Positions 1 to 64,000 of a DNA stretch of 64,000 nt are shown here, one piece after another; positions within the stretch are counted from its first letter, which is position 1, and every line of letters starts with the position of its first letter. Origin of the DNA: Candidatus Micrarchaeota archaeon (lineage in GTDB: Archaea > Micrarchaeota > Micrarchaeia > Anstonellales > Bilamarchaeaceae); assembly GCA_043812915.1 (NCBI GenBank), contig JBDRLQ010000016.1, positions 36,318 to 100,317 of the forward strand, in the 5' to 3' direction. The notes beneath the pieces are model-generated. The model did not search any database, had not been told where the DNA came from, and saw nothing but the letters and a program-made list of their open reading frames with translations. The position numbers and the translations under genes are program-made.

Positions 1-17
1 ATCTTGATCTATCAGAA

Positions 18-668
18 ATGGAAGAGGAATTCAGGATAGAATTCACTTCTGCCTCTACTCAATTGGAAGGGAACACATTTACTTTAGATGAATCTAAGGA
101 GCTTATTTTACATGATGTTATTCCCGGTGATAAGAAGTTACGGGAGGCAAATGAGGTAAAAAATTATTATAACGCCGTTAACTATTTCCTTTCTCATTTA
201 GAAGATCCAATGTCTTTGGATCTGATTCTTGATTTGCATTGGATTATTGTTTATAATTTGGGTGTAAAAGAAGGTGTTCGTTCATCCAGAGTCTCGATAA
301 AAGGAAATCCGTTTTACAAAGTTGCTAACTTTCAGGAAATATTCCCTAAATTAGACGAGCTATGCAAGAAGATCAATGATTTTATCTCAAAGAAACATTC
401 AACAAAAGAAACCATTGAGTTTGCTACGTTTGTCCATAACGAATTTCAGCACATACATCCTTTCGAGGATGGAAACAGCAGAATGACTCGGCTCATGTGG
501 AACTATATTCTGATGAAAGGTGGATTTCCATTGATCAATATCTATTCGAATACAAGAGAAGAATATCTTTCTTTAACGAAGTTATCACGACATAGAGATG
601 ATGTAAAACTGAATGCGTTCCTAGTGAGGATTATCAAGGATAATCTATACAAAAGACTTAGGGTATAA
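18..668 (+). CDS. Fic/Doc family protein (Fido domain). Possibly 5'-truncated by the window edge, because the upstream frame is open to position 3.
   Basis: Canonical Fic motif HPFxDGNxR is present as HPFEDGNSRMTRL. The gene is AT-rich (about 35% GC by eye) against a roughly 55-60% GC background. Confidence 0.75.
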   Translation: MEEEFRIEFTSASTQLEGNTFTLDESKELILHDVIPGDKKLREANEVKNYYNAVNYFLSHLEDPMSLDLILDLHWIIVYNLGVKEGVRSSRVSIKGNPFYKVANFQEIFPKLDELCKKINDFISKKHSTKETIEFATFVHNEFQHIHPFEDGNSRMTRLMWNYILMKGGFPLINIYSNTREEYLSLTKLSRHRDDVKLNAFLVRIIKDNLYKRLRV

Positions 669-920
669 AAGGACTTTCCATTAATATGCAGAATATTGCA
701 TAATTATGCTGGATGTTGCATGATTGCTACGAGATTCTTATTAGATATCTAAAGTGCGGCCGTGGCCCTCTTCTTCTTTAAAGGTCTGTTCTGGGAACCA
801 CGTTTCCCGAAGTGACCTTCAATATCCTCCTGGCCTTTCTAAGATGTTAAAAAGAAGATTATATTTAGAATTAAAAAAAAAGAATATAGCAAAATCCTTA
901 GTAACTAATAATCAGGAACT

Positions 921-1058
921 TTAGAATCTGCTTTTTGGTTTGTAGCAATCCCTGCAATATACCGGTCTGCCTTCTTGCGGCTCGAAAGGTACTCTGCAAG
1001 CTTTACCACATTTTGCACAGGTCGCGTCATACATCGGCCTGTCTTCTCTGTCTCCCAT
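921..1058 (-). CDS. small (45 aa) Cys4 zinc-ribbon protein
   Basis: Manual translation of the minus strand gives MGDREDRPMYDATCAKCGKACRVPFEPQEGRPVYCRDCYKPKSRF. It has a CxxC-x17-CxxC pattern. It falls below the ORF-track length cutoff. The overlapping plus-strand ORF 935..1126 looks non-coding. Confidence 0.5.
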   Translation of the reverse strand: MGDREDRPMYDATCAKCGKACRVPFEPQEGRPVYCRDCYKPKSRF

Positions 1059-1320
1059 ATTATTTCACCTATATTTCCTCTGAGATTAAGTTCTCAGATG
1101 AAATAGTTGTGTTGGTCTATGTTTAAAAATATATGTTTGTGCCAGTTCCTGTCATGTTCTGGTCAGGGAATCCGGGGGATTTAATCATTTTCCTTAATTC
1201 TCATAAATCTTTTTATTCTATCTCATATTTATGGTCTCTAGAAGGAATTTGGATCGGAGCCTTGCCAGCGAGGAGGTTGATCTCTTATTCTATCTCATAA
1301 TTGAAAAAGGGGGGAAGCGC

Positions 1321-1548
1321 ATGCTCAAGCCCCTGAAAATCGATAGCAAGGTTCCATTGAAGCTTATCCGTGCAATTGCGGATGATGCCATAGTACCCAG
1401 TTTCTACGACACACTCGCCAGGAATCTGCGCGAGCGCGGCGTTGCCTCGGGTTCCCGGGTCCAACTGCGCGCCAAATTCAGCCCCAACCATGAGATGGTT
1501 GATCCATCTCTCAAAGGCACCCGGATACTCTGCGAAGTGGATGTCTAA
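1321..1548 (+). CDS. hypothetical protein (start uncertain; the ORF extends to 1231)
   Basis: Host-like GC content, and third codon positions look like coding sequence. I recognise no family. The antisense ORF 1285..1491 is less protein-like. Confidence 0.35.
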   Translation: MLKPLKIDSKVPLKLIRAIADDAIVPSFYDTLARNLRERGVASGSRVQLRAKFSPNHEMVDPSLKGTRILCEVDV

Positions 1549-1577
1549 ATTCCCACTTTAAAAGAAAAAGGAAAAAA

Positions 1578-2129
1578 TCAGGGATTGCAGCAGTTGCATC
1601 CCTCTTCAAAGCACATGCATTCCGGTTCGTAATATCCTCTGGCATGCTTGCATGAGGGGCACTCTTCTGGCGGCTCGGTCCCCTCATGGATGTAGCCGCA
1701 TTTGCTGCATTTCCATCTTATCGGCTTCTCCCTCTTGAAAACGGCTTCATCCTCCACCATCTTCAGGAGCCTTCTGTATCTGGCTTCGTGGTGCTTCTCA
1801 ACTTTTGCAATCTGTATGAAGAGCTTTGCAGCCTCGGCATTCCCTTCCTCAAGGGCCTGCTTTGCGAATGAAGGGTACATATCAGTAGTCTCATAGTGCT
1901 CCCCTTCGATTGCCGCTTTCAGGTTCTCTTCGGTATCCCCGATTCCGTTCAAAAGCTTGAATTCGTCCTTGGCGTGCTGAACCTCGTTCTCAGCGGTTTC
2001 CTCAAAGATTTTGGCGATGTAGTGTAAGCCCTGCGCCCTTGCGACTTTCGCAAAATACATATACTTGTTCCTCGCCTGGCTCTCTCCTGCAAATGCGGTC
2101 TTCAGGTTCTCTTCTGTCTTTGTCATCAA
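1578..2129 (-). CDS. rbr: rubrerythrin: diiron four-helix bundle plus C-terminal rubredoxin-like domain, with an extra Cys-rich tail
   Basis: ExxH diiron motifs are present ([19 protein letters not shown]). The rubredoxin-like domain has CSKC...CPSC. An unusual C-terminal extension [14 protein letters not shown] follows. Confidence 0.85.
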
Positions 2130-2417
2130 TTCACCTTGGTATTATTGGTAATGTGTAAAGTTGAAAAATCCATTCATTAACCTGACCAAATAATCGAAGA
2201 AAAAGTATGGTAAAATTCTCTGCAGGGTTTTCAAGGCCGAAACCAAAAGTCTATGGCTCTGCACCTAGCTGATAACCCGGCCCGTACGTACTGCCATTTC
2301 CTTACGGACAAGTCACTAAGTTCAGCGGCTTCCACAACCCTGCAGAAGGTTAGGGGTATTTCATTAACATTTATATTTCTTTCTGCACTGTTCCAGATTC
2401 TTTTACATATTATGTAA

Positions 2418-2798
2418 CTATAATATCGAAATCTGGACAGACTTCACCTTTTTCTCCCTCTTCAAATGAGAAAACAACTCCCTAATCTGCTCGGCTTTCC
2501 CGCAGGTAATCAGTATCTTCAGGCACCTGCTGGCATGATGCTGGTGGATCTCGGTAACCACTATCTCCTCGAAGTCCTTCACAAGGCTGTTCATCTCCCC
2601 TTTTCCGTGCTCTTCCATGGTTATTGTGAAGACCGCGTCCACATGCCCCTTGATCGACTCCAGGGCCCGGTATTCATTGAGGAGGGAATCAATCGTCGCC
2701 CGGATAAGCTTTGACCTGCTCCGGAATCCAAGCTTCCCCTGCGTCTTGTTCAGTTCCGCAAGATTTTTTTTGTCGAGTGAAATACTGACAATCTCCAT
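2418..2798 (-). CDS. nikR: NikR-like nickel-responsive ribbon-helix-helix regulator
   Basis: N-terminal RHH (ISLDKKNLAELNK...SRSKLIRATIDSLL). C-terminal His/Cys-rich metal-binding domain (HQHHASRC...TCGK). Length 126 aa. Transcribed divergently from a ZIP transporter. Confidence 0.6.
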   Translation of the reverse strand: MEIVSISLDKKNLAELNKTQGKLGFRSRSKLIRATIDSLLNEYRALESIKGHVDAVFTITMEEHGKGEMNSLVKDFEEIVVTEIHQHHASRCLKILITCGKAEQIRELFSHLKREKKVKSVQISIL

Positions 2799-2840
2799 TT
2801 TTCCACGTCTTTTATTAATTTTTTTAGTACATTGAGTCCT

Positions 2841-2853
2841 AAGTTAATAACTT
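2841..2853. promoter_or_regulatory. 13-bp perfect palindrome AAGTTAATAACTT in the nikR/ZIP divergent intergenic region (candidate operator)
   Basis: Read directly from the sequence. It lies between divergent genes, about 40 bp upstream of the ZIP start and next to an AT-rich TATA-like box at about 2860-2871. Confidence 0.4.
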
Positions 2854-2894
2854 TCTTCAATATATTTATTAACCTATGCTGGACAGAAACAATC

Positions 2895-3620
2895 ATGGCA
2901 GGTGAATTTCTCTGGATAATGGGGGCTGCGGCGCTTGACGCGCTGCTGGGTTTTGTGGGCGTGTTCTCTCTTTGGCTCAGCAAGCAGGACCTTAGAAAAA
3001 TTGTTGACATCCTAACGGCGCTAGCCGCCGGCAGCCTGCTAGGCGGCGCGTTCTTCCACCTGCTCCCGGAATCGCTTGAGGAAATCAAAACAATAGATGT
3101 TTTTCTTCTAGCCCTCGCTGGATTCGTGCTTTTCATATTCCTGGAATCCTACCTTCACTGGCACCACTGCAAGGAGTGTGGAATCCACCCTTTCTCCTAT
3201 GTCATGATTGTGGGTGATGCGGTCCATAATTTCATAGGGGGAATCCTTCTTGCAGCCAGTTTCCTAGTTAGCATTCCGCTTGGCATTGCCACTTTTATTG
3301 CAATCATCGCCCACGAGCTGCCGCAGCAGCTTGGCATCTTCGGGGTGCTCGTCAAGGGCGGTCTCCATCGGGACAAGGCAATATTCTACAGCTTCCTTGC
3401 ACAGTCGACAATCATTCTCGGGGGGCTGGTAGGATATTTCCTTGCCGGCGCCATTGGTGGAATAGTCCCCATGCTCGTTCCGATTGCCGCGGGCAACTTC
3501 ATCTACATCGCTTCTTCGGACCTCATTCCCGAGATGCACAAGGCTGAAGGCTGGGACAAAATAAGGAACCTGATATTCTTCTTCGTGGGCCTTGCCCTGA
3601 TGTGGTTTATCAGGGGCTAG
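2895..3620 (+). CDS. ZIP family metal (Zn/Fe/Ni) permease
   Basis: Multi-TM protein with the HELPQQLGIFGVL motif typical of ZupT/ZIP. ATG at 2895 chosen over the ORF-track start 2832 because a hydrophobic N-terminus begins there. Confidence 0.7.
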   Translation: MAGEFLWIMGAAALDALLGFVGVFSLWLSKQDLRKIVDILTALAAGSLLGGAFFHLLPESLEEIKTIDVFLLALAGFVLFIFLESYLHWHHCKECGIHPFSYVMIVGDAVHNFIGGILLAASFLVSIPLGIATFIAIIAHELPQQLGIFGVLVKGGLHRDKAIFYSFLAQSTIILGGLVGYFLAGAIGGIVPMLVPIAAGNFIYIASSDLIPEMHKAEGWDKIRNLIFFFVGLALMWFIRG

Positions 3621-4567
3621 AAAACGAGGTTGAAGAGATATCCTATCAGGATTATCCCGAGCGCAATCATTCCGAAGAAAAGGGCCAAGAGCGGAAGTTT
3701 CATCGCCCTCCTTAGGATTATGGCTTCCGGAAGGCTAAGCGCCGCTGTCGCCATCATGAATGAGAGCGCGGTTCCAAGCGGCGCTCCTTTCTGGAACAGG
3801 ACGACCGCGATTGGGACTACCGCGCTGCAGTTTGCGTATATCGGAATTCCAATAAGCACTGCCAGCGGAACCGATAATATGTCCCCTGCGCCGAAAGCGG
3901 AGCTGATGAGCTCTTCCGGAACGAAGCCGTGGATTGCAGCTCCAATCCCGACACCGACAAGCACCCAGAGCCAGAGCTTGAGGAGGATGGTTTTCGCCTC
4001 ATTGAATCCGAAAGCCAGGCGCTTTCCAAAGGTCTGGAATTTCAGCTCTTTAAGTGTCCTGCCGGTAATGTCTTTTATGAGATATCTTTCCATGCCCGCC
4101 TTCCCAAGCAGTATCCCTCCGATGGTGCCGAGCAGGATTCCGATGACTATATAGCTTGCGGCAATCTCCCAGCCGAAGAATCCGAGCATAAGGACGGCGA
4201 CATACTCATTGACCAGTGGGGATGTCACAAGGAATGAGAGCGAGGTCCCGAGTGGGACGCCCGCTTCAAGGAAGCCTATGAATATCGGTATTGATGAGCA
4301 TGAGCAGAATGGGGTGGCAGCTCCGAATAATGATGCCATAAGATTCGGCACCCCGAACGTCTTATGGGTGAGTAGTTTCTTGATTTTGGCCGGGGGCACA
4401 TATGTCCTGATTACTCCCATTATGAATATCATGGCAAAGAGCAGAACCAGTATCTTTATGCTGTCATATATAAAGAAATGCAGCGCTTCTGCTGCAGCGC
4501 TTCCGGATTCAAGGCCCAGCAGCCTCTGGACAATCCAGCCTGCAAACAATTCAAGTGGATCGCTCAT
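3617..4567 (-). CDS. DUF318/UPF0718-type predicted permease
   Basis: Multi-TM protein with Cys-containing motifs. Start chosen at MSDPLEL, which is preceded by a GGAG-like RBS. The ORF extends to 4594. Confidence 0.55.
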   Translation of the reverse strand: MSDPLELFAGWIVQRLLGLESGSAAAEALHFFIYDSIKILVLLFAMIFIMGVIRTYVPPAKIKKLLTHKTFGVPNLMASLFGAATPFCSCSSIPIFIGFLEAGVPLGTSLSFLVTSPLVNEYVAVLMLGFFGWEIAASYIVIGILLGTIGGILLGKAGMERYLIKDITGRTLKELKFQTFGKRLAFGFNEAKTILLKLWLWVLVGVGIGAAIHGFVPEELISSAFGAGDILSVPLAVLIGIPIYANCSAVVPIAVVLFQKGAPLGTALSFMMATAALSLPEAIILRRAMKLPLLALFFGMIALGIILIGYLFNLVF

Positions 4568-4718
4568 TTGCTCTTCTCCTTGCAGCAACAGCATTTCTTG
4601 GATTCCTTCTCAAGCTTGCCATCCAGCTTCCTGAGGAGCTTTCCTAGGAAGCCCTCTTTTTTTTCTTCTGCCATGTGATTGCTGGGCATTGTGGGCTAAA
4701 AAAGATATCTATTTAAAC

Positions 4719-4740
4719 ATTATGAATATATATTCATAAT
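4719..4740. promoter_or_regulatory. 22-bp perfect palindrome ATTATGAATATATATTCATAAT immediately upstream of the DUF134 gene start
   Basis: Exact palindrome read from the sequence. It abuts the ATG at 4741 and contains a TATA-like core. It sits in the divergent region between the DUF318 permease gene and the DUF134 gene. Confidence 0.5.
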
Positions 4741-5043
4741 ATGGTCAGGCCCAAAAAGTGCAGGATGGTTGATGCCGAGCCGGATGCGGACTATTTCAAG
4801 CCGCGCGGGGTTATGCTCCATGAACTTGAGGAAGTGGAGCTTAGTGTTGAAGAGCTCGAGGCTATCCGGCTCAAGGACTACAAGAGGCTTGACCAGATGA
4901 AGGTCGCAAAAAAGATGGGAATCTCACAGCCTTCCCTCCATCGATTGCTCTCTTCCGCTAGACATAAAGTCGCAGAGGCCCTGGTTGATGGAAAGGCAAT
5001 CAAGATTCATGGAGGCAGCTATTCGGTAAGAAGAACAAGGTGA
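4741..5043 (+). CDS. DUF134 family putative DNA-binding protein (sigma-70 region 4-like HTH)
   Basis: About 100 aa. The MxRPKKxRxV N-terminus and the HTH segment MKVAKKMGISQPSLHRLL recall UPF0251/DUF134 proteins. Confidence 0.6.
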   Translation: MVRPKKCRMVDAEPDADYFKPRGVMLHELEEVELSVEELEAIRLKDYKRLDQMKVAKKMGISQPSLHRLLSSARHKVAEALVDGKAIKIHGGSYSVRRTR

Positions 5044-5048
5044 ACTGT

Positions 5049-5279
5049 ATGCCAAGAGGAGATGGAACCGGCCCCTGGTGGGCCCAAGGAAGATGGAATT
5101 GCAGGAAAGGAATGGGAAAAGGCATGGGAGCCGGAAGAGGGATGGGGAAGGGATTTGCCCAGATGGAAGGTGAATACGAACTCAATGGCCTTAAGTGCTA
5201 TGCCAAGAACCTGAAATCCGAACTTGATCAGGCGCTTAAGAGAATCGCTTCAATGGAAAAGAACATTACGAAAAAGTAA
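5049..5279 (+). CDS. DUF5320-like small protein (Gly/Met-rich N-terminus, coiled-coil C-terminus)
   Basis: MPRGDGTGPWW...GMGKGMGAGRGMGKG pattern. Overlaps the DUF134 stop. DUF134 and DUF5320 are a recurrent gene pair. Confidence 0.5.
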   Translation: MPRGDGTGPWWAQGRWNCRKGMGKGMGAGRGMGKGFAQMEGEYELNGLKCYAKNLKSELDQALKRIASMEKNITKK

Positions 5280-5338
5280 CTGCAAGGTTTAAATATTTCT
5301 TTTATGGAATGATTATCCTGCCTTCCATAGATGATATT

Positions 5339-6433
5339 ATGAAATTCGGAATTTCTGCCGTTGTCATACTGATGCTGCTCTCAACCTCATTTGCGGCGCT
5401 GGACCTGACCGTCTATTACGGGATTGGGTGCTCGCACTGCGCAAAGGTGGACACACTCCTGGAAGGGCTCCAGGAAGAATACCAGCTTAATATAGAGAAG
5501 AAGGAAATCTACTATGATGCGGGAAACCGGCAGGACATGTTCGATGTCTATGCGGACTTCGGCATGGATCCTGGAAAGAGCGGGGTCCCGTCACTTGTGT
5601 TGGATGGCAGGTCCCTTCTCATCGGCGAAATGAGCCAGGGCAGGTTCAGGGAAATATTCGATGAGCATCTGGAAAATTCGAGCGTCGCAGGAGTTTACAC
5701 TGCGGATTCGTTCAGCCCGGTGGAGGAAAGAGATCCGACAGCGAACCTTACCCTCTGGATTCTCATTACTGCGGCTGCGGTGGATTCGGTAAATCCGTGC
5801 ACCATCGCGGTGATGACAATGCTCCTTGGGGTAATTATGGCATCAGGAGGCAAGCGAAAAGTGCTTCCCGCGGCAATCACATTCATAGGAATAATCTTCA
5901 TCTCATACTTCTTGATGGGCCTTGGCATCCTGCAGGCGGTCGCGGATACTGGACTTGTGAATCTTTTCCTTGGATTCGTGACTGTTATGGCCCTAGTGCT
6001 GGCAATCCTTGAAATCAAGGCATATCTCCAGTACACTCCAGGCATGCTTTCGGTTGAAATCCCTATGTTTGTCCGGCCGTTCATGAAGAAGGCGATTGCG
6101 AATGCGACATCGCTTCCGGCAGTGGCGCTCGCGGCGCTAATCTGCTCGTTGGTGCTTCTTCCCTGCTCATCCGGTCCATACCTAATGGTCCTTAGCATGC
6201 TGGCAAAGTCCGTCACGCTCCAGGGCCTCTTCTACCTTATAATCTACAATTTAGTATTCATCTTCCCGATGCTGGCAATCGCCGCGATGGTTTACTTCGG
6301 AAAGATATCGGTTGACGAGATTGGCCAGTTCAGGGAGCAGAATATCCAGAAGCTCCATCTGATTGCGGGCCTAATCTTCATCCTGCTCTTTCTTATGCTG
6401 CTCAACCAGATGCTGGGCATCGTGGCGCTATAA
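5339..6433 (+). CDS. thiol:disulfide interchange protein: thioredoxin-like CxxC domain fused to a CcdA/DsbD-type membrane domain
   Basis: N-terminal YGIGCSHCAK (a CxxC thioredoxin fold). C-terminal multi-TM region with a CcdA-like Cys (NPCTIAVM) and a second Cys pair (LLPCSSGP). Confidence 0.65.
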   Translation: MKFGISAVVILMLLSTSFAALDLTVYYGIGCSHCAKVDTLLEGLQEEYQLNIEKKEIYYDAGNRQDMFDVYADFGMDPGKSGVPSLVLDGRSLLIGEMSQGRFREIFDEHLENSSVAGVYTADSFSPVEERDPTANLTLWILITAAAVDSVNPCTIAVMTMLLGVIMASGGKRKVLPAAITFIGIIFISYFLMGLGILQAVADTGLVNLFLGFVTVMALVLAILEIKAYLQYTPGMLSVEIPMFVRPFMKKAIANATSLPAVALAALICSLVLLPCSSGPYLMVLSMLAKSVTLQGLFYLIIYNLVFIFPMLAIAAMVYFGKISVDEIGQFREQNIQKLHLIAGLIFILLFLMLLNQMLGIVAL

Positions 6434-6448
6434 ATTGGGGAAAATTAG

Positions 6449-6466
6449 GGGGGCCCAAAGGCCCCC
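6449..6466. terminator. GC-rich hairpin (7-bp stem GGGGGCC/GGCCCCC, loop CAAA) between convergent genes; candidate bidirectional terminator
   Basis: Read directly from the sequence. It lies 16 nt after the DsbD-like stop and before the 3' end of the convergent minus-strand gene. Confidence 0.45.
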
Positions 6467-6511
6467 GTATTGATGGCGACTAAGAAAAAGACCAAAAGAG
6501 TGGGGTTAGTA

Positions 6512-6763
6512 TTATACATTCTCAAGCCCGGCAAGCGGGCTTTCAGTGCTCAGCTGCTCAATCTTCTTCTGCTGCTCTATCACCATCCCAAGCAGCATCG
6601 ATTCGAAGAGCGTGAGGTCTCCGGCTAGGGCGCATGCCCCTACATGTTCCCTTGCACAGGTGACTAACCTGTCAAACACCTGGCGGTTTCCATCTGTCAG
6701 CCCGTCCCTGTACCGTAAAAGGGAACCAGCCTTTTCCTCCGCAACAGCAACCATGTTTTTCAT
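6512..6763 (-). CDS. hypothetical protein (83 aa)
   Basis: ORF with a GAGGTG RBS-like element 7 nt upstream of the ATG at 6763. I recognise no family. Confidence 0.4.
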   Translation of the reverse strand: MKNMVAVAEEKAGSLLRYRDGLTDGNRQVFDRLVTCAREHVGACALAGDLTLFESMLLGMVIEQQKKIEQLSTESPLAGLENV

Positions 6764-6930
6764 ACACAACACCTCGTGATTATAATGAAGCCCAAGAAGG
6801 GCCCCCATTCCAAACGTCCGGGGGTTGTCCCCCGATTATCAGGAAACTTAATGCTGCGAAGGTAGTTTATAAAGAAAAACCAGGACACCTCATTTCCGCG
6901 GCAATATGCAGAGGCGTTAGAGGTGCCTGC

Positions 6931-8304
6931 CTACTGCTTTTTCGAGCCATTGCCATTCTTTTTTTTACCATTCTGCTGCTTTTCCTGCTTCTGGACTGGC
7001 TTGCCACCATTCTTCTTCTCCTCAATTATCTCCCTGCCCTCATTCGCAACCTCCTCTCCGAAGAAGAGCTCAGCTGCAACCCCGAGCTTGGGAACCATCC
7101 CCGCGCGAATCCTTGGCCAGAGCGGCCTGTCACCGCCAAAGAAGAATATCCCGCCGGTTGCGACAACGTTGGAAAGCACAATCACCCCGAACACGATGGG
7201 TTGGAAATAAGGGATCTCAATCCCATATAACGGGGGAAGGGTTGCAAGCACTGCCGCGGCAAGACCGCGGGGCACCATGTAAGTCACGATGTTCCGGTCC
7301 TTCTCCGGGCCGTTCTTGAAAGCGAGCTTTTCCCCAACCACCCTGGAAATCAGAATCAGGATTGTTAGCGCGATTGCGACAGCAACTACATAAAAGGTGA
7401 AATAGCTAGGGGAGAGAAGGAGGCCGATATAAACAAAGAAGAATGTCCGGACGAAGAATGTCACCTCCTCCTGGAAAATCCTCACGATTGGGGAAACCAG
7501 GCTGTCGGTGCTCCATTTGAATCTCCTTGCAATCACACGCGCGTTGCCAAGCACAAGCCCGAACGCGAAGACCGCGAATCCCCCATTGGCTTTCATCCCC
7601 TCGGTCAGCGCATAAACTACAAAGACCATCCCAAGCGTGAGCATATATGCATACTGCTCTATCCCCAGCTTGTTGCTGAGCACAATCCATATCACAGCGG
7701 ATATTATGCCCACGAAAGTAGCAATCAGGAAAGAACCTAGGAGCAGGTTGCCTATGTCACCTGCGCCGATGCTTGAGGTGATAATAATCTCAATCACAAC
7801 CATCGCGCCGATAATGCACAGAGCATCTGTAATGGATGCCTCCACAGTCAGCATCGCCTTGGTCTCATCGGATACGCCCGCCTTGTCAATCATCGCGATG
7901 ACAATGGCGGAACTGATTCCACCAAGGACCGTTCCAAGCAGCAATCCGTGCAGCAGCGGCCATCCCAAGGCAAAGACAGCAAATCCTGCCAGCAGCAATG
8001 TGCTGGCCATGAACGTTACGAATGTGAATACCGTGCTCCTTGGAAGCGCTTTCACCACGCTGAAGATGTCCAGCATCATCCCGCCGTCAAAAAGCAGGAT
8101 AATCAGGGCAAGCGTGGCGATGAACTGGGATATTGAGATGATGATTGAATCCTCAGATGCGTCGATGAAGCCAGTCATCGGGCCAAGGACGAACCCGAAA
8201 AGCATCAGGATGAGCACCTGCGATATGCGCGTGCGCTCGAAAAGAATGGTTGCCGCGAACCCCATGAACAGGGTAAGCCCTATGACAAGGAAGAACTCAA
8301 TCAT
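6931..8304 (-). CDS. Na+/H+ (cation:proton) antiporter, CPA1/NhaP-type, with a Lys/Gln-rich C-terminal tail
   Basis: 457 aa with 10-12 predicted TM helices. FDGG motif in LLFDGGMMLD. Lys-rich cytoplasmic tail. Confidence 0.7.
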   Translation of the reverse strand: MIEFFLVIGLTLFMGFAATILFERTRISQVLILMLFGFVLGPMTGFIDASEDSIIISISQFIATLALIILLFDGGMMLDIFSVVKALPRSTVFTFVTFMASTLLLAGFAVFALGWPLLHGLLLGTVLGGISSAIVIAMIDKAGVSDETKAMLTVEASITDALCIIGAMVVIEIIITSSIGAGDIGNLLLGSFLIATFVGIISAVIWIVLSNKLGIEQYAYMLTLGMVFVVYALTEGMKANGGFAVFAFGLVLGNARVIARRFKWSTDSLVSPIVRIFQEEVTFFVRTFFFVYIGLLLSPSYFTFYVVAVAIALTILILISRVVGEKLAFKNGPEKDRNIVTYMVPRGLAAAVLATLPPLYGIEIPYFQPIVFGVIVLSNVVATGGIFFFGGDRPLWPRIRAGMVPKLGVAAELFFGEEVANEGREIIEEKKNGGKPVQKQEKQQNGKKKNGNGSKKQ

Positions 8305-8376
8305 GGTATGTTGAGGGAAGAGAGGATTTTAAACCTAACCTTGTTGATATCTATACTGAAATATAGGTGTATCCTC

Positions 8377-9069
8377 ATGAAAAGAAGCAGGAAAAAAACA
8401 CCCAAGGTGAGCAAGAAAATCACCAAACGGAAGCGCTCCTCAAGGAAGGGAGAGCTTGAATTGGGGGAAGTGTTCGTGGTCCTTCTTATGCTTGTCGGAG
8501 TTCTGGCAGGCTCAATGTATCTGGGAAACCAGCAGCTCCACTCAATCCAGGAGGATGACCGGACAATCGGCGACCTTCTTGAGGGCGGACTTATTGAAAT
8601 CGGGGACTCGTTCCTTGATGAGGTCGTATCAGGAAATTATGATGTCACTGCCTACCGATGGATGATTGGCAAGAAGGATGATGTCCCCGATGAGGTTCCG
8701 CTCGGAAGCGAGGGCAGGATGACTGCCGATATCCTTTTCAATGGAGGGTATATTGATAGCGTCCGCGGACTTGCGTTCAAGATATACGCGCCGACAGACG
8801 ATTCTCCAGACCCGAAGACAAGAATCAGGTTCTACGGGGTGTTCTTGAACTACACCACGCCTATGGATCAGTGGCTTGAGGATGACACTGAATTCACCGT
8901 GGACTACTTCCCGTACCCGATGGACCGGAGGTTCATGGAGGGTTGCCACGTGCAGTCTTCGGGGATGTACAGGACCGCTGATGACACTGTTTTCAAGACA
9001 TACTTTTTCGAATGCAGCGTGGTATGGCAGGGAAGCCGGCCTTCCACAATCAATGCCTTTGAGGATTAG
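8377..9069 (+). CDS. hypothetical membrane-anchored or secreted protein. The C-terminal domain is paralogous to the next gene.
   Basis: Basic N-terminus followed by a TM segment. A C-terminal domain of about 190 aa aligns with the 9078..10019 product (TIGDLLEGG...YDVTAYRWM vs TIRQLLDDS...FNTTSYKWL). Confidence 0.55.
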   Translation: MKRSRKKTPKVSKKITKRKRSSRKGELELGEVFVVLLMLVGVLAGSMYLGNQQLHSIQEDDRTIGDLLEGGLIEIGDSFLDEVVSGNYDVTAYRWMIGKKDDVPDEVPLGSEGRMTADILFNGGYIDSVRGLAFKIYAPTDDSPDPKTRIRFYGVFLNYTTPMDQWLEDDTEFTVDYFPYPMDRRFMEGCHVQSSGMYRTADDTVFKTYFFECSVVWQGSRPSTINAFED

Positions 9070-9077
9070 GTGTAACT

Positions 9078-10019
9078 ATGAAGAAATTGCTTATTGCGGT
9101 GGGGCTAATGACCCTGCTGCTTTTTGGATGCGTGCAGGAGCAGCCTCCTGTGGATGGGCCCGGACCAACGATGACCTGTGACGAGCACTGCAAGCAGCAG
9201 CCTCACGCACAGTGCGTCGGGACCTGGGACAACTCAGGGGATTACCCTGTCTGTATCTGCAATTATATATGCGAACAGGAAGAGCCTGAGCCGCCGGCCC
9301 AGCTACCAAATCCTGCCGCTGTGAACTGCGATGACAAGGGCTACTCCTATGAAATCCGCGATGAGACTGGATACTGCAGCCATGGAACCAAGGAATGCGA
9401 GGAATGGGCGCTATACAGGATGGAATGCTGCCTTGCAGACGCTGACTGCTCTGGAATGGAATGTGGCGGCCGTGTAGGGGCATCATGCGTGAAGAACTCG
9501 TGCGCATGCCCCGATACTGTGGACCTGATTCCTCCGGTAGCTACTGGCAAGACAATCAGGCAGCTTCTCGATGACTCTCTGGCCGATATAAACGACGAGT
9601 TCTATGCTGAGATAGAATCCGGCACGTTCAATACAACCAGCTACAAGTGGCTGCACACTGCGGAGGATGAGCCCGGCTCCATAACGATTGGTGATGCTGG
9701 TGTCCAGGGAGACATCCTCTTTAGCAACCAGGAGATGGAGGGTGTTGTGGCATTTGGCATGAAGTCCTTTGTCCAGACCGACGGGGTGCACAAGGAAGCG
9801 CGGGGCATCGCCATATTCGACGGCGGGGCGCCTCTGCTCTCGGCGGCATACAGCGACGGTGGCTCATTCAGCATCTCTTATCGGGCACCGACGCCGGACC
9901 TTCGTTTCAGCGACTGCACCGTGACCGAGCTGGAAAGATTCACCCAGCTTGAGCATGACAACCGCGTCCTTGACCTGTTCCACTTCACATGCGATGATGT
10001 GGAAGTGGTTGAGGATTAG
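9078..10019 (+). CDS. Cys-rich lipoprotein-like secreted protein; tandem paralog of 8377..9069
   Basis: Signal peptide with a lipobox-like LLFGC. N-terminal Cys-rich module of about 20 Cys. The C-terminal domain is homologous to the upstream gene product. Confidence 0.6.
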   Translation: MKKLLIAVGLMTLLLFGCVQEQPPVDGPGPTMTCDEHCKQQPHAQCVGTWDNSGDYPVCICNYICEQEEPEPPAQLPNPAAVNCDDKGYSYEIRDETGYCSHGTKECEEWALYRMECCLADADCSGMECGGRVGASCVKNSCACPDTVDLIPPVATGKTIRQLLDDSLADINDEFYAEIESGTFNTTSYKWLHTAEDEPGSITIGDAGVQGDILFSNQEMEGVVAFGMKSFVQTDGVHKEARGIAIFDGGAPLLSAAYSDGGSFSISYRAPTPDLRFSDCTVTELERFTQLEHDNRVLDLFHFTCDDVEVVED

Positions 10020-10051
10020 CTTTTTTTCTTTTTCCTTCCTTTTTCTTATTT

Positions 10052-10627
10052 GTGATTTGGATGGTACTGACACCTTCTTCAGCAGATGCTTTGGGAAACG
10101 GGGATAAGGCGCCTGATTTCATCCTTCCGGGTGTTGATGGCAAGGATTATTCAATTTCAGCCTTTTCTGGAAAGAAAGCGGTGCTTGTTGTTTTCATGTG
10201 CAACCACTGCCCTTATGTGATTCCAAAGCTGGGTTACCTAGTCCACCTTCAGGAGAAGTACGGCCCGCAGGGCCTGCAGCTTATTGGGATAAACTCCAAT
10301 GACCCGACCGACTATCCGGATGACAGCTTCGAGAACATGAAGGTGATTGCGGAGCAGCATAAGTTCAATTTCCCCTATCTCTTTGATGAAAGCCAGGAAG
10401 TTGCAAAGTCCTATGGGGCCACCTGTACTCCGGACCCGTTCCTTTTCGACAGGGATTTGAAATTGGCATTCCACGGCAGGTTCGACGACGCGCACGGCAA
10501 GTTCCATGAGGATGGCAGGACTTCGGAGATGGAGGATGCGATACGGCAGGCGCTCGCGGGGAGAGAGGTTGAAGTCCCGCAGGAGCCGTCGCTCGGATGC
10601 TCAATCAAATGGAAAATCCGGGAATAG
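10052..10627 (+). CDS. thioredoxin-fold thiol-disulfide oxidoreductase (AhpC/TSA-redoxin family)
   Basis: CNHCPYV CxxC motif in a redoxin-like context (FMCNHCPYVIPKL). Confidence 0.6.
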   Translation: MIWMVLTPSSADALGNGDKAPDFILPGVDGKDYSISAFSGKKAVLVVFMCNHCPYVIPKLGYLVHLQEKYGPQGLQLIGINSNDPTDYPDDSFENMKVIAEQHKFNFPYLFDESQEVAKSYGATCTPDPFLFDRDLKLAFHGRFDDAHGKFHEDGRTSEMEDAIRQALAGREVEVPQEPSLGCSIKWKIRE

Positions 10628-10684
10628 CCGGCCAAGCGAAAGCCAATTAAAGAGGGTTGGGCAATATCCATCCCCGGTGAACAA

Positions 10685-11371
10685 ATGGCAAAATTCAACC
10701 AGGAAGAATTCAACTCCTTTATTCTGGAAAACGGCGTTATAGGGTTTTTCAAAGAGCCAATCAAGCTGAAGTCCGGCAGGATGTCCAACTGGTATGTGAA
10801 CTGGAGGACACCGACCGGAGATGTATTCCTTCTGGATAAGCTCACGGACTTCGTCCTCGCTTTCGCGGAGGACAACAATCTTGCGCCTGACTGTTTTTAT
10901 GGAGTCCCTGAAGGGGCGACCAAGCTGGGCCTCATAACCCAGTACAAGTACGCCAGGAATTCCCCCAACTACTCGAAAGGAAGCCACGTCCTCCCGATGG
11001 GGAGGGCAAAGCCCAAGGAGCACGGGGCCCCAAAAGACAGGTTCTTTGTCGGGCAGCCGGAGGGCAGGGTGATTGTCCTTGAGGATGTCACAACCACCGG
11101 CGGCTCCCTGCTATGCACAATAAGCCAGCTCAGGGAGGCCGGGATTGAAGTGGCTGTGGCAATAAGCCTGACAAACAGGATGGAGATGCGCGATGACAAC
11201 AAGAGCGTGAAACAGGCCCTCGGGGAGAAAGGTGTGAGATACCTTGCGATGAGCAGCGCACTGGACCTTCTTCCTGCTTCGTACGCGAAACTCAATCCTG
11301 GGGAGGAAGTGGCCTCTGGAATAGAGGCGGAATTCGGGAAATACGGGGTAGAGGCGCTGAAATTGAGGTAA
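10685..11371 (+). CDS. pyrE: orotate phosphoribosyltransferase-like type I PRTase
   Basis: PRPP-binding motif VIVLEDVTTTGGSL. N-terminal IKLKSGRMSNWYVNWR resembles OPRTase. Adjacent to the pyrF-like gene. Confidence 0.6.
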   Translation: MAKFNQEEFNSFILENGVIGFFKEPIKLKSGRMSNWYVNWRTPTGDVFLLDKLTDFVLAFAEDNNLAPDCFYGVPEGATKLGLITQYKYARNSPNYSKGSHVLPMGRAKPKEHGAPKDRFFVGQPEGRVIVLEDVTTTGGSLLCTISQLREAGIEVAVAISLTNRMEMRDDNKSVKQALGEKGVRYLAMSSALDLLPASYAKLNPGEEVASGIEAEFGKYGVEALKLR

Positions 11372-11376
11372 TATCC

Positions 11377-12141
11377 ATGATAATCAACATAAATAGGAGT
11401 ATAATCCCAGCGTGCGACGTCACGCTTGACGAGTATAGGGAAATCGTGAAGGCGACTGCTGACATAAGGAAGATTGGCGCCTACAAGGTCGGGATATCCT
11501 TCCTCGATGTCGGCCTGAAGGCCGTTGTGGACAGCACAAGGGAATTCTCGGACAAGCCGGTAATATATGACCATCAGAAAGCGGGCACGGACATCCCGGA
11601 ATCCACACCATCCAAGTTCATGGACAGCATGGTTCGTGCTGGCATCAACGCTGTAATCCTCTTTCCCCAGGCGGGGCCAGCAACTGAATACGAGTGGATT
11701 AACGCCGCCAAGGACAAGGGCCTCGGGGTGATAGTTGGAGGGGAGATGACCCACGCCAGATACCTTGACGGGGACAGTTCAGAGAGCAAAAAGAAGAACT
11801 ACACAGAAATCTTCAGGGAGCTCGGGATTGAACGGGAGCTCACCGGCTACTTAAGGAGAAGCGCCCCTGATGACATTTACGAATTGGCGGCAAGGATGGG
11901 TGTTGCTGATTTTGTGGTTCCTGGAAACAAGCCGGACCGGATACGGCATTACAAGGGGCTAATTGAAAAGTGCGGGGTGAAAGAGCCGGTGTTCTACTCG
12001 CCAGGGCTGGTAGCCCAAGGGGGAGAAATATCCGAGGGCGCGGAAGCGGCAGGTGAGCGCTTCCACGCAATTGTCGGCCGTGGCATCTACCAGGCGCAAG
12101 ACAAGAAGAAAGCCGCCCTGGAAATGACCTGCAGGCTCTAG
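11377..12141 (+). CDS. pyrF: orotidine-5'-phosphate decarboxylase-like protein
   Basis: YKVG...DHQKAGTDIPEST matches the DxKxxDIP OMPdecase signature. KGD/HPS relatives cannot be excluded. Confidence 0.55.
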   Translation: MIININRSIIPACDVTLDEYREIVKATADIRKIGAYKVGISFLDVGLKAVVDSTREFSDKPVIYDHQKAGTDIPESTPSKFMDSMVRAGINAVILFPQAGPATEYEWINAAKDKGLGVIVGGEMTHARYLDGDSSESKKKNYTEIFRELGIERELTGYLRRSAPDDIYELAARMGVADFVVPGNKPDRIRHYKGLIEKCGVKEPVFYSPGLVAQGGEISEGAEAAGERFHAIVGRGIYQAQDKKKAALEMTCRL

Positions 12142-12836
12142 CGGGTGCAGGTGTATATCCCGGAGTCCTTTACCTTGCCTCCGGTAATTTCGCTCATTTT
12201 GGCCTTTGCCTCCTCCATTGTGTCCCTGAGCATCTTCTCAGGAACGCCAGGAGGGCTGTAGATTAGCATCAGCACCCGGCTCGTCCCGGCGTGTATGGCG
12301 GTCCTCATGGAATCGGCGGTCGGTCCCCCGAAAATGGAGATATCGTCCTTTGTGAGCAGCCGGTCATCAGTGCTCATGTCCTTCCCGCCAATCCCGATGT
12401 ACTTGCCGCCTTCTTTCCCGATGTGCAGCCTGATTATACCCTTCACATTGGCGGCATCATACACGCCGCAGGGGTAGCCGGTCGTCATTGAGATGACATT
12501 GTTGGTATCGACAACGGTGTTTATCCGCTCGATTCCCTTCCCGCTGACAATCCTCCTTATCAGCGCCTCGCTCGATGCCCTGTCCTTTGTGGGATCAAGG
12601 CCAACTGTTGAGAACAGCTTCCTGATTGCCTTTATCACATTGTCCTTCGGGATGGCCTCAGCATTCGGGAATTTCTCTTCCACCTGGACCATCGCAACCT
12701 CAATCATGTTGTCCATCGCCATGCCATCGCGCCTGACCACAACATCCTCAAAGAGGATGTATCCTACCTTTAGCCCCTCCAGCTTCTCCTTGGCCTCAGG
12801 ATATACCTTGAATCTGATTTTTTCCATAACAATCAC
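12138..12836 (-). CDS. B3/4 domain protein (PheT B3/B4-like)
   Basis: Sequence pattern typical of stand-alone B3/4 proteins. Its start overlaps the ferredoxin-subunit stop by 4 nt, so it lies at the 3' end of the hydrogenase operon. Confidence 0.45.
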   Translation of the reverse strand: MIVMEKIRFKVYPEAKEKLEGLKVGYILFEDVVVRRDGMAMDNMIEVAMVQVEEKFPNAEAIPKDNVIKAIRKLFSTVGLDPTKDRASSEALIRRIVSGKGIERINTVVDTNNVISMTTGYPCGVYDAANVKGIIRLHIGKEGGKYIGIGGKDMSTDDRLLTKDDISIFGGPTADSMRTAIHAGTSRVLMLIYSPPGVPEKMLRDTMEEAKAKMSEITGGKVKDSGIYTCTR

Positions 12837-13198
12837 TTCGTTGCTTTTCTGGGCCTCGGATTCGGCCCTGGCAGCTGTTTCTTGTATAGCTTTTTGTCGG
12901 TATCAGCGTTCTCATAGCTGTTTGAGAACCATATCACGTTGACCGGGCAGACCTCTGCGCACAGCCCGCAGTAGATGCACAGGCTCCGGTCCACAATAGC
13001 GTATTTGCTGGCCTGGTCGACCACAATCGCCCCTGTCGGGCAGTTCATCTCGCAGAGCCTGCACGATATGCATTTCTTCTGGTCCACATGTATCCTGCCC
13101 CTGAAATTGATTGAGACCTTGCTCTCCTTCTTGGGATACTCATTCGTGAAGGGCTTTGCGAAAAGGTTCTTCAATACCTTGATGATCATCGACACCAT
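12833..13198 (-). CDS. 2x[4Fe-4S] ferredoxin subunit of a group-4 hydrogenase (NuoI/EchF-like)
   Basis: Two CxxCxxCxxxCP motifs (CISCRLCEMNCP, CIYCGLCAEVCP). Confidence 0.8.
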   Translation of the reverse strand: MVSMIIKVLKNLFAKPFTNEYPKKESKVSINFRGRIHVDQKKCISCRLCEMNCPTGAIVVDQASKYAIVDRSLCIYCGLCAEVCPVNVIWFSNSYENADTDKKLYKKQLPGPNPRPRKATK

Positions 13199-13201
13199 GT
13201 T

Positions 13202-14029
13202 TCACACCAGCAGGAATATGTCCAGGAACGCCAGCAGTGCAAGCGCAAGGAAGGTCCTGACAGTCACGACAGTAGAGTATCTTGGGGAGCTAGTCAGCAT
13301 TATGGCATAGAATATCATGAAGAAGGGGGCGAGCAGCAGCCCGTACACCTTCCCGACAAGCAGAACCCCGAGTAGTATGTAAACCACCAAATCCTTTGTC
13401 CATTCAGCAACTTCGAGCAATGCGAGCTTCCTCCCGGAGTACTCAGAGAAGAACCCCGCGGATATCTCCGCTTCAGCCGACATCACATCATAGGGCGTTA
13501 CCCTGAGTATCACGAAAGCGGTGAATATCAGGAAAAGGGAAGCGAAGGGCATCTGCATGAACGCGAACTCCGTGCTGAAATCAGCAAGCCCGCTCGCCCC
13601 GGTCTTGTAGAAGAAGAGGGAGAGCACGATGAGGAACGTAATCTCATATCCGAGCATCAGTAGCAGTTCCCTCACGCTGGCACACATCCCGAACGGGGAG
13701 CGGCTTGCGACAGCGCCGAATATGTAGAACGTGTCCTGGAGGATGAACAGGTATCCGATCACTATGAAATCGAAGCTGAATCCTAGGACCGAGAAAGGGA
13801 CGAACAGTACGAGCGCGATTGTACATATGAACGCGAGGTAAGGAACGAGGCTGAATACCATGTTGTCATAGTAGAACCCCTCCTTCCCAAGCAGCTTGAA
13901 TATATCATAGAAAGGCTGCATCAGGGGCGGGCCCTGCCGGTTGTGCATGTGCGCGACAATCTTCCTCCTTATTCCCTCGAACGCGAGGGCAAGGGGAATT
14001 AGCATTATAGCCAATAGCCAGTCAATCAT
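13202..14029 (-). CDS. membrane subunit, NuoH/EchB/HycD-like
   Basis: Polytopic membrane protein with HNRQGPPLMQPFYDIFK, a NuoH-family signature. Start trimmed to 14029 to avoid overlap with the large subunit. Confidence 0.7.
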   Translation of the reverse strand: MIDWLLAIMLIPLALAFEGIRRKIVAHMHNRQGPPLMQPFYDIFKLLGKEGFYYDNMVFSLVPYLAFICTIALVLFVPFSVLGFSFDFIVIGYLFILQDTFYIFGAVASRSPFGMCASVRELLLMLGYEITFLIVLSLFFYKTGASGLADFSTEFAFMQMPFASLFLIFTAFVILRVTPYDVMSAEAEISAGFFSEYSGRKLALLEVAEWTKDLVVYILLGVLLVGKVYGLLLAPFFMIFYAIMLTSSPRYSTVVTVRTFLALALLAFLDIFLLV

Positions 14030-15203
14030 GTTTCCGACCCGCGAACAGCTCATGGCTGTTCCAAACTTCCTTCTTACCATTCTTCACGACAGCAACCCTC
14101 TCCATGCAGGATATGCACGGGTCAAGGCTGCCGATAATCACCGGCACGTCTGTTATATCCTCTCCCTCCAAAACCTTCGAATATGAAATGACATTCGCGA
14201 GCGTCGGCGTCCGCAGTTTCAGCCTGAACACCCTGTTCTTCTCGACTTTCAGGAAATGGAAATTCTCCCCTCTCGGGGCCTCGCTCCTTCCGACCCCTGT
14301 GGCTTCGGCGACGAAGAACCCCGGCTTCTTTGGGACATCTTCTCCAGGCTCAATCATCTGGCATGCCTTCCGGATTAGCCGGACGCACTCAGGTATCTCA
14401 TCCAGGCGGTTCATGCTCCGGGTGTACGAATCACCGCCATCCTTAACTACCGGCTTCACCTTCAGCTCCTTGAATGCGTATGCCATGTAAGGCGCATGCC
14501 TGCGCACATCATAGTCAATGCCCGAGGCCCTTGCGACCGGACCGACTAATCCCAGTTCCCTGGCAGTATCCTTGGAAATGTTGCCGTGCTTCCTGAACCT
14601 GCTGCTTATGACATCGTTCTTTGCCATCACCTCGCGAAGCTCCTTAACTTCAGGCTCGATTACATCAAGTTTCTCAAGCACGAAATCAAGCTCCGCCTTG
14701 CCAAAGCTCCTCTTTGCGCTACCGACCAAATCAGGGGAATGGTGCACCCTGTTGCCGGTAAGTTCATCGAATATATCGAGTATATGCTCCCTTTCCTTCC
14801 AATAGTACATGAAGAGGGTCTCAAGCCCGATTTCATGGGCCATAACACCCGCCCAGAGCAGGTGGGAATGAACCCTCTCCAGCTCCGCGGTAATCAGCCT
14901 CTGCAGGTATACCTTGTCGGGCACCTTCTTCCCAATCATGGGCTCCGATGCGTTCAGGAACGCCATCGAATGGCACTGCGAGCAGATTCCGCACGTCCTC
15001 TGCACTGCGTGCAGTGCGCTGTCAAGGAACATGTTCTCGGCGCATTTCTCCACCCCGCGGTGCGCGTAGCCCAGGTTGAATTCCGCCTTGACTATATAGC
15101 TGCCATCGACATGCAGCTTCAGGAATATCGGCTCTTTAAGGGCAGGATGCTGCGGCCCAATCGGGTACATCGTTGTGTGCATCATCCCACCTTGCCAATG
15201 CAC
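14022..15203 (-). CDS. [NiFe] hydrogenase large subunit, group 4 (EchE/MbhL/NuoD-like)
   Basis: N-terminal RxCGxCxxxH (RTCGICSQCH) and C-terminal DPCxxC (DPCISC) Ni-Fe ligand motifs. Confidence 0.85.
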   Translation of the reverse strand: MHWQGGMMHTTMYPIGPQHPALKEPIFLKLHVDGSYIVKAEFNLGYAHRGVEKCAENMFLDSALHAVQRTCGICSQCHSMAFLNASEPMIGKKVPDKVYLQRLITAELERVHSHLLWAGVMAHEIGLETLFMYYWKEREHILDIFDELTGNRVHHSPDLVGSAKRSFGKAELDFVLEKLDVIEPEVKELREVMAKNDVISSRFRKHGNISKDTARELGLVGPVARASGIDYDVRRHAPYMAYAFKELKVKPVVKDGGDSYTRSMNRLDEIPECVRLIRKACQMIEPGEDVPKKPGFFVAEATGVGRSEAPRGENFHFLKVEKNRVFRLKLRTPTLANVISYSKVLEGEDITDVPVIIGSLDPCISCMERVAVVKNGKKEVWNSHELFAGRKHD

Positions 15204-15529
15204 CTGGACGTCTCAAAGGCTTTTTGTGCAGCCTCCCTCCCGTCCGCGGCCTGGAACAGCCGCTTTCCGCTAAACTCATTCCCCTCAAACCGTATCCCGA
15301 AAAGCTCAGTGACCTCCGCCTCCAGCAGGGCGGCATTGGCGAATATACCAATCAGGCTCTGCACCTTCTCCCCTTTTGGGACCTCGAGCTCCACCTGCCC
15401 TATCTCAGTTTTGCTCTTCCATGAGAAATGGTAGTACAGGGTCTGCCTCCCGTCCTTGTTCACACTGGTAATGGAAATCAGCCGCTCGGGCTTTAGCTTC
15501 TTCACCTTATCTGCTGCGCTTAACATCAA
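15182..15529 (-). CDS. NuoC/EchD-like hydrogenase subunit
   Basis: About 115 aa with NuoC-like sequence features. Position between the small and large subunits is conserved. Confidence 0.6.
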   Translation of the reverse strand: MMLSAADKVKKLKPERLISITSVNKDGRQTLYYHFSWKSKTEIGQVELEVPKGEKVQSLIGIFANAALLEAEVTELFGIRFEGNEFSGKRLFQAADGREAAQKAFETSRCIGKVG

Positions 15530-15920
15530 GACACTTCCTTATGCCGTCAATTATCGTTTCGGGCCTCGGCGGGCAGCCGGGCACATACACATCCACAGGT
15601 ATGATTTTGTCCAGGGGGCCGAGAGTTGAATATGAATCCTTGTACAAACCGCCGCTCACGCAGCACGCACCGATTGCGACAACCCTTTTTGGCTTTGGCA
15701 GCTGCGAATAGATGTTCATCAGCCTCTTCACGTTCTGCTTATTCACTATCCCTGTCACCAGCAGCACGTCCGCGTGCTTCGCGCTGGCCTTGAGCTCCAT
15801 CCCGAACCTTGTGATGTCGTATCTTGGATTGAAACACGCCAGGCATTCAAGTGTGCATCCGTTGCACCCTCCGGCGTTGAAGAAGCTTATCCAGGGGGAT
15901 TTCTTTATAATAGCGCTCAT
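15507..15920 (-). CDS. [NiFe] hydrogenase small subunit, NuoB/EchC-like
   Basis: GGCNGCTLE...GACCVSGG...PGCPP cysteine pattern of NuoB-like [4Fe-4S] subunits. Confidence 0.85.
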   Translation of the reverse strand: MSAIIKKSPWISFFNAGGCNGCTLECLACFNPRYDITRFGMELKASAKHADVLLVTGIVNKQNVKRLMNIYSQLPKPKRVVAIGACCVSGGLYKDSYSTLGPLDKIIPVDVYVPGCPPRPETIIDGIRKCLDVKRSR

Positions 15921-16032
15921 TTCCTTCTCCCCAAAAGGTCCTTTAGGAACGAGAGCAGCAGGTCTGAGAAGTCCTTTGGCATCATGCTGTTCTCGTCAAG
16001 GTCTTCCCCGCCCAGATATACCTTCGTCTTCC

Positions 16033-16737
16033 TCATGTGTACATCTCCAGTATCGTAAACAGTATCTGGGGGGCAATCCCCAGCACGACCGTGAATATTG
16101 CCAGCGCGGTTGACAGCGCATTTGGGATTATCCCGAAGCTAATCGGCTTCTTCCCCTTCCCGGCAAACAGAACATAGCAAATCCTGAAATAGAACAGGAA
16201 TGCAACTAAGCTTGCAAACACAGTCCCTAACATCAGAGCCGGGTGCACCGTGAATAAAGATGAATATATTATGAATTCCCCGATAAATACGTTGAACCCT
16301 GGCATCCCGCCAAGGGAGAGGCAGGCTATGCAGAGCAGAAGCGCGAGGTACTGGTTGCTCTCATAGATGCCAGCATAGTCCCGCACCCCGTCCTTCCGCA
16401 GCCCCCCGTACAGGATGGCCATTGTTATCGCGAACAATCCCCCTGCCACAGCGAAATTTATCAGCTGCAGCACGGCGAACCACACCGACTTTTCTATAAG
16501 CAGCGCTGTGCTGACATCCAGAAGGAAATAGAAGAACTGGATTATTGTCGAGAAGAGCACGTACTTCATGAAGGACTTGTCGAACAATCCGATGAAGCTG
16601 AAAATTGTTATTCCGAGGATGCACGCAACGCTGAAGGCAATCCTGAATTCCGGCGCAAGCTCCATTCCATTGGCCAGAATGAGGTACATCGCGGCAAGAG
16701 CTATGAAAAATACTGCCAAGGGCAGCGCACGTCTCAT
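16033..16737 (-). CDS. short (234 aa) membrane subunit resembling only the C-terminal part of NuoL/M/N-MrpD antiporter-like subunits
   Basis: GGMPGFNVFIGEF motif, cf. GxPPxxGFxxK of antiporter-like subunits. 7-8 TM helices. Much shorter than EchA/MbhH. Confidence 0.5.
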   Translation of the reverse strand: MRRALPLAVFFIALAAMYLILANGMELAPEFRIAFSVACILGITIFSFIGLFDKSFMKYVLFSTIIQFFYFLLDVSTALLIEKSVWFAVLQLINFAVAGGLFAITMAILYGGLRKDGVRDYAGIYESNQYLALLLCIACLSLGGMPGFNVFIGEFIIYSSLFTVHPALMLGTVFASLVAFLFYFRICYVLFAGKGKKPISFGIIPNALSTALAIFTVVLGIAPQILFTILEMYT

Positions 16738-16767
16738 GGGAGGAGTTCGGAGATAAGGAATATAAAG

Positions 16768-17241
16768 TTAGCAGTGGGGATCCCGAAGCCGCCTGTTCAG
16801 GACTGCGGCGACCTCGTTCCCCCTTTTTTTCACAATGCCGCTCATCGGCTCCCCGAATTCAATGGATTCCGGCTGCACCCCGAGGACATAAAGCCTTGCA
16901 TCGGGCAGCATCCTGGCAAATAGCAGGAACGACATGGAGTGCGTGCTGGCGCTGCTTTTCTGGAGCTGTTCAGAACTGACAAAGCCGATTGTCCCAGGTT
17001 CCTCCCCGAAATCAGCGGCATCAACAATCAGTATCACATCAGGCGCGATGGGCTTGATTGTCTTAATGTAATTCTCAGGCATGGTGGCGCAGAAGATTTT
17101 GGAATCAGTTTTCAGCCTGTCAAACACATACTTGCCAAGGGCGTCATCGCCCTTCATGTCATTGCCAACGCCCAGCACGATGACTTTCTTTCCTGTTAGC
17201 GCCTTTTCCAGCTCTTCCCTCCAGCTCATCTGAATCCGCAC
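16768..17241 (-). CDS. hycI: hydrogenase maturation endopeptidase (HycI/HyaD family)
   Basis: GVGNDMKGDDALG motif. About 157 aa. Confidence 0.8.
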   Translation of the reverse strand: MRIQMSWREELEKALTGKKVIVLGVGNDMKGDDALGKYVFDRLKTDSKIFCATMPENYIKTIKPIAPDVILIVDAADFGEEPGTIGFVSSEQLQKSSASTHSMSFLLFARMLPDARLYVLGVQPESIEFGEPMSGIVKKRGNEVAAVLNRRLRDPHC

Positions 17242-17867
17242 TCCCCTCTCAACGGGACGAATATCACAGGCAACACATTATCCCAAGTCCCGCTCTTCTT
17301 GTCATAGACAACCAGCTCCTGCCTGAACTCGTCCCCGACTGGGGCTACAATCCTGCCATCAGGCTTGAGCTGCCCAACCATAGGGTGCCTCCTATCGAGT
17401 TTGGGCATTGCAGCCGTCACGATTATCCGGTCATATGGGGCCTGAGCCGCATATCCACAGCTCGCGTCTCCTGCATGCAGTTCAATGTTATCAAGCGCTT
17501 TGCAGCGCTCCAGGTTCTTTCTGGCAAGCTCCACAAGCTCAGGAATCAAATCAAAGCCGATTACCCTGCCCTTCCCCCCGACCATGCGCGAGAGCAGTGC
17601 GGTGTTGTATCCAGTCCCGGAGCCAACTTCCAGGACTTTCATCCCTGGCGCCAAAAGCAGCTTCTCAAGCATGAAAGACACCACGGTTGGAGCGGAAATA
17701 GTCTGTCCAAAGCCAACAGGGTAAGCGATGTCCTCGTATGCATGCATTGCCGCAGAGGGTGGAAAGAACATCGCACGGTCAACAGAGAGCATCGCATCCT
17801 TCACATCCGCGCTTTTGAGGAAGCCACTTGCAATAAGCCGCTCAACCATCCCCCCAAGCCCTGACAT
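17226..17867 (-). CDS. pcm: protein-L-isoaspartate O-methyltransferase
   Basis: SAM-binding VLEVGSGTGYNTA motif and overall PCMT pattern. Its 3' end overlaps the hycI start by 16 nt. Confidence 0.85.
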   Translation of the reverse strand: MSGLGGMVERLIASGFLKSADVKDAMLSVDRAMFFPPSAAMHAYEDIAYPVGFGQTISAPTVVSFMLEKLLLAPGMKVLEVGSGTGYNTALLSRMVGGKGRVIGFDLIPELVELARKNLERCKALDNIELHAGDASCGYAAQAPYDRIIVTAAMPKLDRRHPMVGQLKPDGRIVAPVGDEFRQELVVYDKKSGTWDNVLPVIFVPLRGECGFR

Positions 17868-17902
17868 AAACCTTAATAAAACAAAGATAGAGATAAATCA
17901 TT

Positions 17903-18703
17903 ATGCCTGAGCAGACTTTCGGGGGCGACGATGATGATGGCGGCTCTTATGGAGAGCAGAAGCCCCGGAAACCTAAGGAGCTGGACAAGTTCGGCCTGAT
18001 GCCGGATGCCAACATCCGCGATGTTTTCTGGGAGATGATGGGCTCATACGCCGCAACCAAGAAGCCAAGCCGGAACCTTTCCGAACTTGACAATGACAGG
18101 TTCGCCATGATACGAGTAGCAGTTACGGTGCTTGACAATCCCCAGAGCCACCACTATGGGCTCTCACCAGGTTTCGTTGCAAGGTATACCGCGATGATGC
18201 TGCTGGATGGCAAATGGTCAGATGCTTTCGCCGAATTCCTCAAGGACTGCAAGGAGAGCCGCGGGAAGGCCGATTCATACCTGATATCATCCTTCAAGTA
18301 TGTCTGGAGGGAGCCGGAATACCAGCCGCTTGTTGTGGAAAGCTTCCGGAACATGCTCCGCTCAAGGAACGGAGCCCCAATCGGGCTGTATTTTGTGGCC
18401 CAGATGAAGAACCGGGAGCTTATTTCCGCGCTCAAGCGCGAGCTCGTGATTCTGGCGAGGGGCGATGTTGGGGAGAATCAGCTCAATGCGATAGCCGCGC
18501 TTGCTCTCCTATCCAACGACCCTGATGTCATCAAGACCCTTCAGGTGCTCCTTGCGCACTGGGATGCGGAAATACGGAAGCTCGCGGCCACCTGCCTGCT
18601 CGCATATAAAAGCGATGGGTCGGTCAAGAGCTCCGCAAATAAAAGGCTGCAGACAGAGCAGAATGATGAAGTGAAGAAGATACTGGCAAAGATTTCAAAG
18701 TGA
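17903..18703 (+). CDS. hypothetical protein with HEAT/PBS-lyase-like repeats in the C-terminal half
   Basis: Acidic N-terminus. Repeated helical LLxxxDxxVRxxAxxAL-like segments. Confidence 0.45.
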   Translation: MPEQTFGGDDDDGGSYGEQKPRKPKELDKFGLMPDANIRDVFWEMMGSYAATKKPSRNLSELDNDRFAMIRVAVTVLDNPQSHHYGLSPGFVARYTAMMLLDGKWSDAFAEFLKDCKESRGKADSYLISSFKYVWREPEYQPLVVESFRNMLRSRNGAPIGLYFVAQMKNRELISALKRELVILARGDVGENQLNAIAALALLSNDPDVIKTLQVLLAHWDAEIRKLAATCLLAYKSDGSVKSSANKRLQTEQNDEVKKILAKISK

Positions 18704-19230
18704 TACTAATGGAAATTCTAAGAATACCCGCAGAGAGAGTGAGCATCCTTCTCGGAAAATACGGAGAGACCCGGAAGAAGATAGAGGAAAAGTGCAACAT
18801 CCGGCTGCAGGTGGATCCTGATGGGGAAGTGCAGATGGAAGGGGACCCGGCGGACATTTTCCTTTCCAAGGACGTAATCCAGGCAATCGGCAGGGGCTTC
18901 CCGCCCAGAATCGCCCTGAAGCTGGCAAAAGATGATTTCAACCTAATCATTTTCCCGTTGAGGGAGATGCTCTCCACAGAGAAGACCATAACGCGCATGA
19001 AAGGCAGGGTAATAGGGGAAGACGGCAAGATGAAGACCGAAATCGAGAGCGCGACCGAATCCTATATCTCGGTCTATGGCCATACGATAGGGCTGATTTC
19101 CAGGATCGATACAATAAAGTATGCCAAAGAGGCAATCGAGATGCTCCTTAGCGGCGCGCCACACTCAATCGTATATGGTTACCTTAGAAAGGCAAAACGG
19201 GGGATAATCGAAGAGCGGCTGAGGTCCTGA
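18700..19230 (+). CDS. KH-domain RNA-binding protein (aDim2/Pno1-like)
   Basis: Two KH-like modules, including IGxxG-like loops (VIGEDGKMK). Start overlaps the upstream stop (ATGA). Confidence 0.65.
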   Translation: MILMEILRIPAERVSILLGKYGETRKKIEEKCNIRLQVDPDGEVQMEGDPADIFLSKDVIQAIGRGFPPRIALKLAKDDFNLIIFPLREMLSTEKTITRMKGRVIGEDGKMKTEIESATESYISVYGHTIGLISRIDTIKYAKEAIEMLLSGAPHSIVYGYLRKAKRGIIEERLRS

Positions 19231-19288
19231 TTATGTTGTAAAAACCCTAAAAAAAGTTTTATAAATTTCCCTTAACATTATATTTTCT

Positions 19289-20584
19289 ATGACAAATGCT
19301 TCTGTTGTTCAGAATGGCCAGGTTAACTCCAAGAGGCCTTTTGTTGAGATGGCATTTCCCAAGCCCGTCAGGAAAGCCTTCAGGTGGATGAATTATAGAT
19401 TCAATGAGCATGGCAGTGTTATCCATACGCTTGCAAAAAGCCTGCCCGAAGAGCAGAAAGCGCAAGTGGATGAGCATGGCAAGAGATTCTGTGCCGCGCG
19501 CTTGAAGAAGAATGTGCCAATGGGCTTCAGGACTGTCCTAACCTCACTCGTTATAGGTCAGGGTATGTGGTATCTCGTCTGCCCGTGGCTCTCGCACCAG
19601 CCCGGAATAGAGAATATGGCAACTCTTCCAAGGTGGCTTCTAACAGGTGGGCTCGACAAGCTTTTCCTGACTCATGAAGGCCTGCTTTACCATACGGATG
19701 GCTACAGCCGCGATTTCGCGCTTGGGCTTGCCAGCAGGGTTCCACAGACAGTTGGTGTCGGGCTCGCGCTTTTCGCTGCCGAAATTGCAACTGATTTCTC
19801 AAGGTGCTGGATAGAGAGGTGGCAGCAGAAGACATGGGGAATCCTCCCGGATGGGGCTGCCAGGCTATATGGCCAGGCAAGGCCCTTCCCGGTAAGGTAT
19901 TCCAGCCTTGAGGCTTACCAGAAAATAATCAGCGTTGCGCTCCGCCCCTGGGCTCTTGGAACTCCGGCGCAGATATTCAGCAGCATCACGGGCATCTTCG
20001 GCTCAATATGGCGGACCGGCCCGCAGGTGCTCTTGGTTGCGACCCTCGGCCGCGGCCTCGATAAGTTCTTCAAGAAGGCCGCCGGGTGGACGAGGCTATC
20101 GAAAATCGCCAATAAAATCTTCGAAGCCGGAAAGAAGGAGGAAGAGAAAGCGCTTGAGGATATCCGGAAAGCTGTTGGCAACAAGAAGTCGGTTGCCCTC
20201 GATTTCATGCTCGCGGCCGATTCAAAGCTCCTCTTCAAATTAAACCCGTTCAGGCAGGGCATTACCCTTGAGAACGCGGAGAAGGCAGCTGAAATCACAC
20301 TAAGGGGGACTGAGCTGGAAGAATACCTTCTGACGACTGCCTGCGGCGATAGGCATCTTATTGATGTCCAGCTGGAATTCAGGAAAACGCTTGCAGAGTG
20401 CCTTGTGGGTGTCGATGATATATTCGGGAAGAAGGCACTTGCCAAGGTCCCTGACTATCAGGAATTGATGGAACTGATGGACCGCCCTGAGTGGGACAAC
20501 TCCTCCATCGGGGATATGCATGAGGCTGCAGAGCTCCTGGGCGCGACATTGGAGAACCTGCGCACAGAGCGCGTCATCCGCTGA
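19289..20584 (+). CDS. hypothetical protein (431 aa)
   Basis: Long ORF with host-like composition. A TATA-like TTTATAAA lies 23 nt upstream. No recognisable family. Confidence 0.5.
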   Translation: MTNASVVQNGQVNSKRPFVEMAFPKPVRKAFRWMNYRFNEHGSVIHTLAKSLPEEQKAQVDEHGKRFCAARLKKNVPMGFRTVLTSLVIGQGMWYLVCPWLSHQPGIENMATLPRWLLTGGLDKLFLTHEGLLYHTDGYSRDFALGLASRVPQTVGVGLALFAAEIATDFSRCWIERWQQKTWGILPDGAARLYGQARPFPVRYSSLEAYQKIISVALRPWALGTPAQIFSSITGIFGSIWRTGPQVLLVATLGRGLDKFFKKAAGWTRLSKIANKIFEAGKKEEEKALEDIRKAVGNKKSVALDFMLAADSKLLFKLNPFRQGITLENAEKAAEITLRGTELEEYLLTTACGDRHLIDVQLEFRKTLAECLVGVDDIFGKKALAKVPDYQELMELMDRPEWDNSSIGDMHEAAELLGATLENLRTERVIR

Positions 20585-20654
20585 AAAAACGGCTAAACGG
20601 TTTTAAACGTTCCTTGATATTTCTCCTTTTGTTCTTTAATTTCGGTGACCAGTC

Positions 20655-22271
20655 ATGACAGATGGAGAGAAGATTTTCAAACAGTTCAGAGAGCACTCTG
20701 TCGCAGAGTTCTTCAAGAAGAACCGGCAGATGCTCGGTTTCACAGGCAAGGTCCGCTCGCTCACGATGATTGTGCACGAGTTCGTGACCAACGGGCTTGA
20801 TGCGGCCGAGGAGGCGGGCATCCTTCCGGATATTTTCGTGAAAGTTGAGGAACTGGGAGATGAGCATTACAGGCTGACAATCAGGGACAACGGGCCAGGA
20901 ATCCCCAAGAAGCACCTTGGGAAGGCGCTTGGCCAAATGCTTGCCGGGACTAAGTTCCACCGCTTCATCCAGCAGAGGGGCCAGCAGGGCATCGGCGCCT
21001 CGGCATGTGTTATGTTCTCGTATATCACAACTGGAACCTCCGCGCAGGTCGTCTCCTGCTCTGGCAATATGAGATACAGCTGCTCAATAGGAATAGATTT
21101 CAAGACCAACAGCCCTGTAATCAAGGACCTTGTGGAAGAGGAGACTGAGGATCATGGCCTCACGGTAGTTTCTGAATACAAGGAAGTGAAATACGAAAGA
21201 AGCAACAAGGGGGTCTTCGAATACCTGAGAAGGACCGCGCTTGCAAATCCCCATTGTTCAATCACTTTGGAGGAGCCGAGCGGGGAGAACACGGTATTCC
21301 CCCGCTCCGTAGAGAAGAATCCCGCAAAGCCGTATGAAATCAAGCCGCACCCTATGGGGGTTGGTCCGCACGACTTATTGGAGCTGTGCAGGCAGCCGGG
21401 GGAGAACAGGAAGCTCTCGGCATTCCTGCAGAACACCTTCTCCAGGATGAGTGCCAACAAGGTCTCTGAACTTAGGGAACTGGCGCCCGGAGTCGATTTC
21501 GACAAGAGGCCTGAGAAGCTTGAATGGAGCGAGGCGGAAGCGGTCGTGAAGGCGTTCCAGCAGGTCAAATGGATTGCCCCACCGACGGACTCTCTTGTCC
21601 CTATAGGGAAGGAGCAGATAGAAATCTCATTCCAGAATATTTTCAATCCTGAAATCATGATGGTGACTGGAAGGAGCCCGAAAATCTACAGGGGCGGAAT
21701 CCCGTTCTCCGTGGAAGTCGGAATCGCCTATGGGGGCGGAGTGCGGGACGCTGGAAAGCGCGGGGAAGTGATGCGCTTTGCGAACAAGGTGCCGCTCCTC
21801 TTCGACACCGGGGGCTGCGCGATTACAGAGACCGTCAAGGGGATGGACTGGAAGCGCTACAACCTCAAGAACTTCGAAGAGGAGCCCGTTGCCGTCCTGG
21901 TCAATCTTGTCAGCGTACATGTACCGTTCACTAGCGCGGGCAAGCAGGCAATCTCCCATGAGGAGGATGTGATGGATGAAATCAAGTTCGCGCTCATGGA
22001 GGCCTCAAGGGGGATACAGAGGTATCTCTCCGGAAAGAGGAAGGCCAACGAGATCGCCTCAAAGAAGAAGGTCGTCAGCAGGTATGTCAAGCAGATATCA
22101 TCAGACCTGGCGATCCTAACGGGCGGGAAGAAGTCAGAGATAGAGAAGAAGCTCACGGAAATAATCAACGAGAAATACGTTAAGGCTAAGCCTTCCAAGG
22201 AGGAGGATGAGCTTCCGACAAGGGGGGAAGCAGAGCCGGAAGAGGATGCCAGGGAGGGTGATGAGGAATGA
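20655..22271 (+). CDS. top6B: DNA topoisomerase VI subunit B
   Basis: GHKL/Bergerat motifs EFVTNGLDA and DNGPGI, and the transducer domain. Confidence 0.9.
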   Translation: MTDGEKIFKQFREHSVAEFFKKNRQMLGFTGKVRSLTMIVHEFVTNGLDAAEEAGILPDIFVKVEELGDEHYRLTIRDNGPGIPKKHLGKALGQMLAGTKFHRFIQQRGQQGIGASACVMFSYITTGTSAQVVSCSGNMRYSCSIGIDFKTNSPVIKDLVEEETEDHGLTVVSEYKEVKYERSNKGVFEYLRRTALANPHCSITLEEPSGENTVFPRSVEKNPAKPYEIKPHPMGVGPHDLLELCRQPGENRKLSAFLQNTFSRMSANKVSELRELAPGVDFDKRPEKLEWSEAEAVVKAFQQVKWIAPPTDSLVPIGKEQIEISFQNIFNPEIMMVTGRSPKIYRGGIPFSVEVGIAYGGGVRDAGKRGEVMRFANKVPLLFDTGGCAITETVKGMDWKRYNLKNFEEEPVAVLVNLVSVHVPFTSAGKQAISHEEDVMDEIKFALMEASRGIQRYLSGKRKANEIASKKKVVSRYVKQISSDLAILTGGKKSEIEKKLTEIINEKYVKAKPSKEEDELPTRGEAEPEEDAREGDEE

Positions 22272-23365
22272 ACGACGATCGGGCGATGAAGAAGCTGGAA
22301 GGCCTTGGCGTGAATATGGTCAAGGAGATCGACAATGGGGATGGCCCCAGTTTCGAGACTGTGCTAAGGACCAGGAGCAACACTTTCTATGACGAGAGTG
22401 TCGGCTGCCTCAGGACCGGCGACAAGAAGGAGACAAGGAAATTCCTGAGCGTTGCCCAAGCAAGGACCTTCATGCAGACAGTCGCTGTCGCGGCAAAGAC
22501 CCGCCAGTTCCTGAAGGAGAAGCTCCACACATCAATCAGGGGCCTTTTCTACCAGCTCAAGTTCTCCTTGGGCGAGAATCTTGATGAGGAGCTTTTCTCA
22601 GAGCAGTCTGAATCGAACGCGCTGCTTGAGGACCTGGAAGTAGCCCTCAGGCTCAAAAGGGAAGACCTGCACCTTACAACAGACAGGAAAGGCTTCGTTG
22701 CCGGCCCGATGAAAATCCGGGACAAGTTCGGCGGGGACGAGACCGTAATCGACGCTACCAAGCTCGGCAGGTCCGGCTGGTCAATCCCGAGCGATGTTGA
22801 CAATGACATGGAAATCGAGGAGGTGAAAGCCGACTATGTCCTTGTCTGCGAGAAAGATGCGCTATGGCAGCGCCTCAATGAGGACAAGTTCTGGAAGAAG
22901 GAGAACTGCATACTTATTACCCCAAAAGGCCAGTCCTCCAGGGGATGCAGGCGCATTATCCGCAAGTTGGCGGATGAGAAGCTTCCGGTATACGTATTCA
23001 CTGACTGCGATGCCTGGGGGTGGTACATCTACTGGGCGATAAAGACAGGTTCCATGAACCTTGCGTACCTCGGGCAGGACTTCTCAGTGCCTGAAGCCAA
23101 GTTCCTGGGGGTGACAATGCAGGACATCCGCGACTATGAGTTCCTGGATAAGCTCACGATAAAGGCCAAGGAAGTGGACATCAAGCGCGCAGCTGAGATG
23201 CTGGAATATCCATGGATAAACCGGCACAAGGAGTGGGTGAAAGAACTCAAAGAGGTCCTGAAGACGAAGAAGAAGATTGAGCAGGACGCCCTGCAGGGGC
23301 AGAAGCTCACTTTCGTCGGGGAATATGTCAAGAGCAAGATTGAGGATGAGGCCTGGCTCCCGTAG
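22268..23365 (+). CDS. top6A: DNA topoisomerase VI subunit A (Spo11-like)
   Basis: Toprim DxD (FTDCDAWGWYIY). Start overlaps the top6B stop. Confidence 0.9.
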   Translation: MNDDRAMKKLEGLGVNMVKEIDNGDGPSFETVLRTRSNTFYDESVGCLRTGDKKETRKFLSVAQARTFMQTVAVAAKTRQFLKEKLHTSIRGLFYQLKFSLGENLDEELFSEQSESNALLEDLEVALRLKREDLHLTTDRKGFVAGPMKIRDKFGGDETVIDATKLGRSGWSIPSDVDNDMEIEEVKADYVLVCEKDALWQRLNEDKFWKKENCILITPKGQSSRGCRRIIRKLADEKLPVYVFTDCDAWGWYIYWAIKTGSMNLAYLGQDFSVPEAKFLGVTMQDIRDYEFLDKLTIKAKEVDIKRAAEMLEYPWINRHKEWVKELKEVLKTKKKIEQDALQGQKLTFVGEYVKSKIEDEAWLP

Positions 23366-23447
23366 CATGGGCTCTCCTCAAGGGAGGCAAGAAAAAATAG
23401 ATTTTTTTACTTTCCTTTTTTTCAATTTAGCGTCGAATTTTGCATAC

Positions 23448-23477
23448 ATCTTGCCAAAACATTTATAAATCTTGCCA
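23448..23477 (+). promoter_or_regulatory. promoter of the beta-helix surface protein gene: TATA-like TTTATAAA (23462-23469) flanked by 9-bp direct repeats ATCTTGCCA (23448-23456, 23469-23477)
   Basis: Read directly from the sequence. The TATA box is 24 nt upstream of the ATG at 23493. Confidence 0.45.
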
Positions 23478-23492
23478 CAGATTCCTCCCCCT

Positions 23493-26400
23493 ATGCGAGC
23501 CAACGTTGTAATGATTCTGACCATGGTTTTAGTGTTTTCCTCCCTGGGATTCGCCCAGTTCACATTCGGCCCGGGAGACCCGGCAAACGATTGCAGCAAC
23601 CCTGCATTCGGGACTATGACCTTTGCTGCCTCAGGCACATATACCTGGGTGGGCGGCCCTAGTATGTTATATGACAACACTACAGGCTCTGGCCCTAACG
23701 GGTTCAATTGCATAGATGTGGTGGCTTCCGATGTGGTCATAGACTGCATGAACAATGTTATTGATGGCAGCGCAGGTAATGGTGACATCGGCATATATAT
23801 CGCATTGGGAGTTGACAACGTCACAATCAGGAACTGTGTCATACAGGAATTCGGATGGGGGTCCGCTGGCGGGGCAGGGCACAGGCTAGCTGTCGGCAAC
23901 ATATTCGTTGATGGTGCGACAGATGTCGTGCTGGACAGTTCAAACCTCACATTCATCTTCTCTTCGCCCGGCTTGGGGGACCATATCGCCTACAATGCCC
24001 TAATATCTACGTCAGGGCTCACGCTGAACAATTCGCATCTTCTGACGTTCATGCCCCCTGTCCCTGGATCCAATGCGGCAGGCATAGCAGGCAGGCTTGC
24101 CGATGGCTCGCAAATATCGGCGCCTGTTGATGATGTCACAATTGAGGCCTCAAGCATCGAGCAACAGCCGACACACGGCGCTTGGATAGATGGCGACAAC
24201 GTGCAGGTTTATGGCGGGAGCATATTCGAATGGAATACTCTTAATGGCCTTTACATTAACGGTGCGAATGATTACATCGAGGGCAACACTTTTAATAACA
24301 ATATGGGGACCGGGCTTGTGATGTCCAATGCTTATAATTCGCAGGTTCTCTCCAATGACATGATTGGGAACGGCAATTACGGTGCTGCCTTCGTCCTTGC
24401 GGAGGATGTTTATTTCTTTGACAACAACGCCTCGAACAATGGGGGCGGAGGCCTTATCATCGAGGAATCGGAAAATATCACCGCAGAGGAAAATGAGATG
24501 AGCGGAAACACGGATGAAGGAATCTGGGTGGAATCCTCCGGAGTTGCGAATACGGACATCCATATCCTCTCCAATATTATATACGATAATGACTATGGAA
24601 TTGTGATGGAGAATTCCGTTGATTCTGAAATCGACGGAAATGAAATCTGGGACATCAACAATGCGGGAATCCACCTTGAGGGCGTCGACCCGACAACCGT
24701 AAGCGACAATGACGTGGCATTGTGCGACCAGGGCATCTACGCATGCGACGTGCAGTACGTCACTTTCGAATGGAATGAGATTCATGACAACTCAAATGAG
24801 GGTTTCTATCTTGAAGTTGGATGCGACCCGGGAGCGGTGAATGAGTACATCACCTTCGACAACAACGAAATATACAGCAACGGTGATGACGGAATCTACG
24901 CGGCATACACAGACTACATAACGATGACTGACAACCAGGTATATGGCCACGGCTCAAGCGATGGTGCGGAGCTTTACTGGTGCTATGCGCCCGAGATATA
25001 TAGTGACAATAACTTCTCGCTGAACAGCGACAACGGCCTTTACCTCAACACATGGTGCGATGATGCGGTCGTCTACGACAACACGTTCTCAGACAATGAT
25101 TTCGGCTTCAGGATGTACGACGGGTTCAACCTGTATCTCTATGACAACCGGTTCTGGGACAATGACGGCTCAGCAGGTGCATACATAGTCGATTCCGACA
25201 CCATCAATATTTACGACAACGAATTCCTTGGGAACAGTTATGGTGTCTATGCGGACCCGACCACCAGCATAAACATCACAGGAAATACGATAAACGACAG
25301 CACGAATTCAGGAATATACTACGACACCATTATGACGAGCTATATCTACAACAACTATGTAGGGTACAGTGGGGATGATGGAATTGAAATAACAGCTTCC
25401 GACTCTGTAGACATTATAGACAATGTTGTGGAGGAAACCAGCTCTGGGGACTGTGTTTACATAGTTAATAGCCCCCTTTCCAATATCAATGGCAACACGC
25501 TCAGGTACTGCGACAGCGACGGAATCGAGCTTGATAATGCGGAGTTTACGACCATCGACCCCAATTATATACATGACTGCGGGGATAATGGTATCTACGT
25601 GGCGGGCGGTTCTGATTCTGTGACGATAGACGGCAACTTCATATATGACAACCAGATTGGTCTCTACATGGAGGACGGCCTTGCAACCGTCACCAACAAT
25701 GAGGTATATGACAATGACGAGCAGGGCATATACCTGGATGGAGCATACGATGGCGTCTTTGAGGACAACATTGTCTACGACAACGGCTATTCTGGCTATT
25801 ACTTGGACATCAACGCTAACGGTAACACGTTCACCGATGATGTCCTTTATGGAAACGGCTATGACTGTGTTTTTGACTGGGATCCAGAATGCTATGGATT
25901 CTATATAGCCAACAGCGATGATCCTGAGCTGATTAATGTTGTTTCGCGCGACTCCTGGGCAGGGGTGTGGTTCTCGACAGTGAACAGCCCAATTCTGACT
26001 GATGTACGGGTTTACGGGAACACTGAGGATTCTCTGTATATGGAAGGGGCCACAAATATAGATTTCACTAGGGTCGAGCTCTACAACAACGGCGGATACG
26101 GTTTCTACTTCGATTCTGCCAGCACTGGAACAATGACTGACTGTACAGTCCACGACAACGGGCCAGCAGTGTATGGTATTGAGCTGTATGGCGCCAGTGA
26201 CATCACTGCGGACAACCTGCAGATATACAACCATGTGGATGCATGGCTGTATGTCGAGTCCGGTTCCACGCTTGACACAACTGACCTGACAATCGGCTAC
26301 AATACTTTATATGGCGCCGACTGGCCCCCAACCACAATCTTTGACGGGGCTCAGAACACTGACATCTATGACACCAACTTCCTTATCGGGCCTGACTTCG

Positions 26401-27602
26401 TCTCAATGGACAGCACCGACCCGGATACGGATGAGATGAATGTCGCAGGTGTCACTTTGAGGACCCAGGTCGGAGGATGCACTGGCATCACTTATTATCA
26501 TGCGGCAGGTTTCCCTGCAGATGCGGATGAGGTGATTGCAACCGGGGCGCCATTCACTCCAGGCACCAAAGGGTGCGTCGGTTCTGTTGCGACCTATGAG
26601 GCTTCACTGAACTTCTCAGGATACACCGCAGGGGGGACTCTCTCATCCAGCGGTGGAAGCTCTGCAGAGACCAAGAGAATGACGGTCGAGTCAGAGATTC
26701 TCTGCCCGGGCGATGAGGTGGAACTCACAGTCACACACAGCGGTTCGCCAGTTGTTGGAGTGAATGTTGAGCTCACCCAGTACAACCCGTATATGGGGGT
26801 TGTCGCAAGCGGCACCACCGACAGCAATGGGAAGGTGACCCTTGACCTGCCTGCTAGCGGTGTCTACAGGGCTCATCTGAGCAAATCAGGCTATACTTAC
26901 CTCAATCCGTATGTCTTTGAGCACTCCTTGTGCTCAGGGATGGCGCCTGGCGCCTGCAGGACGGATTCCGGATGCGCCCCTGCCGAAGCCTGCGTGGCTG
27001 GCAGCTGTGTCGCCCTTACAGGCGACTGCGGCTATGCCTCGGGGCATGTCTGGATTGACTATGGGTGCTGCTCCAATGCGGACTGCGCGGCCGGAACAAG
27101 CTGCGTGGGCCACGTTTGCATGAGTCCTGAGGAGGAAGTTCATGAAGGCGCTCCAGGGGAAGGCACAACGCCTCCGGGAGAGGTAATCGCGGAAGAGGAT
27201 GCAGATGCTGCTGCAGCGGCCCTGACAGCGCTTGATGAAGCCACCGGAGCAATCTGGGAGGCTGACCAGGCCGGGAAGGACACAACTGCCGCCAAAGCGA
27301 AGTTCATGGAGGCCCAGAATGCCTACAACTCAGGCGACTATGCCAAAGCCAAGGAACTTGCCGAGGAAGCCAAGAGATTAGCTAATGAAGCCGCGGCGCC
27401 TGCGGAGGGTGCAATTCCTGAAGCGGGCGTTGAAGGGCAGCCTACGGCTGGACAGCCGCCAGCAGCGTCTTCAGGCGGACCTGGCATGCTTCTCATAATA
27501 GTGGGCGTGGTAATCCTTATCGCTCTTGGGGCCGGTGCATACTGGCTCCTTGGCCAGGGCAAGCCAAAGGGCGGCTACAAGCCAAAAGGCGGCAGCCAGT
27601 AA
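23493..27602 (+). CDS. giant (about 1370 aa) cell-surface protein: signal peptide, long right-handed parallel beta-helix (PbH1/NosD-like) repeat region, Cys-rich module, CarboxypepD_reg-like domain, Ala/Glu-rich linker, C-terminal TM anchor
   Basis: Dozens of short Asn/Gly/Ile-rich pseudo-repeats (NxGxGI/YxDNxxY style) typical of beta-helices. GVNVELTQ...GKVTLDL...GVYRAHLSKSGY resembles a transthyretin/CarbopepD_reg fold. C-terminal hydrophobic helix plus KPKGG tail. Confidence 0.7.
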   Translation: MRANVVMILTMVLVFSSLGFAQFTFGPGDPANDCSNPAFGTMTFAASGTYTWVGGPSMLYDNTTGSGPNGFNCIDVVASDVVIDCMNNVIDGSAGNGDIGIYIALGVDNVTIRNCVIQEFGWGSAGGAGHRLAVGNIFVDGATDVVLDSSNLTFIFSSPGLGDHIAYNALISTSGLTLNNSHLLTFMPPVPGSNAAGIAGRLADGSQISAPVDDVTIEASSIEQQPTHGAWIDGDNVQVYGGSIFEWNTLNGLYINGANDYIEGNTFNNNMGTGLVMSNAYNSQVLSNDMIGNGNYGAAFVLAEDVYFFDNNASNNGGGGLIIEESENITAEENEMSGNTDEGIWVESSGVANTDIHILSNIIYDNDYGIVMENSVDSEIDGNEIWDINNAGIHLEGVDPTTVSDNDVALCDQGIYACDVQYVTFEWNEIHDNSNEGFYLEVGCDPGAVNEYITFDNNEIYSNGDDGIYAAYTDYITMTDNQVYGHGSSDGAELYWCYAPEIYSDNNFSLNSDNGLYLNTWCDDAVVYDNTFSDNDFGFRMYDGFNLYLYDNRFWDNDGSAGAYIVDSDTINIYDNEFLGNSYGVYADPTTSINITGNTINDSTNSGIYYDTIMTSYIYNNYVGYSGDDGIEITASDSVDIIDNVVEETSSGDCVYIVNSPLSNINGNTLRYCDSDGIELDNAEFTTIDPNYIHDCGDNGIYVAGGSDSVTIDGNFIYDNQIGLYMEDGLATVTNNEVYDNDEQGIYLDGAYDGVFEDNIVYDNGYSGYYLDINANGNTFTDDVLYGNGYDCVFDWDPECYGFYIANSDDPELINVVSRDSWAGVWFSTVNSPILTDVRVYGNTEDSLYMEGATNIDFTRVELYNNGGYGFYFDSASTGTMTDCTVHDNGPAVYGIELYGASDITADNLQIYNHVDAWLYVESGSTLDTTDLTIGYNTLYGADWPPTTIFDGAQNTDIYDTNFLIGPDFVSMDSTDPDTDEMNVAGVTLRTQVGGCTGITYYHAAGFPADADEVIATGAPFTPGTKGCVGSVATYEASLNFSGYTAGGTLSSSGGSSAETKRMTVESEILCPGDEVELTVTHSGSPVVGVNVELTQYNPYMGVVASGTTDSNGKVTLDLPASGVYRAHLSKSGYTYLNPYVFEHSLCSGMAPGACRTDSGCAPAEACVAGSCVALTGDCGYASGHVWIDYGCCSNADCAAGTSCVGHVCMSPEEEVHEGAPGEGTTPPGEVIAEEDADAAAAALTALDEATGAIWEADQAGKDTTAAKAKFMEAQNAYNSGDYAKAKELAEEAKRLANEAAAPAEGAIPEAGVEGQPTAGQPPAASSGGPGMLLIIVGVVILIALGAGAYWLLGQGKPKGGYKPKGGSQ

Positions 27603-27618
27603 GAAACAGGTGACTGAT

Positions 27619-28083
27619 ATGAAAAAAATATTGGCAATTTTCGGATTTCTTCTCCTTTCAGGAGTGGGCTTCGCGGCAATCGGCCCGATAATAGTAAGGC
27701 CCCCGGTTCCAACCGACCCTTTCCTGCAGGCCAGGTTCAATAATGCGGATTGTTGGGCTGGCTATGGAATGGACATAATCAGCGATGCGCAGGGCTATTA
27801 TCCAGACCCGCCCCCGGCGCCCGCGTACTTGCAGACGATTAGTGATGAGATATTCGCCCAGAGGGACATCTTGGCCGGTTATCTCGTCGACGAAAATGTC
27901 GTCGCCTTCAATGCGCAGTACCTGGTCGTAATGAGCTATGTGCAGCAGGCCAAGGCGGCTTACAGGACCGAGGCAAGATATGCCATAGGGCAGGGCTGGG
28001 AAGCCCGCGGGGACATAATAACTGATTTTAATGGCCAGAGGAGCAACCTCATCAGCTGCCTTGCTATGCCGGTTCCAGGATAA
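27619..28083 (+). CDS. small secreted hypothetical protein (signal peptide MKKILAIFGFLLLSGVGFA)
   Basis: Clear Sec signal peptide. Immediately downstream of the giant surface-protein gene. Confidence 0.55.
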   Translation: MKKILAIFGFLLLSGVGFAAIGPIIVRPPVPTDPFLQARFNNADCWAGYGMDIISDAQGYYPDPPPAPAYLQTISDEIFAQRDILAGYLVDENVVAFNAQYLVVMSYVQQAKAAYRTEARYAIGQGWEARGDIITDFNGQRSNLISCLAMPVPG

Positions 28084-28099
28084 TTTTTTTCCTTTTTTT

Positions 28100-29381
28100 G
28101 GCTCTTCTCCCAAGTTAGGATAAAATGTATGGTGTATTTCATGAAGTTTGGAGACAAACATGAAACACAACCATACGTCTGTAATCAGGAACTTATATGC
28201 TTTTAAGGGCTTCCGAATTTCCCAGGTTTTTCTCACTGAAAAAGAGCTCAGGATTTTCCTGGAAAAAACAGTGAAAACTGGCATCTGTCCGGCTTGTGGA
28301 AAAAGATGCAGGAAGATTGAAGACATGTATGAACGCACGGCCAGAGATCTTGACTGTGTCGGCAGGATTGCTTTCATCACTTTCAAACAATACAAGATCA
28401 GGTGTGGCTGTGGCTACAGAGGAATAGAAGAATTGGGTTTCCTCGATAAATACAGCTTCTGCACGAAAAGACTTGAGGAATATGTCTTTCTCCTCTGCCA
28501 GAAGATGAGCATCAAGGATGCTGCCCAGCTATGCAAGCTGAATTGGAAGACTGTGAAGAACATCGACAAGAAGTATCTACGGCAGCTTGTTACTCCCCTG
28601 TCAGAACTCAGCCCCAAGAGGATTGGTGTTGATGAGATTTCCCATGAGAAAAGACACAAGTACCTGACTGTTGTGAGGGATCTTGATCTGAAGAGAGTAA
28701 TCTGGGTTGGCAAGGGCAGAAGAAAAGAAACCCTGGATGAATTCTTCTCAGAGCTTGGAGAAAAGAAGGCCAGGCGTATTAGGGTAGCTGTGATGGACAT
28801 GCATGATCCCTATATCGCCTCTGTGAGTGAGAACTGTCCTGATGCAGACATTATCTTCGATAAATTCCATATCAGCAAGAAGGTGAACGAAGCCCTGGAC
28901 TCTGTGAGGAAAAAGGAGTTTGGCAGGGCAGATGCCCAAGAGAGGAAAAACATGAAGAGGAAGCGTTTCCTCATCCTGAGCAGGAAGAAACGCCTGGATG
29001 ATGAGCAAAAAGAAACAGTTGAGGACCTCAAGAGGATAAATGCCCGTCTTTATGAGGCATATCTGCTGAAGGAGCAGGTCCTGGACATCTTTGATGAAAA
29101 AAGAAATCATGACTGCATTATCCAGATTTATCAGGTGGTCCACCAACGTAGAAAAATCAGGTTTTGTTGTTTTTCAGAAAGTTGTGAAAACACTCAAGAA
29201 TTATTTTTATGGGATAATGAACTACTTTTACTACAGAATAACCAATGCTGCATCTGAAGGATTCAACAACAAGATAAATGTCATCAAGAGAAGGGCGTAT
29301 GGCTTCAGGGATTTGGAGTACTTCATGCTGAAAATCCTGCAAAGTTGTGGCTTGAGGTCATCCTAAAGTCGGAGAAGAGCC
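28100..29381 (+). mobile_element. ISL3-family insertion sequence with imperfect terminal inverted repeats of about 21 bp
   Basis: IRL GGCTCTTCTCCCAAGTTAGGA (28100-28120). IRR reverse-complement GGCTCTTCTCCGACTTTAGGA (29361-29381), 17/21 identical. They bracket a transposase with ISL3 signatures. The element is lower in GC than its flanks. Confidence 0.75.
28148..29366 (+). pseudogene. ISL3 family transposase interrupted by a +1 frameshift in an A6 run (about 29096-29103)
   Basis: N-terminal zinc-finger (CPACGKRC), VDEISHEKRHKYLTVV, and C-terminal RITNAASEGFNNKINVIKRRAYGFRD are hallmark ISL3 motifs. The reading frame switches between ORFs 28148..29257 and 29091..29366. Confidence 0.75.
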
Positions 29382-29420
29382 TTTATATTTTTTTGTATCC
29401 AACCCTATTGCTGTGATAAT

Positions 29421-30305
29421 ATGGCAGGCGTAAGTAGGGCAATTCGGCCAATTGATTCTGATTTACAACAGATGCAGCAGTCATTCAACCAGCTCTTTAG
29501 GGCCTTTCATATCCCTCCTGCTGACCGTGCAATTGTTCAGCTTAGGGTAAATCGGTACATCGATGATCTTATTTTCAATGTCGGTTTTGATGGCCGCCTT
29601 GCCCACTTTGATTCTATCCTTCCTTCTGAATTGCAATCATCTTCAGACGGTTTTGCAGATAGGAGGGCTGCACTCTCTTCAGTAGAAATAACTTCTACAA
29701 TTGTCAGTTCTATCGCCCGGGCACATCGGGAAAATCCAGGAGGACGTGACTTCTATTTTGTCTCGGCTCCAACAAGGGATGGCGATGTGACACGTGTTAT
29801 GGATGAATTCGCGGTTCCTGCAAGTGAAAGGGATTCAACACATGTTCTTTTGGAAGAGCTGGAAATCCCAGGCCGCTTTAGGGCTGATATTCTTGCCTGT
29901 GCCTTGATTATTGAGCGGGGGCATTATCCAAGCCCAAGAAATTTCATGGGCAACTTCCCCTCAACATTCCCTGAATCCCGAGACTGGAGCATCAGGGCGG
30001 CTTGGACATATTTTACCCGTCTTGTTAATAGTGCCGAAATAAGTAATGAAAGAATCCCGATACTTGGCGGAGCCACCCTTCGTGATAGGCTGATGCCATC
30101 TTTTAGGGAGGTGTTCAATATCCTTGATTCTCTGGCACAAGGAAACGTATCAAGAGAAGAAGCATATTCTGGGGCTATCGAGGCTCTTCGCAGGTATAAT
30201 AATTATTCAGTATTTCCTGGATTTTTAGGGCATTTCCCCCCGGTGCTTTTAGAAATAGGGACTTCGATTGTCAGGGATTCTGTGCCACGAAGAGTGAATC
30301 CATAA
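29421..30305 (+). CDS. hypothetical protein (294 aa), lower GC than the host average
   Basis: ORF with no recognisable family. Immediately outside the IS right end. Confidence 0.45.
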   Translation: MAGVSRAIRPIDSDLQQMQQSFNQLFRAFHIPPADRAIVQLRVNRYIDDLIFNVGFDGRLAHFDSILPSELQSSSDGFADRRAALSSVEITSTIVSSIARAHRENPGGRDFYFVSAPTRDGDVTRVMDEFAVPASERDSTHVLLEELEIPGRFRADILACALIIERGHYPSPRNFMGNFPSTFPESRDWSIRAAWTYFTRLVNSAEISNERIPILGGATLRDRLMPSFREVFNILDSLAQGNVSREEAYSGAIEALRRYNNYSVFPGFLGHFPPVLLEIGTSIVRDSVPRRVNP

Positions 30306-30331
30306 ATCTAAGAAAAAAGATTTTGAACAGA

Positions 30332-30600
30332 CTATTCTCCGTCAGTCCCCTCATCAACTATGGTCCCTTCCGGAGCTTCAGGTGCATTTCCGGGAGGACA
30401 CAGATATGCATTTCCGCATTCAGGGGCATCGAATTCTCCTGCCTCCTGCAGTCTCCTCCAGGAAGGGCATGCGGCGTTCTCGCATCCGGTAATCCCACCC
30501 ATGCCCATTAAGCCCATGTAGACGCCTATCTGGTTCCATCCAGGGTCATTCTAGTCCTCAAAACTGAGTTTGAAGCGGTCTACATAGTCTAATTATTAAT
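30332..30600 (-). pseudogene. orphan 3' fragment of a paralog of the adjacent 943-aa secreted protein gene (in-frame stop; 5' part missing)
   Basis: Minus-strand translation FKLSFED*NDPGWNQIGVYMGLMGMGGITGCENAACPSWRRLQEAGEFDAPE aligns with the C-terminus of the 30729..33443 product (CKLNYYDKTDSGYNKLAVYMSLMGY...GCENVACPSWRRLQEGGDFDVPE). Homology stops abruptly at about 30600. Confidence 0.7.
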
Positions 30601-30728
30601 TTCTTCTTATTTTCCTTTTTTGCACGCCGCAAGTGTCTTAGTCGAGCCAGATCAATAAAATGAACAGGCTCATCCATATTCATTTAGATTGGGAATTAAG
30701 AGCCAATGATCAGCTGAATGGCTTACAC

Positions 30729-33443
30729 TCATTCCCCTTCTTCTTCCTCATCATCAAAATCAGGCACAGAGCCCGGTGGCTCGCTCTCGTAGTGGGCGTA
30801 TGGGCTTTCCTCAGGCACATCGAAGTCGCCACCTTCCTGGAGCCTCCTCCAGCTCGGGCACGCGACATTCTCGCAGCCTCCGGCTCCAAGCTCACCCTCG
30901 CTGTTGTATCCCATCAGGCTCATGTATACCGCAAGCTTGTTGTAGCCAGAGTCCGTCTTGTCATAATAGTTGAGCTTGCAGCTGTACACGTAATCTATGA
31001 AGTCCTGGATTCCCCAGCAGTATGGTTGTTCGTCCTTCATGTCGCCCTCAGCGTGGCATGCCGCCAGGTATAACGGGCTGACGCAGTCCGCGTTTGTCCA
31101 GTCCTTCCTCTCCTCGAATTCGGTTATCCAGACCGCTCCCTGGTCGTTCCCCCAGGTTCCGAAATAAATGTGCCCTGCGATGTAGTACTCAAGCACCCTC
31201 TCCTTGTCAGGATTGTCCCTGATTCCGAAGAGGTCTCCATCATCCCCCCGGGTTCTGTACTTGTCAACTACCTGGCCCGCCATTTCCACAGCTCGCGCAA
31301 TGTCATAAGTCCCCATGCAGGCTGAGTCCGCGGGGTCGAAGGGGTTGAAATCATAGCCGCACTGGGTGATTGCCCGATCAGGGTTGTCGGCAGTCCTTCT
31401 GTTCTGGCCAGTTCCGCCATCCCTGGTCTGCACCGCGTCGATGAACTGGTCCTCATACACCCCGCAATCGGATGGCGAGTCCTCGTAGATGCAGAACTCC
31501 TCCCTCGGCCAGAATGTGTAGGGGCTGGTCATGGTCTGCATAAGCCCTGTCGCCATCCATCTCCAAGATGGGGTTTCCCCTGCCGCATCCGGATCGGGCT
31601 GGGGCTCAAGATTGTAATTGCATTCTCCGCTTGGGTCTTCCATGAAATTGTATCCAGCGCTGTATTTTCCGGGAATGCACCTGCTCGGGCAGTCTGTCCC
31701 GCTCCTGCATGAGCAGGCGGCGGCGCACATGTCCATTCCGCCCTCTGCAATCGCGACAGCGCGCGCATATAGCGGATCGATGTTATGCGTGCTTGCCCAG
31801 CTATCTATCATCGGATAGGCCGTGCAGGCAATCTCCATGTCTGTAAGCCCTGGGAAGCGCTCACGCGTTTCGGCAGACACGCTGACTCCCCTTGGCTCTA
31901 TTATCCCTGCATAGGGGAACTCAAGCTGTTCGTTCATGCACGCGTCGCAGCGCACATAGGGCTCCATGGGTTCGAAAAGGTCAGGGGTCATGGGAGAGCC
32001 GAAATCCCGCAGCCCTCCGGCGCCATATTGCATGTGCAGCAGGCTGTCCCACTGCTCGTTGAAGTTGCATCTGCCACCTGTCTGGTTAGGGAAAACAATG
32101 GGTATCCCGGGGGTTGGCGAGAATTCCCCTGCGCAGCAGTCCTGCTCAGGATTGGCCGCGCAGTCGGCGCAGCTTGTCTCCACCCTCATTATGCCTGTGA
32201 ATCCCTGGCACCCTCCGAACCAGCTCTGCATCCGATCGATGTTCTTTCCGATTGAGCAGTCCTCGCAGCTCATCGGATTCCCGCGCATGCCTCCAAGCGT
32301 TGAATTGAAATCATATGGTGAGGCGCCTATTACCCCGGTCTCAAGGAAAGCTGGCAGGTTGGGGAAGAAAGCGTTATAGCCCCGAATCATCTCTGCCTCT
32401 GTCCATTCGCACTCGACTGAGCCATCCTCATTGAGCACCTCTCCGCCCGAGTCGAAGAGCATGTATGGCATTACCGTCGGCTTCTTGAACGTCTGCCAGA
32501 CGAAGGAAGAGAAGTTGTAGGCATCAAGGTACAAGTCGTTGTAATCGCAGGAGTGCGCCCTGTGGCTGTTCATCCCGAAGGCCACAAGGTCGAAGTTCTC
32601 GGACCGCGGATCCTCAAGAGTGGCCTGCACTCCGGTAATATCATCCATCCTGGCTCCGAGGGCCACCATGCAGTACACCTCGCCGTCCCTTCCATTGGGG
32701 CACTGGTCCTTCATGGCCACGGCCTGCTCAAGAACGAGCTCCCTGGTGGCATCGTCCGATAAATCTGCGTCCATCTCTGTTGTGATTATGATTGGCCCGA
32801 CAGGCCCCCAGAGCTGCCCGTGGGTCACCGATGAGCCCCCGTGATACAAGGTATCCGCTATCGCTCCTGCCCTCGTGACATTAGGCGCCCCGCCGCTATA
32901 TAGCACATAGACCGGCATGACCTCCTTGTCAAGAAGGCAGATTGCCCTTGAGGGGTCAACGTCGCTGTACTGGGCGGTCTCCACATCGCCAATCAGCCAC
33001 TGCACGGCCATCTTCAGCTGGTTGTTGCACCAGCGGTTGGCCTCGCCGAAATCAGCGAAGGTGGGCCCGGCGCCAACCATGAAGTGGCGTATCCCCATGT
33101 CGCTGATGCTGCCGTTGGTAAGGTAATTATACCTCTCCTGGCTCGCCTCATACCTCTCAGCAGGATCATCAATATGCGTGGTGCCGGCAAGGTTCTCGAA
33201 CCTGCAGTCGGCGCCGACAAAAGAAGTGAAAACCCCCCAGATGTTGCTGGAGTTCGTGCATACCATCGCCCAGCACTCTACATCGCCGCATATGTCCACC
33301 TCTGCAGGGTCATATAACGGCACTCTCCCATGCTCGGCGAGCCTGTCCGCCCAGTTTTCGCTGTAGTCATTGCCGCCGCTTATCCGGTCGACACAGCCGG
33401 CAGCCAGCAGTATCAGCAGTATTGGCAATATCACTCTTCTCAT
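30729..33443 (-). CDS. large (about 905 aa) Cys-rich secreted/lipoprotein-like protein of unknown function with an acidic C-terminal tail
   Basis: Start taken at MRRVILPILLILLAAGC (signal peptide plus lipobox-like AGC). About 45 Cys. Conserved C-terminal GCENVACPSWRRLQE motif followed by an acidic tail (DFDDEEEEGE). Confidence 0.65.
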   Translation of the reverse strand: MRRVILPILLILLAAGCVDRISGGNDYSENWADRLAEHGRVPLYDPAEVDICGDVECWAMVCTNSSNIWGVFTSFVGADCRFENLAGTTHIDDPAERYEASQERYNYLTNGSISDMGIRHFMVGAGPTFADFGEANRWCNNQLKMAVQWLIGDVETAQYSDVDPSRAICLLDKEVMPVYVLYSGGAPNVTRAGAIADTLYHGGSSVTHGQLWGPVGPIIITTEMDADLSDDATRELVLEQAVAMKDQCPNGRDGEVYCMVALGARMDDITGVQATLEDPRSENFDLVAFGMNSHRAHSCDYNDLYLDAYNFSSFVWQTFKKPTVMPYMLFDSGGEVLNEDGSVECEWTEAEMIRGYNAFFPNLPAFLETGVIGASPYDFNSTLGGMRGNPMSCEDCSIGKNIDRMQSWFGGCQGFTGIMRVETSCADCAANPEQDCCAGEFSPTPGIPIVFPNQTGGRCNFNEQWDSLLHMQYGAGGLRDFGSPMTPDLFEPMEPYVRCDACMNEQLEFPYAGIIEPRGVSVSAETRERFPGLTDMEIACTAYPMIDSWASTHNIDPLYARAVAIAEGGMDMCAAACSCRSGTDCPSRCIPGKYSAGYNFMEDPSGECNYNLEPQPDPDAAGETPSWRWMATGLMQTMTSPYTFWPREEFCIYEDSPSDCGVYEDQFIDAVQTRDGGTGQNRRTADNPDRAITQCGYDFNPFDPADSACMGTYDIARAVEMAGQVVDKYRTRGDDGDLFGIRDNPDKERVLEYYIAGHIYFGTWGNDQGAVWITEFEERKDWTNADCVSPLYLAACHAEGDMKDEQPYCWGIQDFIDYVYSCKLNYYDKTDSGYNKLAVYMSLMGYNSEGELGAGGCENVACPSWRRLQEGGDFDVPEESPYAHYESEPPGSVPDFDDEEEEGE

Positions 33444-33495
33444 GAGAGAAACCTCTAATAGATAAGAAAAAGGAACAAAAAAGAATAAAAAGAAG

Positions 33496-36400
33496 CTAGT
33501 AGAGCCTGGACCTGCAGCTCGCGTTCGAACAGGTGGCTCCGCGATAGCCCGCGCGGCCACAGTTGGCGCAGTAGCAGACGCTGGACATTCTCCAGGGCCT
33601 CATCGCACGCCCTAGGGCGGCGCCTGTCCTGTCCGCAGTGTCTGCGAGCCTGTTCATATAGCCTCCGCCCCTGTGCCCGTTCTTCACGAAGTCCACAAGG
33701 CTGGTGGTTATATTCCTGAGGCCGAACGATCCGGTTCCGGGCGCTGGCATGTGCCACATGAAGAGCAGCGGGTTGGCCCATCCGAACATCGAGTTCTGGG
33801 ATACGCCGAACCCTCTCATCTCCTGCCCTCTCCTTATCTGGAGGGCTTCTGCGGATATGGTCCTCCTGTGGTGCGTGTCAAGCGCGGAATCGTGTATCTC
33901 CTTTTCGAAGAGTACGGACGCATCACCGCTCCTGAGCATGTTCGCCGCCATGGTCGGGTCCAGCCTCAGGTTCGCCCTGTAGCTGTATGCGCTCAGCCCC
34001 GGGTTGGCAGCTCCTATTCTGACGTCGGAGTACACACCCTCGTTCTGCAGCCACATGTCCTGCGCCGCTGCCCCAAGGCCTCCCCTGAAGTCGTTGCCCG
34101 CAAGCTGCCTCGCTTCAAGGCTGCTCTGGAACACGTTGGACTTGTTGAGCGCCTGGGCAAGCCTGCCCCTGCCTATGCTCGCGCTGAACGGGTTCAGCGA
34201 CTGCAGCGCTTCCAGCACCCTCGGCTGGGTGAAGTTGTACTGCCTGAGCGGGTCGTTCACAGAGTCGAACTTGGAAGCGTATCCCTGCATGGACATCTGC
34301 ATTCCTCTGAACATGTTCGTGTAGGGCGCCATCATCCTCCTCGCGACCGATATCACGGCACCTGAGTGGGCCATGAAGTTCATATATTCGCTCTTGGTCA
34401 TGTACGACTGCAGGTTGTTCGAAAGCGAGTAGGTGTCCTGAGGCCCGAAGTGGAACTTGGCTGCCCATGCCTGGTGGGTTCCGAATGAACTGGAAGCCAG
34501 CCACGGGTTCCTGTCTATCGCGAATGCCCACACCTGGTCGAACCTGCCCTGGTCTATTGCCAGCCTGCGGTATGCCTTCTGCTCCTGGGCGCTGAGCCCG
34601 AGCTGGTTAAGGTCTGCTGACATTATCCTCTGGGCGTTCCTCCATGATGCCTGCCTGTAGAACTCCGAGTAAGGAGTTATCTCCCAGGAAGCCTTGTGGA
34701 GCTCACCACCAGCGGAAAGTGCGACACGCGACACATAGTCCCCGACATGGAGTGCCATGTCCCTGAACGGCTTTATCGCCTTCATCAGGCCTGGAGCCTC
34801 CCAGTTGAACATGCGGAATATGCTCGGGGCAAGGGGCATAACCTCCCTCTTGGCCATCACCTTCACGTCGCTATTGTTCCAGAACTTTCCGTAGTCATAG
34901 GTCTGGTTGCCGTACCTCCATGTGACAGCTCCCAATATCTTCTGCTTCTCATAGCTGTATCCGCCGTCCTTGGCCCATGCGGTGACCTCGTTCATGAATG
35001 CGTTCCATTCATGTGTGGTCCTCTTGCTCTGGAGGTCCTGCCACCTTCTCTCAAGGTCGCTCCTTCCGCCGAAGTGTATGTTTACATCATCCGGATTGAA
35101 GAGCATGTGGGACTTCGTCTCCCTGTTGTAGAGCGACACTTCTCCTGCGAGCATCCTGTCCTTGTCACCTACTGGCATGGCATGCCTGTAGGGGCAGTAT
35201 CCTCCGTCAGACATAAGCACCCACGGCTGCTTGAATCCAGCCAGGTCGTCATATGTTATCTTGCTGCCGAGCACCTTCTTCAAGTCATCCTGGTGCTCCA
35301 TCGCAAGGGTCCTGAACTTCTTTAAGTCCTCTGGATTCTGCATCTTCATGGTCTCAAGGAACCTGAGGTCAGCGTGGTTGCCCGGCATGCCCTTGTTCTC
35401 CTTCAGGGCCTTTTCCATGAACGCTGCGAGCACGTTGTTGTAGAAGCCCGTAGTCTCATGCATCTGTCCCCCATAGGCGTGGTTGCAGAATGTGGAGTTC
35501 GCCCTGTTCCGCATATCCTTCTCTATGTAATCTGACACCCACATCTGCTGGGCCTTGGTCCTCCTCTGGTCGACAGACCAGCTTGTGGAGCCGACTGCCC
35601 GGTCAAGCCTTGCTTCAACAGACGGATCGAGCGCTGTCACGTATCCACCGCCGAACCTGCGGTTTATCCACGGCGCCATTGCTATATTCTCTGAAGTGTC
35701 TATGTGCGAGAGCCAGTGCGTCTTCATGTCTGTCTTGAACGCCCCTGTCGGAGGCGCTAGCTCGAAGGCTCCCTGGTGCCACACCCTCCTTCCATCAGGG
35801 GTCATTCCGCTCTTGGGTATTGCCCCGCCGAACGTGAAGTCCACCATCTCGGCTATCGCGGCTTGGCTGACACTCTTGCCCTTCACCTTCTGGAACATCT
35901 CCCTGCCCTCGGCGGTGAACATATCGGCGAAGTAGCCTCTGGCCCTGTCTCGTATCTTGCCAAGCTGGACCTCGTTCCTCATGTATTCCGGAAGCTCATG
36001 CATGTTGCTTGCCGGATTGAGGGTAACCATCCTGTTGACGGCCTTTAGCCACTCGGACTGGAGCGCTTCCTTTATGCCCGCGCCGTATACGTGGCCTTCC
36101 TCATTCGCATATACCATTGAGCGGAACACCGACATGTTCCATATCTCCTGGGCGGTCATGTGCTCCCTGCCCACGAATGAATGGAACGCGTTGGGGCTGC
36201 TCGCGCTTCCCGGCGGGAAGTCGTTGTGGTGCTGCTCTATCACCTGCTGGAGAGCGAGCATCTTGGCGAATTCAGGCATCTTGGACGCTTCCACAGCTTC
36301 AACACTGCGCTGGAACTGCAGCATGCCCGAGAACTCGCTCCTGGCTATGCCCTGCCTCTCGGCAAGATTCAAGAGCTGGCCGAGCTTCTGCTCCCCGCTG

Positions 36401-38292
36401 GCCTTGGTGTTTCCGAGTATATGCCTTATCTCTTCTTCCATTGCTGCGAATGCGGCTGATGACCTCACGCCCGACATCTTGACCACGTCGAGGTCGCGGC
36501 ATCCTATGTTGGCCAGTTCCTCCTGGGTCATGTGGACATTGACGCCTGCCTTTCCATATATGCGGGATACTACGTGCCGCATTTCATCGCGGGTAAGCTC
36601 ATGCCTGAGCTTGCCATAGAAGAAACCCATGTTCTGGTCCACGCGGTACATGCCCCCCACCACCATCTCGTGGGGTGGGGTGGTGACCTGCTTGTAGAAC
36701 GCTCCTGCCGCCCCGCCCCTCCTCTGGGCTGCTGCGGCCCTGGCTTCGAAGGCGGGCTTTCCGCCTACTACTGCCGTGGTGCCTGTCTTGGCCATTTCCC
36801 TGGCGAATGCTATTCCGTGTGTTCCGGCGGCCCTGGTTCCCCTGGCAACCACCTGCGTGGTTCTTGACATGGAATCCACAGTGCCTGCGACTATGGGGCC
36901 GAGTATGGCGTACCTTCCGAATGCCTTTCCAAGCGCGCTCTGCACCCTCTGGTGCGCCGCGCTGCGCACTCCGAGCTCCGGGTGCGCTGTTAGCACTTCG
37001 AGCCTCTTCCATGTGCTAAGGCCGCTTATATACTGCCTAATTGAGCCTCCCAATACGGCGTCCTGCCCTCCCCTGCCTTCAAGCGTTGACATAAGCTGGG
37101 ATACTACCCTGTGCTCCTCCTCTCCATAGTGGTATGGGAGCCTGCGCGCAAGGCTTCTTGCCTCCTCAGCCGACATGCCTGCCCTGCGGGCTGCGACCGC
37201 CATGCTCTCGGACATCTGCCTCAGCTGCCCGACATCGCCTGCGGCCCTGTCCCCTGCGGTTGCGGGCGCTGCCTGCGCCAGCCTGCGTATCTCACTTACT
37301 TCTGAAGGCGTTACTCCCGCGCCTCTGGTGGCGAGCCTCTCTGAAGTAAGGGCTGTCGCTCCTGCCGCAAGGCCCATGTTGCTCTTTAGCGTCCTCTTCA
37401 TTTCCGTGTAACCGAAAGGGGCGAGTATCTGCCCACTGGCCGAGACTCCCTTTGGAGCCGGAAGCCTTGGCGTGGTTATGTCTAGCAATGATATGGGCGA
37501 TTTGCCCGAAAAGTACATCGATGCCAGAAGAAGGCCGAGTATCATGAATATCCCCAGGCACGGAAGCGTTCCTCCTATTCCGCTTGGCCCTGCAACCAGG
37601 GAAGTTATCATGTCCGTAAGCTCCGGGAGTATTCCCGGGCTTGTGTCTTCGGTTGTGAGCGTGGTGGTGTACGGAGTAGTCGTTATCCCTCCATTGAGCT
37701 GCGCCGGGGCCACTACCTTCACGTTTATCCTTCCTGTTCCTCCGAGCTCCCCTCCTGTTGAATACAAGCTTGTGGGCACTTCGCAGGATACATAGTAATA
37801 TGGTATGGCGTCCGCGCCTTCACCCACGGTCCTGTAGTCCTCCGCGGTGAGTACTGGGCTGCAGTCAGGTATTCCCACCCAGTCCCTCGCGTTGGGGCTC
37901 CAGTAAAGGAATGTGAAATTAGCATTGGGCACTGTCATGTATGTTACGTCCTGTTCAGTGCTGCCGAGCCTTTCAGCGCTCGCACTGTGAATGCAGCTCT
38001 GCCAGTCGTATCCTCCGTCTTCCCTGATGAATTCGGCGGCGTCGCAGTACTCATGGTAGCCTTCTCCCCTGCAACACTCTGCTATGCGCTGCGTTTCCGA
38101 AAAATCCACTGCGGACGCTTCGGTACGGAAAAGAAGCAGGCTCGCCTCAAGGACATTGGAGCCCTCTCCGGTCGGCATTACCACCAACTGTCCCTCGAAG
38201 AAATCAGAGCCTCCGAAAAGGTCGGCACTGACTGTGGGGACCAGCATCAGCAAAACAAACATCCCAACGAACAAATTTCTTATTGCGGACAT
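33496..38292 (-). CDS. giant (about 1598 aa) membrane protein of unknown function: signal peptide, extracytoplasmic N-domain of about 230 aa, single TM helix, very large Q/N/M/W/R-rich domain, C-terminal Cys4 zinc-ribbon-like tail
   Basis: ATG at 38292 gives MSAIRNLFVGMFVLLMLVPTVSA. The ORF track uses an in-frame GTG at 38301. Hydrophobic segment GTLPCLGIFMILGLLLASMYF at about aa 240-262. C-terminal CYCANCGRAGYRGATCSNASC. No recognisable catalytic motif. Confidence 0.65.
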   Translation of the reverse strand: MSAIRNLFVGMFVLLMLVPTVSADLFGGSDFFEGQLVVMPTGEGSNVLEASLLLFRTEASAVDFSETQRIAECCRGEGYHEYCDAAEFIREDGGYDWQSCIHSASAERLGSTEQDVTYMTVPNANFTFLYWSPNARDWVGIPDCSPVLTAEDYRTVGEGADAIPYYYVSCEVPTSLYSTGGELGGTGRINVKVVAPAQLNGGITTTPYTTTLTTEDTSPGILPELTDMITSLVAGPSGIGGTLPCLGIFMILGLLLASMYFSGKSPISLLDITTPRLPAPKGVSASGQILAPFGYTEMKRTLKSNMGLAAGATALTSERLATRGAGVTPSEVSEIRRLAQAAPATAGDRAAGDVGQLRQMSESMAVAARRAGMSAEEARSLARRLPYHYGEEEHRVVSQLMSTLEGRGGQDAVLGGSIRQYISGLSTWKRLEVLTAHPELGVRSAAHQRVQSALGKAFGRYAILGPIVAGTVDSMSRTTQVVARGTRAAGTHGIAFAREMAKTGTTAVVGGKPAFEARAAAAQRRGGAAGAFYKQVTTPPHEMVVGGMYRVDQNMGFFYGKLRHELTRDEMRHVVSRIYGKAGVNVHMTQEELANIGCRDLDVVKMSGVRSSAAFAAMEEEIRHILGNTKASGEQKLGQLLNLAERQGIARSEFSGMLQFQRSVEAVEASKMPEFAKMLALQQVIEQHHNDFPPGSASSPNAFHSFVGREHMTAQEIWNMSVFRSMVYANEEGHVYGAGIKEALQSEWLKAVNRMVTLNPASNMHELPEYMRNEVQLGKIRDRARGYFADMFTAEGREMFQKVKGKSVSQAAIAEMVDFTFGGAIPKSGMTPDGRRVWHQGAFELAPPTGAFKTDMKTHWLSHIDTSENIAMAPWINRRFGGGYVTALDPSVEARLDRAVGSTSWSVDQRRTKAQQMWVSDYIEKDMRNRANSTFCNHAYGGQMHETTGFYNNVLAAFMEKALKENKGMPGNHADLRFLETMKMQNPEDLKKFRTLAMEHQDDLKKVLGSKITYDDLAGFKQPWVLMSDGGYCPYRHAMPVGDKDRMLAGEVSLYNRETKSHMLFNPDDVNIHFGGRSDLERRWQDLQSKRTTHEWNAFMNEVTAWAKDGGYSYEKQKILGAVTWRYGNQTYDYGKFWNNSDVKVMAKREVMPLAPSIFRMFNWEAPGLMKAIKPFRDMALHVGDYVSRVALSAGGELHKASWEITPYSEFYRQASWRNAQRIMSADLNQLGLSAQEQKAYRRLAIDQGRFDQVWAFAIDRNPWLASSSFGTHQAWAAKFHFGPQDTYSLSNNLQSYMTKSEYMNFMAHSGAVISVARRMMAPYTNMFRGMQMSMQGYASKFDSVNDPLRQYNFTQPRVLEALQSLNPFSASIGRGRLAQALNKSNVFQSSLEARQLAGNDFRGGLGAAAQDMWLQNEGVYSDVRIGAANPGLSAYSYRANLRLDPTMAANMLRSGDASVLFEKEIHDSALDTHHRRTISAEALQIRRGQEMRGFGVSQNSMFGWANPLLFMWHMPAPGTGSFGLRNITTSLVDFVKNGHRGGGYMNRLADTADRTGAALGRAMRPWRMSSVCYCANCGRAGYRGATCSNASCRSRLY

Positions 38293-38330
38293 CTTAATCA
38301 CACTTCTAAGTAAATCGGGTCGACGCCGCT

Positions 38331-38391
38331 TTATAAACCTGTAGGTTTTATAGTTATATGAAAACTACAAAAACTACAAAATCTGTAGTTT
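38331..38391. promoter_or_regulatory. divergent promoter region: TATA-like TTTATAAA (38331-38338) plus three copies of a TGTAG(G)TTT/AAACTACA motif, including the palindrome AAACTACAAAATCTGTAGTTT (38371-38391)
   Basis: Read directly from the sequence: cctgtaggtttt ... aaactacaaaaactacaaaatctgtagttt. It lies between the giant gene (minus strand) and the ATPase gene (plus strand). Confidence 0.45.
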
Positions 38392-38423
38392 ATTGTCGTA
38401 AAACAAGATAAGAAGGGGTAAAT

Positions 38424-39485
38424 ATGAAAGGAACGAATCCATTCCCGCTATGGGGAGAGACACCTCAGAGCATTATAGGTAGGAATAACGAAATTGATAT
38501 ATTTAATAGTTACCTAAACGCGGTTTCCTCCGGTACGCCCGTGCTCGTGCTCTCAACCGGGGGCCCCGGGAGCGGAAAGACGCTGCTTTTCCGCCGTTTA
38601 CGCCGTGAGAGCATAAAGGAAGGCCTCGCGTCACCATATATAAAGATAGAGCGGGGGGAGTCCGAATCCGACCTGGTGAACAAGCTCCACCAGGAGATGA
38701 TAGGCTTCCTGGAGACCCAGGAAGGGGAGCGGGCCAGGCCCGGCAGGTATTCCGCCTCCATAAACGCCCTCAGGAAGAGGAGCGCTGGCACCCTGGAGGG
38801 CTTTTCGAGGGCGGCCGCCTCGGACTTAGGCGGGGTGATGCACGGGATAATGTTCTTCATAGACGATTTCGACAACCTGCGCAAGAGCGAGGATGAGTTC
38901 CAGAAGATTGCCTCGATTGTCAGCAGGGGGAAACTGCCCGTCGGCTTCGCGCTCTCATCCACCCGGGATTACGGGGGCAGCGACCCAGTAATACGGAGAT
39001 TCGCCCTTTCCGCCTTCACAGAGCATGATGTGCTTGAGCTTGTGGATAAGGCTCTTGGGAAAGGGCCGCCGAAGATGGGAGAGCAATGCCTGAAATCAAT
39101 TATGGCCGACAGCGGCGGGAATCCCCGCCTGGTGAAGACTTCCTGCTGGATGCTTTATGAGAGATTGAAGGAAACTGACAAGATTATAACGAAGGGGCAT
39201 TACCTGGCGGCTTTGCCGGCCCTGACGAGCATGCTAGGCAGGGAATGGTTCGGCCCGATGTACAGCAGGACACCCGAATCAGAGAGGAAAATCCTGAAAG
39301 TTCTGGCCAGGGAAGGAAAGCAGATGCACATATCAGATGTCGCAACGGCAATGGGAAAGCCTCTTGGCCCAACGACAGCCCTCGCAAAGAGGCTCCTGGA
39401 CAGGGGGCAGATACTCCGGATGGACCGCGGCGTTTACCTTCTCTTTTCCAGGCTCTATGGGAGATATGTCCTTAGCATGTCATAA
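38424..39485 (+). CDS. archaeal-type AAA ATPase (Arch_ATPase-like) with C-terminal winged-helix domain
   Basis: Walker A GGPGSGKT. Walker B MFFIDDFDNL. C-terminal wHTH-like segment. AGGGGT RBS upstream. Confidence 0.7.
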   Translation: MKGTNPFPLWGETPQSIIGRNNEIDIFNSYLNAVSSGTPVLVLSTGGPGSGKTLLFRRLRRESIKEGLASPYIKIERGESESDLVNKLHQEMIGFLETQEGERARPGRYSASINALRKRSAGTLEGFSRAAASDLGGVMHGIMFFIDDFDNLRKSEDEFQKIASIVSRGKLPVGFALSSTRDYGGSDPVIRRFALSAFTEHDVLELVDKALGKGPPKMGEQCLKSIMADSGGNPRLVKTSCWMLYERLKETDKIITKGHYLAALPALTSMLGREWFGPMYSRTPESERKILKVLAREGKQMHISDVATAMGKPLGPTTALAKRLLDRGQILRMDRGVYLLFSRLYGRYVLSMS

Positions 39486-39553
39486 TCCTCCATTCTTTCC
39501 CTGAGCGGATGCCTTATCTTTTAAAAACCTTAAAGGAGGTTTAGAAACGAAAG

Positions 39554-41128
39554 GTGAATACTGTGGACGACAAACAATCTTCTTCGAATCTTAGGGTAAT
39601 TAGTGTTTTCGTTCTTGTCATGATAAACGTGGCCGCGATTGCTTCGCTCCGTGGCCTTCCTGCAATGGCCGAACTCGGTCTCTCATCTGTCTTCTATTTC
39701 GTGGTGATAGCGCTCCTTTTCTTCATACCCACCGCCTTGGTTTCGGCAGAGCTGGCAACAGGCTGGCCGAAGAAAGGAGGGGTGTATGTATGGATAAAGG
39801 AAGCCTTCGGCCAGAGATGGGGATTCCTGGCAATCTGGCTCCAATGGATTCAGAATGTCATCTGGTATCCCACCGTCCTCTCATTCACCGCGGCCACCCT
39901 GGCATATGTCTTCAGCCCTGCCTTGGCATCTAACCCGTTGTATATGCTGGGGGTTATCCTTGCGGTGTACTGGGGAGCGACATTGGCAAACTTTCGCGGT
40001 ATGAAGACTTCCGGAACGATAACCACAATCGGAGCGGTCGGAGGGACAATCCTTCCAGCATTAATTATCATCATCCTCGCAGGAATATGGATATCTTCGG
40101 GCAACGCGCTCCAGATCGAATTCAATTTTCAGGACTTGGTTCCGGACCTTAGCAGCATAGGCACAATCGTCCTTGCCGCAAGCGTCCTCCTAGGTTTCTG
40201 CGGAATGGAGATGTCCGCCGTGCACGCCCAGGAAGTTAGAAATCCGCAGAATAATTTCCCCCGGGCGATACTTCTTTCGACGGCGCTCATCTTGGGGATA
40301 TTCATCCTCGGGACACTATCAATCGCGATAGTGGTCCCCACTGCGAAAATCAGCTTGGTTGCTGGAATCATGCAGGCCTTCACAAGCTTCTTTGATGCGT
40401 ACAATATCGGTTGGATGGTTCCAATCATCGCTCTTTTGATTGTCCTTGGGTCAATCGGCTCTGTGAGCACCTGGATTGTGGGCCCGAGCAAGGGATTGTT
40501 CGCGACAGCATCCGAAGGCTCTCTCCCGCCCTTCTTCCAGAAGGTGAACAAGAACGGGATGCCTGTCAACCTGATGCTGGTCCAGGCGGGGATAGTGACC
40601 CTGCTGGCGCTCATATTCCTTCTGATGCCTAATGTCAGCAGCTCATACTGGATTCTGACAGCGCTGACAGCGCAGCTTTATCTAATCATGTACGTGCTGC
40701 TCTTCCTTGCAGCACTCAAGCTGCGCTATTCCAGGCCGGAAGTTCCGCGCGCATACAGGATCCCATTCGGTAAACTCGGCATGTGGGTTGTCGCGGGAGT
40801 TGGAAGCCTGGCGGCCCTTTCAGGGATTTTCATCGGATTCTTCCCGCCATCCCAGCTCCAGACCGGGAACATAATATTCTACGAGTCATTCCTGGTTGTT
40901 GGCATACTGCTGGTTGTTTCCGCCCCCCTGGTGATACACCACTTCAGGAAGCCGGAATGGGTTCCGAAAACAGCGAGGCAGGATATGACAATCAGCGCAG
41001 CTCCGGAAATACTTGCCAGGAAAATGGCAAAGGCTGACCGGATAGCCGGCTACACGAAAAAACCAGGGGCAAGGAACCCAAAAAAGAAGAGTATCAAATC
41101 CAGAAAGAAAACCAAGAGAAGGGGATGA
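39554..41128 (+). CDS. APC-superfamily amino acid permease, putative glutamate:GABA antiporter (GadC-like)
   Basis: 12-TM APC-like protein of about 520 aa with a basic C-terminal tail. The stop is 4 nt before the glutamate decarboxylase start. The start may be a GTG. Confidence 0.65.
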   Translation: MNTVDDKQSSSNLRVISVFVLVMINVAAIASLRGLPAMAELGLSSVFYFVVIALLFFIPTALVSAELATGWPKKGGVYVWIKEAFGQRWGFLAIWLQWIQNVIWYPTVLSFTAATLAYVFSPALASNPLYMLGVILAVYWGATLANFRGMKTSGTITTIGAVGGTILPALIIIILAGIWISSGNALQIEFNFQDLVPDLSSIGTIVLAASVLLGFCGMEMSAVHAQEVRNPQNNFPRAILLSTALILGIFILGTLSIAIVVPTAKISLVAGIMQAFTSFFDAYNIGWMVPIIALLIVLGSIGSVSTWIVGPSKGLFATASEGSLPPFFQKVNKNGMPVNLMLVQAGIVTLLALIFLLMPNVSSSYWILTALTAQLYLIMYVLLFLAALKLRYSRPEVPRAYRIPFGKLGMWVVAGVGSLAALSGIFIGFFPPSQLQTGNIIFYESFLVVGILLVVSAPLVIHHFRKPEWVPKTARQDMTISAAPEILARKMAKADRIAGYTKKPGARNPKKKSIKSRKKTKRRG

Positions 41129-41132
41129 AGAA

Positions 41133-42533
41133 ATGGTATCCAAGAAAGCTGAAATAAAGAAAGGAAAAGTGGTGGAGACTGTTGGCGCGAGCACCTACTC
41201 GACAAGATTCTTTGAGGAGGAAGTCCCGAAATACGTCCTCAGGGAAGAAGGGATGCCCGCGAAGGCGGCATACCAGCTGATTCATGACGAGCTCAATCTC
41301 GATGGCAATACCTCCCTCAATCTGGCCACATTCAACACCACGTGGATGGAGCCCGAGGCCAGGCAGATCATCATGGAGAACCTGAACAAGAACTACATTG
41401 ACCATGACGAGTATCCGCAGACGGCGGAAGTTGAAAAAAGGGTAATCAACATGCTGGCCCGGCTCTTCAACGCCCCGGAAGCAAAGAGCTTTGTTGGAGC
41501 TAACACGGTCGGCTCATCAGAAGCAATCCTGCTTGCCTGCCTAGCGCATAAATGGACCTGGAAGAACCGGCAGAAGGCAAAGCGAAGGCCGTTTGACAAG
41601 CCGAACATCGTGATGGGGGGAGACGTCCATACGGTATGGGACAAGTTCGCAAGATACTTCGATGTGGAGCCAAGGATTGTTCCGCTCAAGCCTGACCGCT
41701 ACGTTGTCAGCGTCAAGGAGATCGAGAAGCTCATCGATGAGAACACAATCTGCGTGGGCGCGATTCTAGGGACCACCTTCACCGGCCAGGCCGACCCGAT
41801 CGAGGAAATAAACGACATGCTTGTCAGAATAAAGAAGACCAAGGGCTGGGATATCCCAATCCACGTCGATGCCGCCAGCGGAGGTTTCGTCCTTCCATTC
41901 ACAAACCCGAAGATGAAATGGGACTTCAGGCTGCCGCAGGTGAAGACGATTAACGCCTCCGGGCACAAGTTCGGCCTGACCTACCCTGGCTGCGGATGGC
42001 TCGTCTTCAGGGATGAAACGGACCTGCCCGATGACATAGTCTTCCACATAAATTACCTTGGGGGGGAGATGCCCTCATTCACACTGAATTTCTCAAGGGG
42101 AAGCGCGATGTTGCTCGCGCAGTACTACAATCTCCTTCGCCTTGGGAAAAGCGGATACCGCAGGATTCTGAAGAATATACTCGGAAACGCGCAGTACCTT
42201 GCCCAGAAAATCAAGACCTGCGGCAGGTTCAGCATGCTCAGCACAGCCAAGGTGGTCCCAGTGGTTACTTTCCAGATGGCAAAAGGGCAGGGTTTCAGCG
42301 TATACGAGCTTTCCGACAAGCTAAGGGAGAGGGGCTGGATTGTTCCGGCATACACCCTTCCGCCTAATGCCGAGAGCGTGGCGATACTGAGGGTTGTGGT
42401 CAAGGAGAACTTCAGCCGCGACATGGCTGATTTGTTCTTCAACGACATCATCAACGCGTGCAACGCCCTTGATAAGCCGAAAGTGAAGGAAAAGAAGACC
42501 TCTAGGGGGAAGAAGGAAGATCACATCTGCTAA
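41133..42533 (+). CDS. gadB: glutamate decarboxylase (PLP-dependent, group II decarboxylase)
   Basis: SGHKFGLTYPGCGWLVFR contains the PLP-lysine HK motif. N-terminal region and overall length (466 aa) are typical of GAD. Confidence 0.85.
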   Translation: MVSKKAEIKKGKVVETVGASTYSTRFFEEEVPKYVLREEGMPAKAAYQLIHDELNLDGNTSLNLATFNTTWMEPEARQIIMENLNKNYIDHDEYPQTAEVEKRVINMLARLFNAPEAKSFVGANTVGSSEAILLACLAHKWTWKNRQKAKRRPFDKPNIVMGGDVHTVWDKFARYFDVEPRIVPLKPDRYVVSVKEIEKLIDENTICVGAILGTTFTGQADPIEEINDMLVRIKKTKGWDIPIHVDAASGGFVLPFTNPKMKWDFRLPQVKTINASGHKFGLTYPGCGWLVFRDETDLPDDIVFHINYLGGEMPSFTLNFSRGSAMLLAQYYNLLRLGKSGYRRILKNILGNAQYLAQKIKTCGRFSMLSTAKVVPVVTFQMAKGQGFSVYELSDKLRERGWIVPAYTLPPNAESVAILRVVVKENFSRDMADLFFNDIINACNALDKPKVKEKKTSRGKKEDHIC

Positions 42534-42835
42534 TTGAGCAGCTCTTCTCTCAGACCAGCGTTCTGGAGCTTCAGGCTGGCCGCCCTCTGAATCAGCCCGT
42601 GCGGGCTGTTTTCAGCCAGGTGGCTCAGTTGCTCCTTCATGCCAATTGCCTCTATCCTTGTGAGCGCAAGGATTGTTTCCGCGACTTTTCTCTCGGGAGG
42701 CTGAAGCGGGGGCCTCCATATGCCGCTTCGCATTTCAACCAGTTCCCATAAATAGTCTCTTATTATTGGGTGCAGTCGGGGCGTTCTCCGGTTAGGCGCC
42801 TTTATTATTGCCCGTAGCTCTCTTTTGGAAGACAT
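42530..42835 (-). CDS. hypothetical protein (101 aa)
   Basis: ORF convergent with gadB. No recognisable family. Confidence 0.35.
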   Translation of the reverse strand: MSSKRELRAIIKAPNRRTPRLHPIIRDYLWELVEMRSGIWRPPLQPPERKVAETILALTRIEAIGMKEQLSHLAENSPHGLIQRAASLKLQNAGLREELLN

Positions 42836-42897
42836 AATCAGTCACAAGTTGCAGGAAAAAGATAAAAAAATGGCGGCACTTTGCCGCCGGCATCTAT

Positions 42898-43236
42898 TCA
42901 GCCTCTGTCATTGAGGTCGAAATCGATTCCCCCTCCGACCTTGAGCACTATGTTGTATACGGTCGCAGACAGGAATCCCATTATGAATGCCAGAATGCTG
43001 TTCACAACAAGGCCAATCAGTCCGAATATGAAGAACATAATCAGGCCGATTATCCCACCGCCGAAAGCGTCCATCGGGTTGTTGGATGCCGCCATCCCGA
43101 GAAGGGTCATGAGGACCATGATTATGCTCATTATGACCATCAGCACTACTCCGAGCACAAAGCTCCATATCGCGAGCAGCTTCCCAAGGGAAACCGCGCC
43201 TATGTGCGTAAGGGTTACTTTTTGCATATGTTTCAC
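42898..43236 (-). CDS. small integral membrane protein (3-4 TM helices)
   Basis: Strongly hydrophobic helical segments. Preferred over the antisense plus-strand ORF 42881..43267. Confidence 0.5.
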   Translation of the reverse strand: MKHMQKVTLTHIGAVSLGKLLAIWSFVLGVVLMVIMSIIMVLMTLLGMAASNNPMDAFGGGIIGLIMFFIFGLIGLVVNSILAFIMGFLSATVYNIVLKVGGGIDFDLNDRG

Positions 43237-43319
43237 CGACCACTACTTGCCAGCCTATGTTTTTTAGCCTGATGGTTGCCTGAGAATGGGTTTTAATCCT
43301 TGCCACCGATGACTAAACC

Positions 43320-44942
43320 ATGAGAATTTTCCTGCTCTCCTTATTGCTCGCCCTCCTTCTGATAGGCTGCGTTGCCAAGGAAGGGGAGGATATCGGCCAA
43401 GGCATCCCTGTTACTGAAACCGGATGCAGTTATGGCAATCCCCCGTGCAGCGAGGATTTCGACTGTGTGGACAATGAATGTGTCCTGAAGCAGGGCTGTG
43501 CCTATGATACCGTGTCCTGCGGGAATGATTCTCTCTGCACGAACAACACGTGCGTGCTCAGGGATGGCTGCAATTATGGCAATCCCTCCTGCGGATATGG
43601 ATATTCCTGCTCCGATAACATGTGCGTGGCGCAGATTTTCGCAGATGATGGCAGGCTCACCGAGTATGCCCGCTCGCTTCGGCCCGAGCTCTTTTCCCTG
43701 GACCTTAATCTGCTTGCCGAGCTGCACCCTGAGAGCTATGGAAACAACTATCTTGAGCCTGGCAACTATACAGTCAGAGTCGGGGATGGCTTTGGCGATG
43801 GCGACTTACTAGTGAAGTTCATGGAGTTCATCCCTCAGAACGACTCTGTTAATGGCCAGATAAGGTTTGAGGTCTTTAGGAAGGAGCGGGACGGCAACTA
43901 CTACCATTATCCGACAATCGAGGATACAATCACCCGCTATAGCTACACCGACATATTCGGAATCGTTATTGAGAGCCCGGGCTATTCATGGCAGATTGAC
44001 CCTTATGAGAACGCGCTGATTTATCACTCCAGCTGCACGGTTTTCCAGGATTACTGCAGGGACGAGGGCAGCGGGGGCCATTATTCTCCAGGTTACCTGG
44101 AGTGCGCCCAGAGATGCCAGTTTGATGCCCTTCCTGAGGAAACAAAGGCGGAGAAGGGTATTTTCTCTGCCATCTATCCCGCAGGATACGGCGACCTTGC
44201 CCTCTTCTCGGCAGGCCTGATGAAGAGTTGCTATAGGAGGAACGTCGATTTCCTTGGCTTTGACCCGAAAAAACCCAGGATAGGGATGGAGGTTTTCCTT
44301 GCCGATGGGCGCAGCGACATAATCGGCTCTGACGAATCGATATCAGCAAAATCAACTGCCGAATACCTAGACCTTGTCACGGACAATCTTGATTATTACA
44401 TGGCCCAGAGCTCATCCAGCGGCTGCGCCTCATATATGCGCATCAGCCATGAGCTCACCCACATTATGGCGAACCATCTCCTTGGCATTGAGAATCGGGG
44501 CCTGATTGAGGGGCTTGCGGAATTCGTGGAGTTCCACAACAACGCCTCCATGAAGCAGTATGTCTGCCTGGATGATGGCTGGCATTATGGCTTTGAGGAC
44601 GAGACCAAGGATTACATCCCGCTATCGGCCTCATTCGGAACCGACCCATATCCCAGCGAGAGCTACTACGCAACCGGATACTGCTTCTGGAATGATTTCG
44701 TGCATGAATACGGCTATCCAAAGTTCGTCCTGGCTATGCACGCACTGAACCAGGAGAGCCGGGGGATAGAAGGCTATTACGTGCTTGATGTAATTGGGAA
44801 TGTCACTGGCAATCCTTTACCCTATAGCGTATTTGACAAGTATTCGCTGACAAGGGAATCGACCTATGTCCCTGGCTGCACGAACTGCGAATTGTTTTTA
44901 GGGGATGTTAATGAGTCAGGCGTATGGATTGCCGGCGAATGA
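43320..44942 (+). CDS. secreted/lipoprotein zinc metallopeptidase-like protein (HExxH...E gluzincin-type motif) with three N-terminal 4-Cys mini-repeats
   Basis: Signal peptide with LLIGC lipobox-like motif. Repeats GCSYGNPPCSEDFDCVDNECVL, GCAYDTVSCGNDSLCTNNTCVL, GCNYGNPSCGYGYSCSDNMCV. HELTH followed by a Glu at +24 (GLAEF), as in thermolysin-like enzymes. Confidence 0.6.
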   Translation: MRIFLLSLLLALLLIGCVAKEGEDIGQGIPVTETGCSYGNPPCSEDFDCVDNECVLKQGCAYDTVSCGNDSLCTNNTCVLRDGCNYGNPSCGYGYSCSDNMCVAQIFADDGRLTEYARSLRPELFSLDLNLLAELHPESYGNNYLEPGNYTVRVGDGFGDGDLLVKFMEFIPQNDSVNGQIRFEVFRKERDGNYYHYPTIEDTITRYSYTDIFGIVIESPGYSWQIDPYENALIYHSSCTVFQDYCRDEGSGGHYSPGYLECAQRCQFDALPEETKAEKGIFSAIYPAGYGDLALFSAGLMKSCYRRNVDFLGFDPKKPRIGMEVFLADGRSDIIGSDESISAKSTAEYLDLVTDNLDYYMAQSSSSGCASYMRISHELTHIMANHLLGIENRGLIEGLAEFVEFHNNASMKQYVCLDDGWHYGFEDETKDYIPLSASFGTDPYPSESYYATGYCFWNDFVHEYGYPKFVLAMHALNQESRGIEGYYVLDVIGNVTGNPLPYSVFDKYSLTRESTYVPGCTNCELFLGDVNESGVWIAGE

Positions 44943-45446
44943 TGCATTCAGTACTCAAGATCTTCATCATCGGGATAACCCCTCAGAGGTATTGCATTTG
45001 TCATCATTCACATATCCCTCTGCTGCCTACTGTTTATAATTAGCTAAGATGGTGTTCAGAAATTGGATACATCATCACCGGGCAATCCGGGGAACAAGTT
45101 CCCCGTCACTCAAGTTCTTCGAACTTAAGATCCCTCAGCTTGTCGAACAATCATCACAATATATATCTATGCTTGAGAAGCGTTAAAAATAGGATGAAAG
45201 TCACTCGAGGCGCCTGCCAAGGCCGAAATGCAGGTATTCTTCCCGCACAATCGGGTATATCACAAGCACTGGTATGCCCGTCTTGATTGCCGCGCCCCCT
45301 ATTTCGGTGAGGGTGGACCGGTAGCATACTCAAGAATAGATGAAATTGCCGTGAAGATTACTGCCGCAACTAAGAAAACCAGGACCTCGCTCTTGTCGAA
45401 TCGCTTTGGATAGATTCTCATAATATTAGCGTATATAAAAGAAAAA

Positions 45447-45476
45447 TTATTGAAGCGCAGAAGCGCGCTTCAATAA
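45447..45476 (-). terminator. stem-loop (12-bp stem centred on TTGAAGCGC/GCGCTTCAA) followed on the minus strand by a T-tract; candidate tfb terminator
   Basis: Read directly from the sequence. The hairpin lies 12 nt downstream of the tfb stop. On the transcribed strand it is followed by TTTTTCTTTTAT. Confidence 0.5.
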
Positions 45477-45487
45477 AAAAGAAGATT

Positions 45488-46402
45488 TCAGAGGTTGACC
45501 TTCAGGCCAAGCTCCTTCTTCAGCTCCCTATACCTGTTCCGGATTGTGACTTCCGTTACGCCCGCGACATCGGCGACTTCCTTCTGCGTCTTCTTCTCGC
45601 CATGCATCGCGCTTGCGATATACAGGGCCGCGGCCGCAACTCCGGTCGGGCCGCGCCCGGAAATCAGGCCTTTGCGAAGAGCTTTCTTGATTAGCTTCAC
45701 CGCCTCCTGCTGCACATCCCCCCCAAGCTTGAGCGCTGTTGCGAATTTGGGCACGTACTGGGCCGGGTCGGTCAAAGGAACATCGACATCCAGCTCGCTT
45801 TTCAGGAACCTGTAGGCACGCCCGATTTCCTTCTTCTCGATTCCAGAAGCCCTGGAAATCTCATCAAGCGTACGCGGGATTCCCTGTATCCTGCAGATTG
45901 CGTAGATGACTGCCGCGACAACGCTCTCAATGAGCCTTCCGCGGATTAGCTCGGCCTTCACCGCCTTCCTATAAAGCAGCGCCGCACTCTCCTTGATGTT
46001 CTCAGGGAGGCCAAGTGATGAGGCGACCCTGTCAAGCTCAGCAAGGGCGATGACCAGGTTCCTCTCCATTGAAGTGGCGATGGATACTCTCTTGTGCCAT
46101 TTCCTCATCCTGTACAGCTGGGCCTGTTTCTTCGGCGAAATCTTTCCGCCCCGGATGTCCCTATTGTACTGGTCTATCTCGGTAACAAGGCCCTTGTTCG
46201 GCCTCATGTACTTGATAGGGGCACCGCCACGCGCTTTCTTTTCTTTCTGCTCAGCGTCGAAAGCACGCCATTCAGGACCAAGGTCCTGGATGTTCTCCGC
46301 GATGATAAGACCGCAGGAGGCACACAGAAGCTCACCCTTTTCATAATCTCGGATAAGCCTTTTGCTGCCGCATTCTGGGCATTTTGTTGACGTAGTTCCC
46401 AT
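45488..46402 (-). CDS. tfb: transcription initiation factor IIB (TFB)
   Basis: N-terminal zinc ribbon CPECGS...CASCG, B-reader, and two cyclin-fold repeats. TATA-like TTTATAAA at 46428-46435 and a GGAGG RBS upstream. Confidence 0.9.
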   Translation of the reverse strand: MGTTSTKCPECGSKRLIRDYEKGELLCASCGLIIAENIQDLGPEWRAFDAEQKEKKARGGAPIKYMRPNKGLVTEIDQYNRDIRGGKISPKKQAQLYRMRKWHKRVSIATSMERNLVIALAELDRVASSLGLPENIKESAALLYRKAVKAELIRGRLIESVVAAVIYAICRIQGIPRTLDEISRASGIEKKEIGRAYRFLKSELDVDVPLTDPAQYVPKFATALKLGGDVQQEAVKLIKKALRKGLISGRGPTGVAAAALYIASAMHGEKKTQKEVADVAGVTEVTIRNRYRELKKELGLKVNL

Positions 46403-46543
46403 ATAAATCCTCCCGATTAGCTAAAACTTTATAAAGTTAGCGTCTATTTTAATAGACATACTAATTTAAATACTTTTCGGCTCTCTCCTCGAAGGCCACC
46501 GACGTAAAAACAGGTTCATGGACAAGCTCAGATATTAATTGTT

Positions 46544-47815
46544 TTATCTATTGAAGATGTCTTCCGCGGTTTTCTGTGCCCTTTCAAGCACCCCTCCCAC
46601 GGCGCTTTTTATCATGCCGCCCTCCATGATCAGCCGCCCATTGATAATCACCTCGGAGACATTCCGTGGTCCGGCGGAATAGACGATATTCGCAATGATG
46701 TCATGCTCTGGTCTCATATTCGCCGCCCGCTCCAGCAATACGATGTCCGCCAGCTTCCCCTTCTCCAGAGAGCCGCAGTCCCAGCCAAGGGCCGCAGCGC
46801 CGTTCCTGGTGGCGAAATCCAGCGCCTTCTGCGCCCCCAGGGTCTCGGCCTTCCAGTACTTGTGCTTCTGCAGTAATGAGCACATCTTCATGCTCTCGAA
46901 CATGTTCAGCGAGTTGTTGCTCGCCGCGCTGTCGGTCCCAAGCGTGAAATTGGCGCCTGCGGCGTCATATTCCGTAGTTGGGCATATCCCTCCTGTGGCC
47001 AGCTTCAGGTTGCTTATGGGGCAGGAGCAGATATTCGCCTTCCTCTTCCCCGCAAGCGCAATCTCCCTCTTGCTCACCCATGATGCGTGCACGAAAATGG
47101 AATTGCTGTCCATCACGCCAATGGAATCAAGGTATTCCAGCGGCGCCTTTCCCTGGGTCTTCATCAAGTCAAGCACTTCCCTGCGCGTCTCGCTGACATG
47201 CAATTGATACTTCATCCCGTTCCTGTCGGCAAATTCCTTAGCCGCAACAAGGAGCTCCTCGCTGCACGTATACGGTGCGTGGGGCCCGATGGATGATTTC
47301 ACGAGCGAACTCCCAGGATAAACTGCCTTCTTCATTGATGCAAGTTCGCTTTCAGTTGTCCGTCCGGGGACCTTGTCGAGCAGCCCTTGGGCAACTATGC
47401 CGCGAACTCCAATCCCCTCGGCGGCTTCCTTGATTTCCTTTGCACCGGTTATGCACATCTCACCAAAACACGTCGTCCCGCCTTGCAGCATCTCGATTAA
47501 TGAAAGCTGCGCTGACACTAGCGCGTCATCAGGCGTCTCCCTAGCCTCTATTGGCCAGATTTTCTTCTCAAGCCAGTCATGCAGGGGCAAATCCTCCCCA
47601 TACCCGCGGAAGATGGTCATAGCCATGTGGGTGTGCGAATTGACCAGCCCTGGCATCGCGATTTTGCCACTGGCCTCCAGCACAAGCTCTGCCTTTTCAT
47701 CAATGGATGGAGAGATCCTCGCAATCTTCTCCCCCCTTACAAGTATGTCGCCCTTCAGCACGTCCCGCTTTTCATTCTGGGTCACAATCGTGGCGTTCTT
47801 TATGAGAATATCCAT
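46544..47815 (-). CDS. amidohydrolase of the 5'-methylthioadenosine/S-adenosylhomocysteine deaminase (MtaD/DadD) type
   Basis: N-terminal ILIKNATIV...PGLVNSHTHMAMT metal-binding HxH motif, and overall amidohydrolase pattern of about 420 aa. Confidence 0.7.
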   Translation of the reverse strand: MDILIKNATIVTQNEKRDVLKGDILVRGEKIARISPSIDEKAELVLEASGKIAMPGLVNSHTHMAMTIFRGYGEDLPLHDWLEKKIWPIEARETPDDALVSAQLSLIEMLQGGTTCFGEMCITGAKEIKEAAEGIGVRGIVAQGLLDKVPGRTTESELASMKKAVYPGSSLVKSSIGPHAPYTCSEELLVAAKEFADRNGMKYQLHVSETRREVLDLMKTQGKAPLEYLDSIGVMDSNSIFVHASWVSKREIALAGKRKANICSCPISNLKLATGGICPTTEYDAAGANFTLGTDSAASNNSLNMFESMKMCSLLQKHKYWKAETLGAQKALDFATRNGAAALGWDCGSLEKGKLADIVLLERAANMRPEHDIIANIVYSAGPRNVSEVIINGRLIMEGGMIKSAVGGVLERAQKTAEDIFNR

Positions 47816-47875
47816 TCCAACCAGCGCATAAAGGCATGCAGCCAATGTTTTATATTATTAGGATAAATGAAAAAG

Positions 47876-49072
47876 CTAAATGCCGGGGAATTTCTTCTCA
47901 TTCTCCTCAAGCGCCCTAAGACCGGGAAGCTCCTTGCCGCAGAGATACTCAACCAGCGCCTTGCCTGAGAGGCTCACATAGCTGAAGTACCTCTTGTCTA
48001 TGTTGAACTTCTCGATGGCGGCAAGCGTGTGCCCCCCTCCAAGGAGGGAAAAAGCGTCGCATTTGGCAATCGCATTGAGAATCTCGCGGGTACCTTTCTC
48101 GAACTTCTCATTCTCATACACGCCCATCGGGCCGTTCATCACGATTGCGTGGGAGTTGTTGATGACCTCAATATAGCGCTCAGTGGTCTTGGGGCCGATA
48201 TCCTGAATCTGCCCGCCATCCACCTCAGCGACCTTCTTCTCGACCCGCTCGCCATCGACGTTCATAGCCACATCAAGGGGCAATTTTATCTTGCCGTTAT
48301 AAGTGTCAATCAGCTTCTTCGCCCGCTCCGCATATTCAAGCAGCCCGGACTCCTCAAGGTATTTCATTGAGCTGCCGACGTTCTTCCCGCTGGCATGCAG
48401 CATGAGTATTGAAAGCGCGCCGCCAACCAGAATCTCACGGGCGCGGTTTGAAGCTAGCCACTCCTCCATCACGGTAAAGGAATCCCTTACCTTGGAGCCT
48501 CCGAAAATGAATATCACGTCCCGGCTGTCCCTCACGCTTTCGACCGCCTCCGCCTCGGCGGAGAGCACATCCCCTGCAAAGCAGGGCAAAGTGTTGCAGA
48601 ATCCGATTACGCTGGAATGCGGCCTATGGGCAACGGAAAGGGCGTCAAGCACGAACCAGTCCACCAAAGGAGAGAGCTCATGGACAATCTTCCCATAGCC
48701 ATCATCATTCTCGGTCTCGCAGGTCAATTGCCGGACATTGTCAAGAAGGAGCACATGGCCATCCTCCATCCTGGAAATCGCCTTCTTGGCATTCTCCCCA
48801 ATTACATCATCAACAAAATAAACATCCCTCTCAATCGCCTTGTGGAAGTACTTGGCGTGCTGCTCAAGGCTCATGAAATCCTTGCTGCCGCGCCTTCCCT
48901 GGTGCGCGAGTACTATCACCTTGGCTCCGCGGTCGCTAAGCTCCCGCACAGTAATCGCATGCGCAAATATCCTGGCAGTAGGAACTATGCTGCCTCCCTC
49001 TATGGGTGAATTCAAATCCACCCTGACAAGAACCTTCTTCCCCCTGACGTCCGCTTCACTTATCCTTCTCAT
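47876..49072 (-). CDS. pgk: phosphoglycerate kinase (archaeal type)
   Basis: RVDLNSP...VLAHQGRRG and overall archaeal PGK pattern. Start placed at MRRISEADVRGKKVLVRVDLNSP. The ORF extends to 49123. Confidence 0.85.
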   Translation of the reverse strand: MRRISEADVRGKKVLVRVDLNSPIEGGSIVPTARIFAHAITVRELSDRGAKVIVLAHQGRRGSKDFMSLEQHAKYFHKAIERDVYFVDDVIGENAKKAISRMEDGHVLLLDNVRQLTCETENDDGYGKIVHELSPLVDWFVLDALSVAHRPHSSVIGFCNTLPCFAGDVLSAEAEAVESVRDSRDVIFIFGGSKVRDSFTVMEEWLASNRAREILVGGALSILMLHASGKNVGSSMKYLEESGLLEYAERAKKLIDTYNGKIKLPLDVAMNVDGERVEKKVAEVDGGQIQDIGPKTTERYIEVINNSHAIVMNGPMGVYENEKFEKGTREILNAIAKCDAFSLLGGGHTLAAIEKFNIDKRYFSYVSLSGKALVEYLCGKELPGLRALEENEKKFPGI

Positions 49073-51107
49073 CCGTCGCACCTTTCTTCTTCCAGCTGGC
49101 CTTTGACGGGCACTCGGGGTCAATGCACATGCTGAAATTCATACGCCCTCTCTTGACATGCACCATCGGCTTGTTGCATGTGGGGCAGGGTTTTTCCAAA
49201 ACCTTCACCCAGGCCCCGGTTGGAAGCGGGTATGCATTCCTGCAGTTGGGGTATCCTGTGCAGCCGATGAACTGCTTCTTGTTTGGCAGGTGGATTATGC
49301 GCAATTGCTTGCCGCACTTATCGCATTCCCCGACCATGTTCTCCTTCTCCTGCGTTACCTTCAGGGCGCCGACAATCTCATTCCCTATCTGCACCTCGTG
49401 CTTCTTCCAGCGGTCAAGGAGCTGGGTGAGCATTTCCCTGCCTTCCTTGATGACCTCATCCTTGTCGACCTTCCCGTTCTGGATGCCATCCATCTTCTCC
49501 TCAATACCCCGGGTCAGGCCCTCATCAAGTATCTCAGGCGCGTATTTCTTCAGGACGTCATTCACCTTCAGCCCGAAGTCGGTCACCTCAATCGACTTTC
49601 CGTCGATGTAGTCCCTCTTGAATAAAGTGTCAACGATGGACGCGCGCGTCGCCTTGGTGCCAAGGTGCCTCTTCTCCAGCTCAGAGACGATTGAGGCCTC
49701 AGTGTATCTTCTGGGGGGCTTGGTCTCCTTCTTGGTCTTCTTGTTCTTTTCCACCTTGTGCTCATCGCCCTCAGTGAATTCCGGGATGTCCTTGTCCTCC
49801 GCCTTGTAGTGGCTGCCGTAGAATTCCGTCCATCCGGGCTCGGTCATCAACGAGCCCGTTGCCTTGTAAATCTGCCCTCCGGCATCCACATCGACATGCG
49901 TCCTCTGTTTCTTTGCCGAAGGGGCGAAAGACGCGAGGAACCTCCTGACAATCAGGTCATAAAGCTTGGACTCGGGAGCCCCCATCTTCCCGCTCTGGCC
50001 GGTCGGGTGGATTGCCGGGTGCGCCGGGTCATCCTTACTTCCCTGCAGCGGCTTTGTCCAACTGTTTTCCTGGATTTTTGAAACGAGCTTGCCGTAATCC
50101 GGGTTGCTGCCAAGTTTCTTCAGTATAGGCTCGAGCTTGATGCTGGGAGGAATCCTCTGCGAGGATGTTCTTGGATATGTAATCAATGAGCTCTCATACA
50201 GGTTCTGTGCAATCTGCAGCGTCCTTGAGGGGGGGAACTTGAAGAGCCTGTGCGCCTCCACCTGCAGGCTTGTAAGATCGAAGTTCGGATTCGGCTTCAC
50301 TTCAAATTCCTTCCTCTCCACCTTGGAGACCCTGCCTTTTGGTGCTGTCTTGTCCTTTGCCTCATCCGCCTGCTTCTCATCAAGGAATCTGGCGGTCTTG
50401 TGCATGAAAAGCACATTATCAATCATGGCTGATAGCTCCCAGTATGGGGTAGGCACGAACGCTCTTATCTCCTTCTCAAGCTGGGCTAGCACCCCGAGGG
50501 AAGGCCCCTGGACACGCCCTATTGACATCACGCGGTAGCGATCCACCCTCTTGACAGCGCTCATCAGCGCCCGGCTGAGGTTTATTCCGTAGTACCAATC
50601 GAGTATGTGCCTGGTCTCGCCCGCATAGGCGTTGTTGTAGTCGAAGCCCTCCTGGTTCTCATAGGCCCCGAGCAAATCACTGGCGGTCAACGCGGAGAAC
50701 TTCATCCTTCGCCCGTCCTTGATTTTGGTGGCGAACCTGAAGACATTATAAGCTATGGTGCTTCCTTCGACATCGTAGTCGCAGGCAGAGACAAAGGTAT
50801 TGGACTTCTTCGCCAGTTTCTCTATCAGCGTGACATAGGGCTTGGTGTATGCAGCATCCTTGGAAGCCTGATATGCAGGCACCCATTCTATGTCGAATAC
50901 CGGGTAGGTGGACGATTTCTCCTTCTGCACAAGCGTATACACATGGCCGACAGCAGGCGCAATAAGCACCTTCTTGCCCTTTCTGGTCGCCTCATAGTAA
51001 GATATCCTGTCCAGGGACTTCCTCTCCACTTTCTCCCCGATGGCATCTGCAATCTTCTGCGCTACCTTGGGCTTCTCGGCTACGATTAGTTCCATAATAC
51101 CGCTCAT
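49056..51107 (-). CDS. topA: DNA topoisomerase, type IA (topoisomerase I/III-like) with C-terminal zinc ribbons
   Basis: Toprim N-terminus MELIVAEKPKVAQKIA. Catalytic-domain length. C-terminal CDKCGK...CTGYPNC...CPTCNKP zinc-ribbon motifs. Confidence 0.85.
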   Translation of the reverse strand: MSGIMELIVAEKPKVAQKIADAIGEKVERKSLDRISYYEATRKGKKVLIAPAVGHVYTLVQKEKSSTYPVFDIEWVPAYQASKDAAYTKPYVTLIEKLAKKSNTFVSACDYDVEGSTIAYNVFRFATKIKDGRRMKFSALTASDLLGAYENQEGFDYNNAYAGETRHILDWYYGINLSRALMSAVKRVDRYRVMSIGRVQGPSLGVLAQLEKEIRAFVPTPYWELSAMIDNVLFMHKTARFLDEKQADEAKDKTAPKGRVSKVERKEFEVKPNPNFDLTSLQVEAHRLFKFPPSRTLQIAQNLYESSLITYPRTSSQRIPPSIKLEPILKKLGSNPDYGKLVSKIQENSWTKPLQGSKDDPAHPAIHPTGQSGKMGAPESKLYDLIVRRFLASFAPSAKKQRTHVDVDAGGQIYKATGSLMTEPGWTEFYGSHYKAEDKDIPEFTEGDEHKVEKNKKTKKETKPPRRYTEASIVSELEKRHLGTKATRASIVDTLFKRDYIDGKSIEVTDFGLKVNDVLKKYAPEILDEGLTRGIEEKMDGIQNGKVDKDEVIKEGREMLTQLLDRWKKHEVQIGNEIVGALKVTQEKENMVGECDKCGKQLRIIHLPNKKQFIGCTGYPNCRNAYPLPTGAWVKVLEKPCPTCNKPMVHVKRGRMNFSMCIDPECPSKASWKKKGATDEKDK

Positions 51108-51263
51108 TCATCCGCCGCTCTTTTGGTCCAGCAGAAATCCATGGCTGCGGATGGGTGATATCACTTAAAAAACAAAAGATTAAAATTGGTGCCGGGCTGG
51201 CATAACCTTTATATATAATTCTCTTCATTCAGTAGTTCGACGTAATATAAATGGTGAATACTT

Positions 51264-53717
51264 ATGGATATCTTCCGTCCTTTTATTGTCCTGGCAATGG
51301 CTTTGGCTCTGGCTGCTGGGTGCCTTTCGGTATTCGGCTGCTCCTCTGATTATGCCCCTGTATGCGGGGCTGATGGGAACACATATGATAACTCATGCCT
51401 CGCCGGGCAGGCTGGCGTTGCCATCGCCCATAATGGCGAATGCGTGGCCGCTCCCGCCTGCACCGAGACGGACCTTGGGAGGGATGTCCTTAAACAGGGG
51501 ACAACTGCCCTTGAGAGCGGAACCGCGTTTGAGGACAATTGCATTAACCAAACTACAGTCATGGAATTCTACTGCGAGGATGGGAATGCGCAATATGAGT
51601 ACCTCCTCTGCCCAGCCGGCTACCTATGCACCGGCGGCTCCTGCGTGAAGGTAGCCGGGGCGCCAGGCGCCACTTGCGATGACAGTGAGCTCACGAACAG
51701 CATCTATTCGGCTGGCAAGGTGAGCGTTGTTGACGCTGCAGGCGAGACAATACTCGCGGATGCCTGCGTTAATGATAATATCATCATGGAATACTCCTGC
51801 GATGGCAACAAAGCAGTTTCAAAGAGCTCGGCATGTCCATCAGGGTACACCTGCTTTGAGGGCGCGTGCCAGGCTATGGGCGCATGCTTCGACAGCGACG
51901 GGGGTGGCAGCGGCGGGATGTACGTTTCTGGCACTGTGTTCAGCGAATTCGGAAGCTACAGTGACTACTGCACCTCGGGAACAGTGGTGAACGAATATTC
52001 ATGCGTTTCCGACAGCCGGGTTTCGGATACAATCGCATGCCCGTCAGGATATCTCTGCCGAAGCGGCGCATGCGTCTCAGAGGACGACTGCTATGACAGT
52101 GACGATGGGCTCAACTATTATGCCAAGGGCACAGCCGAAGTGCACGGGATTGACGAAGTAGACTATTGCACCGATTCCGACACTGTCCGCGAATACTACT
52201 GCGGCAGCGGGGATGAGATTCTATCGGCAACATACTCCTGCCCTGGGGGCTATGAGTGCTCAAGCGGCCGCTGCGCTCGTGAAGGCTCTGGCGGAGCATC
52301 ATGCACTGACAGCGACGGCGGTCACATATACGCAGCCATCGGGACAACCTCCACTACGGATGGGGATGTCGGGCGTGATGTCTGCCTGAGTTCCGGGCTC
52401 CTTCGGGAATACTTCTGTGATGGTGATGATCTCGATAGCGAAACCTACAGCTGCCCGCTCGGCCAGGAGTGCAGCGGAGGGCGCTGCGTGGCGGCAGGCG
52501 AGGAAGTGACATGCGATGACTCTGACGGGCTTGACTACTACACGGTCGGATCCGTGTTCGTAACCGGGGATGGTCTTCCGGCCTTTGATTACTGCGAGGA
52601 TGGGGATATCCTTAGGGAATATGTATGTGATGGCTCTGAAAGGGACTATGAGAGCCATGCCTGCGAATCAGGGATGTGCCGCGAGGCCCGGTGTGTAGAG
52701 ATGACCTGCCAGGACACTGACGGCAGGGATTATTCCGTCCAAGGGGCATACGGCCATTATTATGACGGGATGGGCATGCTGGAAGAAGAGAGATGTGCTG
52801 ATGTCTCCACTGTTATGGAATACTACTGCTCAGACGGTGTGCTCACCATGGACCGCCACGACTGCGCTACGGATGAAGTCTGTTCTGACGGCGCCTGCGT
52901 TGAGGCAGACATCTGTGCTGATTCCGATGGCACGAGCACCAATACCAAGGGCACGGTCACCTTTGGTACTGAGAGCAGGACCGATTACTGCACCGAATTC
53001 GGCCAGATTGTGGAGTGGGTGTGCAGGGCCGATCCTGCCGACGGCTTCCAGGCGCTGGTCGCGGTGAACTGCCCGTCCGGCAAGTACTGCGATGATGGCA
53101 GGTGCGTCTCCACCTGGTGCACTGACAGCGACGACGGGAACAACATCGATGTTGCCGGCAGCGTTGCGGATTATCTGGGGCACAGCGATTCCGACGAGTG
53201 CTATGGCGCTGACGGCGCCAGGGTGCTGGAATACTTCTGCGATGCGGATAAAGAACTGGACTTCGAGTATGTTCACTGCCCCTCCGGCTCATCCTGCGTG
53301 GGTGGTCGGTGCCTTGACTATGTGTGCACCGACACCGACGGCGGCGTTGATCCTCTCGAGGGAGGCTCAGCCAGCTCCACTGATGGCAGCAGCGGAGTCG
53401 ATGACTGCTGGGCAGGCGGAATCTACGAGGCATACTGCGCAGCTGACAACAGCGTTGAAAAGGAATGGATTGCGTGCTCTGCCAATTACGAATGCAGGTA
53501 TAGTGCCGGCGGCTCCGCCTGCGTCCCGACCTGTTATGAGGACGCGGAGGGGGATGTGCACTTCGGCAGCGAGTTCCATCCTGACACATGTTCGGGGGAT
53601 CATCCGATAGATTACTACTGCGTGGACGACTATTCGTACGACTACCACTTCATGTCCTGCACGTTCCTCAACATGTGCGTGGGAGGGGAGTGCGTTCCGA
53701 GGCCTCCGGCGCCATAG
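51264..53717 (+). CDS. secreted lipoprotein-like protein: N-terminal Kazal-type domain followed by 11 tandem six-cysteine repeats of about 65-70 aa
   Basis: Signal peptide plus AAGC. Kazal signature CSSDYAPVCGADGNTYDNSCLAGQAGVAIAHNGEC. Repeats follow the pattern C-x-D-S-D-G-G...D-Y-C...L-x-E-Y-x-C...C-P-x-G-Y-x-C-x-x-G-x-C. Confidence 0.75.
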   Translation: MDIFRPFIVLAMALALAAGCLSVFGCSSDYAPVCGADGNTYDNSCLAGQAGVAIAHNGECVAAPACTETDLGRDVLKQGTTALESGTAFEDNCINQTTVMEFYCEDGNAQYEYLLCPAGYLCTGGSCVKVAGAPGATCDDSELTNSIYSAGKVSVVDAAGETILADACVNDNIIMEYSCDGNKAVSKSSACPSGYTCFEGACQAMGACFDSDGGGSGGMYVSGTVFSEFGSYSDYCTSGTVVNEYSCVSDSRVSDTIACPSGYLCRSGACVSEDDCYDSDDGLNYYAKGTAEVHGIDEVDYCTDSDTVREYYCGSGDEILSATYSCPGGYECSSGRCAREGSGGASCTDSDGGHIYAAIGTTSTTDGDVGRDVCLSSGLLREYFCDGDDLDSETYSCPLGQECSGGRCVAAGEEVTCDDSDGLDYYTVGSVFVTGDGLPAFDYCEDGDILREYVCDGSERDYESHACESGMCREARCVEMTCQDTDGRDYSVQGAYGHYYDGMGMLEEERCADVSTVMEYYCSDGVLTMDRHDCATDEVCSDGACVEADICADSDGTSTNTKGTVTFGTESRTDYCTEFGQIVEWVCRADPADGFQALVAVNCPSGKYCDDGRCVSTWCTDSDDGNNIDVAGSVADYLGHSDSDECYGADGARVLEYFCDADKELDFEYVHCPSGSSCVGGRCLDYVCTDTDGGVDPLEGGSASSTDGSSGVDDCWAGGIYEAYCAADNSVEKEWIACSANYECRYSAGGSACVPTCYEDAEGDVHFGSEFHPDTCSGDHPIDYYCVDDYSYDYHFMSCTFLNMCVGGECVPRPPAP

Positions 53718-53750
53718 TCCCCTTTTTTCTTTCCTTTCCTTTGCTTTTAA
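53718..53750 (+). terminator. T-rich tract (CCCCTTTTTTCTTTCCTTTCCTTTGCTTTT) immediately after the stop; archaeal-style terminator candidate
   Basis: Read directly from the sequence. Confidence 0.4.
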
Positions 53751-53796
53751 CTCAAGGCACAATCTTTTTATTCATTAAGCGAAAGCTAGTCTCACA

Positions 53797-55428
53797 ATGG
53801 TGAAACTGATGAAATCCCTTTATGCCATATTCGCACTGATGCTGATTTTTTCCTCCGGCTGCCTGCAGCCGGATTGCCCCTCTGACTATGAGCCTGTCTG
53901 CGGGGATGATGGGAAGATTTACCCCAATTACTGCTTTGCCGGGCGCTCCGGGGCGAACGTCTCGTATGAGGGCGTCTGCATAGAGCGCAGGGATGGCTGC
54001 AATGAGACCGACCTTGGCAGGGATGTCCTTGTCGGGGGGATTGCGACTTCTGATGCCGGAAGCTTCACGGACAGCTGCGAGGACCCGGTGACCGTTCTTG
54101 AATACTACTGCAAGGATGGCGCAATCGACATGGATTTCGTGCAGTGCCCCGCGGGCCATGTCTGCGAGAATGGCGCCTGCGTCCAGGCGGAGCTTGAGCC
54201 GGCATGCGATGACAGCGACAAGGGCACCGATTATTTTGCCTTCGGAGTCGTCACCTATGATGGAAAGAGCTATCCGGATGCATGCAAAAACGGGGTGCTA
54301 ACAGAATACAAATGCTCGGATGGCCAAGTGGGCAGCGTGGCATACACATGCGGCGAGGGCTGCGCTGAGGGGCGCTGCACAAACCAGAAGTGCACAGATA
54401 CCGAGTACGGGCAGACAATCTATTCCAGCGGAACTGTGAACCTCATTAATGACAGCGGATGGTTCACCTTCCCTGACAAGTGCGTGAGCGAGGATATGGT
54501 GACAGAATATACATGTGATGGCGATGAGATGCGCGCCGCGAACATATCCTGCCCGGACGCGTATGCCTGCTATGGTGGGGTGTGCTATCCTGACAAGGCC
54601 TGCCACGACACTGACTCGGACCACCCGGACGGAAGGTACCAGCAGGGGACTGTTTATTATGACGGCAAGGACTACAAGGACTACTGCATGGACGAGACCT
54701 TGGTTGTGGAATATTCATGCTCAGCTTCGCAGAAAGTGCACGAGGCATATCTCTCATGCCCTGGCGGATATGAATGCTCCAAGGGGGCGTGCGTCGAGCT
54801 GGCGGAATGCGAGGATACTGATGGTGGCAGGGACTACTATGAGCGCGGGACCACTTCGGAGTCAGGAGGTTTCGAGGCGACCGATCAGTGCATGGGGGAT
54901 TCCCGGCTGCTTGAATACTTCTGCGATTCCGGCGAGCTAGTGGATTCCGTCCGCTTTGACTGCCCCTCAGGATACGTGTGCACCTCGGGCGCATGCGTGG
55001 AAGCCTCCCCATGCGAGGACAGTGATGGGGGAACGGATTACTACGAGCAGGGGACCACTGAGATGGAAGGCATCAGTGTGGAGAGCGACTACTGCATCGA
55101 CAATACGGTCGTGGAATTCTTCTGCGACGGCTCAAGGAGCATGGATCAGGTGGAGTTCGCCTGCCCCTACGGGTATGCATGTTCCGAAGGTGCGTGCGTG
55201 AGCTACTGCTCGGATACCGATGGCGGGAATGCTCCCGAGGACTTCGGCGAGGTTTTCTACGGCAGCCACGCGTTCGCGGACTACTGCGTTGAGCGGGAGG
55301 CGCCGTTGCTGGACAAATTGGTGGAGTACTACTGCAGCGTGGACGGCCTGAGCTATGAGACATTCGAGTATTCATGCTCCGGCGGATGCGGCGGAGGGGA
55401 ATGCGCCCCGCTCCTGGTGCCCGAGTAG
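53797..55428 (+). CDS. paralogous secreted protein: N-terminal Kazal-type domain plus 7 tandem six-cysteine repeats
   Basis: Kazal signature CPSDYEPVCGDDGKIYPNYCFAGRSGANVSYEGVC. Its first repeat begins C-N-ETDLGRDVL, matching ETDLGRDVL in the upstream paralog. Confidence 0.75.
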   Translation: MVKLMKSLYAIFALMLIFSSGCLQPDCPSDYEPVCGDDGKIYPNYCFAGRSGANVSYEGVCIERRDGCNETDLGRDVLVGGIATSDAGSFTDSCEDPVTVLEYYCKDGAIDMDFVQCPAGHVCENGACVQAELEPACDDSDKGTDYFAFGVVTYDGKSYPDACKNGVLTEYKCSDGQVGSVAYTCGEGCAEGRCTNQKCTDTEYGQTIYSSGTVNLINDSGWFTFPDKCVSEDMVTEYTCDGDEMRAANISCPDAYACYGGVCYPDKACHDTDSDHPDGRYQQGTVYYDGKDYKDYCMDETLVVEYSCSASQKVHEAYLSCPGGYECSKGACVELAECEDTDGGRDYYERGTTSESGGFEATDQCMGDSRLLEYFCDSGELVDSVRFDCPSGYVCTSGACVEASPCEDSDGGTDYYEQGTTEMEGISVESDYCIDNTVVEFFCDGSRSMDQVEFACPYGYACSEGACVSYCSDTDGGNAPEDFGEVFYGSHAFADYCVEREAPLLDKLVEYYCSVDGLSYETFEYSCSGGCGGGECAPLLVPE

Positions 55429-55448
55429 GCCATCAGCTTTTTCCAGGC

Positions 55449-56681
55449 TCAGTATCTGAGGGCTTCCACAGGGTCCATCTTTGAAGCTTCCCTCGCAGGT
55501 ATTATGCCCGCGAGGATGCCTGTTCCAGCGGAGAAAAGGAAAGCGAACCCGAATATGGCAGGGCTAAGGACATAGGGAATCCCGAAGCTCTCAACGACAA
55601 GGAGTATCCCAACCCCCATCAATATCCCGATAATCCCGCCAATCAGGCCCAGCATCCCGCTCTCCATTATGAAAATAAGCATTATATCATTCCGTGTCGC
55701 GCCCATCGCCTTCATCACGCCGATTTCGCGGACCCTCTCAAGAACCCCCATGAACATGGTATTGGATATCCCTATCGCGCCGACAAGGGAAGCTATTATC
55801 GTTATCGCGGCAAGGAAAGAGCCAAGCAGGCCCAGTATGCCGCCAACAGTCTCATTGATGAAGTCCGCGGTTATGACTGTGAAGTCCAGGTTATCCAAAG
55901 TCACCTTGTGGAATGAGGCAATCTTCCGCTCTATTGAGTCCTTGATGTCGTTCTGGTCGAAGCCCTCCTCAATCTGCACGAATATGTAGTTGATTTCGTT
56001 CTTTGTGAGCTGGTTCGCGAACAGCTCCTCCGCGTCCTTGAAAGGGACGTAGATTGCCGAGTCGTCCTGGGCCGAGAGTGAGGTCCCGATCTTCTTGAGA
56101 ACCCCAACAACGCGGTAATTCTCGCCATTGATTACAAGGGTGTTCCCAACTCCGACGCGGTCATTGCCCCAGAGCTCGTTGGCGGCGTCATTGGCAAGTA
56201 CCACTACATTCCTGTCACTGTCCTGGTAAAGCCTTCCACTCTCAATCTCCATGTAGTCATCATACTGATCGAATCCTTTGGCGTCCATGCCGAATATTGG
56301 CGCGGTAATGCTCCTGTCCCTGAATTCCATGCTCGCCCGGCCGAATATCACTCTGGCGACCGATTTAACTCCTGGAATCCCCTCTATCGCCTCGGCATCC
56401 CTCTGAAACAGTTTGCCTGACGATGCCTGCACCGGGCCGCCGCCAAGGGCTTCAAGCCCTCCTTCATCAACATTGACCGGCAGTATGAACATGTTCTCTG
56501 AGCCGAATGCTGACATCTGGTCGTTTATGTCCTTCTGCACGCCCTCGCTGACCGAGAGAATCACCACTAACGCGACTACCCCAATCACAATTCCTATTAT
56601 CGTGAGCACGGAGCGCAGGCTGGCAGTGCGCAGGCTTTTCAGGGCATATTTAGACGATTCTATCAGGTTCAGCCATACCAC
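55449..56681 (-). CDS. ABC transporter permease, FtsX/MacB-like (4 TM plus large extracytoplasmic domain)
   Basis: TM1, a large loop, then a C-terminal 3-TM FtsX-like bundle. Adjacent to a second copy and to an ABC ATPase. Confidence 0.75.
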   Translation of the reverse strand: MVWLNLIESSKYALKSLRTASLRSVLTIIGIVIGVVALVVILSVSEGVQKDINDQMSAFGSENMFILPVNVDEGGLEALGGGPVQASSGKLFQRDAEAIEGIPGVKSVARVIFGRASMEFRDRSITAPIFGMDAKGFDQYDDYMEIESGRLYQDSDRNVVVLANDAANELWGNDRVGVGNTLVINGENYRVVGVLKKIGTSLSAQDDSAIYVPFKDAEELFANQLTKNEINYIFVQIEEGFDQNDIKDSIERKIASFHKVTLDNLDFTVITADFINETVGGILGLLGSFLAAITIIASLVGAIGISNTMFMGVLERVREIGVMKAMGATRNDIMLIFIMESGMLGLIGGIIGILMGVGILLVVESFGIPYVLSPAIFGFAFLFSAGTGILAGIIPAREASKMDPVEALRY

Positions 56682-57896
56682 CTACTCATATCTCAATGCT
56701 TCCACCGGGTCAAGGGCAGCGGCCCTTTTCGCCGGAACAGTCCCGGAAACAATCCCAACAACAGCGGAGAACAGCACCGCTCCGGCGGCGACAACCGGTG
56801 AAATCGCGACAGTCACTCCGAACGCTCCAATCAGGAGGGCTACAAGGAAAGCCAGCAGAAGGCCAAGAGCCCCTCCGGCCGCGCCAATCATGCTGCTCTC
56901 AACAAGGAAAATCATCATTATGTCTTTCTCCCTCGAACCGAGCGCTTTTAGCACTCCAATCTCCCTCCGCCTTTCCATAACGCTCATGAACATCGTGTTA
57001 GCAACGCCTACGCCGCCAACAAGCAATGCTATGCTGGCAATCGCCCCCAAAAATAGCGAGAGCACTTCAGTGACGCTGTTAATCTGCTCATTTATGAATC
57101 CTGATGTGATTACCCCGAAATCCTTCTCATCCTCGTTCACGCGGTGGGATGCCATCATTATGTCCTCGATCTCATCAGCGACTTCCTCGACATCAGAGCC
57201 TTCCTTCACGCTAATCCTTATCGCGCTGATTTCATTGGCGACCAGCAGGTTGTCGAACATGTCCTCGGCCTCAGTAAACGGAATGAATGTGATTGAATCA
57301 ACATTGAAGCCGGAATTGCCTGTCCTCTTGAGGATTCCAACGACAGTGTACTGCTCCCCTCCTATTTCCATCTTGGAGCCAACGCGGATTTCCTCATCAA
57401 AGCTGTCCTTTGCAAGGTCATTGCCAAGGACAGCCCCCATGCGCTCGTTGTCTAAGAGGAACCTTCCGCTCTCAATCTCAAGAGTGCCGACCGTCTGCCT
57501 GAATATGTCCGGCTCTATCCCGTACACGCTGCTGCTTATCTGCTGGCTCTTGTACTCAAGATAAGTAGTTCCGCTGATTACCGGCGTTATGAATTCTATC
57601 TCAGGAACACGCCTCACGCGCTCATAGTCCTTCTGGTATAGCTTTCCGCTTGAGGGCATGTATGAGGAAGCGCCGAACGAGCCGCCCCCAGCAACGTTTA
57701 TCGGAACGACTATGATTGTCCTCGGGCCGAATCCCTCAAGCTGCTCCGTAATCCCGTCTTTTAGCCCCTGCACCAGCCCGACCAGCACTATGATTGCCGT
57801 TATGCCTACGACGATGCCCATCACGGTGAGCCAGGAACGGAGGCTCCTGCGGCGCAGAGCGTTCACGCCGTAGGAAACCATCTCAAGCAGGTTCAT
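56682..57896 (-). CDS. ABC transporter permease, FtsX/MacB-like (second copy)
   Basis: Same architecture as the previous permease. Start set at MNLLEMVSYG so that it abuts the upstream gene stop. Confidence 0.75.
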   Translation of the reverse strand: MNLLEMVSYGVNALRRRSLRSWLTVMGIVVGITAIIVLVGLVQGLKDGITEQLEGFGPRTIIVVPINVAGGGSFGASSYMPSSGKLYQKDYERVRRVPEIEFITPVISGTTYLEYKSQQISSSVYGIEPDIFRQTVGTLEIESGRFLLDNERMGAVLGNDLAKDSFDEEIRVGSKMEIGGEQYTVVGILKRTGNSGFNVDSITFIPFTEAEDMFDNLLVANEISAIRISVKEGSDVEEVADEIEDIMMASHRVNEDEKDFGVITSGFINEQINSVTEVLSLFLGAIASIALLVGGVGVANTMFMSVMERRREIGVLKALGSREKDIMMIFLVESSMIGAAGGALGLLLAFLVALLIGAFGVTVAISPVVAAGAVLFSAVVGIVSGTVPAKRAAALDPVEALRYE

Positions 57897-57897
57897 G

Positions 57898-59361
57898 TTA
57901 CCTTTTCTCGGGTTTCTTCCTGAATTTGAACCACCAGACGCCCGCACCAATCGCCAGGACTAGCGGTATAGCGATGCATAGGTCTGATGGGCCCTCCACG
58001 TTCGGGCCGTATACCTCGATACTCTGCTCAACGCTGGTGCTCTTCCATTCGCCCGACTTGTCCCTGTAGGTTATGGTGATGTCCAACGGGTAGCTTCCCG
58101 GTGTCAATGCAGTCACCTTCACCTTGAACTGCACAGTTGAGAAATCATCGTTCTCCAGGCTGCCTATGTACCTCTTCGTGGAGATATCCAGCATCTGGAG
58201 GGAGTCCGATTCCATGCCCACTTCCACATTATCTATCCCATACGATCCAAGATTGGAGACAAGCACTGATATCGTGTGCTCCCCGCCGGCTGTTAGCGGA
58301 GCAGGCTTTGCCTCGAGGTAAACTCCGACCTCAACATCCGATGAGATTGTCATCGGGATGTTGACCGACTCGGTCTTGTCAACGTTCTCCTCTACCCAGG
58401 TCACTGTCGCAGGAACCAGGTTAAGGCCAGGCGTATAATCCGCGAATACCACTGCGGAAACGGTAGCGCTTGAGCCAGGGGCGATGTTCCCGACCTCAAG
58501 CTCGTTCTTGAATTTCAGGCGCAGGTTGGTCTCGTCAAAGCTAATCCTGACATCATTGAGCGTTTCTGTGCCGTCGTTAACGACTTCAAGGGTGAGCGTC
58601 CCCTCCTGCCTGGTTATCAGGCTGCCCTTCTGCAGGAATGTGACATCCAGGCGCTCTTTCTTGATTGTAATCCTGACATACTCGGTAGTCGAGTGCTCAA
58701 GCCCGAGCTCATCCTCGTATGTTATGCTGACCGGAAGGTCCGTCGGCCCGTCCACCGCGTTCCTTGAGTCCAGGGTGAGTAATACCTCCTCGCTGCCCGT
58801 TATCTGGCTTATGAATATTTCATTGGTTCCGAAAAGCGCGACCTCCGAGCCCTCGCCAATCTTCAGCTTCACATTCCTGGCTATTCCGCCCTTATTGTCT
58901 ACTGTGAGGCCGACCGTGTCGATTCCGCCGATTAGATGCGTGTCTGTTGTTAGCGTGAATTCAGGCGCGTCCACAACCGTCACCGGTATTGCGACCGAGT
59001 TCGTTATGTACTCCCTCCTATCGGTCCTCTCTTCATATCCGGAGAATCTTATCTCCACAAGATAAATCCCTGATTTGGCACCAGAGCTCACCCTGAAGGG
59101 AAGGGACACGGAAGTAGTTGCTCCAGCGCCCAGATCCACAATCGTGCTCGGGCCGCTGACGGAAACCTCCGGCGGGCTGTATATGGTCATACCGATTGTG
59201 GAAATCTGGTATGTGGTCGGGTTGGATAAGGTCATTGTGATAATACCGCTCCCTCCAGACCTGAACGATTCCTGGGACACATCCCAATCAGGGACGGCAA
59301 TCCCTGCAAACACTCCCCCAATCAACACTCCAAATATCAATAACAGCTTCAGCAGTCTCAT
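57898..59361 (-). CDS. secreted repeat-domain surface protein with C-terminal TM anchor (COG1361/CARDB-like, S-layer-domain type)
   Basis: Signal peptide. All-beta repeat-like sequence. C-terminal hydrophobic anchor plus basic tail (FKFRKKPEKR). Embedded between the ABC ATPase and the permeases. Confidence 0.55.
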   Translation of the reverse strand: MRLLKLLLIFGVLIGGVFAGIAVPDWDVSQESFRSGGSGIITMTLSNPTTYQISTIGMTIYSPPEVSVSGPSTIVDLGAGATTSVSLPFRVSSGAKSGIYLVEIRFSGYEERTDRREYITNSVAIPVTVVDAPEFTLTTDTHLIGGIDTVGLTVDNKGGIARNVKLKIGEGSEVALFGTNEIFISQITGSEEVLLTLDSRNAVDGPTDLPVSITYEDELGLEHSTTEYVRITIKKERLDVTFLQKGSLITRQEGTLTLEVVNDGTETLNDVRISFDETNLRLKFKNELEVGNIAPGSSATVSAVVFADYTPGLNLVPATVTWVEENVDKTESVNIPMTISSDVEVGVYLEAKPAPLTAGGEHTISVLVSNLGSYGIDNVEVGMESDSLQMLDISTKRYIGSLENDDFSTVQFKVKVTALTPGSYPLDITITYRDKSGEWKSTSVEQSIEVYGPNVEGPSDLCIAIPLVLAIGAGVWWFKFRKKPEKR

Positions 59362-60092
59362 TTTCGCACCTTCAGATTAGCTTTTTTCTTTTCAGCAGTA
59401 TGGTTCCAGTCATAAATGGTGCCGTCTTTAAGGCGCACCACCCTCTCAGCGATTCTCGTGATGCTCTCATCATGCGTGATAATCGCAATCGTCCTCCCCT
59501 TCTCATGGAGCATTGTTAGTATTTTAAGCACCTCAGCGCCTGTCTTCGAGTCCAGGTTGCCGGTTGGCTCATCGGCAAGGATGATTTCCGGGTCATTCAC
59601 AAGAGCCCGTGCAATTGCGACCCTCTGGCGCTCACCGCCCGAAAGCTGGTTTGGGTAATGGTCAAGCCTATGCCCAAGCCCAAGCTCCTTTAATATCTGC
59701 TTGACCCGCTCCTTCTTGTCACTGCATCTGGTATTGCAGATTAGGAGGGGCAGCATTACATTGTCTGTCACGGTCAGCGAATTAATCAGGTTGAATGTCT
59801 GGAATACGAACCCTATCTTCTCCCCCCTCACCCTTGCCTGCTCATTCTCATTCATGGTGCTTGTGTCCACACCGTCAATGAATCTCTTTCCGCTGCTGGG
59901 GCTGTCAAGCATTCCGATTATGTGGAGCAGCGTTGATTTCCCTGAGCCGCTAGGGCCCAGGATGCACATGAGTTCGTCCTCGAAGATTTCAAGATTGGCG
60001 TTCCTAAGGGCATGCACTTCCACGCCCTCGCCCATGGTGTAGGTCTTGCTGACATTCCGCAGCTCCAGTATCGTGTCGCCCCTTTTTGCCAT
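59358..60092 (-). CDS. ABC transporter ATP-binding protein (MacB/LolD-like)
   Basis: Walker [10 protein letters not shown], signature [15 protein letters not shown], Walker [12 protein letters not shown]. Confidence 0.9.
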
Positions 60093-60102
60093 TCAAATCA
60101 CC

Positions 60103-60420
60103 TCAAGAAGACATTTCCTGCAGGAATTCTTTTCTTAGCGGGCATTCGCCAACATGCTTTTTTGCATGCGCAATTGCGTTCCTGCCCATCGGAGTTATCT
60201 TATACAACTTCTTCGCCCTCTTCCCGTGCATCTCTGTCTTCTGCGTGATGAATCCCTTCTCGTTAAGCTCTGCGAGCACCGGATATATCCTGTTTGCGGT
60301 GCATGGAAAGCCACCGTCCTTCTGGATTTTCTTGATTAGCTCGTACCCGTGCACCTCTTCCTTTGAAATCAGCCAGAGCAGGAATGTCCTGAACATGTGC
60401 CTGATGACCCGCTTCTCCAT
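60103..60420 (-). CDS. PadR family transcriptional regulator
   Basis: wHTH with a HGYEL-like recognition segment (EVHGYELIKKI). About 105 aa. Directly upstream of the ABC operon on the same strand. Confidence 0.65.
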   Translation of the reverse strand: MEKRVIRHMFRTFLLWLISKEEVHGYELIKKIQKDGGFPCTANRIYPVLAELNEKGFITQKTEMHGKRAKKLYKITPMGRNAIAHAKKHVGECPLRKEFLQEMSS

Positions 60421-60610
60421 GTCCTTGCCCGGGGGTTTTTTGTGTGGATACATATTGTTTCCGATATGTACCAAAGTTGATATATTTAAACCTATTCAAT
60501 GGAAAAGGGAAAAAATATCCGGCTCTCCCTGAAATTGCCCATCCGCCGCACATAGCATTATAATTAGTTTTCTTCCAATGGCATCATCTCTTGTTTTCAG
60601 GGGTTTTACA

Positions 60611-61864
60611 ATGGCAGACTATGAAGTAAAAGACATAGGATTAGCAGAACAGGGAAAGCTGAATATCTACTACGCCGAGCGCAACATGCCCATCATGATG
60701 CGCATAAAGGAGCGCTTCGAAAGGGAGAGGCCATTCGAGGGGATGACGATTGGGTTGGCCCTTCACATCACAAAGGAGACTGCGGTGCTCGTTCGCACCC
60801 TGGCCGCGGGCGGCGCGAAGGTCGCCCTCGCAAGCTGCAATCCGCTGAGCACCCAGGATGATGTCGCAGCAGCTCTCGCAAAGGACGGCGTCCATGTATA
60901 CGGATACAAGGGGGAGAACAAGGAGGACTATTACAAGTATATAGAGAATGTAATCGCGCAAGAGCCGGACATCACAATCGATGATGGCTGCGACCTTGTC
61001 ACTGCATTGCACACCAAGCACCAGGACAAGCTGGGGAAAATCATCGGGGGATGCGAGGAGACTACGACTGGGATAATCAGGCTCCATGCGATGGAGAATG
61101 ATGGCGTCCTGAAATGCCCGATGGTGGCGGTCAACGACAACAAGACCAAGCACCTGCTTGACAATTACTATGGTACGGGGCAGTCCAGCATCGACGGGCT
61201 CCTGCGAGCTGCCAACATGCTGATTGCTGGGAAGGTCTTCGTTGTCTGCGGATACGGCGACTGCGGAAAAGGGGTCGCGCTCCGCGCAAAGGGCTTTGGC
61301 GCCAATGTCGTAGTGACGGAAGTGGACGCGTTCCGCGCGATGACCGCCGTGCTTGACGGGTATCGGGTGATGCCTGTTGCCGAGGCGGCGAAAATCGGCG
61401 ACATATTCCTCACTGTTACCGGGGACAAGCACGTCCTTACGGTCGGGCACATAAAGAGCATGAAGGATGGCGCAATCGTCTCCAACTCCGGGCACTTCGA
61501 CAATGAGATTGATATAGAGGGCCTTGAAAAAGCGGCCTCATCGAAGAGGAAAATAAGAGCGTTCCTGGATGAGTACGAGCTTGATGGCAAGAAGATTTAC
61601 GTTGCCGCAGAAGGGAGGCTTGTCAACCTTGGGGCGGCCGAAGGGCACCCGTCCGAAGTGATGGCGACCTCCTTTGCCGGCCAGTCCCTTGCCTGCGAAT
61701 ACCTTGTCAAGAACAAGGGAAAGCTCGGGAACAAAGTGATAAGGCTGCCGGTGGAGATTGACAATCATATCGCCGAACTCCAGCTTGAGGCTATGGGAGT
61801 GAAAAAGGACACGCTCACTGAGGAGCAGAAGAAATACCTCACAAGCTGGCAGGAAGGGACGTAA
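60611..61864 (+). CDS. ahcY: adenosylhomocysteinase (SAH hydrolase)
   Basis: NAD-binding VCGYGDCGKG, catalytic-domain motifs, and archaeal-type length (about 417 aa). Start at MADYEVKD. Confidence 0.9.
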   Translation: MADYEVKDIGLAEQGKLNIYYAERNMPIMMRIKERFERERPFEGMTIGLALHITKETAVLVRTLAAGGAKVALASCNPLSTQDDVAAALAKDGVHVYGYKGENKEDYYKYIENVIAQEPDITIDDGCDLVTALHTKHQDKLGKIIGGCEETTTGIIRLHAMENDGVLKCPMVAVNDNKTKHLLDNYYGTGQSSIDGLLRAANMLIAGKVFVVCGYGDCGKGVALRAKGFGANVVVTEVDAFRAMTAVLDGYRVMPVAEAAKIGDIFLTVTGDKHVLTVGHIKSMKDGAIVSNSGHFDNEIDIEGLEKAASSKRKIRAFLDEYELDGKKIYVAAEGRLVNLGAAEGHPSEVMATSFAGQSLACEYLVKNKGKLGNKVIRLPVEIDNHIAELQLEAMGVKKDTLTEEQKKYLTSWQEGT

Positions 61865-61952
61865 TCCCTTTCCTTATTTTGTAGCGCGGCCCTTCCCCCT
61901 TGCGCATCCACAAAGCATTCTGTCTTATCTCACGCTATACATGCCGTTCCTT

Positions 61953-62987
61953 TTAAGAGCCCTTTTTTCTTTTTGAGTCCTGCTTTCTATCATCCATCAC
62001 AGAGCTGCAATCTTCTGAATGGAGTTCGGTGAGGTCGCCGAACACTTCAACCCCTGCCACGAAATCGTCAAATATCCCCAGCTCGTTCAAGGCATCCACC
62101 ACCATATCTCTCGTGACATCCGCGCATTCACCCCGCTTATCCAGCTGGATGAAGGCTGTGAGCGCATCCACATCCCCCTTGAGAATTTTATGCTCCTCGA
62201 TTATCGCGCATAGGTGTTCATCGACATATCTGTCCCAGGAATCATCGGCCAATTCGCTGGAATCACTGCTGGTTTTGCTTTTCCCGCTCTTCCTGCGCCC
62301 CCTGCAGTGTTTCTCATCAAAGAGCCGTTCCCACAGCCTCCTGATGTCCGCCGCAGTAACAAGGCCGTGGGGTTCACCCATAATCCGGTTATATCTTATT
62401 GCAAGCTCTTCAGGTGTGAGTTCCGGATGCCTTCTTCTAATCGACATCAGGCAATTCCGCTCCGGAAGGCTCCATTCGGCCTTAGGCGCAAGCACGACCT
62501 GCCGGTTATTCTTTTGCGCGAGCAGCTCTTCCACTTCCTTTGTGGAAATCCTTTTTCCGAACCTGCCCCAGAGCCTCTCAGAGATTTTGTCCGTGCCAAT
62601 CCCACGCGCGTGCAATGCAAAAATCAGCCTCTCCATCCCGGACGTTATCCTGGGCGCAGGAGGCAGCTTCTTTCCCCGCTCGTATGCTCCTTTGCCCTCC
62701 TGGACTAATATTGAGAGCTCTTTTCCAAGCTGTGCGATTGTAATTAGGGGCAGTCCTCTGCTTTGGGCAATCTCATTACACTTGGTCGAAATCCTGTTGA
62801 GCAATTTCCTGGTCGGATTCGTGAGAGCTTTCCTTGCGATGCCCTCGTTTATTATCACTCCAATCAGCACCGCCCTCATTGCCGGTGATAATGATGTGCT
62901 GATGTCAAATTGCCCAATTTCCTTAGATGGCTTTTTGCCCTCTCTCCCGTCTCCAGCCCTTCCAGCTCTTGCAGTGACCCTTCCCAT
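61953..62987 (-). CDS. hypothetical protein (344 aa; start uncertain)
   Basis: Protein-like composition with basic patches. The antisense plus-strand ORF 62029..62994 is Ser-rich low-complexity and judged spurious. Confidence 0.45.
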   Translation of the reverse strand: MGRVTARAGRAGDGREGKKPSKEIGQFDISTSLSPAMRAVLIGVIINEGIARKALTNPTRKLLNRISTKCNEIAQSRGLPLITIAQLGKELSILVQEGKGAYERGKKLPPAPRITSGMERLIFALHARGIGTDKISERLWGRFGKRISTKEVEELLAQKNNRQVVLAPKAEWSLPERNCLMSIRRRHPELTPEELAIRYNRIMGEPHGLVTAADIRRLWERLFDEKHCRGRRKSGKSKTSSDSSELADDSWDRYVDEHLCAIIEEHKILKGDVDALTAFIQLDKRGECADVTRDMVVDALNELGIFDDFVAGVEVFGDLTELHSEDCSSVMDDRKQDSKRKKGS

Positions 62988-63084
62988 AAAATAATGCCTG
63001 TATACACCGTCTTAAAAATTTTTGGAAATGACCGAATTCATGAAAAAACAACAATTATAAACACTTATTTACACATATTATGCT

Positions 63085-63663
63085 ATGCAGAGGCGTCTGA
63101 CTGATTCAAGAACCCAGGAAAGAAGCAATCCATCTTCAAGCACTATTAGGAGGGCCGCGGCAATCGGGGCATTCTCGATGTCCACGCTTGCCCTTCAGGG
63201 CTGCGGCAACAATCCATCCTCAGGCATCGCAGCAGATGCGCAGCCTCGGGCCGCAGCGCCTGATGCGTATAACTCGAAGGTACCAAGGAGCAGGGAGGTC
63301 GAGAGGCTCCGCCAGATAATTTCCGAGAGTAAGAACAACGACGTTGCAAAGGATTACATAGTGGGAATGGCAAATCAGCGCACCGATGCGGAAGTCGTCC
63401 TAATGATTGACCTGGCATCCACGTTCAGGAGATTAGGCATGGGCGGCGATGACATAGTAAACGCGCTGATACAGATCGAGGATCCCTTGCCCGAGAAGGG
63501 TTTTGCGGTAAAGCGCGGCCCGCACGGATTCGAGAGCATGGGCCTGGACACGCTCCTGAAGCGTGCCGAGGCTCTTAGCGGACCAGATTCGAATTATCGG
63601 TTCGGCCACAGATTCGATGTGGAAAGCAGCACCCTCTTCCTAACGATGAGGCATGCCGAATAA
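63085..63663 (+). CDS. hypothetical lipoprotein-like protein (lipobox LALQGC)
   Basis: Hydrophobic segment ending in LALQGC, then a Pro/Ala-rich linker and a globular C-terminal domain. Confidence 0.45.
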   Translation: MQRRLTDSRTQERSNPSSSTIRRAAAIGAFSMSTLALQGCGNNPSSGIAADAQPRAAAPDAYNSKVPRSREVERLRQIISESKNNDVAKDYIVGMANQRTDAEVVLMIDLASTFRRLGMGGDDIVNALIQIEDPLPEKGFAVKRGPHGFESMGLDTLLKRAEALSGPDSNYRFGHRFDVESSTLFLTMRHAE

Positions 63664-63717
63664 AAGCCGCCTCTTCAAACCTTCTTTTTTAAATTCTTCC
63701 TTAGTTATTCATCTCCA

Positions 63718-64000
63718 TGAGTTCTGAGAATGATTACGAGAAGCTACTGGATGGCATCTACGAGAACCTTCCAGAGAGGGCGACGACCGGCGAGCGGTTC
63801 GAGATGCCGAAATTTGAATTCTTCACAGAGGGAAACAAGACGATTATCAAGAACTTCAAGTCGGTGACCGATAAAATCAGGAGGGACCCCGAGATGCTTA
63901 TCAAGTTCCTCACAAAAGAGCTTGCCGTCCCTGCCGAGCAGCAGAGCGAGAGGCTGGTCCTCCAGAGGAGGCTGACTGGCGACATTGTAAACAAGAAGCT
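63718..64000 (+). CDS. translation initiation factor 2 beta subunit (aIF2-beta), 3'-truncated by the window end
   Basis: Manual translation MSSENDYEKLLDGIYENLPERATTGERFEMPKFEFFTEGNKTIIKNFKSVTDKIRRDPEMLIKFLTKELAVPAEQQSERLVLQRRL matches the conserved aIF2-beta N-terminal pattern. No stop codon before position 64000. Confidence 0.7.

Follow-up and report, generated by a model that had tools for sequence, protein, structure and literature searches.

A conserved three-gene module of Micrarchaeota with a proposed envelope role, and a separate layered insertion beside topoisomerase VI

A 16-kb block within the 64-kb stretch of Micrarchaeota DNA analysed here (the window) is a composite of a core module at 30.7–39.5 kb and an insertion at 23.4–30.7 kb. 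The core comprises the genes for a Cys-rich lipoprotein, a giant membrane protein and an AAA+ ATPase, a native module undescribed until now and kept by nearly all the Micrarchaeota examined; Micrarchaeota are tiny DPANN archaea. A layered, lineage-specific insertion lies between this module and topoisomerase VI. The reading that we favour, with about as much confidence as doubt, is that the native trio combines regulated cutting of an envelope glycan with a transmembrane scaffold, and that the insertion is separate from it. An earlier note on this DNA had listed eight genes, all present where it placed them or close by, and had taken them for one accessory island; the trio is instead native and core, and the remaining five genes form the insertion. 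Positions below are those of the window.

23472..27602, + strand: beta-helix surface protein, 1376 aa, C-terminal membrane anchor; older insertion layer
27619..28083 (ORF from 27526), + strand: small signal-anchored or secreted protein; older insertion layer
28100..29381, + strand: decayed ISL3-family IS, 1282 bp, transposase frameshifted
29421..30305, + strand: orphan gene, 294 aa, low GC3; recent insertion layer, outside the module
~30377..30592, − strand: remnant, 3′ end of a second lipoprotein-gene allele, with an in-frame stop
30729..33446 (ORF to 33560, 943 aa), − strand: Cys-rich lipoprotein, ~905 aa
33496..38301 (probable start 38292), − strand: giant membrane protein, 1601-aa ORF
38327..38339, − strand: BRE/TATA-like box of the putative giant–lipoprotein operon, GGTTTATAAAGCG on the minus strand
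38361..38392, no strand assigned: three-half-site element, proposed operator, from aligned intergenic regions
38424..39485, + strand: AAA+ (AAA_16) ATPase with C-terminal winged helix, 353 aa, proposed regulator
Neighbours: upstream, topoisomerase VI B and A; downstream, genes for an amino-acid permease and a PLP-dependent decarboxylase

We compared 52 species-level loci, whose labels read either Micrarchaeota or unclassified archaeon. In all 40 testable species-level loci the giant gene is followed immediately by the lipoprotein gene, in 45 of 49 the ATPase gene precedes the giant gene in divergent orientation, and in 34 of 38 topoisomerase VI A is found within 9 kb; the wider order common to the loci is TFB ... 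ATPase / giant / lipoprotein / topoisomerase VI / KH. This adjacency across species-level Micrarchaeota loci strongly bears out the earlier suggestion that the 943-aa, 1601-aa and ATPase genes belong together. The giant–lipoprotein pair is retained in the divergent Micrarchaeota loci L052–L055 and in the unlabelled archaeal loci L056–L058 (hhalign probability 100, E 1e-58). Neither the ATPase gene nor the operator occurs in the four most divergent Micrarchaeota loci or in the three distant loci L056–L058, so the regulator is an add-on outside the core pair.

The tetranucleotide profile deviates across 22–38 kb; GC3 is clearly deviant only in the ISL3 gene (0.53) and the orphan gene (0.38, with an overall GC of 0.46). 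The other genes range from 0.60 to 0.74, and those of the core module (0.68–0.72) fall inside the native range, so the codon usage of the trio is native. In the two big genes, it is codon position 2 that carries the raised GC, a reflection of amino-acid composition.

The 943-aa ORF, described earlier as a Cys-rich secreted protein, does contain 38 Cys, but its true start is most likely Met39 (33446), which would make the product a lipoprotein of ~905 aa. Its lipobox is LLAAGC (Gly17-Cys18), with the Gly-Cys pair invariant among homologues, and more than 20 Cys are invariant across the Micrarchaeota set. An AF2 model (pLDDT 75, pTM 0.78) predicts a GH-A-like (β/α)8 TIM barrel at approximately residues 55–460 and an SLT/GH23-like helical domain at approximately residues 525–880. 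Foldseek matched the barrel to GH53, GH2, GH5 and GH26 with an E value of 4e-5 and target-normalised TM scores of 0.5–0.56. Across 29 sequences two acids never vary: Glu224, where strand β4 ends, and Glu568, within an ‘ES’ motif. A (β/α)8 barrel with an invariant Glu ending β4 is shared with clan GH-A (‘4/7’: GH53 galactanase, GH5, GH26, GH2). Unlike members of that clan, however, the lipoprotein has only ~10% identity to them, no CAZy or Pfam family match and no Asn before the β4 Glu, and its β7 acid is Asp (Asp332) rather than Glu in Micrarchaeota and is unconserved in distant relatives. Some clan GH-A hydrolases are encoded in exopolysaccharide operons.

The second predicted domain resembles the lytic transglycosylases MltC, EtgA and VirB1 (PF01464, GH23), with which the lipoprotein shares a lipid anchor, a predicted location on the outer face of the cytoplasmic membrane, and a Glu in an ‘ES’ motif followed downstream by a conserved GLMQ and a Y..G motif. 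EtgA and MltC, its top PDB sequence matches although below significance, align with it at the catalytic helix. Weak SLT (PF01464) matches occur in 11 of 25 family members (best homologue, E 2e-4), whereas for the window's own protein no Pfam family reaches threshold; the SLT assignment, based on motifs and sub-threshold matches, is weak but recurrent. The protein differs from these enzymes in the large Cys-rich insertions in the domain, in the fused N-terminal GH-A-like barrel, in its invariable pairing with a 1600-aa membrane protein, and in belonging to an archaeon; archaea lack murein, so it has no known substrate. The earlier note recognised no catalytic signature in any of the three large proteins; for this one that is wrong, as it carries recognisable catalytic motifs. 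SLT proteins described from DPANN archaea in 2021 are similar, by description, in host group, extracellular location and SLT-like domain, and were proposed to act at the cell surface or in cell–cell interaction; they differ in reaching 3000 aa, in coming from other DPANN lineages and in having, as described, no TIM barrel, partner giant or regulator (PMC8204110). We also considered identity with Micr_00292, the S-layer protein of ‘Ca. Micrarchaeum harzensis’, likewise a large secreted Micrarchaeota envelope protein (~100 kDa), which has a PF05123 match and is nearly devoid of sulfur-containing residues (bioRxiv 10.1101/2021.04.28.441871). This was rejected, given the 38 Cys, the lipobox, the enzyme-like folds and the absence of a PF05123 match.

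For the giant protein, whose start codon is probably at 38292, we found 82 full-length homologues. Residues 1–32 form a signal peptide or first TM helix, residues 33–239 a variable ectodomain with conserved Cys, and residues 240–305 a TM helix with an ultra-conserved juxtamembrane segment; an Ala/Gly-rich linker then leads to an all-α body at about 400–1560 and a C-terminal zinc ribbon with four invariant Cys (C1578, C1581, C1591, C1596). The predicted topology is a small disulfide-bonded ectodomain, one TM helix and a 1300-aa helical body in the cytoplasm. Between ectodomain and body, Cys content falls from 2.3% to 0.12% and N-glycosylation sequons from 1.03 to 0.46 per 100 aa, and the positive-inside rule is obeyed (K+R 0.55 before the TM helix versus 2.0 after). 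Identity is lowest in the ectodomain (23%, the fastest-evolving region), intermediate in the body (40%) and highest in the TM and juxtamembrane segment (77%), which is the sole recognisable part of the protein in the most distant relatives. An AF2 model of residues 402–1601 has a pLDDT of 83.4 and a pTM of 0.83. The predicted fold of the giant body resembles no known fold, is not transporter-like and offers no clue to an activity. Among Pfam families the giant gave only weak zinc-finger matches, in agreement with the earlier view that it has no recognisable family.

The ATPase matches PF13191 at 38.8 bits, above the gathering score. Its winged helix, also proposed earlier, is borderline by profile (HTH_24, 19.2 bits against a cut-off of 21.9) although the region is conserved: positions at least 90% conserved in 60 homologues include Walker A (G46..G51-K52), Walker B (D147-D148) and many winged-helix residues. 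Of 88 homologues, those with a named organism come from Micrarchaeota, the one exception being on a short contig that bears the label Aenigmatarchaeota. In its above-threshold AAA_16 domain, intact Walker motifs and C-terminal winged helix, the protein resembles those AAA_16/ATPase_2 NTPases that are fused to a DNA-binding domain, namely the archaeal ‘Cdc6-like AAA superfamily ATPases’ and the MalT-type STAND regulators. As with these NTPases, its gene is divergent from a putative target operon with repeated half-sites. Unlike them, however, the ATPase is just 330–350 aa long and has no sensor or repeat domain; nor is it a canonical Orc1/Cdc6, and its operator sequence and target genes are unique to this locus.

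The proposed operator reads, on the + strand, ACTACA (38364–38369) followed by the palindrome ACTACA-N5-TGTAGT (38373–38389). Aligned intergenic regions reveal the element across loci, with the consensus ACTACA-N5-TGTAGT-N3-TGTAG. It has one copy in the window, and it occurs exactly once and at the same position in 44 of 48 loci with the ATPase gene but in 0 of 7 without it. Across 241 million metagenome records there are 29 exact matches, 26 of which adjoin an ATPase homologue at this locus. This co-occurrence, which is confounded with phylogeny, suggests that the ATPase protein binds the element. A BRE/TATA-like box lies ~25–35 nt ahead of the giant start codon, and in 26 loci the aligned intergenic regions hold a AAACATTTATAAAGCG-like sequence at a constant distance; by the archaeal promoter consensus, the box would be the promoter of a giant–lipoprotein operon. 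The intergenic region is often just 89–125 bp, filled by the operator and TATA box.

The insertion beside topoisomerase VI has two layers. The older, common to one sister lineage (L060), consists of the genes for the beta-helix and small secreted proteins. The 1376-aa protein has seven Beta_helix/NosD stretches (PF13229, E 4e-88), a CarboxypepD_reg-like domain and hydrophobic segments at its N-terminus and C-terminus (1330–1362); its C-terminus is 71% identical to that of a counterpart at the same position in L060. The small protein, likely starting at Met32 (27619), has a hydrophobic segment at residues 32–59, no family match in profile searches and a homologue (40% identity) in L060 only, again at the same position. 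The recent layer, which was not found in L060, comprises the decayed ISL3 element, the orphan gene and a displaced remnant of a lipoprotein 3′ end. The transposase (DDE_Tnp_ISL3) is split over ORFs 28148–29257 and 29091–29366 between 22-nt terminal inverted repeats starting GGCTCTTC (28100–28121 and 29360–29381); the flanks are AT-rich, and a clean 8-bp duplication was not seen. The orphan gene has no match in Pfam, NCBIfam, PHROG or PADLOC and no IMG/VR relative. The remnant and the C-terminal end of the 943-aa protein are homologous; identity is 49% to the resident gene and 81% to the lipoprotein C-terminus of L060. The 3′ half of the resident gene looks recombinant. None of these five features was found in the 52 other species loci. 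The earlier description of housekeeping borders holds for topoisomerase VI upstream but not for the gadCB-like genes downstream, which are missing from those 52 loci and were found nowhere but in the sister lineage.

Folds, motifs and gene order together point to a regulated glycan-cutting and transmembrane-scaffold role for the module in the cell envelope. The lipoprotein would cleave a β-linked glycan between membrane and S-layer, most likely part of the cell's own envelope. The giant would be its transmembrane partner, anchoring or positioning the activity, and, by acting as scaffold or signal transducer, may connect it to the cytoplasm. The two genes would form a two-gene operon read from the divergent promoter region. 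The ATPase may bind the operator as an ATP-dependent oligomer. Such binding would repress the protein's own gene, whose probable transcription start the operator would overlap, and, as the operator adjoins the upstream side of the operon TATA box, would also control the operon.

The trio is neither a defence system nor a provirus; PADLOC returned only sub-threshold BrxD and AbiEi matches for the ATPase, and the searches, in line with the earlier note, gave no evidence of an integrated provirus. The earlier reading, one horizontally acquired eight-gene island for surface variation, host attachment or conflict, could draw on the IS element, the low-GC orphan, the pseudogene remnant, the restricted distribution of the beta-helix and small proteins and the tetranucleotide deviation. 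We give it very little credence because, beyond the sub-threshold defence matches, the trio is core, syntenic and native in codon usage, the beta-helix gene accompanies it in one sister lineage and nowhere else, and the block borders hold no integrase, tRNA gene or direct repeat. It is similarly far-fetched that the locus is a replication origin, with the ATPase a very divergent Orc1/Cdc6, the repeats origin-recognition boxes and the giant and lipoprotein genes mere neighbours. An AAA+ domain followed by a winged helix does recall Orc1/Cdc6, conserved repeats directly adjoin the gene, the order of the surrounding genes, DNA topoisomerases among them, is unusually stable, and a canonical orc1/cdc6 gene was not seen in the window. 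The TIGR02928 match, however, reaches just 19.8 bits against a cut-off of 181.3 and covers residues 13–92 only; neither an unwinding element nor flanking inverted recognition boxes would fit into the short, filled intergenic region; and the most divergent Micrarchaeota loci have neither gene nor repeats.

Two further readings retain the pair as a functional unit. The giant and lipoprotein could be the central components of a bigger membrane apparatus that serves export, assembly or transfer between cells, with further membrane proteins and with the hydrolase clearing or trimming polymer as do hydrolases of bacterial exopolysaccharide and secretion-system operons. The pair in L056–L058 is divergently preceded by six paralogous polytopic membrane proteins (290–490 aa, Pfam-less), which adjoin SecDF genes in two of these three loci, and the exceptional conservation of the TM and juxtamembrane segment suggests a conserved membrane partner. 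Homologues of the six proteins are nevertheless absent from the window and from within 10 kb of the pair in all Micrarchaeota loci, the pair has no associated transport ATPase, pilin or glycosyltransferase, and the giant body is cytoplasmic and not transporter-like, so we regard this reading as improbable. Host contact, in which the lipoprotein would digest a partner's glycan, the ectodomain recognise the host and the body anchor the contact site, is unlikely but deserves serious weight. The ectodomain is the fastest-evolving region of the giant; the recombinant-looking lipoprotein gene and sister-like remnant are typical of surface genes under diversifying pressure; the best PDB sequence match, EtgA, is a lytic transglycosylase serving an envelope-crossing machine; and an attack on host walls has been proposed for large extracellular SLT-like proteins of other DPANN archaea (PMC8204110). 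Against this, an S-layer has been reported for Micrarchaeota (bioRxiv 10.1101/2021.04.28.441871), and a lipid-anchored enzyme beneath it would be far from the partner; the hosts known so far, Thermoplasmatales, are wall-less; the family is present in Micrarchaeota orders proposed as possibly free-living (PMC8561730); and the bulk of the giant is cytoplasmic. If host contact nevertheless proved to be its function, the module would be an attachment or feeding device of the Micrarchaeota.

Every gene that the earlier note had listed between 23448 and 39485 appears in the ORF map of the window, with topoisomerase VI B and A at one end of the block and an amino-acid permease and a PLP-dependent decarboxylase at the other. 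The features referred to below are:

23.4–30.7 kb, the insertion, which begins with a 1376-aa beta-helix protein (seven Beta_helix/NosD stretches, a CarboxypepD_reg-like domain and hydrophobic segments at the N- and C-terminus) and a small protein
28148–29257 and 29091–29366, the two parts of a split ISL3 transposase, with inverted repeats at 28100–28121 and 29360–29381
an orphan gene of 294 aa, with no family match and a GC3 of 0.38
~30377–30592, minus strand, a remnant (the 'pseudogene fragment' of the note) that contains a stop and shares homology with the 943-aa protein at its C-terminus
30729–33446, minus strand, the lipoprotein gene (~905 aa), read from Met39, the most likely start within a 943-aa ORF
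33496–38301, minus strand, the 1601-aa giant protein, probably starting at 38292
38361–38392, a conserved intergenic element, the proposed operator
38424–39485, plus strand, an ATPase with a winged-helix domain
39554–42533, two gadCB-like genes, those of the permease and decarboxylase just named

The giant, lipoprotein and ATPase genes form a conserved module. A search with the giant protein identified 82 homologues that are nearly all full-length (1550–1650 aa, 30–63% identity), and those with an organism label all belong to Candidatus Micrarchaeota, Bilamarchaeum or 'ainarchaeum', which places the window in a DPANN archaeon of this phylum. The window and two long contigs share a gene order in which TFB is followed, several genes on, by the AAA ATPase gene (minus strand), the genes for the giant and a protein of ~830–880 aa (plus strand), topoisomerase VI A/B (minus strand) and then a KH-domain gene. 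By BLASTP, the neighbours on these contigs are 30–32% identical to the window lipoprotein (E 1e-115 to 1e-120) and 41–46% identical to the window ATPase. For a survey at the species level, one genome per species was taken and the resulting 52 loci were compared by tblastn. A lipoprotein homologue lies immediately downstream of the giant gene, on the same strand, at all 40 testable loci, and the ATPase gene lies upstream in divergent orientation at 45 of 49, a positive outcome for the check, proposed in the earlier note, of whether the 943-aa, 1601-aa and ATPase genes co-occur in related genomes. Topoisomerase VI A is found no more than 9 kb from the module at 34 of 38 loci. Homologues of the beta-helix, small, orphan and gadCB-like proteins were detected by tblastn at none of the 52 species loci. 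Most other loci also have a response-regulator gene in a slot that in the window encodes a protein of 431 aa (19289–20584, plus strand); this protein matches no family, and we found a homologue of it at only one locus, L019 (32% identity).

Nearly all of the Micrarchaeota examined keep the giant–lipoprotein pair, and so do some more remote relatives. The divergent Micrarchaeota loci L052–L055 retain the pair together with topoisomerase VI and are missing the ATPase gene. At the distant archaeal loci L056–L058, a giant gene again precedes one for a Cys-rich lipoprotein, which hhalign assigns to the same family (probability 100, E 1e-58). Because L052–L058 keep the pair without the ATPase gene, we take the pair to be the ancient core and the regulator a later addition.

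The distant loci have a further feature. Six mutually paralogous polytopic membrane proteins of 290–490 aa are encoded at L056 (2671–9936), L057 (2908–9935) and L058 (2687–9764), upstream of the pair and divergent from it, where the ATPase gene stands elsewhere, and beside SecDF in two of the three loci. None of the six has a Pfam match, and homologues of this family are absent from the window and from the Micrarchaeota loci examined.

The conservation of the module bears on how the block arose. The earlier note had read the whole of 23.4–39.5 kb as one accessory island with housekeeping genes on either border. For the three module genes this is contradicted: their GC3 of 0.68–0.72 falls in the range of the housekeeping genes (0.60–0.74), with only the orphan and, at 0.53, the ISL3 gene standing outside it, and this native GC3, combined with the conserved synteny across species loci, indicates that the trio is native and core and that the 'island' is composite. 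Horizontal transfer of the giant and lipoprotein genes was considered and rejected because their extra GC sits in codon position 2 and their GC3 is native. Island-like properties are confined to the sub-block at 23.4–30.7 kb, and are only partial there, a clear shift in composition being seen for the ISL3 element and the orphan alone; neither a tRNA gene nor an integrase was found at the block.

The closest relative, a sister-lineage metagenome locus (L060; giant 63% and ATPase 77% identical), allows the additions to be ordered in time. In the same places it carries counterparts of the beta-helix C-terminus (71% identical), of the small protein (40%) and of the two gadCB-like genes (79–82%), and it has neither the ISL3 element nor the orphan gene. 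Since L060 shares them, the beta-helix, small-protein and gadCB-like genes are older, family-level additions that flank the module, and by the same comparison the ISL3 element, orphan and remnant are recent. The gadCB genes, taken by the earlier note for a housekeeping border, are therefore better described as an accessory insertion into a conserved backbone, present in L060 and at none of the species loci. The ISL3 element has 22-nt inverted repeats that are 86% complementary, a transposase gene with DDE_Tnp_ISL3 domains that is frameshifted, and AT-rich flanks in which no clean 8-bp target duplication is visible, and it matched none of the plasmid records. The C-terminus of the L060 lipoprotein matches the remnant at 81% identity, against 49–52% for that of the resident gene, whose own identity to the L060 gene (2918–5704) falls from ~0.7–0.85 in the first half to ~0.5–0.65 in the second. 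The resident lipoprotein gene thus looks mosaic, and this drop in identity and the L060-like remnant suggest that its 3' part was replaced by recombination, with the old end left in place.

Other identities for the block were considered. No provirus hallmark genes were found, and neither the giant nor the orphan has relatives in IMG/VR, in agreement with the view of the earlier note that neither the ISL3 element nor the ATPase suggests an integrated provirus; the sole PHROG match was of a tail-spike family to the generic beta-helix of the 1376-aa protein. A defence system was rejected, since the only PADLOC matches were to the ATPase and were weak (BREX BrxD, E 3.5e-4 and 17.8 bits; AbiEi of AbiE, E 8e-4), the other block proteins having none. 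An S-layer protein was also rejected. The S-layer protein of 'Ca. Micrarchaeum harzensis' is of the PF05123 type and poor in sulfur-containing residues (bioRxiv 10.1101/2021.04.28.441871), whereas a PF05123 match is absent here and there are 38 Cys in the 943-aa ORF and 29 in the beta-helix protein.

The giant protein has hydrophobic segments at residues 1–32 and 240–267, and its regions differ in their mean identity to the window protein:

residues 33–239, ectodomain, 23%
residues 240–305, transmembrane helix and juxtamembrane segment, 77%
residues 401–1601, cytoplasmic body, 40%

Among 22 homologues, the Cys content (2.3%) and frequency of N-glycosylation sequons (1.03 per 100 aa) of the ectodomain are near those of the secreted lipoprotein; for the body the values are 0.12% and 0.46 per 100 aa. 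Basic residues are concentrated after the second hydrophobic segment. From this distribution of Cys, sequons and basic residues we deduce that the bulk of the protein is cytoplasmic. The juxtamembrane segment has the consensus GKSPISLLDITTPRLPxPKGVxAGGQILAPFGYTEMKRT, and a four-Cys ribbon at the C-terminus is invariant. A single-sequence search of 1.84 billion representative proteins widened the family to 132 relatives. Many of these, at 1500–2300 aa, align collinearly with the family profile; in the remotest, the transmembrane/juxtamembrane module is all that is shared.

No family match to the giant was found in Pfam, NCBIfam, PHROGs, PADLOC or the PDB sequence profiles; Pfam searches with the 22 homologues gave only weak zinc-finger matches, and no catalytic motif is apparent. 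The AF2 model of residues 402–1601 (pLDDT 83.4, pTM 0.83) is almost entirely helical, some helices being as long as 60 residues, and a Foldseek search of the PDB with the body returned nothing (best E 0.026, TM <0.1). As modelled, the body is therefore predicted with confidence yet is unlike any known fold.

The lipoprotein gives a different picture. Across the Micrarchaeota set it keeps the Gly17-Cys18 of its lipobox and over 20 other Cys without exception, which points to a membrane-tethered protein, rich in disulfides, on the outer face. The folds described for the lipoprotein and the giant are predictions, based on comparison of AF2 models with solved structures. In the lipoprotein model (pLDDT 75, pTM 0.78), DSSP assigns eight alternating strand–helix units to residues ~117–417, matching the (beta/alpha)8 barrel of clan GH-A (4/7) hydrolases, and the C-terminal half is helical. 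Foldseek aligned the model, mostly through its TIM barrel, with GH53 galactanases and GH2, GH5 and GH26 barrels (E 4e-5 to 1e-3, target-normalised TM ≤0.56). Glu224, at the end of strand beta4 (219–224), is invariant in 29 sequences that include distant relatives, but the residue before it is Thr, Ala, Val or Ser rather than the Asn of the usual clan GH-A N-E motif. Where the clan has a nucleophilic Glu at beta7, the lipoprotein instead has Asp332, which follows strand 324–330; all 25 Micrarchaeota sequences have this Asp, and distant relatives do not conserve it.

A second conserved acidic residue lies in the helical half. Glu568 is also invariant in the 29 sequences, distant relatives included, and is followed by Ser or Thr in most of them and by Gly in the window protein, in keeping with the catalytic E-S motif that closes the first helix of SLT/GH23 domains (PF01464). 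The sequence GLMQ or a near variant lies downstream in nearly all members, and in place of an A-Y-N-x-G-like third motif the lipoproteins have Y-x-A-x3-Y-x-G, a loose match. Judged by sequence, the C-terminal half thus bears all three putative motifs of family-1 lytic transglycosylases, the third only loosely. The window protein has no PF01464 hit and does not reach the Pfam gathering threshold; 11 of 25 homologues gave weak SLT matches (E up to 1, best 2e-4), and the top PDB profile matches, EtgA and MltC, align at the catalytic helix at E values of 0.05–1.5, which are below significance. We conclude that the lipoprotein is a putative bifunctional protein resembling glycan hydrolases, its membership of GH23 or clan GH-A not being established, and that, if the model is correct, it joins known enzyme folds in a new combination.

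The third gene of the module encodes a further member of an already known kind of protein. The ATPase matches AAA_16 (PF13191) at 38.8 bits against a cut-off of 32.6 and is borderline for HTH_24 (19.2 against 21.9), and conservation reaches 90% or more at its Walker A, Walker B and winged-helix residues. It therefore resembles AAA_16/STAND-type NTPases with a DNA-binding domain, the helix-turn-helix match being borderline, but has no sensor domain. It was rejected as a canonical Orc1/Cdc6 (TIGR02928), which it matches at 19.8 bits against a cut-off of 181.3 and over residues 13–92 only.

An alignment of the region between the ATPase and giant genes from 26 loci revealed a conserved element that reads, towards the giant gene, ACAAtAAACTACA-N5-TGTAGTTTTTGTAGTTTT, followed ~20 nt on by AAACATTTATAAAGCG and, after another 15–35 nt, by the giant start codon. 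This operator is present in a single copy in the 64-kb window. It occurs exactly once, at the same position, in 44 of 48 loci that have the ATPase gene and in none of seven that do not. When 241 million metagenome records were scanned with ACTACANNNNNTGTAGTTTTTGTAG, 26 of the 29 matches lay beside an ATPase homologue, and also adjoined the giant gene wherever the contig reaches that far; the other three, in unrelated surroundings, seem to be chance matches or different repeats. The operator is thus nearly exclusive to this locus. Changes in the arms of the palindrome are one-sided, with no compensatory pairs, and Rfam found nothing in the intergenic region, so a protein-binding DNA site is likelier than an RNA hairpin. 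Because the operator lies upstream of the operon TATA box and overlaps the site at which transcription of the ATPase gene probably starts, it may serve both for autorepression of that gene and for control of the operon. That the ATPase protein binds the operator is suggested by their co-occurrence.

Two related sequences were seen. The window has an additional TGTAGG half-site-like sequence that abuts the TATA box (38339–38345) and has no counterpart in the rest of the intergenic alignment. L084, a short metagenome contig that is unrelated, has at 1380–1560 several CTACAAAAACTACA-type repeats that resemble operator half-sites, and carries neither an ATPase nor a giant gene.

A working model for the module would have the lipoprotein trim a beta-linked glycan in the space that separates membrane from S-layer, the giant anchor this activity or couple it across the membrane, and the ATPase/winged-helix protein regulate transcription of the operon. 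A replication origin with a divergent Orc1/Cdc6 is an unlikely reading of the locus because the intergenic region is only 89–125 bp in many loci, with one repeat cluster, and the Orc1/Cdc6 score is far under the family cut-off. The module could instead be a host-directed contact device, as the fast evolution of the giant ectodomain and the mosaic lipoprotein gene might suggest. However, the lipid anchor lies beneath the cell's own S-layer, a wall is absent in known hosts and the family is present in orders proposed as possibly free-living (PMC8561730), and we consider this function possible but unlikely.

The six paralogous membrane proteins at L056–L058 raise the question of whether the pair is part of a larger membrane machine, but no genes of this kind were found near the pair in Micrarchaeota, and we regard such a machine as quite improbable. 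A broader and speculative proposal is that the pair is the core of an unrecognised envelope-spanning apparatus in Micrarchaeota and related small archaea, completed in sister lineages by the six polytopic paralogues, which would build or run cell-to-cell contacts, such as bridging or uptake from a partner, and in which the 1300-aa helical body would be a new class of membrane-tethered cytoplasmic scaffold. We hold this proposal to be rather doubtful. The working model of glycan trimming at the envelope under transcriptional control is the one that we favor.

Several other features of the window were recorded. A 540-aa Cys-rich lipoprotein (43320–44942, plus strand) has a lipobox (LLIGC), repeated CxYGNPxC-like modules and an HExxH-like SHELTH near its C-terminus, with no Pfam or PADLOC match, and is possibly a secreted zinc metalloprotease. 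Two adjoining proteins of 817 and 543 aa (51264–55428, plus strand) each start with a Kazal-type protease-inhibitor-like domain; their genes have a high GC at codon position 2 and a tetranucleotide deviation equal to that over the giant gene, and beside them on the opposite strand are two MacB/FtsX-type permease genes and one for a CARDB protein. Two genes at 13202–17241 (minus strand), one resembling those for Complex1_49kDa/NiFe-hydrogenase large subunits and the other for a HycI-type maturation protease, suggest that this Micrarchaeon has a hydrogenase-type complex bound to the membrane. The window edge (1–1000) has a GC of 35.6% and an ORF (18–668) with a GC3 of 0.355, far from the window norm, which suggests foreign DNA. 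A 132-aa ORF at 42908–43306 (minus strand; GC3 0.34, GC1 0.63) has the opposite of the native pattern and is probably not a real gene in that frame.

Neither the giant nor the complete module has a known counterpart. In the literature, family libraries and structure database we found no description of the operator, of the pair or of the family to which the giant belongs, although literature coverage was incomplete and absence is unproven; in the source records the annotations are 'hypothetical protein' or 'ATP-binding protein'. DPANN genomes contain many conserved hypothetical genes. Unannotated protein families account for much of the difference between these genomes and those of other archaea (PMC8204110). 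The locus illustrates that an 'island' called from sequence alone can turn out to be a core locus with an adjoining insertion. DPANN account for a large share of archaeal diversity, and the building of their envelopes and their cell contacts are poorly understood. A concrete unit has now been isolated: a conserved pair made up of a giant and an enzyme partner with putative catalytic residues Glu224 and Glu568, and a regulator with an essentially single-target operator. If the module is indeed an envelope or contact machine, it would provide a molecular handle on the biology of DPANN cells.

Follow-up and report, generated by a model that had tools for sequence, protein, structure and literature searches.

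What is the short coding fragment that lies on the same strand just downstream of an intact gene for a Cys-rich secreted protein in a Micrarchaeota genome, and how did it come to be there? We examined this fragment, hereafter the orphan, in the 64-kb stretch of DNA that contains it (the window) and in related assemblies.

An intact family gene and a truncated homologue

An earlier note on this DNA described a 943-aa protein followed about 200 bp downstream by a fragment of a paralogue. The layout stands, with altered dimensions: 943 aa result if the resident gene is read from an upstream GTG (30729..33560, minus strand), the NCBI-annotated ATG at 33443 gives 904 aa, and the spacer is 136 nt long. 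Starting at 33443 yields a lipobox-like LLAAGC, whose G16 and C17 are invariant in the family, and the protein ends in ...GGCENVACPSWRRLQEGGDFDVPE, then an acidic tail. P0001 of MAG ABII71 (GCA_043826765.1) is a near-identical counterpart of ABIH29_04740. Features are collected in Table 1.

Table 1. Features of the orphan locus (window coordinates)
Feature	Position	Strand	Evidence or remark
Resident full-length gene (NCBI ABIH29_04740)	30729..33443	minus	Intact, 904 aa
CT1, the resident gene's own C-terminal module (residues 816-904)	30732..30998	minus	Divergence, GC3, structure model
AT-rich spacer, resident stop to orphan	30593..30728	minus	GC 0.37, 136 nt; last six bases are two TAA
Orphan 3′ fragment, last 86 codons and stop of a P0029-like allele	30332..30592	minus	blastn, tblastn, HMM, identity, GC3
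Cluster of 8 substitutions	30532..30599	minus	Relative to the intact 97-aa version of other assemblies
Residual 61-aa ORF (ABIH29_04735, P0028)	30332..30517	minus	NCBI annotation; orphan part downstream of the stops
294-aa ORFan (ABIH29_04730)	29421..30305	plus	GC3 0.38; part of the islet, missing in haplotype B
ISL3-family insertion sequence	28100..29381	plus	22-nt inverted repeats 28100-28121 and 29360-29381
154-aa ORF adjoining the islet	27619..28083	plus	99.9% identity with haplotype B

Protein search returned 24 homologues of the resident protein, and 40 Micrarchaeota loci carry a family gene, one per MAG, always after a ~1600-aa protein and an AAA ATPase; judged from these sequences, the resident gene is a member of a single-copy family found across Micrarchaeota. 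One other Micrarchaeota MAG (L025) has two full-length genes in tandem, with 84% identity to each other, in the interval from the 1600-aa gene to TopoVI-A. The 1601-aa neighbour had no matches in Pfam and NCBIfam scans.

The resident product is predicted to be a secreted lipoprotein in which a glycosidase-like TIM barrel at the N-terminus is combined with an SLT-like helical domain at the C-terminus (AlphaFold pLDDT 76.7). The N-terminal domain matched TIM barrels of GH2/GH53/GH113 in Foldseek (probability 1.00, E between 2.5e-5 and 1e-4, target-normalised TM of at most 0.53), a fold-level match to the GH clan-A-type (beta/alpha)8 set of GH2, GH5, GH53 or GH113 catalytic domains. In glycosidases of this type, strands 4 and 7 each carry a catalytic Glu. 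For the helical domain, Pfam SLT matches were weak (12 of the 24 family members, best E 3.4e-4), as was the match of the Glu motif to the EtgA profile (E 0.47). MltE was the most consistent Foldseek match, but with E about 2 and TM about 0.5. E567 is invariant across the family. In CT1, two helices lead to the Cys loop GCENVACPSW, which is followed by a short helix and a disordered, acidic tail (model helices at residues 815-827, 832-844 and 865-871).

The orphan, translated from 30592 to 30335, reads LDYVDRFKLSFED*NDPGWNQIGVYMGLMGMGGITGCENAACPSWRRLQEAGEFDAPECGNAYLCPPGNAPEAPEGTIVDEGTDGE and has its own stop at 30332-30334. It matched the resident gene at 66% identity over 187 nt in blastn (E 1e-10); tblastn (E 7e-24) and the C-terminal family HMM (E 1.7e-10) gave matches as well. 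This similarity, far above chance, spans about 80 codons and extends beyond the Cys motif, confirming the proposal that a true homologue of the C-terminal module lies downstream on the same strand. The homology ends as sharply as had been noticed, at 30592 and not at about 30600, in the L/I codon of (L/I)DYVY; the 75 nt upstream of this breakpoint are 21-32% identical, that is, random. Likewise, the in-frame TAG seen earlier is present (30551-30553), and two TAA codons at 30593-30598 had been missed, giving the orphan of the window three stops.

Two further contigs, L003 from an independent NCBI MAG and L049 from Logan, have the same layout, so it is no assembly artefact. The search for further copies of the C-terminal module, suggested earlier as a check, found a single orphan: there was no second copy in the 64-kb window, no further relic of the gene between 23300 and 30728, and no orphan at other family loci among the 45 scanned. 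Protein search with the orphan returned its own clusters only, and Pfam, NCBIfam and PHROGs scans of it gave zero matches. Its C-terminus is an alternative version and not a copy of the neighbour's.

A discordant history

The closest relative of the orphan is the end of another full-length family member, P0029, a 924-aa protein of a sister species that has the same synteny, a single gene without an orphan, and an orphan-type C-terminus. Orphan and P0029 C-terminus share 83-84% amino acid and 81% nucleotide identity. Over the same aligned columns, identity was 0.83 for orphan-P0029, 0.69 for CT1-P0029, 0.69 for orphan-CT1 and 0.67 for the cores. Across 351 family pairs, C-terminal minus core identity was -0.07 +/- 0.06 with a maximum of +0.12, whereas the orphan reached +0.16. 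On these identities, the history of the orphan is discordant with that of the gene core.

Composition sets the orphan apart as well. Native sequence has a GC3 of about 0.71, the orphan one of only 0.51 (P = 1e-4), which lies below all 86-codon windows of the resident gene (0.62-0.80); genes on the P0029 contig have GC3 of 0.40-0.53, near the orphan's value. Between orphan and P0029 C-terminus, pN was 0.10 and pS 0.53 (dN/dS about 0.12), a pS about 2.7 SD below the genome-wide 0.71-0.80, although with a module of only 86 codons the errors on pS, GC3 and identity are wide. The low dN/dS indicates that the sequence diverged while coding, and its low GC3 is therefore not explicable by neutral decay in place. 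CT1 has a host-like GC3 (0.66), and its pN of 0.25 (pS 0.84) against the P0029 C-terminus is in line with that of adjacent gene segments (0.26-0.32); CT1 thus looks native and vertically inherited, as far as divergence and composition can tell.

Together with signs of non-function (three stops, a start in mid-domain, an intact 97-aa form that lacks a signal peptide, no exact match to CT1 longer than 9 nt), these data suggest that the orphan is, on balance, a non-functional relic of a foreign allele, from a Micrarchaeon lineage nearer to that of P0029 and with lower GC3. From the homology, the sharp breakpoint, the haplotypes described below, the discordant similarity, the coding-type divergence, the composition and the stop codons, we infer a direction of transfer and a mechanism of integration. 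DNA of a relative would have been inserted right behind the intact resident gene. An illegitimate join in the 3′ spacer would have fixed one end and cut the incoming gene at its (L/I)DYVY codons, and the other end probably used a homology anchor further downstream (homology-facilitated illegitimate recombination). Later, the 3′ tail of the orphan and its downstream flank were exchanged again between strains, giving haplotypes A and B, and on this reading the window copy was further inactivated by a single clustered mutation event. Weighing against a foreign relic, we found no donor with >90% identity to the orphan and no pre-integration haplotype (gene, spacer, next gene, no orphan). A degenerate DNA pattern for CEN[AV]ACPSWRRLQ[ED] had the P0029 contig as its sole match among JGI metagenome contigs.

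The same comparisons bear on a scar left in place, in which a tandem duplication of the gene was followed by a deletion that took the 5′ 90% off the second copy, an alternative also raised in the earlier note. L025 carries tandem full-length copies at exactly that position, orphan and CT1 were mutual best matches among the sequences known before P0029, and low dN/dS suits a copy that was full-length until recently. Against this, the orphan is clearly nearer to the P0029 C-terminus (0.83) than to CT1 (0.69), which would place the duplication before the species split, with opposite copies lost in the two lineages. Identity to the P0029 organism is 63% for the 1601-aa neighbour and 62-67% for the resident gene; the resident gene is thus no more diverged than a single-copy neighbour, which argues that it and P0029 are orthologues. 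A GC3 of 0.51 is unlike the host, and the spacer is not repeated after the orphan. A paralogue scar therefore fits divergence and codon composition less well than a foreign relic, and we regard it as unlikely.

Partial tandem duplication was rejected, as the predicted recurrence of the spacer after the orphan is absent and the flanks in haplotypes A and B and in P0029 are dissimilar except for a hint: the spacer resembles the sequence after the P0029 stop only weakly (z 2.3).

More doubtful again is the converse history, in which the orphan is the original end of the resident gene, pushed downstream by an incoming CT1 with its stop and spacer through recombination at the conserved DFIDYVY-coding motif, so that the old end may serve as a silent cassette. 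The layout, a breakpoint exactly at a family-conserved motif and the discordant C-terminal and core histories are all consistent with such displacement, as is the Cys-flanked tail CGNxYLCPP, which links the orphan to the sister species (P0029) and to P0004 and P0005 and is missing from CT1. That other strains keep the ORF open, with only synonymous changes in the motif, also points this way. However, CT1 is host-like in GC3 with divergence continuous with the adjacent core, and it is the orphan that is the compositional outlier. An identity of 66% with a 9-nt exact match is too little for homologous exchange. Moreover, the orphan stands alone rather than in an array, none exists elsewhere among the 45 loci, no fused core-orphan variant occurs among the strain-level assemblies, and the window copy carries three stops. 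The distribution of the CGNxYLCPP tail counts against the foreign relic, since it could mean that the orphan is the resident gene's ancestral C-terminus and CT1 the newcomer.

A strain-variable islet and a decaying copy

The orphan forms one edge of what is, by comparison of assemblies, a small, strain-variable islet of low GC (28100-30728). In haplotype A, orphan tail v1 is followed by the 294-aa ORFan, on the opposite strand, and by ISL3; in haplotype B, tail v2 is followed by 204 nt of non-coding sequence leading to the 154-aa ORF, with neither ISL3 nor the 294-aa ORFan. The left ISL3 end is the exact junction between the haplotypes. The ISL3 transposase is split into 369-aa and 91-aa ORFs, and the element's ends show no clean target-site duplication. 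Neither the 294-aa ORF nor the 154/185-aa ORF had matches in Pfam, NCBIfam or PHROGs. Between tails v1 and v2 there are 26 differences in 134 nt (dN/dS about 0.19), in strains that are otherwise 99.7-99.9% identical, which implies a later recombination that used the orphan as homology.

A possible link between ISL3 and the truncation, proposed earlier, is not borne out. The element lies 950 nt from the 3′ end of the orphan, on the side opposite its truncated 5′ end, and the same truncation is present in L046 and L049, two contigs that lack the IS, so ISL3 is not its cause. Truncation point and spacer are identical in three assemblies, one haplotype of which lacks ISL3 and the ORFan, indicating one old, IS-independent truncation event.

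In two other assemblies the same truncated orphan is open as a 96-97-aa ORF; overall, three of the four sequences have an uninterrupted ORF, and differences in the motif are synonymous only. Both observations make a maintained function possible and weigh against the orphan being a relic. The window copy differs from the intact version by 8 clustered changes (Poisson P = 3e-11), all of them protein-altering transversions (transition/transversion contrast, Fisher P = 1e-4); three create stop codons and one removes a family-invariant Cys.

Three ideas about these changes were tried and rejected. Diversity-generating retroelements use a nearby template repeat and a reverse transcriptase, with differences limited to template adenines; no template repeat was found in the window, and A was the altered base in only 5 of the 8 changes. 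Judged by eye, the clustered stretch retains many unaltered A positions. A templated mutation from a quasi-palindrome would improve the hairpin in just 1 of the 8 changes, and pyrrolysine read-through of the TAG was discarded, since this codon is AAG in other strains and a pair of TAA codons stands just upstream.

A maintained silent cassette, by which populations would exchange the C-terminal module at the DFIDYVY motif, is one way to account for the open ORF: the orphan would store an alternative end and hence stay open and coding-constrained in most strains. We consider it very improbable. The least credible reading is that the orphan is a genuine small gene for a stand-alone Cys-motif peptide of 96-97 aa, of which the window holds a knocked-out allele. 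NCBI and Logan call an intact ORF in three sequences, and the v1-v2 dN/dS would suit a gene under constraint. But its 11 codons ahead of the homology derive from the A-rich spacer (KRKIRRKKK), its start codon is GTG, the homologous piece begins inside a helical domain, and the intact 97-aa form has no signal peptide, as a disulfide-type extracellular module would need. Evidence of a promoter was not found; a sigma-70 promoter/terminator scan was uninformative for an archaeon. In the window genome the ORF is destroyed with no visible compensation.

Taken as a foreign relic, the orphan is an object of an ordinary kind, a gene remnant from recombination. It would nonetheless show, directly from sequence, that diverged lineages of uncultivated Micrarchaeota trade DNA at the locus of a conserved surface protein, and it marks the site downstream of the resident gene as a strain-variable islet. 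It also calls for caution in annotation, since in NCBI records the relic appears as a hypothetical protein of 61 or 97 aa. In a protein database clustered at 90%, the 924-aa P0029 was hidden behind a 97-aa fragment as cluster representative. The uncharacterised host gene is a better experimental target than the fragment: its fixed grouping with the 1600-aa membrane protein and the AAA ATPase makes a cell-surface or host-contact apparatus plausible. Were the orphan a silent cassette after all, it would belong to a surface-protein system that switches C-termini, the first of its kind described for DPANN archaea, and the protein switched would be a conserved host-interaction glycosidase.

Comparison with known systems

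The earlier note saw in the conserved Cys module and acidic tail a possible C-terminal sorting signal. The likeness to archaeal signals of the PGF-CTERM/archaeosortase type lies in a short conserved motif near the C-terminus of a secreted protein. Unlike those signals, the motif here has no transmembrane helix or basic tail behind it, sits inside a confidently folded helical module and matches no NCBIfam or Pfam CTERM model. C857, C862 and P863 of the motif are invariant in the family, and no hydrophobic helix follows; the variable, acidic tail beyond is disordered, with pLDDT under 50 from residue 883 on. The GC-x4-CPSW motif is the structural end of the family's last domain and not a sorting signal.

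The family itself recalls family 1 lytic transglycosylases (Pfam SLT PF01464; Escherichia coli MltE, EPEC EtgA), with which its C-terminal half shares AxxESG catalytic-Glu, GLMQ and YYxA-like motifs. It differs in that no member scored above the Pfam threshold for SLT in our scan, the window protein has EGG in place of the ESG of the motif, large Cys-rich insertions are present, and the protein also contains a GH clan-A-like TIM barrel, fused to this domain. Large murein-like lytic-transglycosylase proteins have been reported from Pacearchaeota and Woesearchaeota (PMC8204110), and these too are extracellular proteins of DPANN symbionts; the family described here is Micrarchaeota-specific and occurs in its fixed trio with the 1600-aa protein and the AAA ATPase.

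For the locus, the earlier note had drawn a parallel with surface-protein systems that swap C-termini. As with orphan modules of Rhs/CdiA, a full gene is followed by a same-strand, 5′-truncated copy coding for another version of the C-terminus, a conserved motif marks the truncation point, and the C-terminal and core histories are discordant. The parallel fails in other respects, and an active swapping system is not supported: there is no toxin domain, no immunity gene, no orphan array and no high-identity nucleotide stretch for exchange. The two C-termini represent homologous versions of a single structural module, the orphan being homologous throughout to the family's structural C-terminus with no distinct effector domain, and in the window it is decaying. 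At the population level there are two tails (v1 and v2) and one orphan per genome.

Closer to the relic that we favour are the scars known from naturally transformable bacteria, where homology-facilitated illegitimate recombination or partial allelic replacement leaves truncated ends of foreign genes. In both, a truncated foreign end abuts intact resident DNA at a sharp non-homologous junction, composition and phylogeny are at odds with the host, and the remnant stands at the edge of a strain-variable islet. The Micrarchaeota case differs in that the homologous anchor on the far side was not located, that the host is a DPANN archaeon, and that donor and recipient share the same syntenic gene.

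Homology and structure of the orphan C-terminus

The protein of the intact lipoprotein gene (the resident gene) ends in GGCENVACPSWRRLQEGGDFDVPE followed by an acidic tail, and beyond an AT-rich spacer lies the orphan, a fragment of 86 codons and a stop. Its likeness to the last ~89 codons of the resident gene is homology, with composition ruled out: blastn aligned the two at 66% identity across 187 nt (E = 1e-10), tblastn gave E = 7e-24, and an HMM of the family C-terminus scored the orphan at E = 1.7e-10. It breaks off abruptly at the L/I codon of a (L/I)DYVY motif, the preceding 75 nt being at random identity. Both the full-length gene with its downstream same-strand fragment and the abrupt limit near 30600, reported in an earlier note, are thus confirmed. 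A search across 23300-30728 for further pieces of the resident gene found none besides the orphan.

The earlier note had also read the conserved C-terminal module and its acidic tail as a possible sorting signal. Models place confident helices at residues 815-827 and 832-844, a Cys loop and a short helix in the module (from residue 816), after which comes a variable and mostly acidic tail that is disordered; every family member keeps C822, Y840, C857, C862 and P863. The tail has neither a hydrophobic helix nor a basic end, and NCBIfam CTERM-type models did not match the resident protein. The module forms the structural terminus of the final domain, and the sorting-signal reading is not upheld.

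Features of the window around the orphan
Feature	Position	Strand	Description
1376-aa right-handed beta-helix (NosD/PbH1) protein	23472-27602		Between TopoVI-A and islet; CarboxypepD_reg-like domain
ISL3-family element	28100-29381		22-nt inverted repeats; single copy in window
294-aa ORFan (ABIH29_04730)	29421-30305		GC3 0.38
Orphan	30592-30332	-	Reads LDYVDRFKLSFED*NDPGWNQIGVYMGLMGMGGITGCENAACPSWRRLQEAGEFDAPECGNAYLCPPGNAPEAPEGTIVDEGTDGE*
AT-rich spacer			136 nt between resident gene and orphan, which share a strand
Resident-gene ORF	33560 to 30729	-	943 aa counted from GTG
Resident gene, NCBI start	ATG at 33443	-	904 aa (P0001/P0031)
~1600-aa trio protein	33496-38301		Without Pfam or NCBIfam match
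AAA_16/ORC-like ATPase	38424-39485		With wHTH; divergent from trio partners
Amino-acid permease and PLP-dependent decarboxylase	39554-42533		Adjacent genes

Haplotypes and provenance of the orphan

Across 13.2 kb, the window is 99.73% identical to a contig of GCA_043826765.1 (L003) and shares its layout; there the orphan is intact as a 97-aa ORF containing ...KKKLDYVYRCKLSYEDKNDPGWNKIG.... Searching with the fragment retrieved a second contig of that MAG (L046) and a Logan contig (L049). In one contiguous piece, L049 carries the resident gene with its own C-terminal module (CT1; protein 99.9% identical in amino acids to the window's), a window-type spacer, an intact 96-aa orphan with a second tail (v2), 204 nt and a 154-aa ORF. 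L046 runs from v2 via the 154-aa ORF and a beta-helix gene to TopoVI, a stretch 99.89% identical to window 28097-18295. A haplotype B free of ISL3 and of the 294-aa ORF therefore exists beside the window's haplotype A, and it meets the window sequence exactly at the left inverted repeat of ISL3 (28100). The window's tail (v1) equals v2 over the first 112 nt of L046, which starts at window-equivalent 30585; past this, 26 of 134 nt differ up to the stop codon, the first four differences being synonymous and inside CENAACPSWRRLQE, and the flanks beyond the stop are unalignable.

The right flank of ISL3 is unrelated to haplotype B, its transposase is divided into overlapping ORFs of 369 and 91 aa (a frameshift or pseudogene), and no clean 8-bp target duplication was found. 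Because its left end is the exact A/B boundary, ISL3 was probably involved in the rearrangement by which the window gained the 294-aa ORFan, whose sole match among 5.8 billion proteins is itself. A role for ISL3 in the truncation, as once suggested, does not hold: the ISL3-free haplotype B has the identical orphan junction. The sister MAG contig terminates within the 294-aa ORF, at position 30205.

Of the 36 differences that separate the window from L003, eight are packed into 68 nt (30532-30599; Poisson P = 3e-11), a cluster that stands out against three other assemblies, the rest of the 13-kb alignment holding mostly transitions. All eight are transversions, compared with 6/28 elsewhere (Fisher P = 1e-4), and all are non-synonymous; on the coding strand, seven run from purine to pyrimidine, with G>T or A>T accounting for six. 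They generate TAA, TAA and TAG and abolish an invariant Cys. A single clustered mutation event in the window lineage would have broken the reading frame in this way. Its cause may be one event of lesion bypass or error-prone repair, or else the source MAG may be misassembled here; speculatively, abasic-site bypass would yield such purine-to-pyrimidine changes. A DGR origin was rejected.

P0029, a 924-aa full-length homologue from a sister species, lies on a JGI/ENA metagenome contig with shared synteny and no orphan. Its C-terminus matches the orphan in type, down to the ECGNAYLCPPG.APEAPEGTIVDE tail. The full-length-query search missed it because it is filed in a 90% cluster represented by a 97-aa fragment (cluster of P0026), an artefact that can conceal close relatives.

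Divergence between the window genome and P0029 or its contig
Comparison	Amino-acid identity	pN	pS
Housekeeping neighbours	77-79%	0.13-0.15	0.71-0.76
1601-aa protein	63%	0.23	0.66
Gene core	62-67%	0.13-0.32 by segment	Saturated
CT1 vs P0029 C-terminus	0.69 (aligned columns)	0.25	0.84
Orphan vs P0029 C-terminus	0.83 (aligned columns)	0.10	0.53

The divergence of CT1 from P0029 is continuous with that of neighbouring core segments; CT1 behaves as if it had been inherited vertically with the rest of the gene. Between the orphan and the P0029 C-terminus, dN/dS is about 0.12. C-terminal minus core identity is +0.16 for the orphan, and across 351 family pairs its mean is -0.07 ± 0.06 and its maximum +0.12. 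GC3 is about 0.71 in native genes, 0.62-0.80 in every 86-codon window of the resident gene and 0.66 in CT1; it is 0.51 in the orphan (P = 1e-4), 0.49 in v2, 0.40 in the P0029 C-terminus and 0.45-0.53 in genes on the P0029 contig. The whole 28100-30728 stretch is low in GC. Neutral AT-drift of a long-dead native copy does not account for the orphan's low GC3, because non-synonymous divergence is low. We conclude from these sequence comparisons that the orphan, rather than CT1, is the odd one out; most likely it was a coding sequence in a genome of lower GC3, nearer that of P0029, before recombination brought it here.

The findings favour a relic that recombination left of a foreign allele, on the margin of an islet that varies between strains. 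Related Micrarchaeon DNA bearing the 3' end of its gene copy and downstream sequence would have integrated immediately after the resident gene, its left end joined illegitimately in the spacer, cutting the incoming gene at DYVY, and its right end probably anchored by homology. Since all assemblies share an identical junction, this would be a single integration older than the A/B split. The orphan could later have acted as homology for a second exchange, giving v1 tail, ORFan and ISL3 in haplotype A and v2 tail and 204 nt in haplotype B. The clustered mutations of the window lineage would have come last.

A tandem paralog of the resident gene reduced by a 5' deletion has a precedent in L025 (9980-15161, Micrarchaeota MAG DeMMO3_13), where two tandem full-length lipoprotein genes, 84% identical, occupy the same position. 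It is nonetheless unlikely here: the orphan is nearer P0029 than its neighbour gene, the resident gene has diverged no more than its single-copy neighbour, and the orphan's GC3 is foreign-like. True displacement of the C-terminus, with the orphan functioning as a cassette, would fit the layout, as well as a breakpoint that falls on a conserved motif, the orphan's Cys-flanked tail, which looks ancestral, and an ORF left intact in other strains, but we consider it improbable, given that CT1 is native in character, its longest exact match to the orphan is only 9 nt, the orphan is the only one of its kind here, fused variants are absent and stop codons interrupt the window orphan. Further copies of the module, for which the earlier note had proposed a search, did not appear as orphans at the other family loci scanned. 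Of its likeness to C-terminus-swapping systems, the displaced alternative C-terminus stands in part and the working swap system does not. That the orphan is a stand-alone small protein is very improbable, as it lacks a signal peptide, starts mid-domain and derives its leader from the spacer.

The lipoprotein family and its conserved neighbourhood

Protein searches found 24 homologues of the resident gene and a genome scan 40 loci, one per genome, all from Micrarchaeota or related DPANN MAGs. Nearly all loci share the order divergent AAA_16/ORC-like ATPase, ~1600-aa protein, ~900-aa protein, convergent TopoVI-A/B and KH protein. The trio of ATPase, ~1600-aa protein and lipoprotein (window 30729-39485) is present in essentially all 40 (L001-L045), usually convergent with TopoVI-A/B, and may be a Micrarchaeota-wide cell-surface or host-contact apparatus. 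The window retains the ancestral order, but with ~7.3 kb inserted between the resident-gene stop and TopoVI-A, comprising the beta-helix protein, a 154/185-aa ORF, ISL3, the ORFan and the orphan. By eye, the C-terminus of the beta-helix protein seems to hold a transmembrane segment with KPKGG repeats; a homologue on the P0029 contig is 71% identical across the final 183 aa, and most other Micrarchaeota loci are without one there. In the two closest genus-level relatives (L001/L002; P0002 and P0003), TopoVI-B/A and KH are flipped with respect to the trio; the window keeps the majority order. At L027 8057-12607 (Bilamarchaeum MAG), the stop-free frame over the lipoprotein gene reaches 1517 codons, which may reflect fusion to the 3' portion of the 1600-aa gene upstream, or else a quirk of annotation or sequence.

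Translation from the NCBI start yields a lipobox-like signal, LLAAGC, whose Gly and Cys do not vary among family members. Pfam and NCBIfam scans of the window protein gave no matches. An AlphaFold model built from the family alignment (pLDDT 76.7, pTM 0.78) predicted a (beta/alpha)8 barrel at residues ~55-420 resembling GH2, GH53, GH113 and GH5 glycosidases (Foldseek E = 2.5e-5 to 1e-4). In the C-terminal half, which is helical, lie AxxE(S/G)G, GLMQ and YYxA motifs; 12 of the 24 family members have weak Pfam SLT matches (best E = 3.4e-4), a PDB profile search reached EtgA at the catalytic-Glu motif (E = 0.47), and residues 505-904, modelled separately (pLDDT 80.5), matched the MltE fold most consistently, though non-significantly (E about 2, TM about 0.5). 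On these fold and motif matches, the resident gene most likely encodes a secreted lipoprotein whose two domains are of glycan-cleaving type; assigning its C-terminal half to SLT is suggestive only.

The family and its trio are a more interesting lead than the orphan, which as a relic is a fresh example of an already known kind of thing. Large proteins resembling lytic transglycosylases are described from other DPANN phyla (PMC8204110). The permease/decarboxylase pair beside the trio, also kept in the P0029 contig, resembles decarboxylase/antiporter acid-resistance modules.
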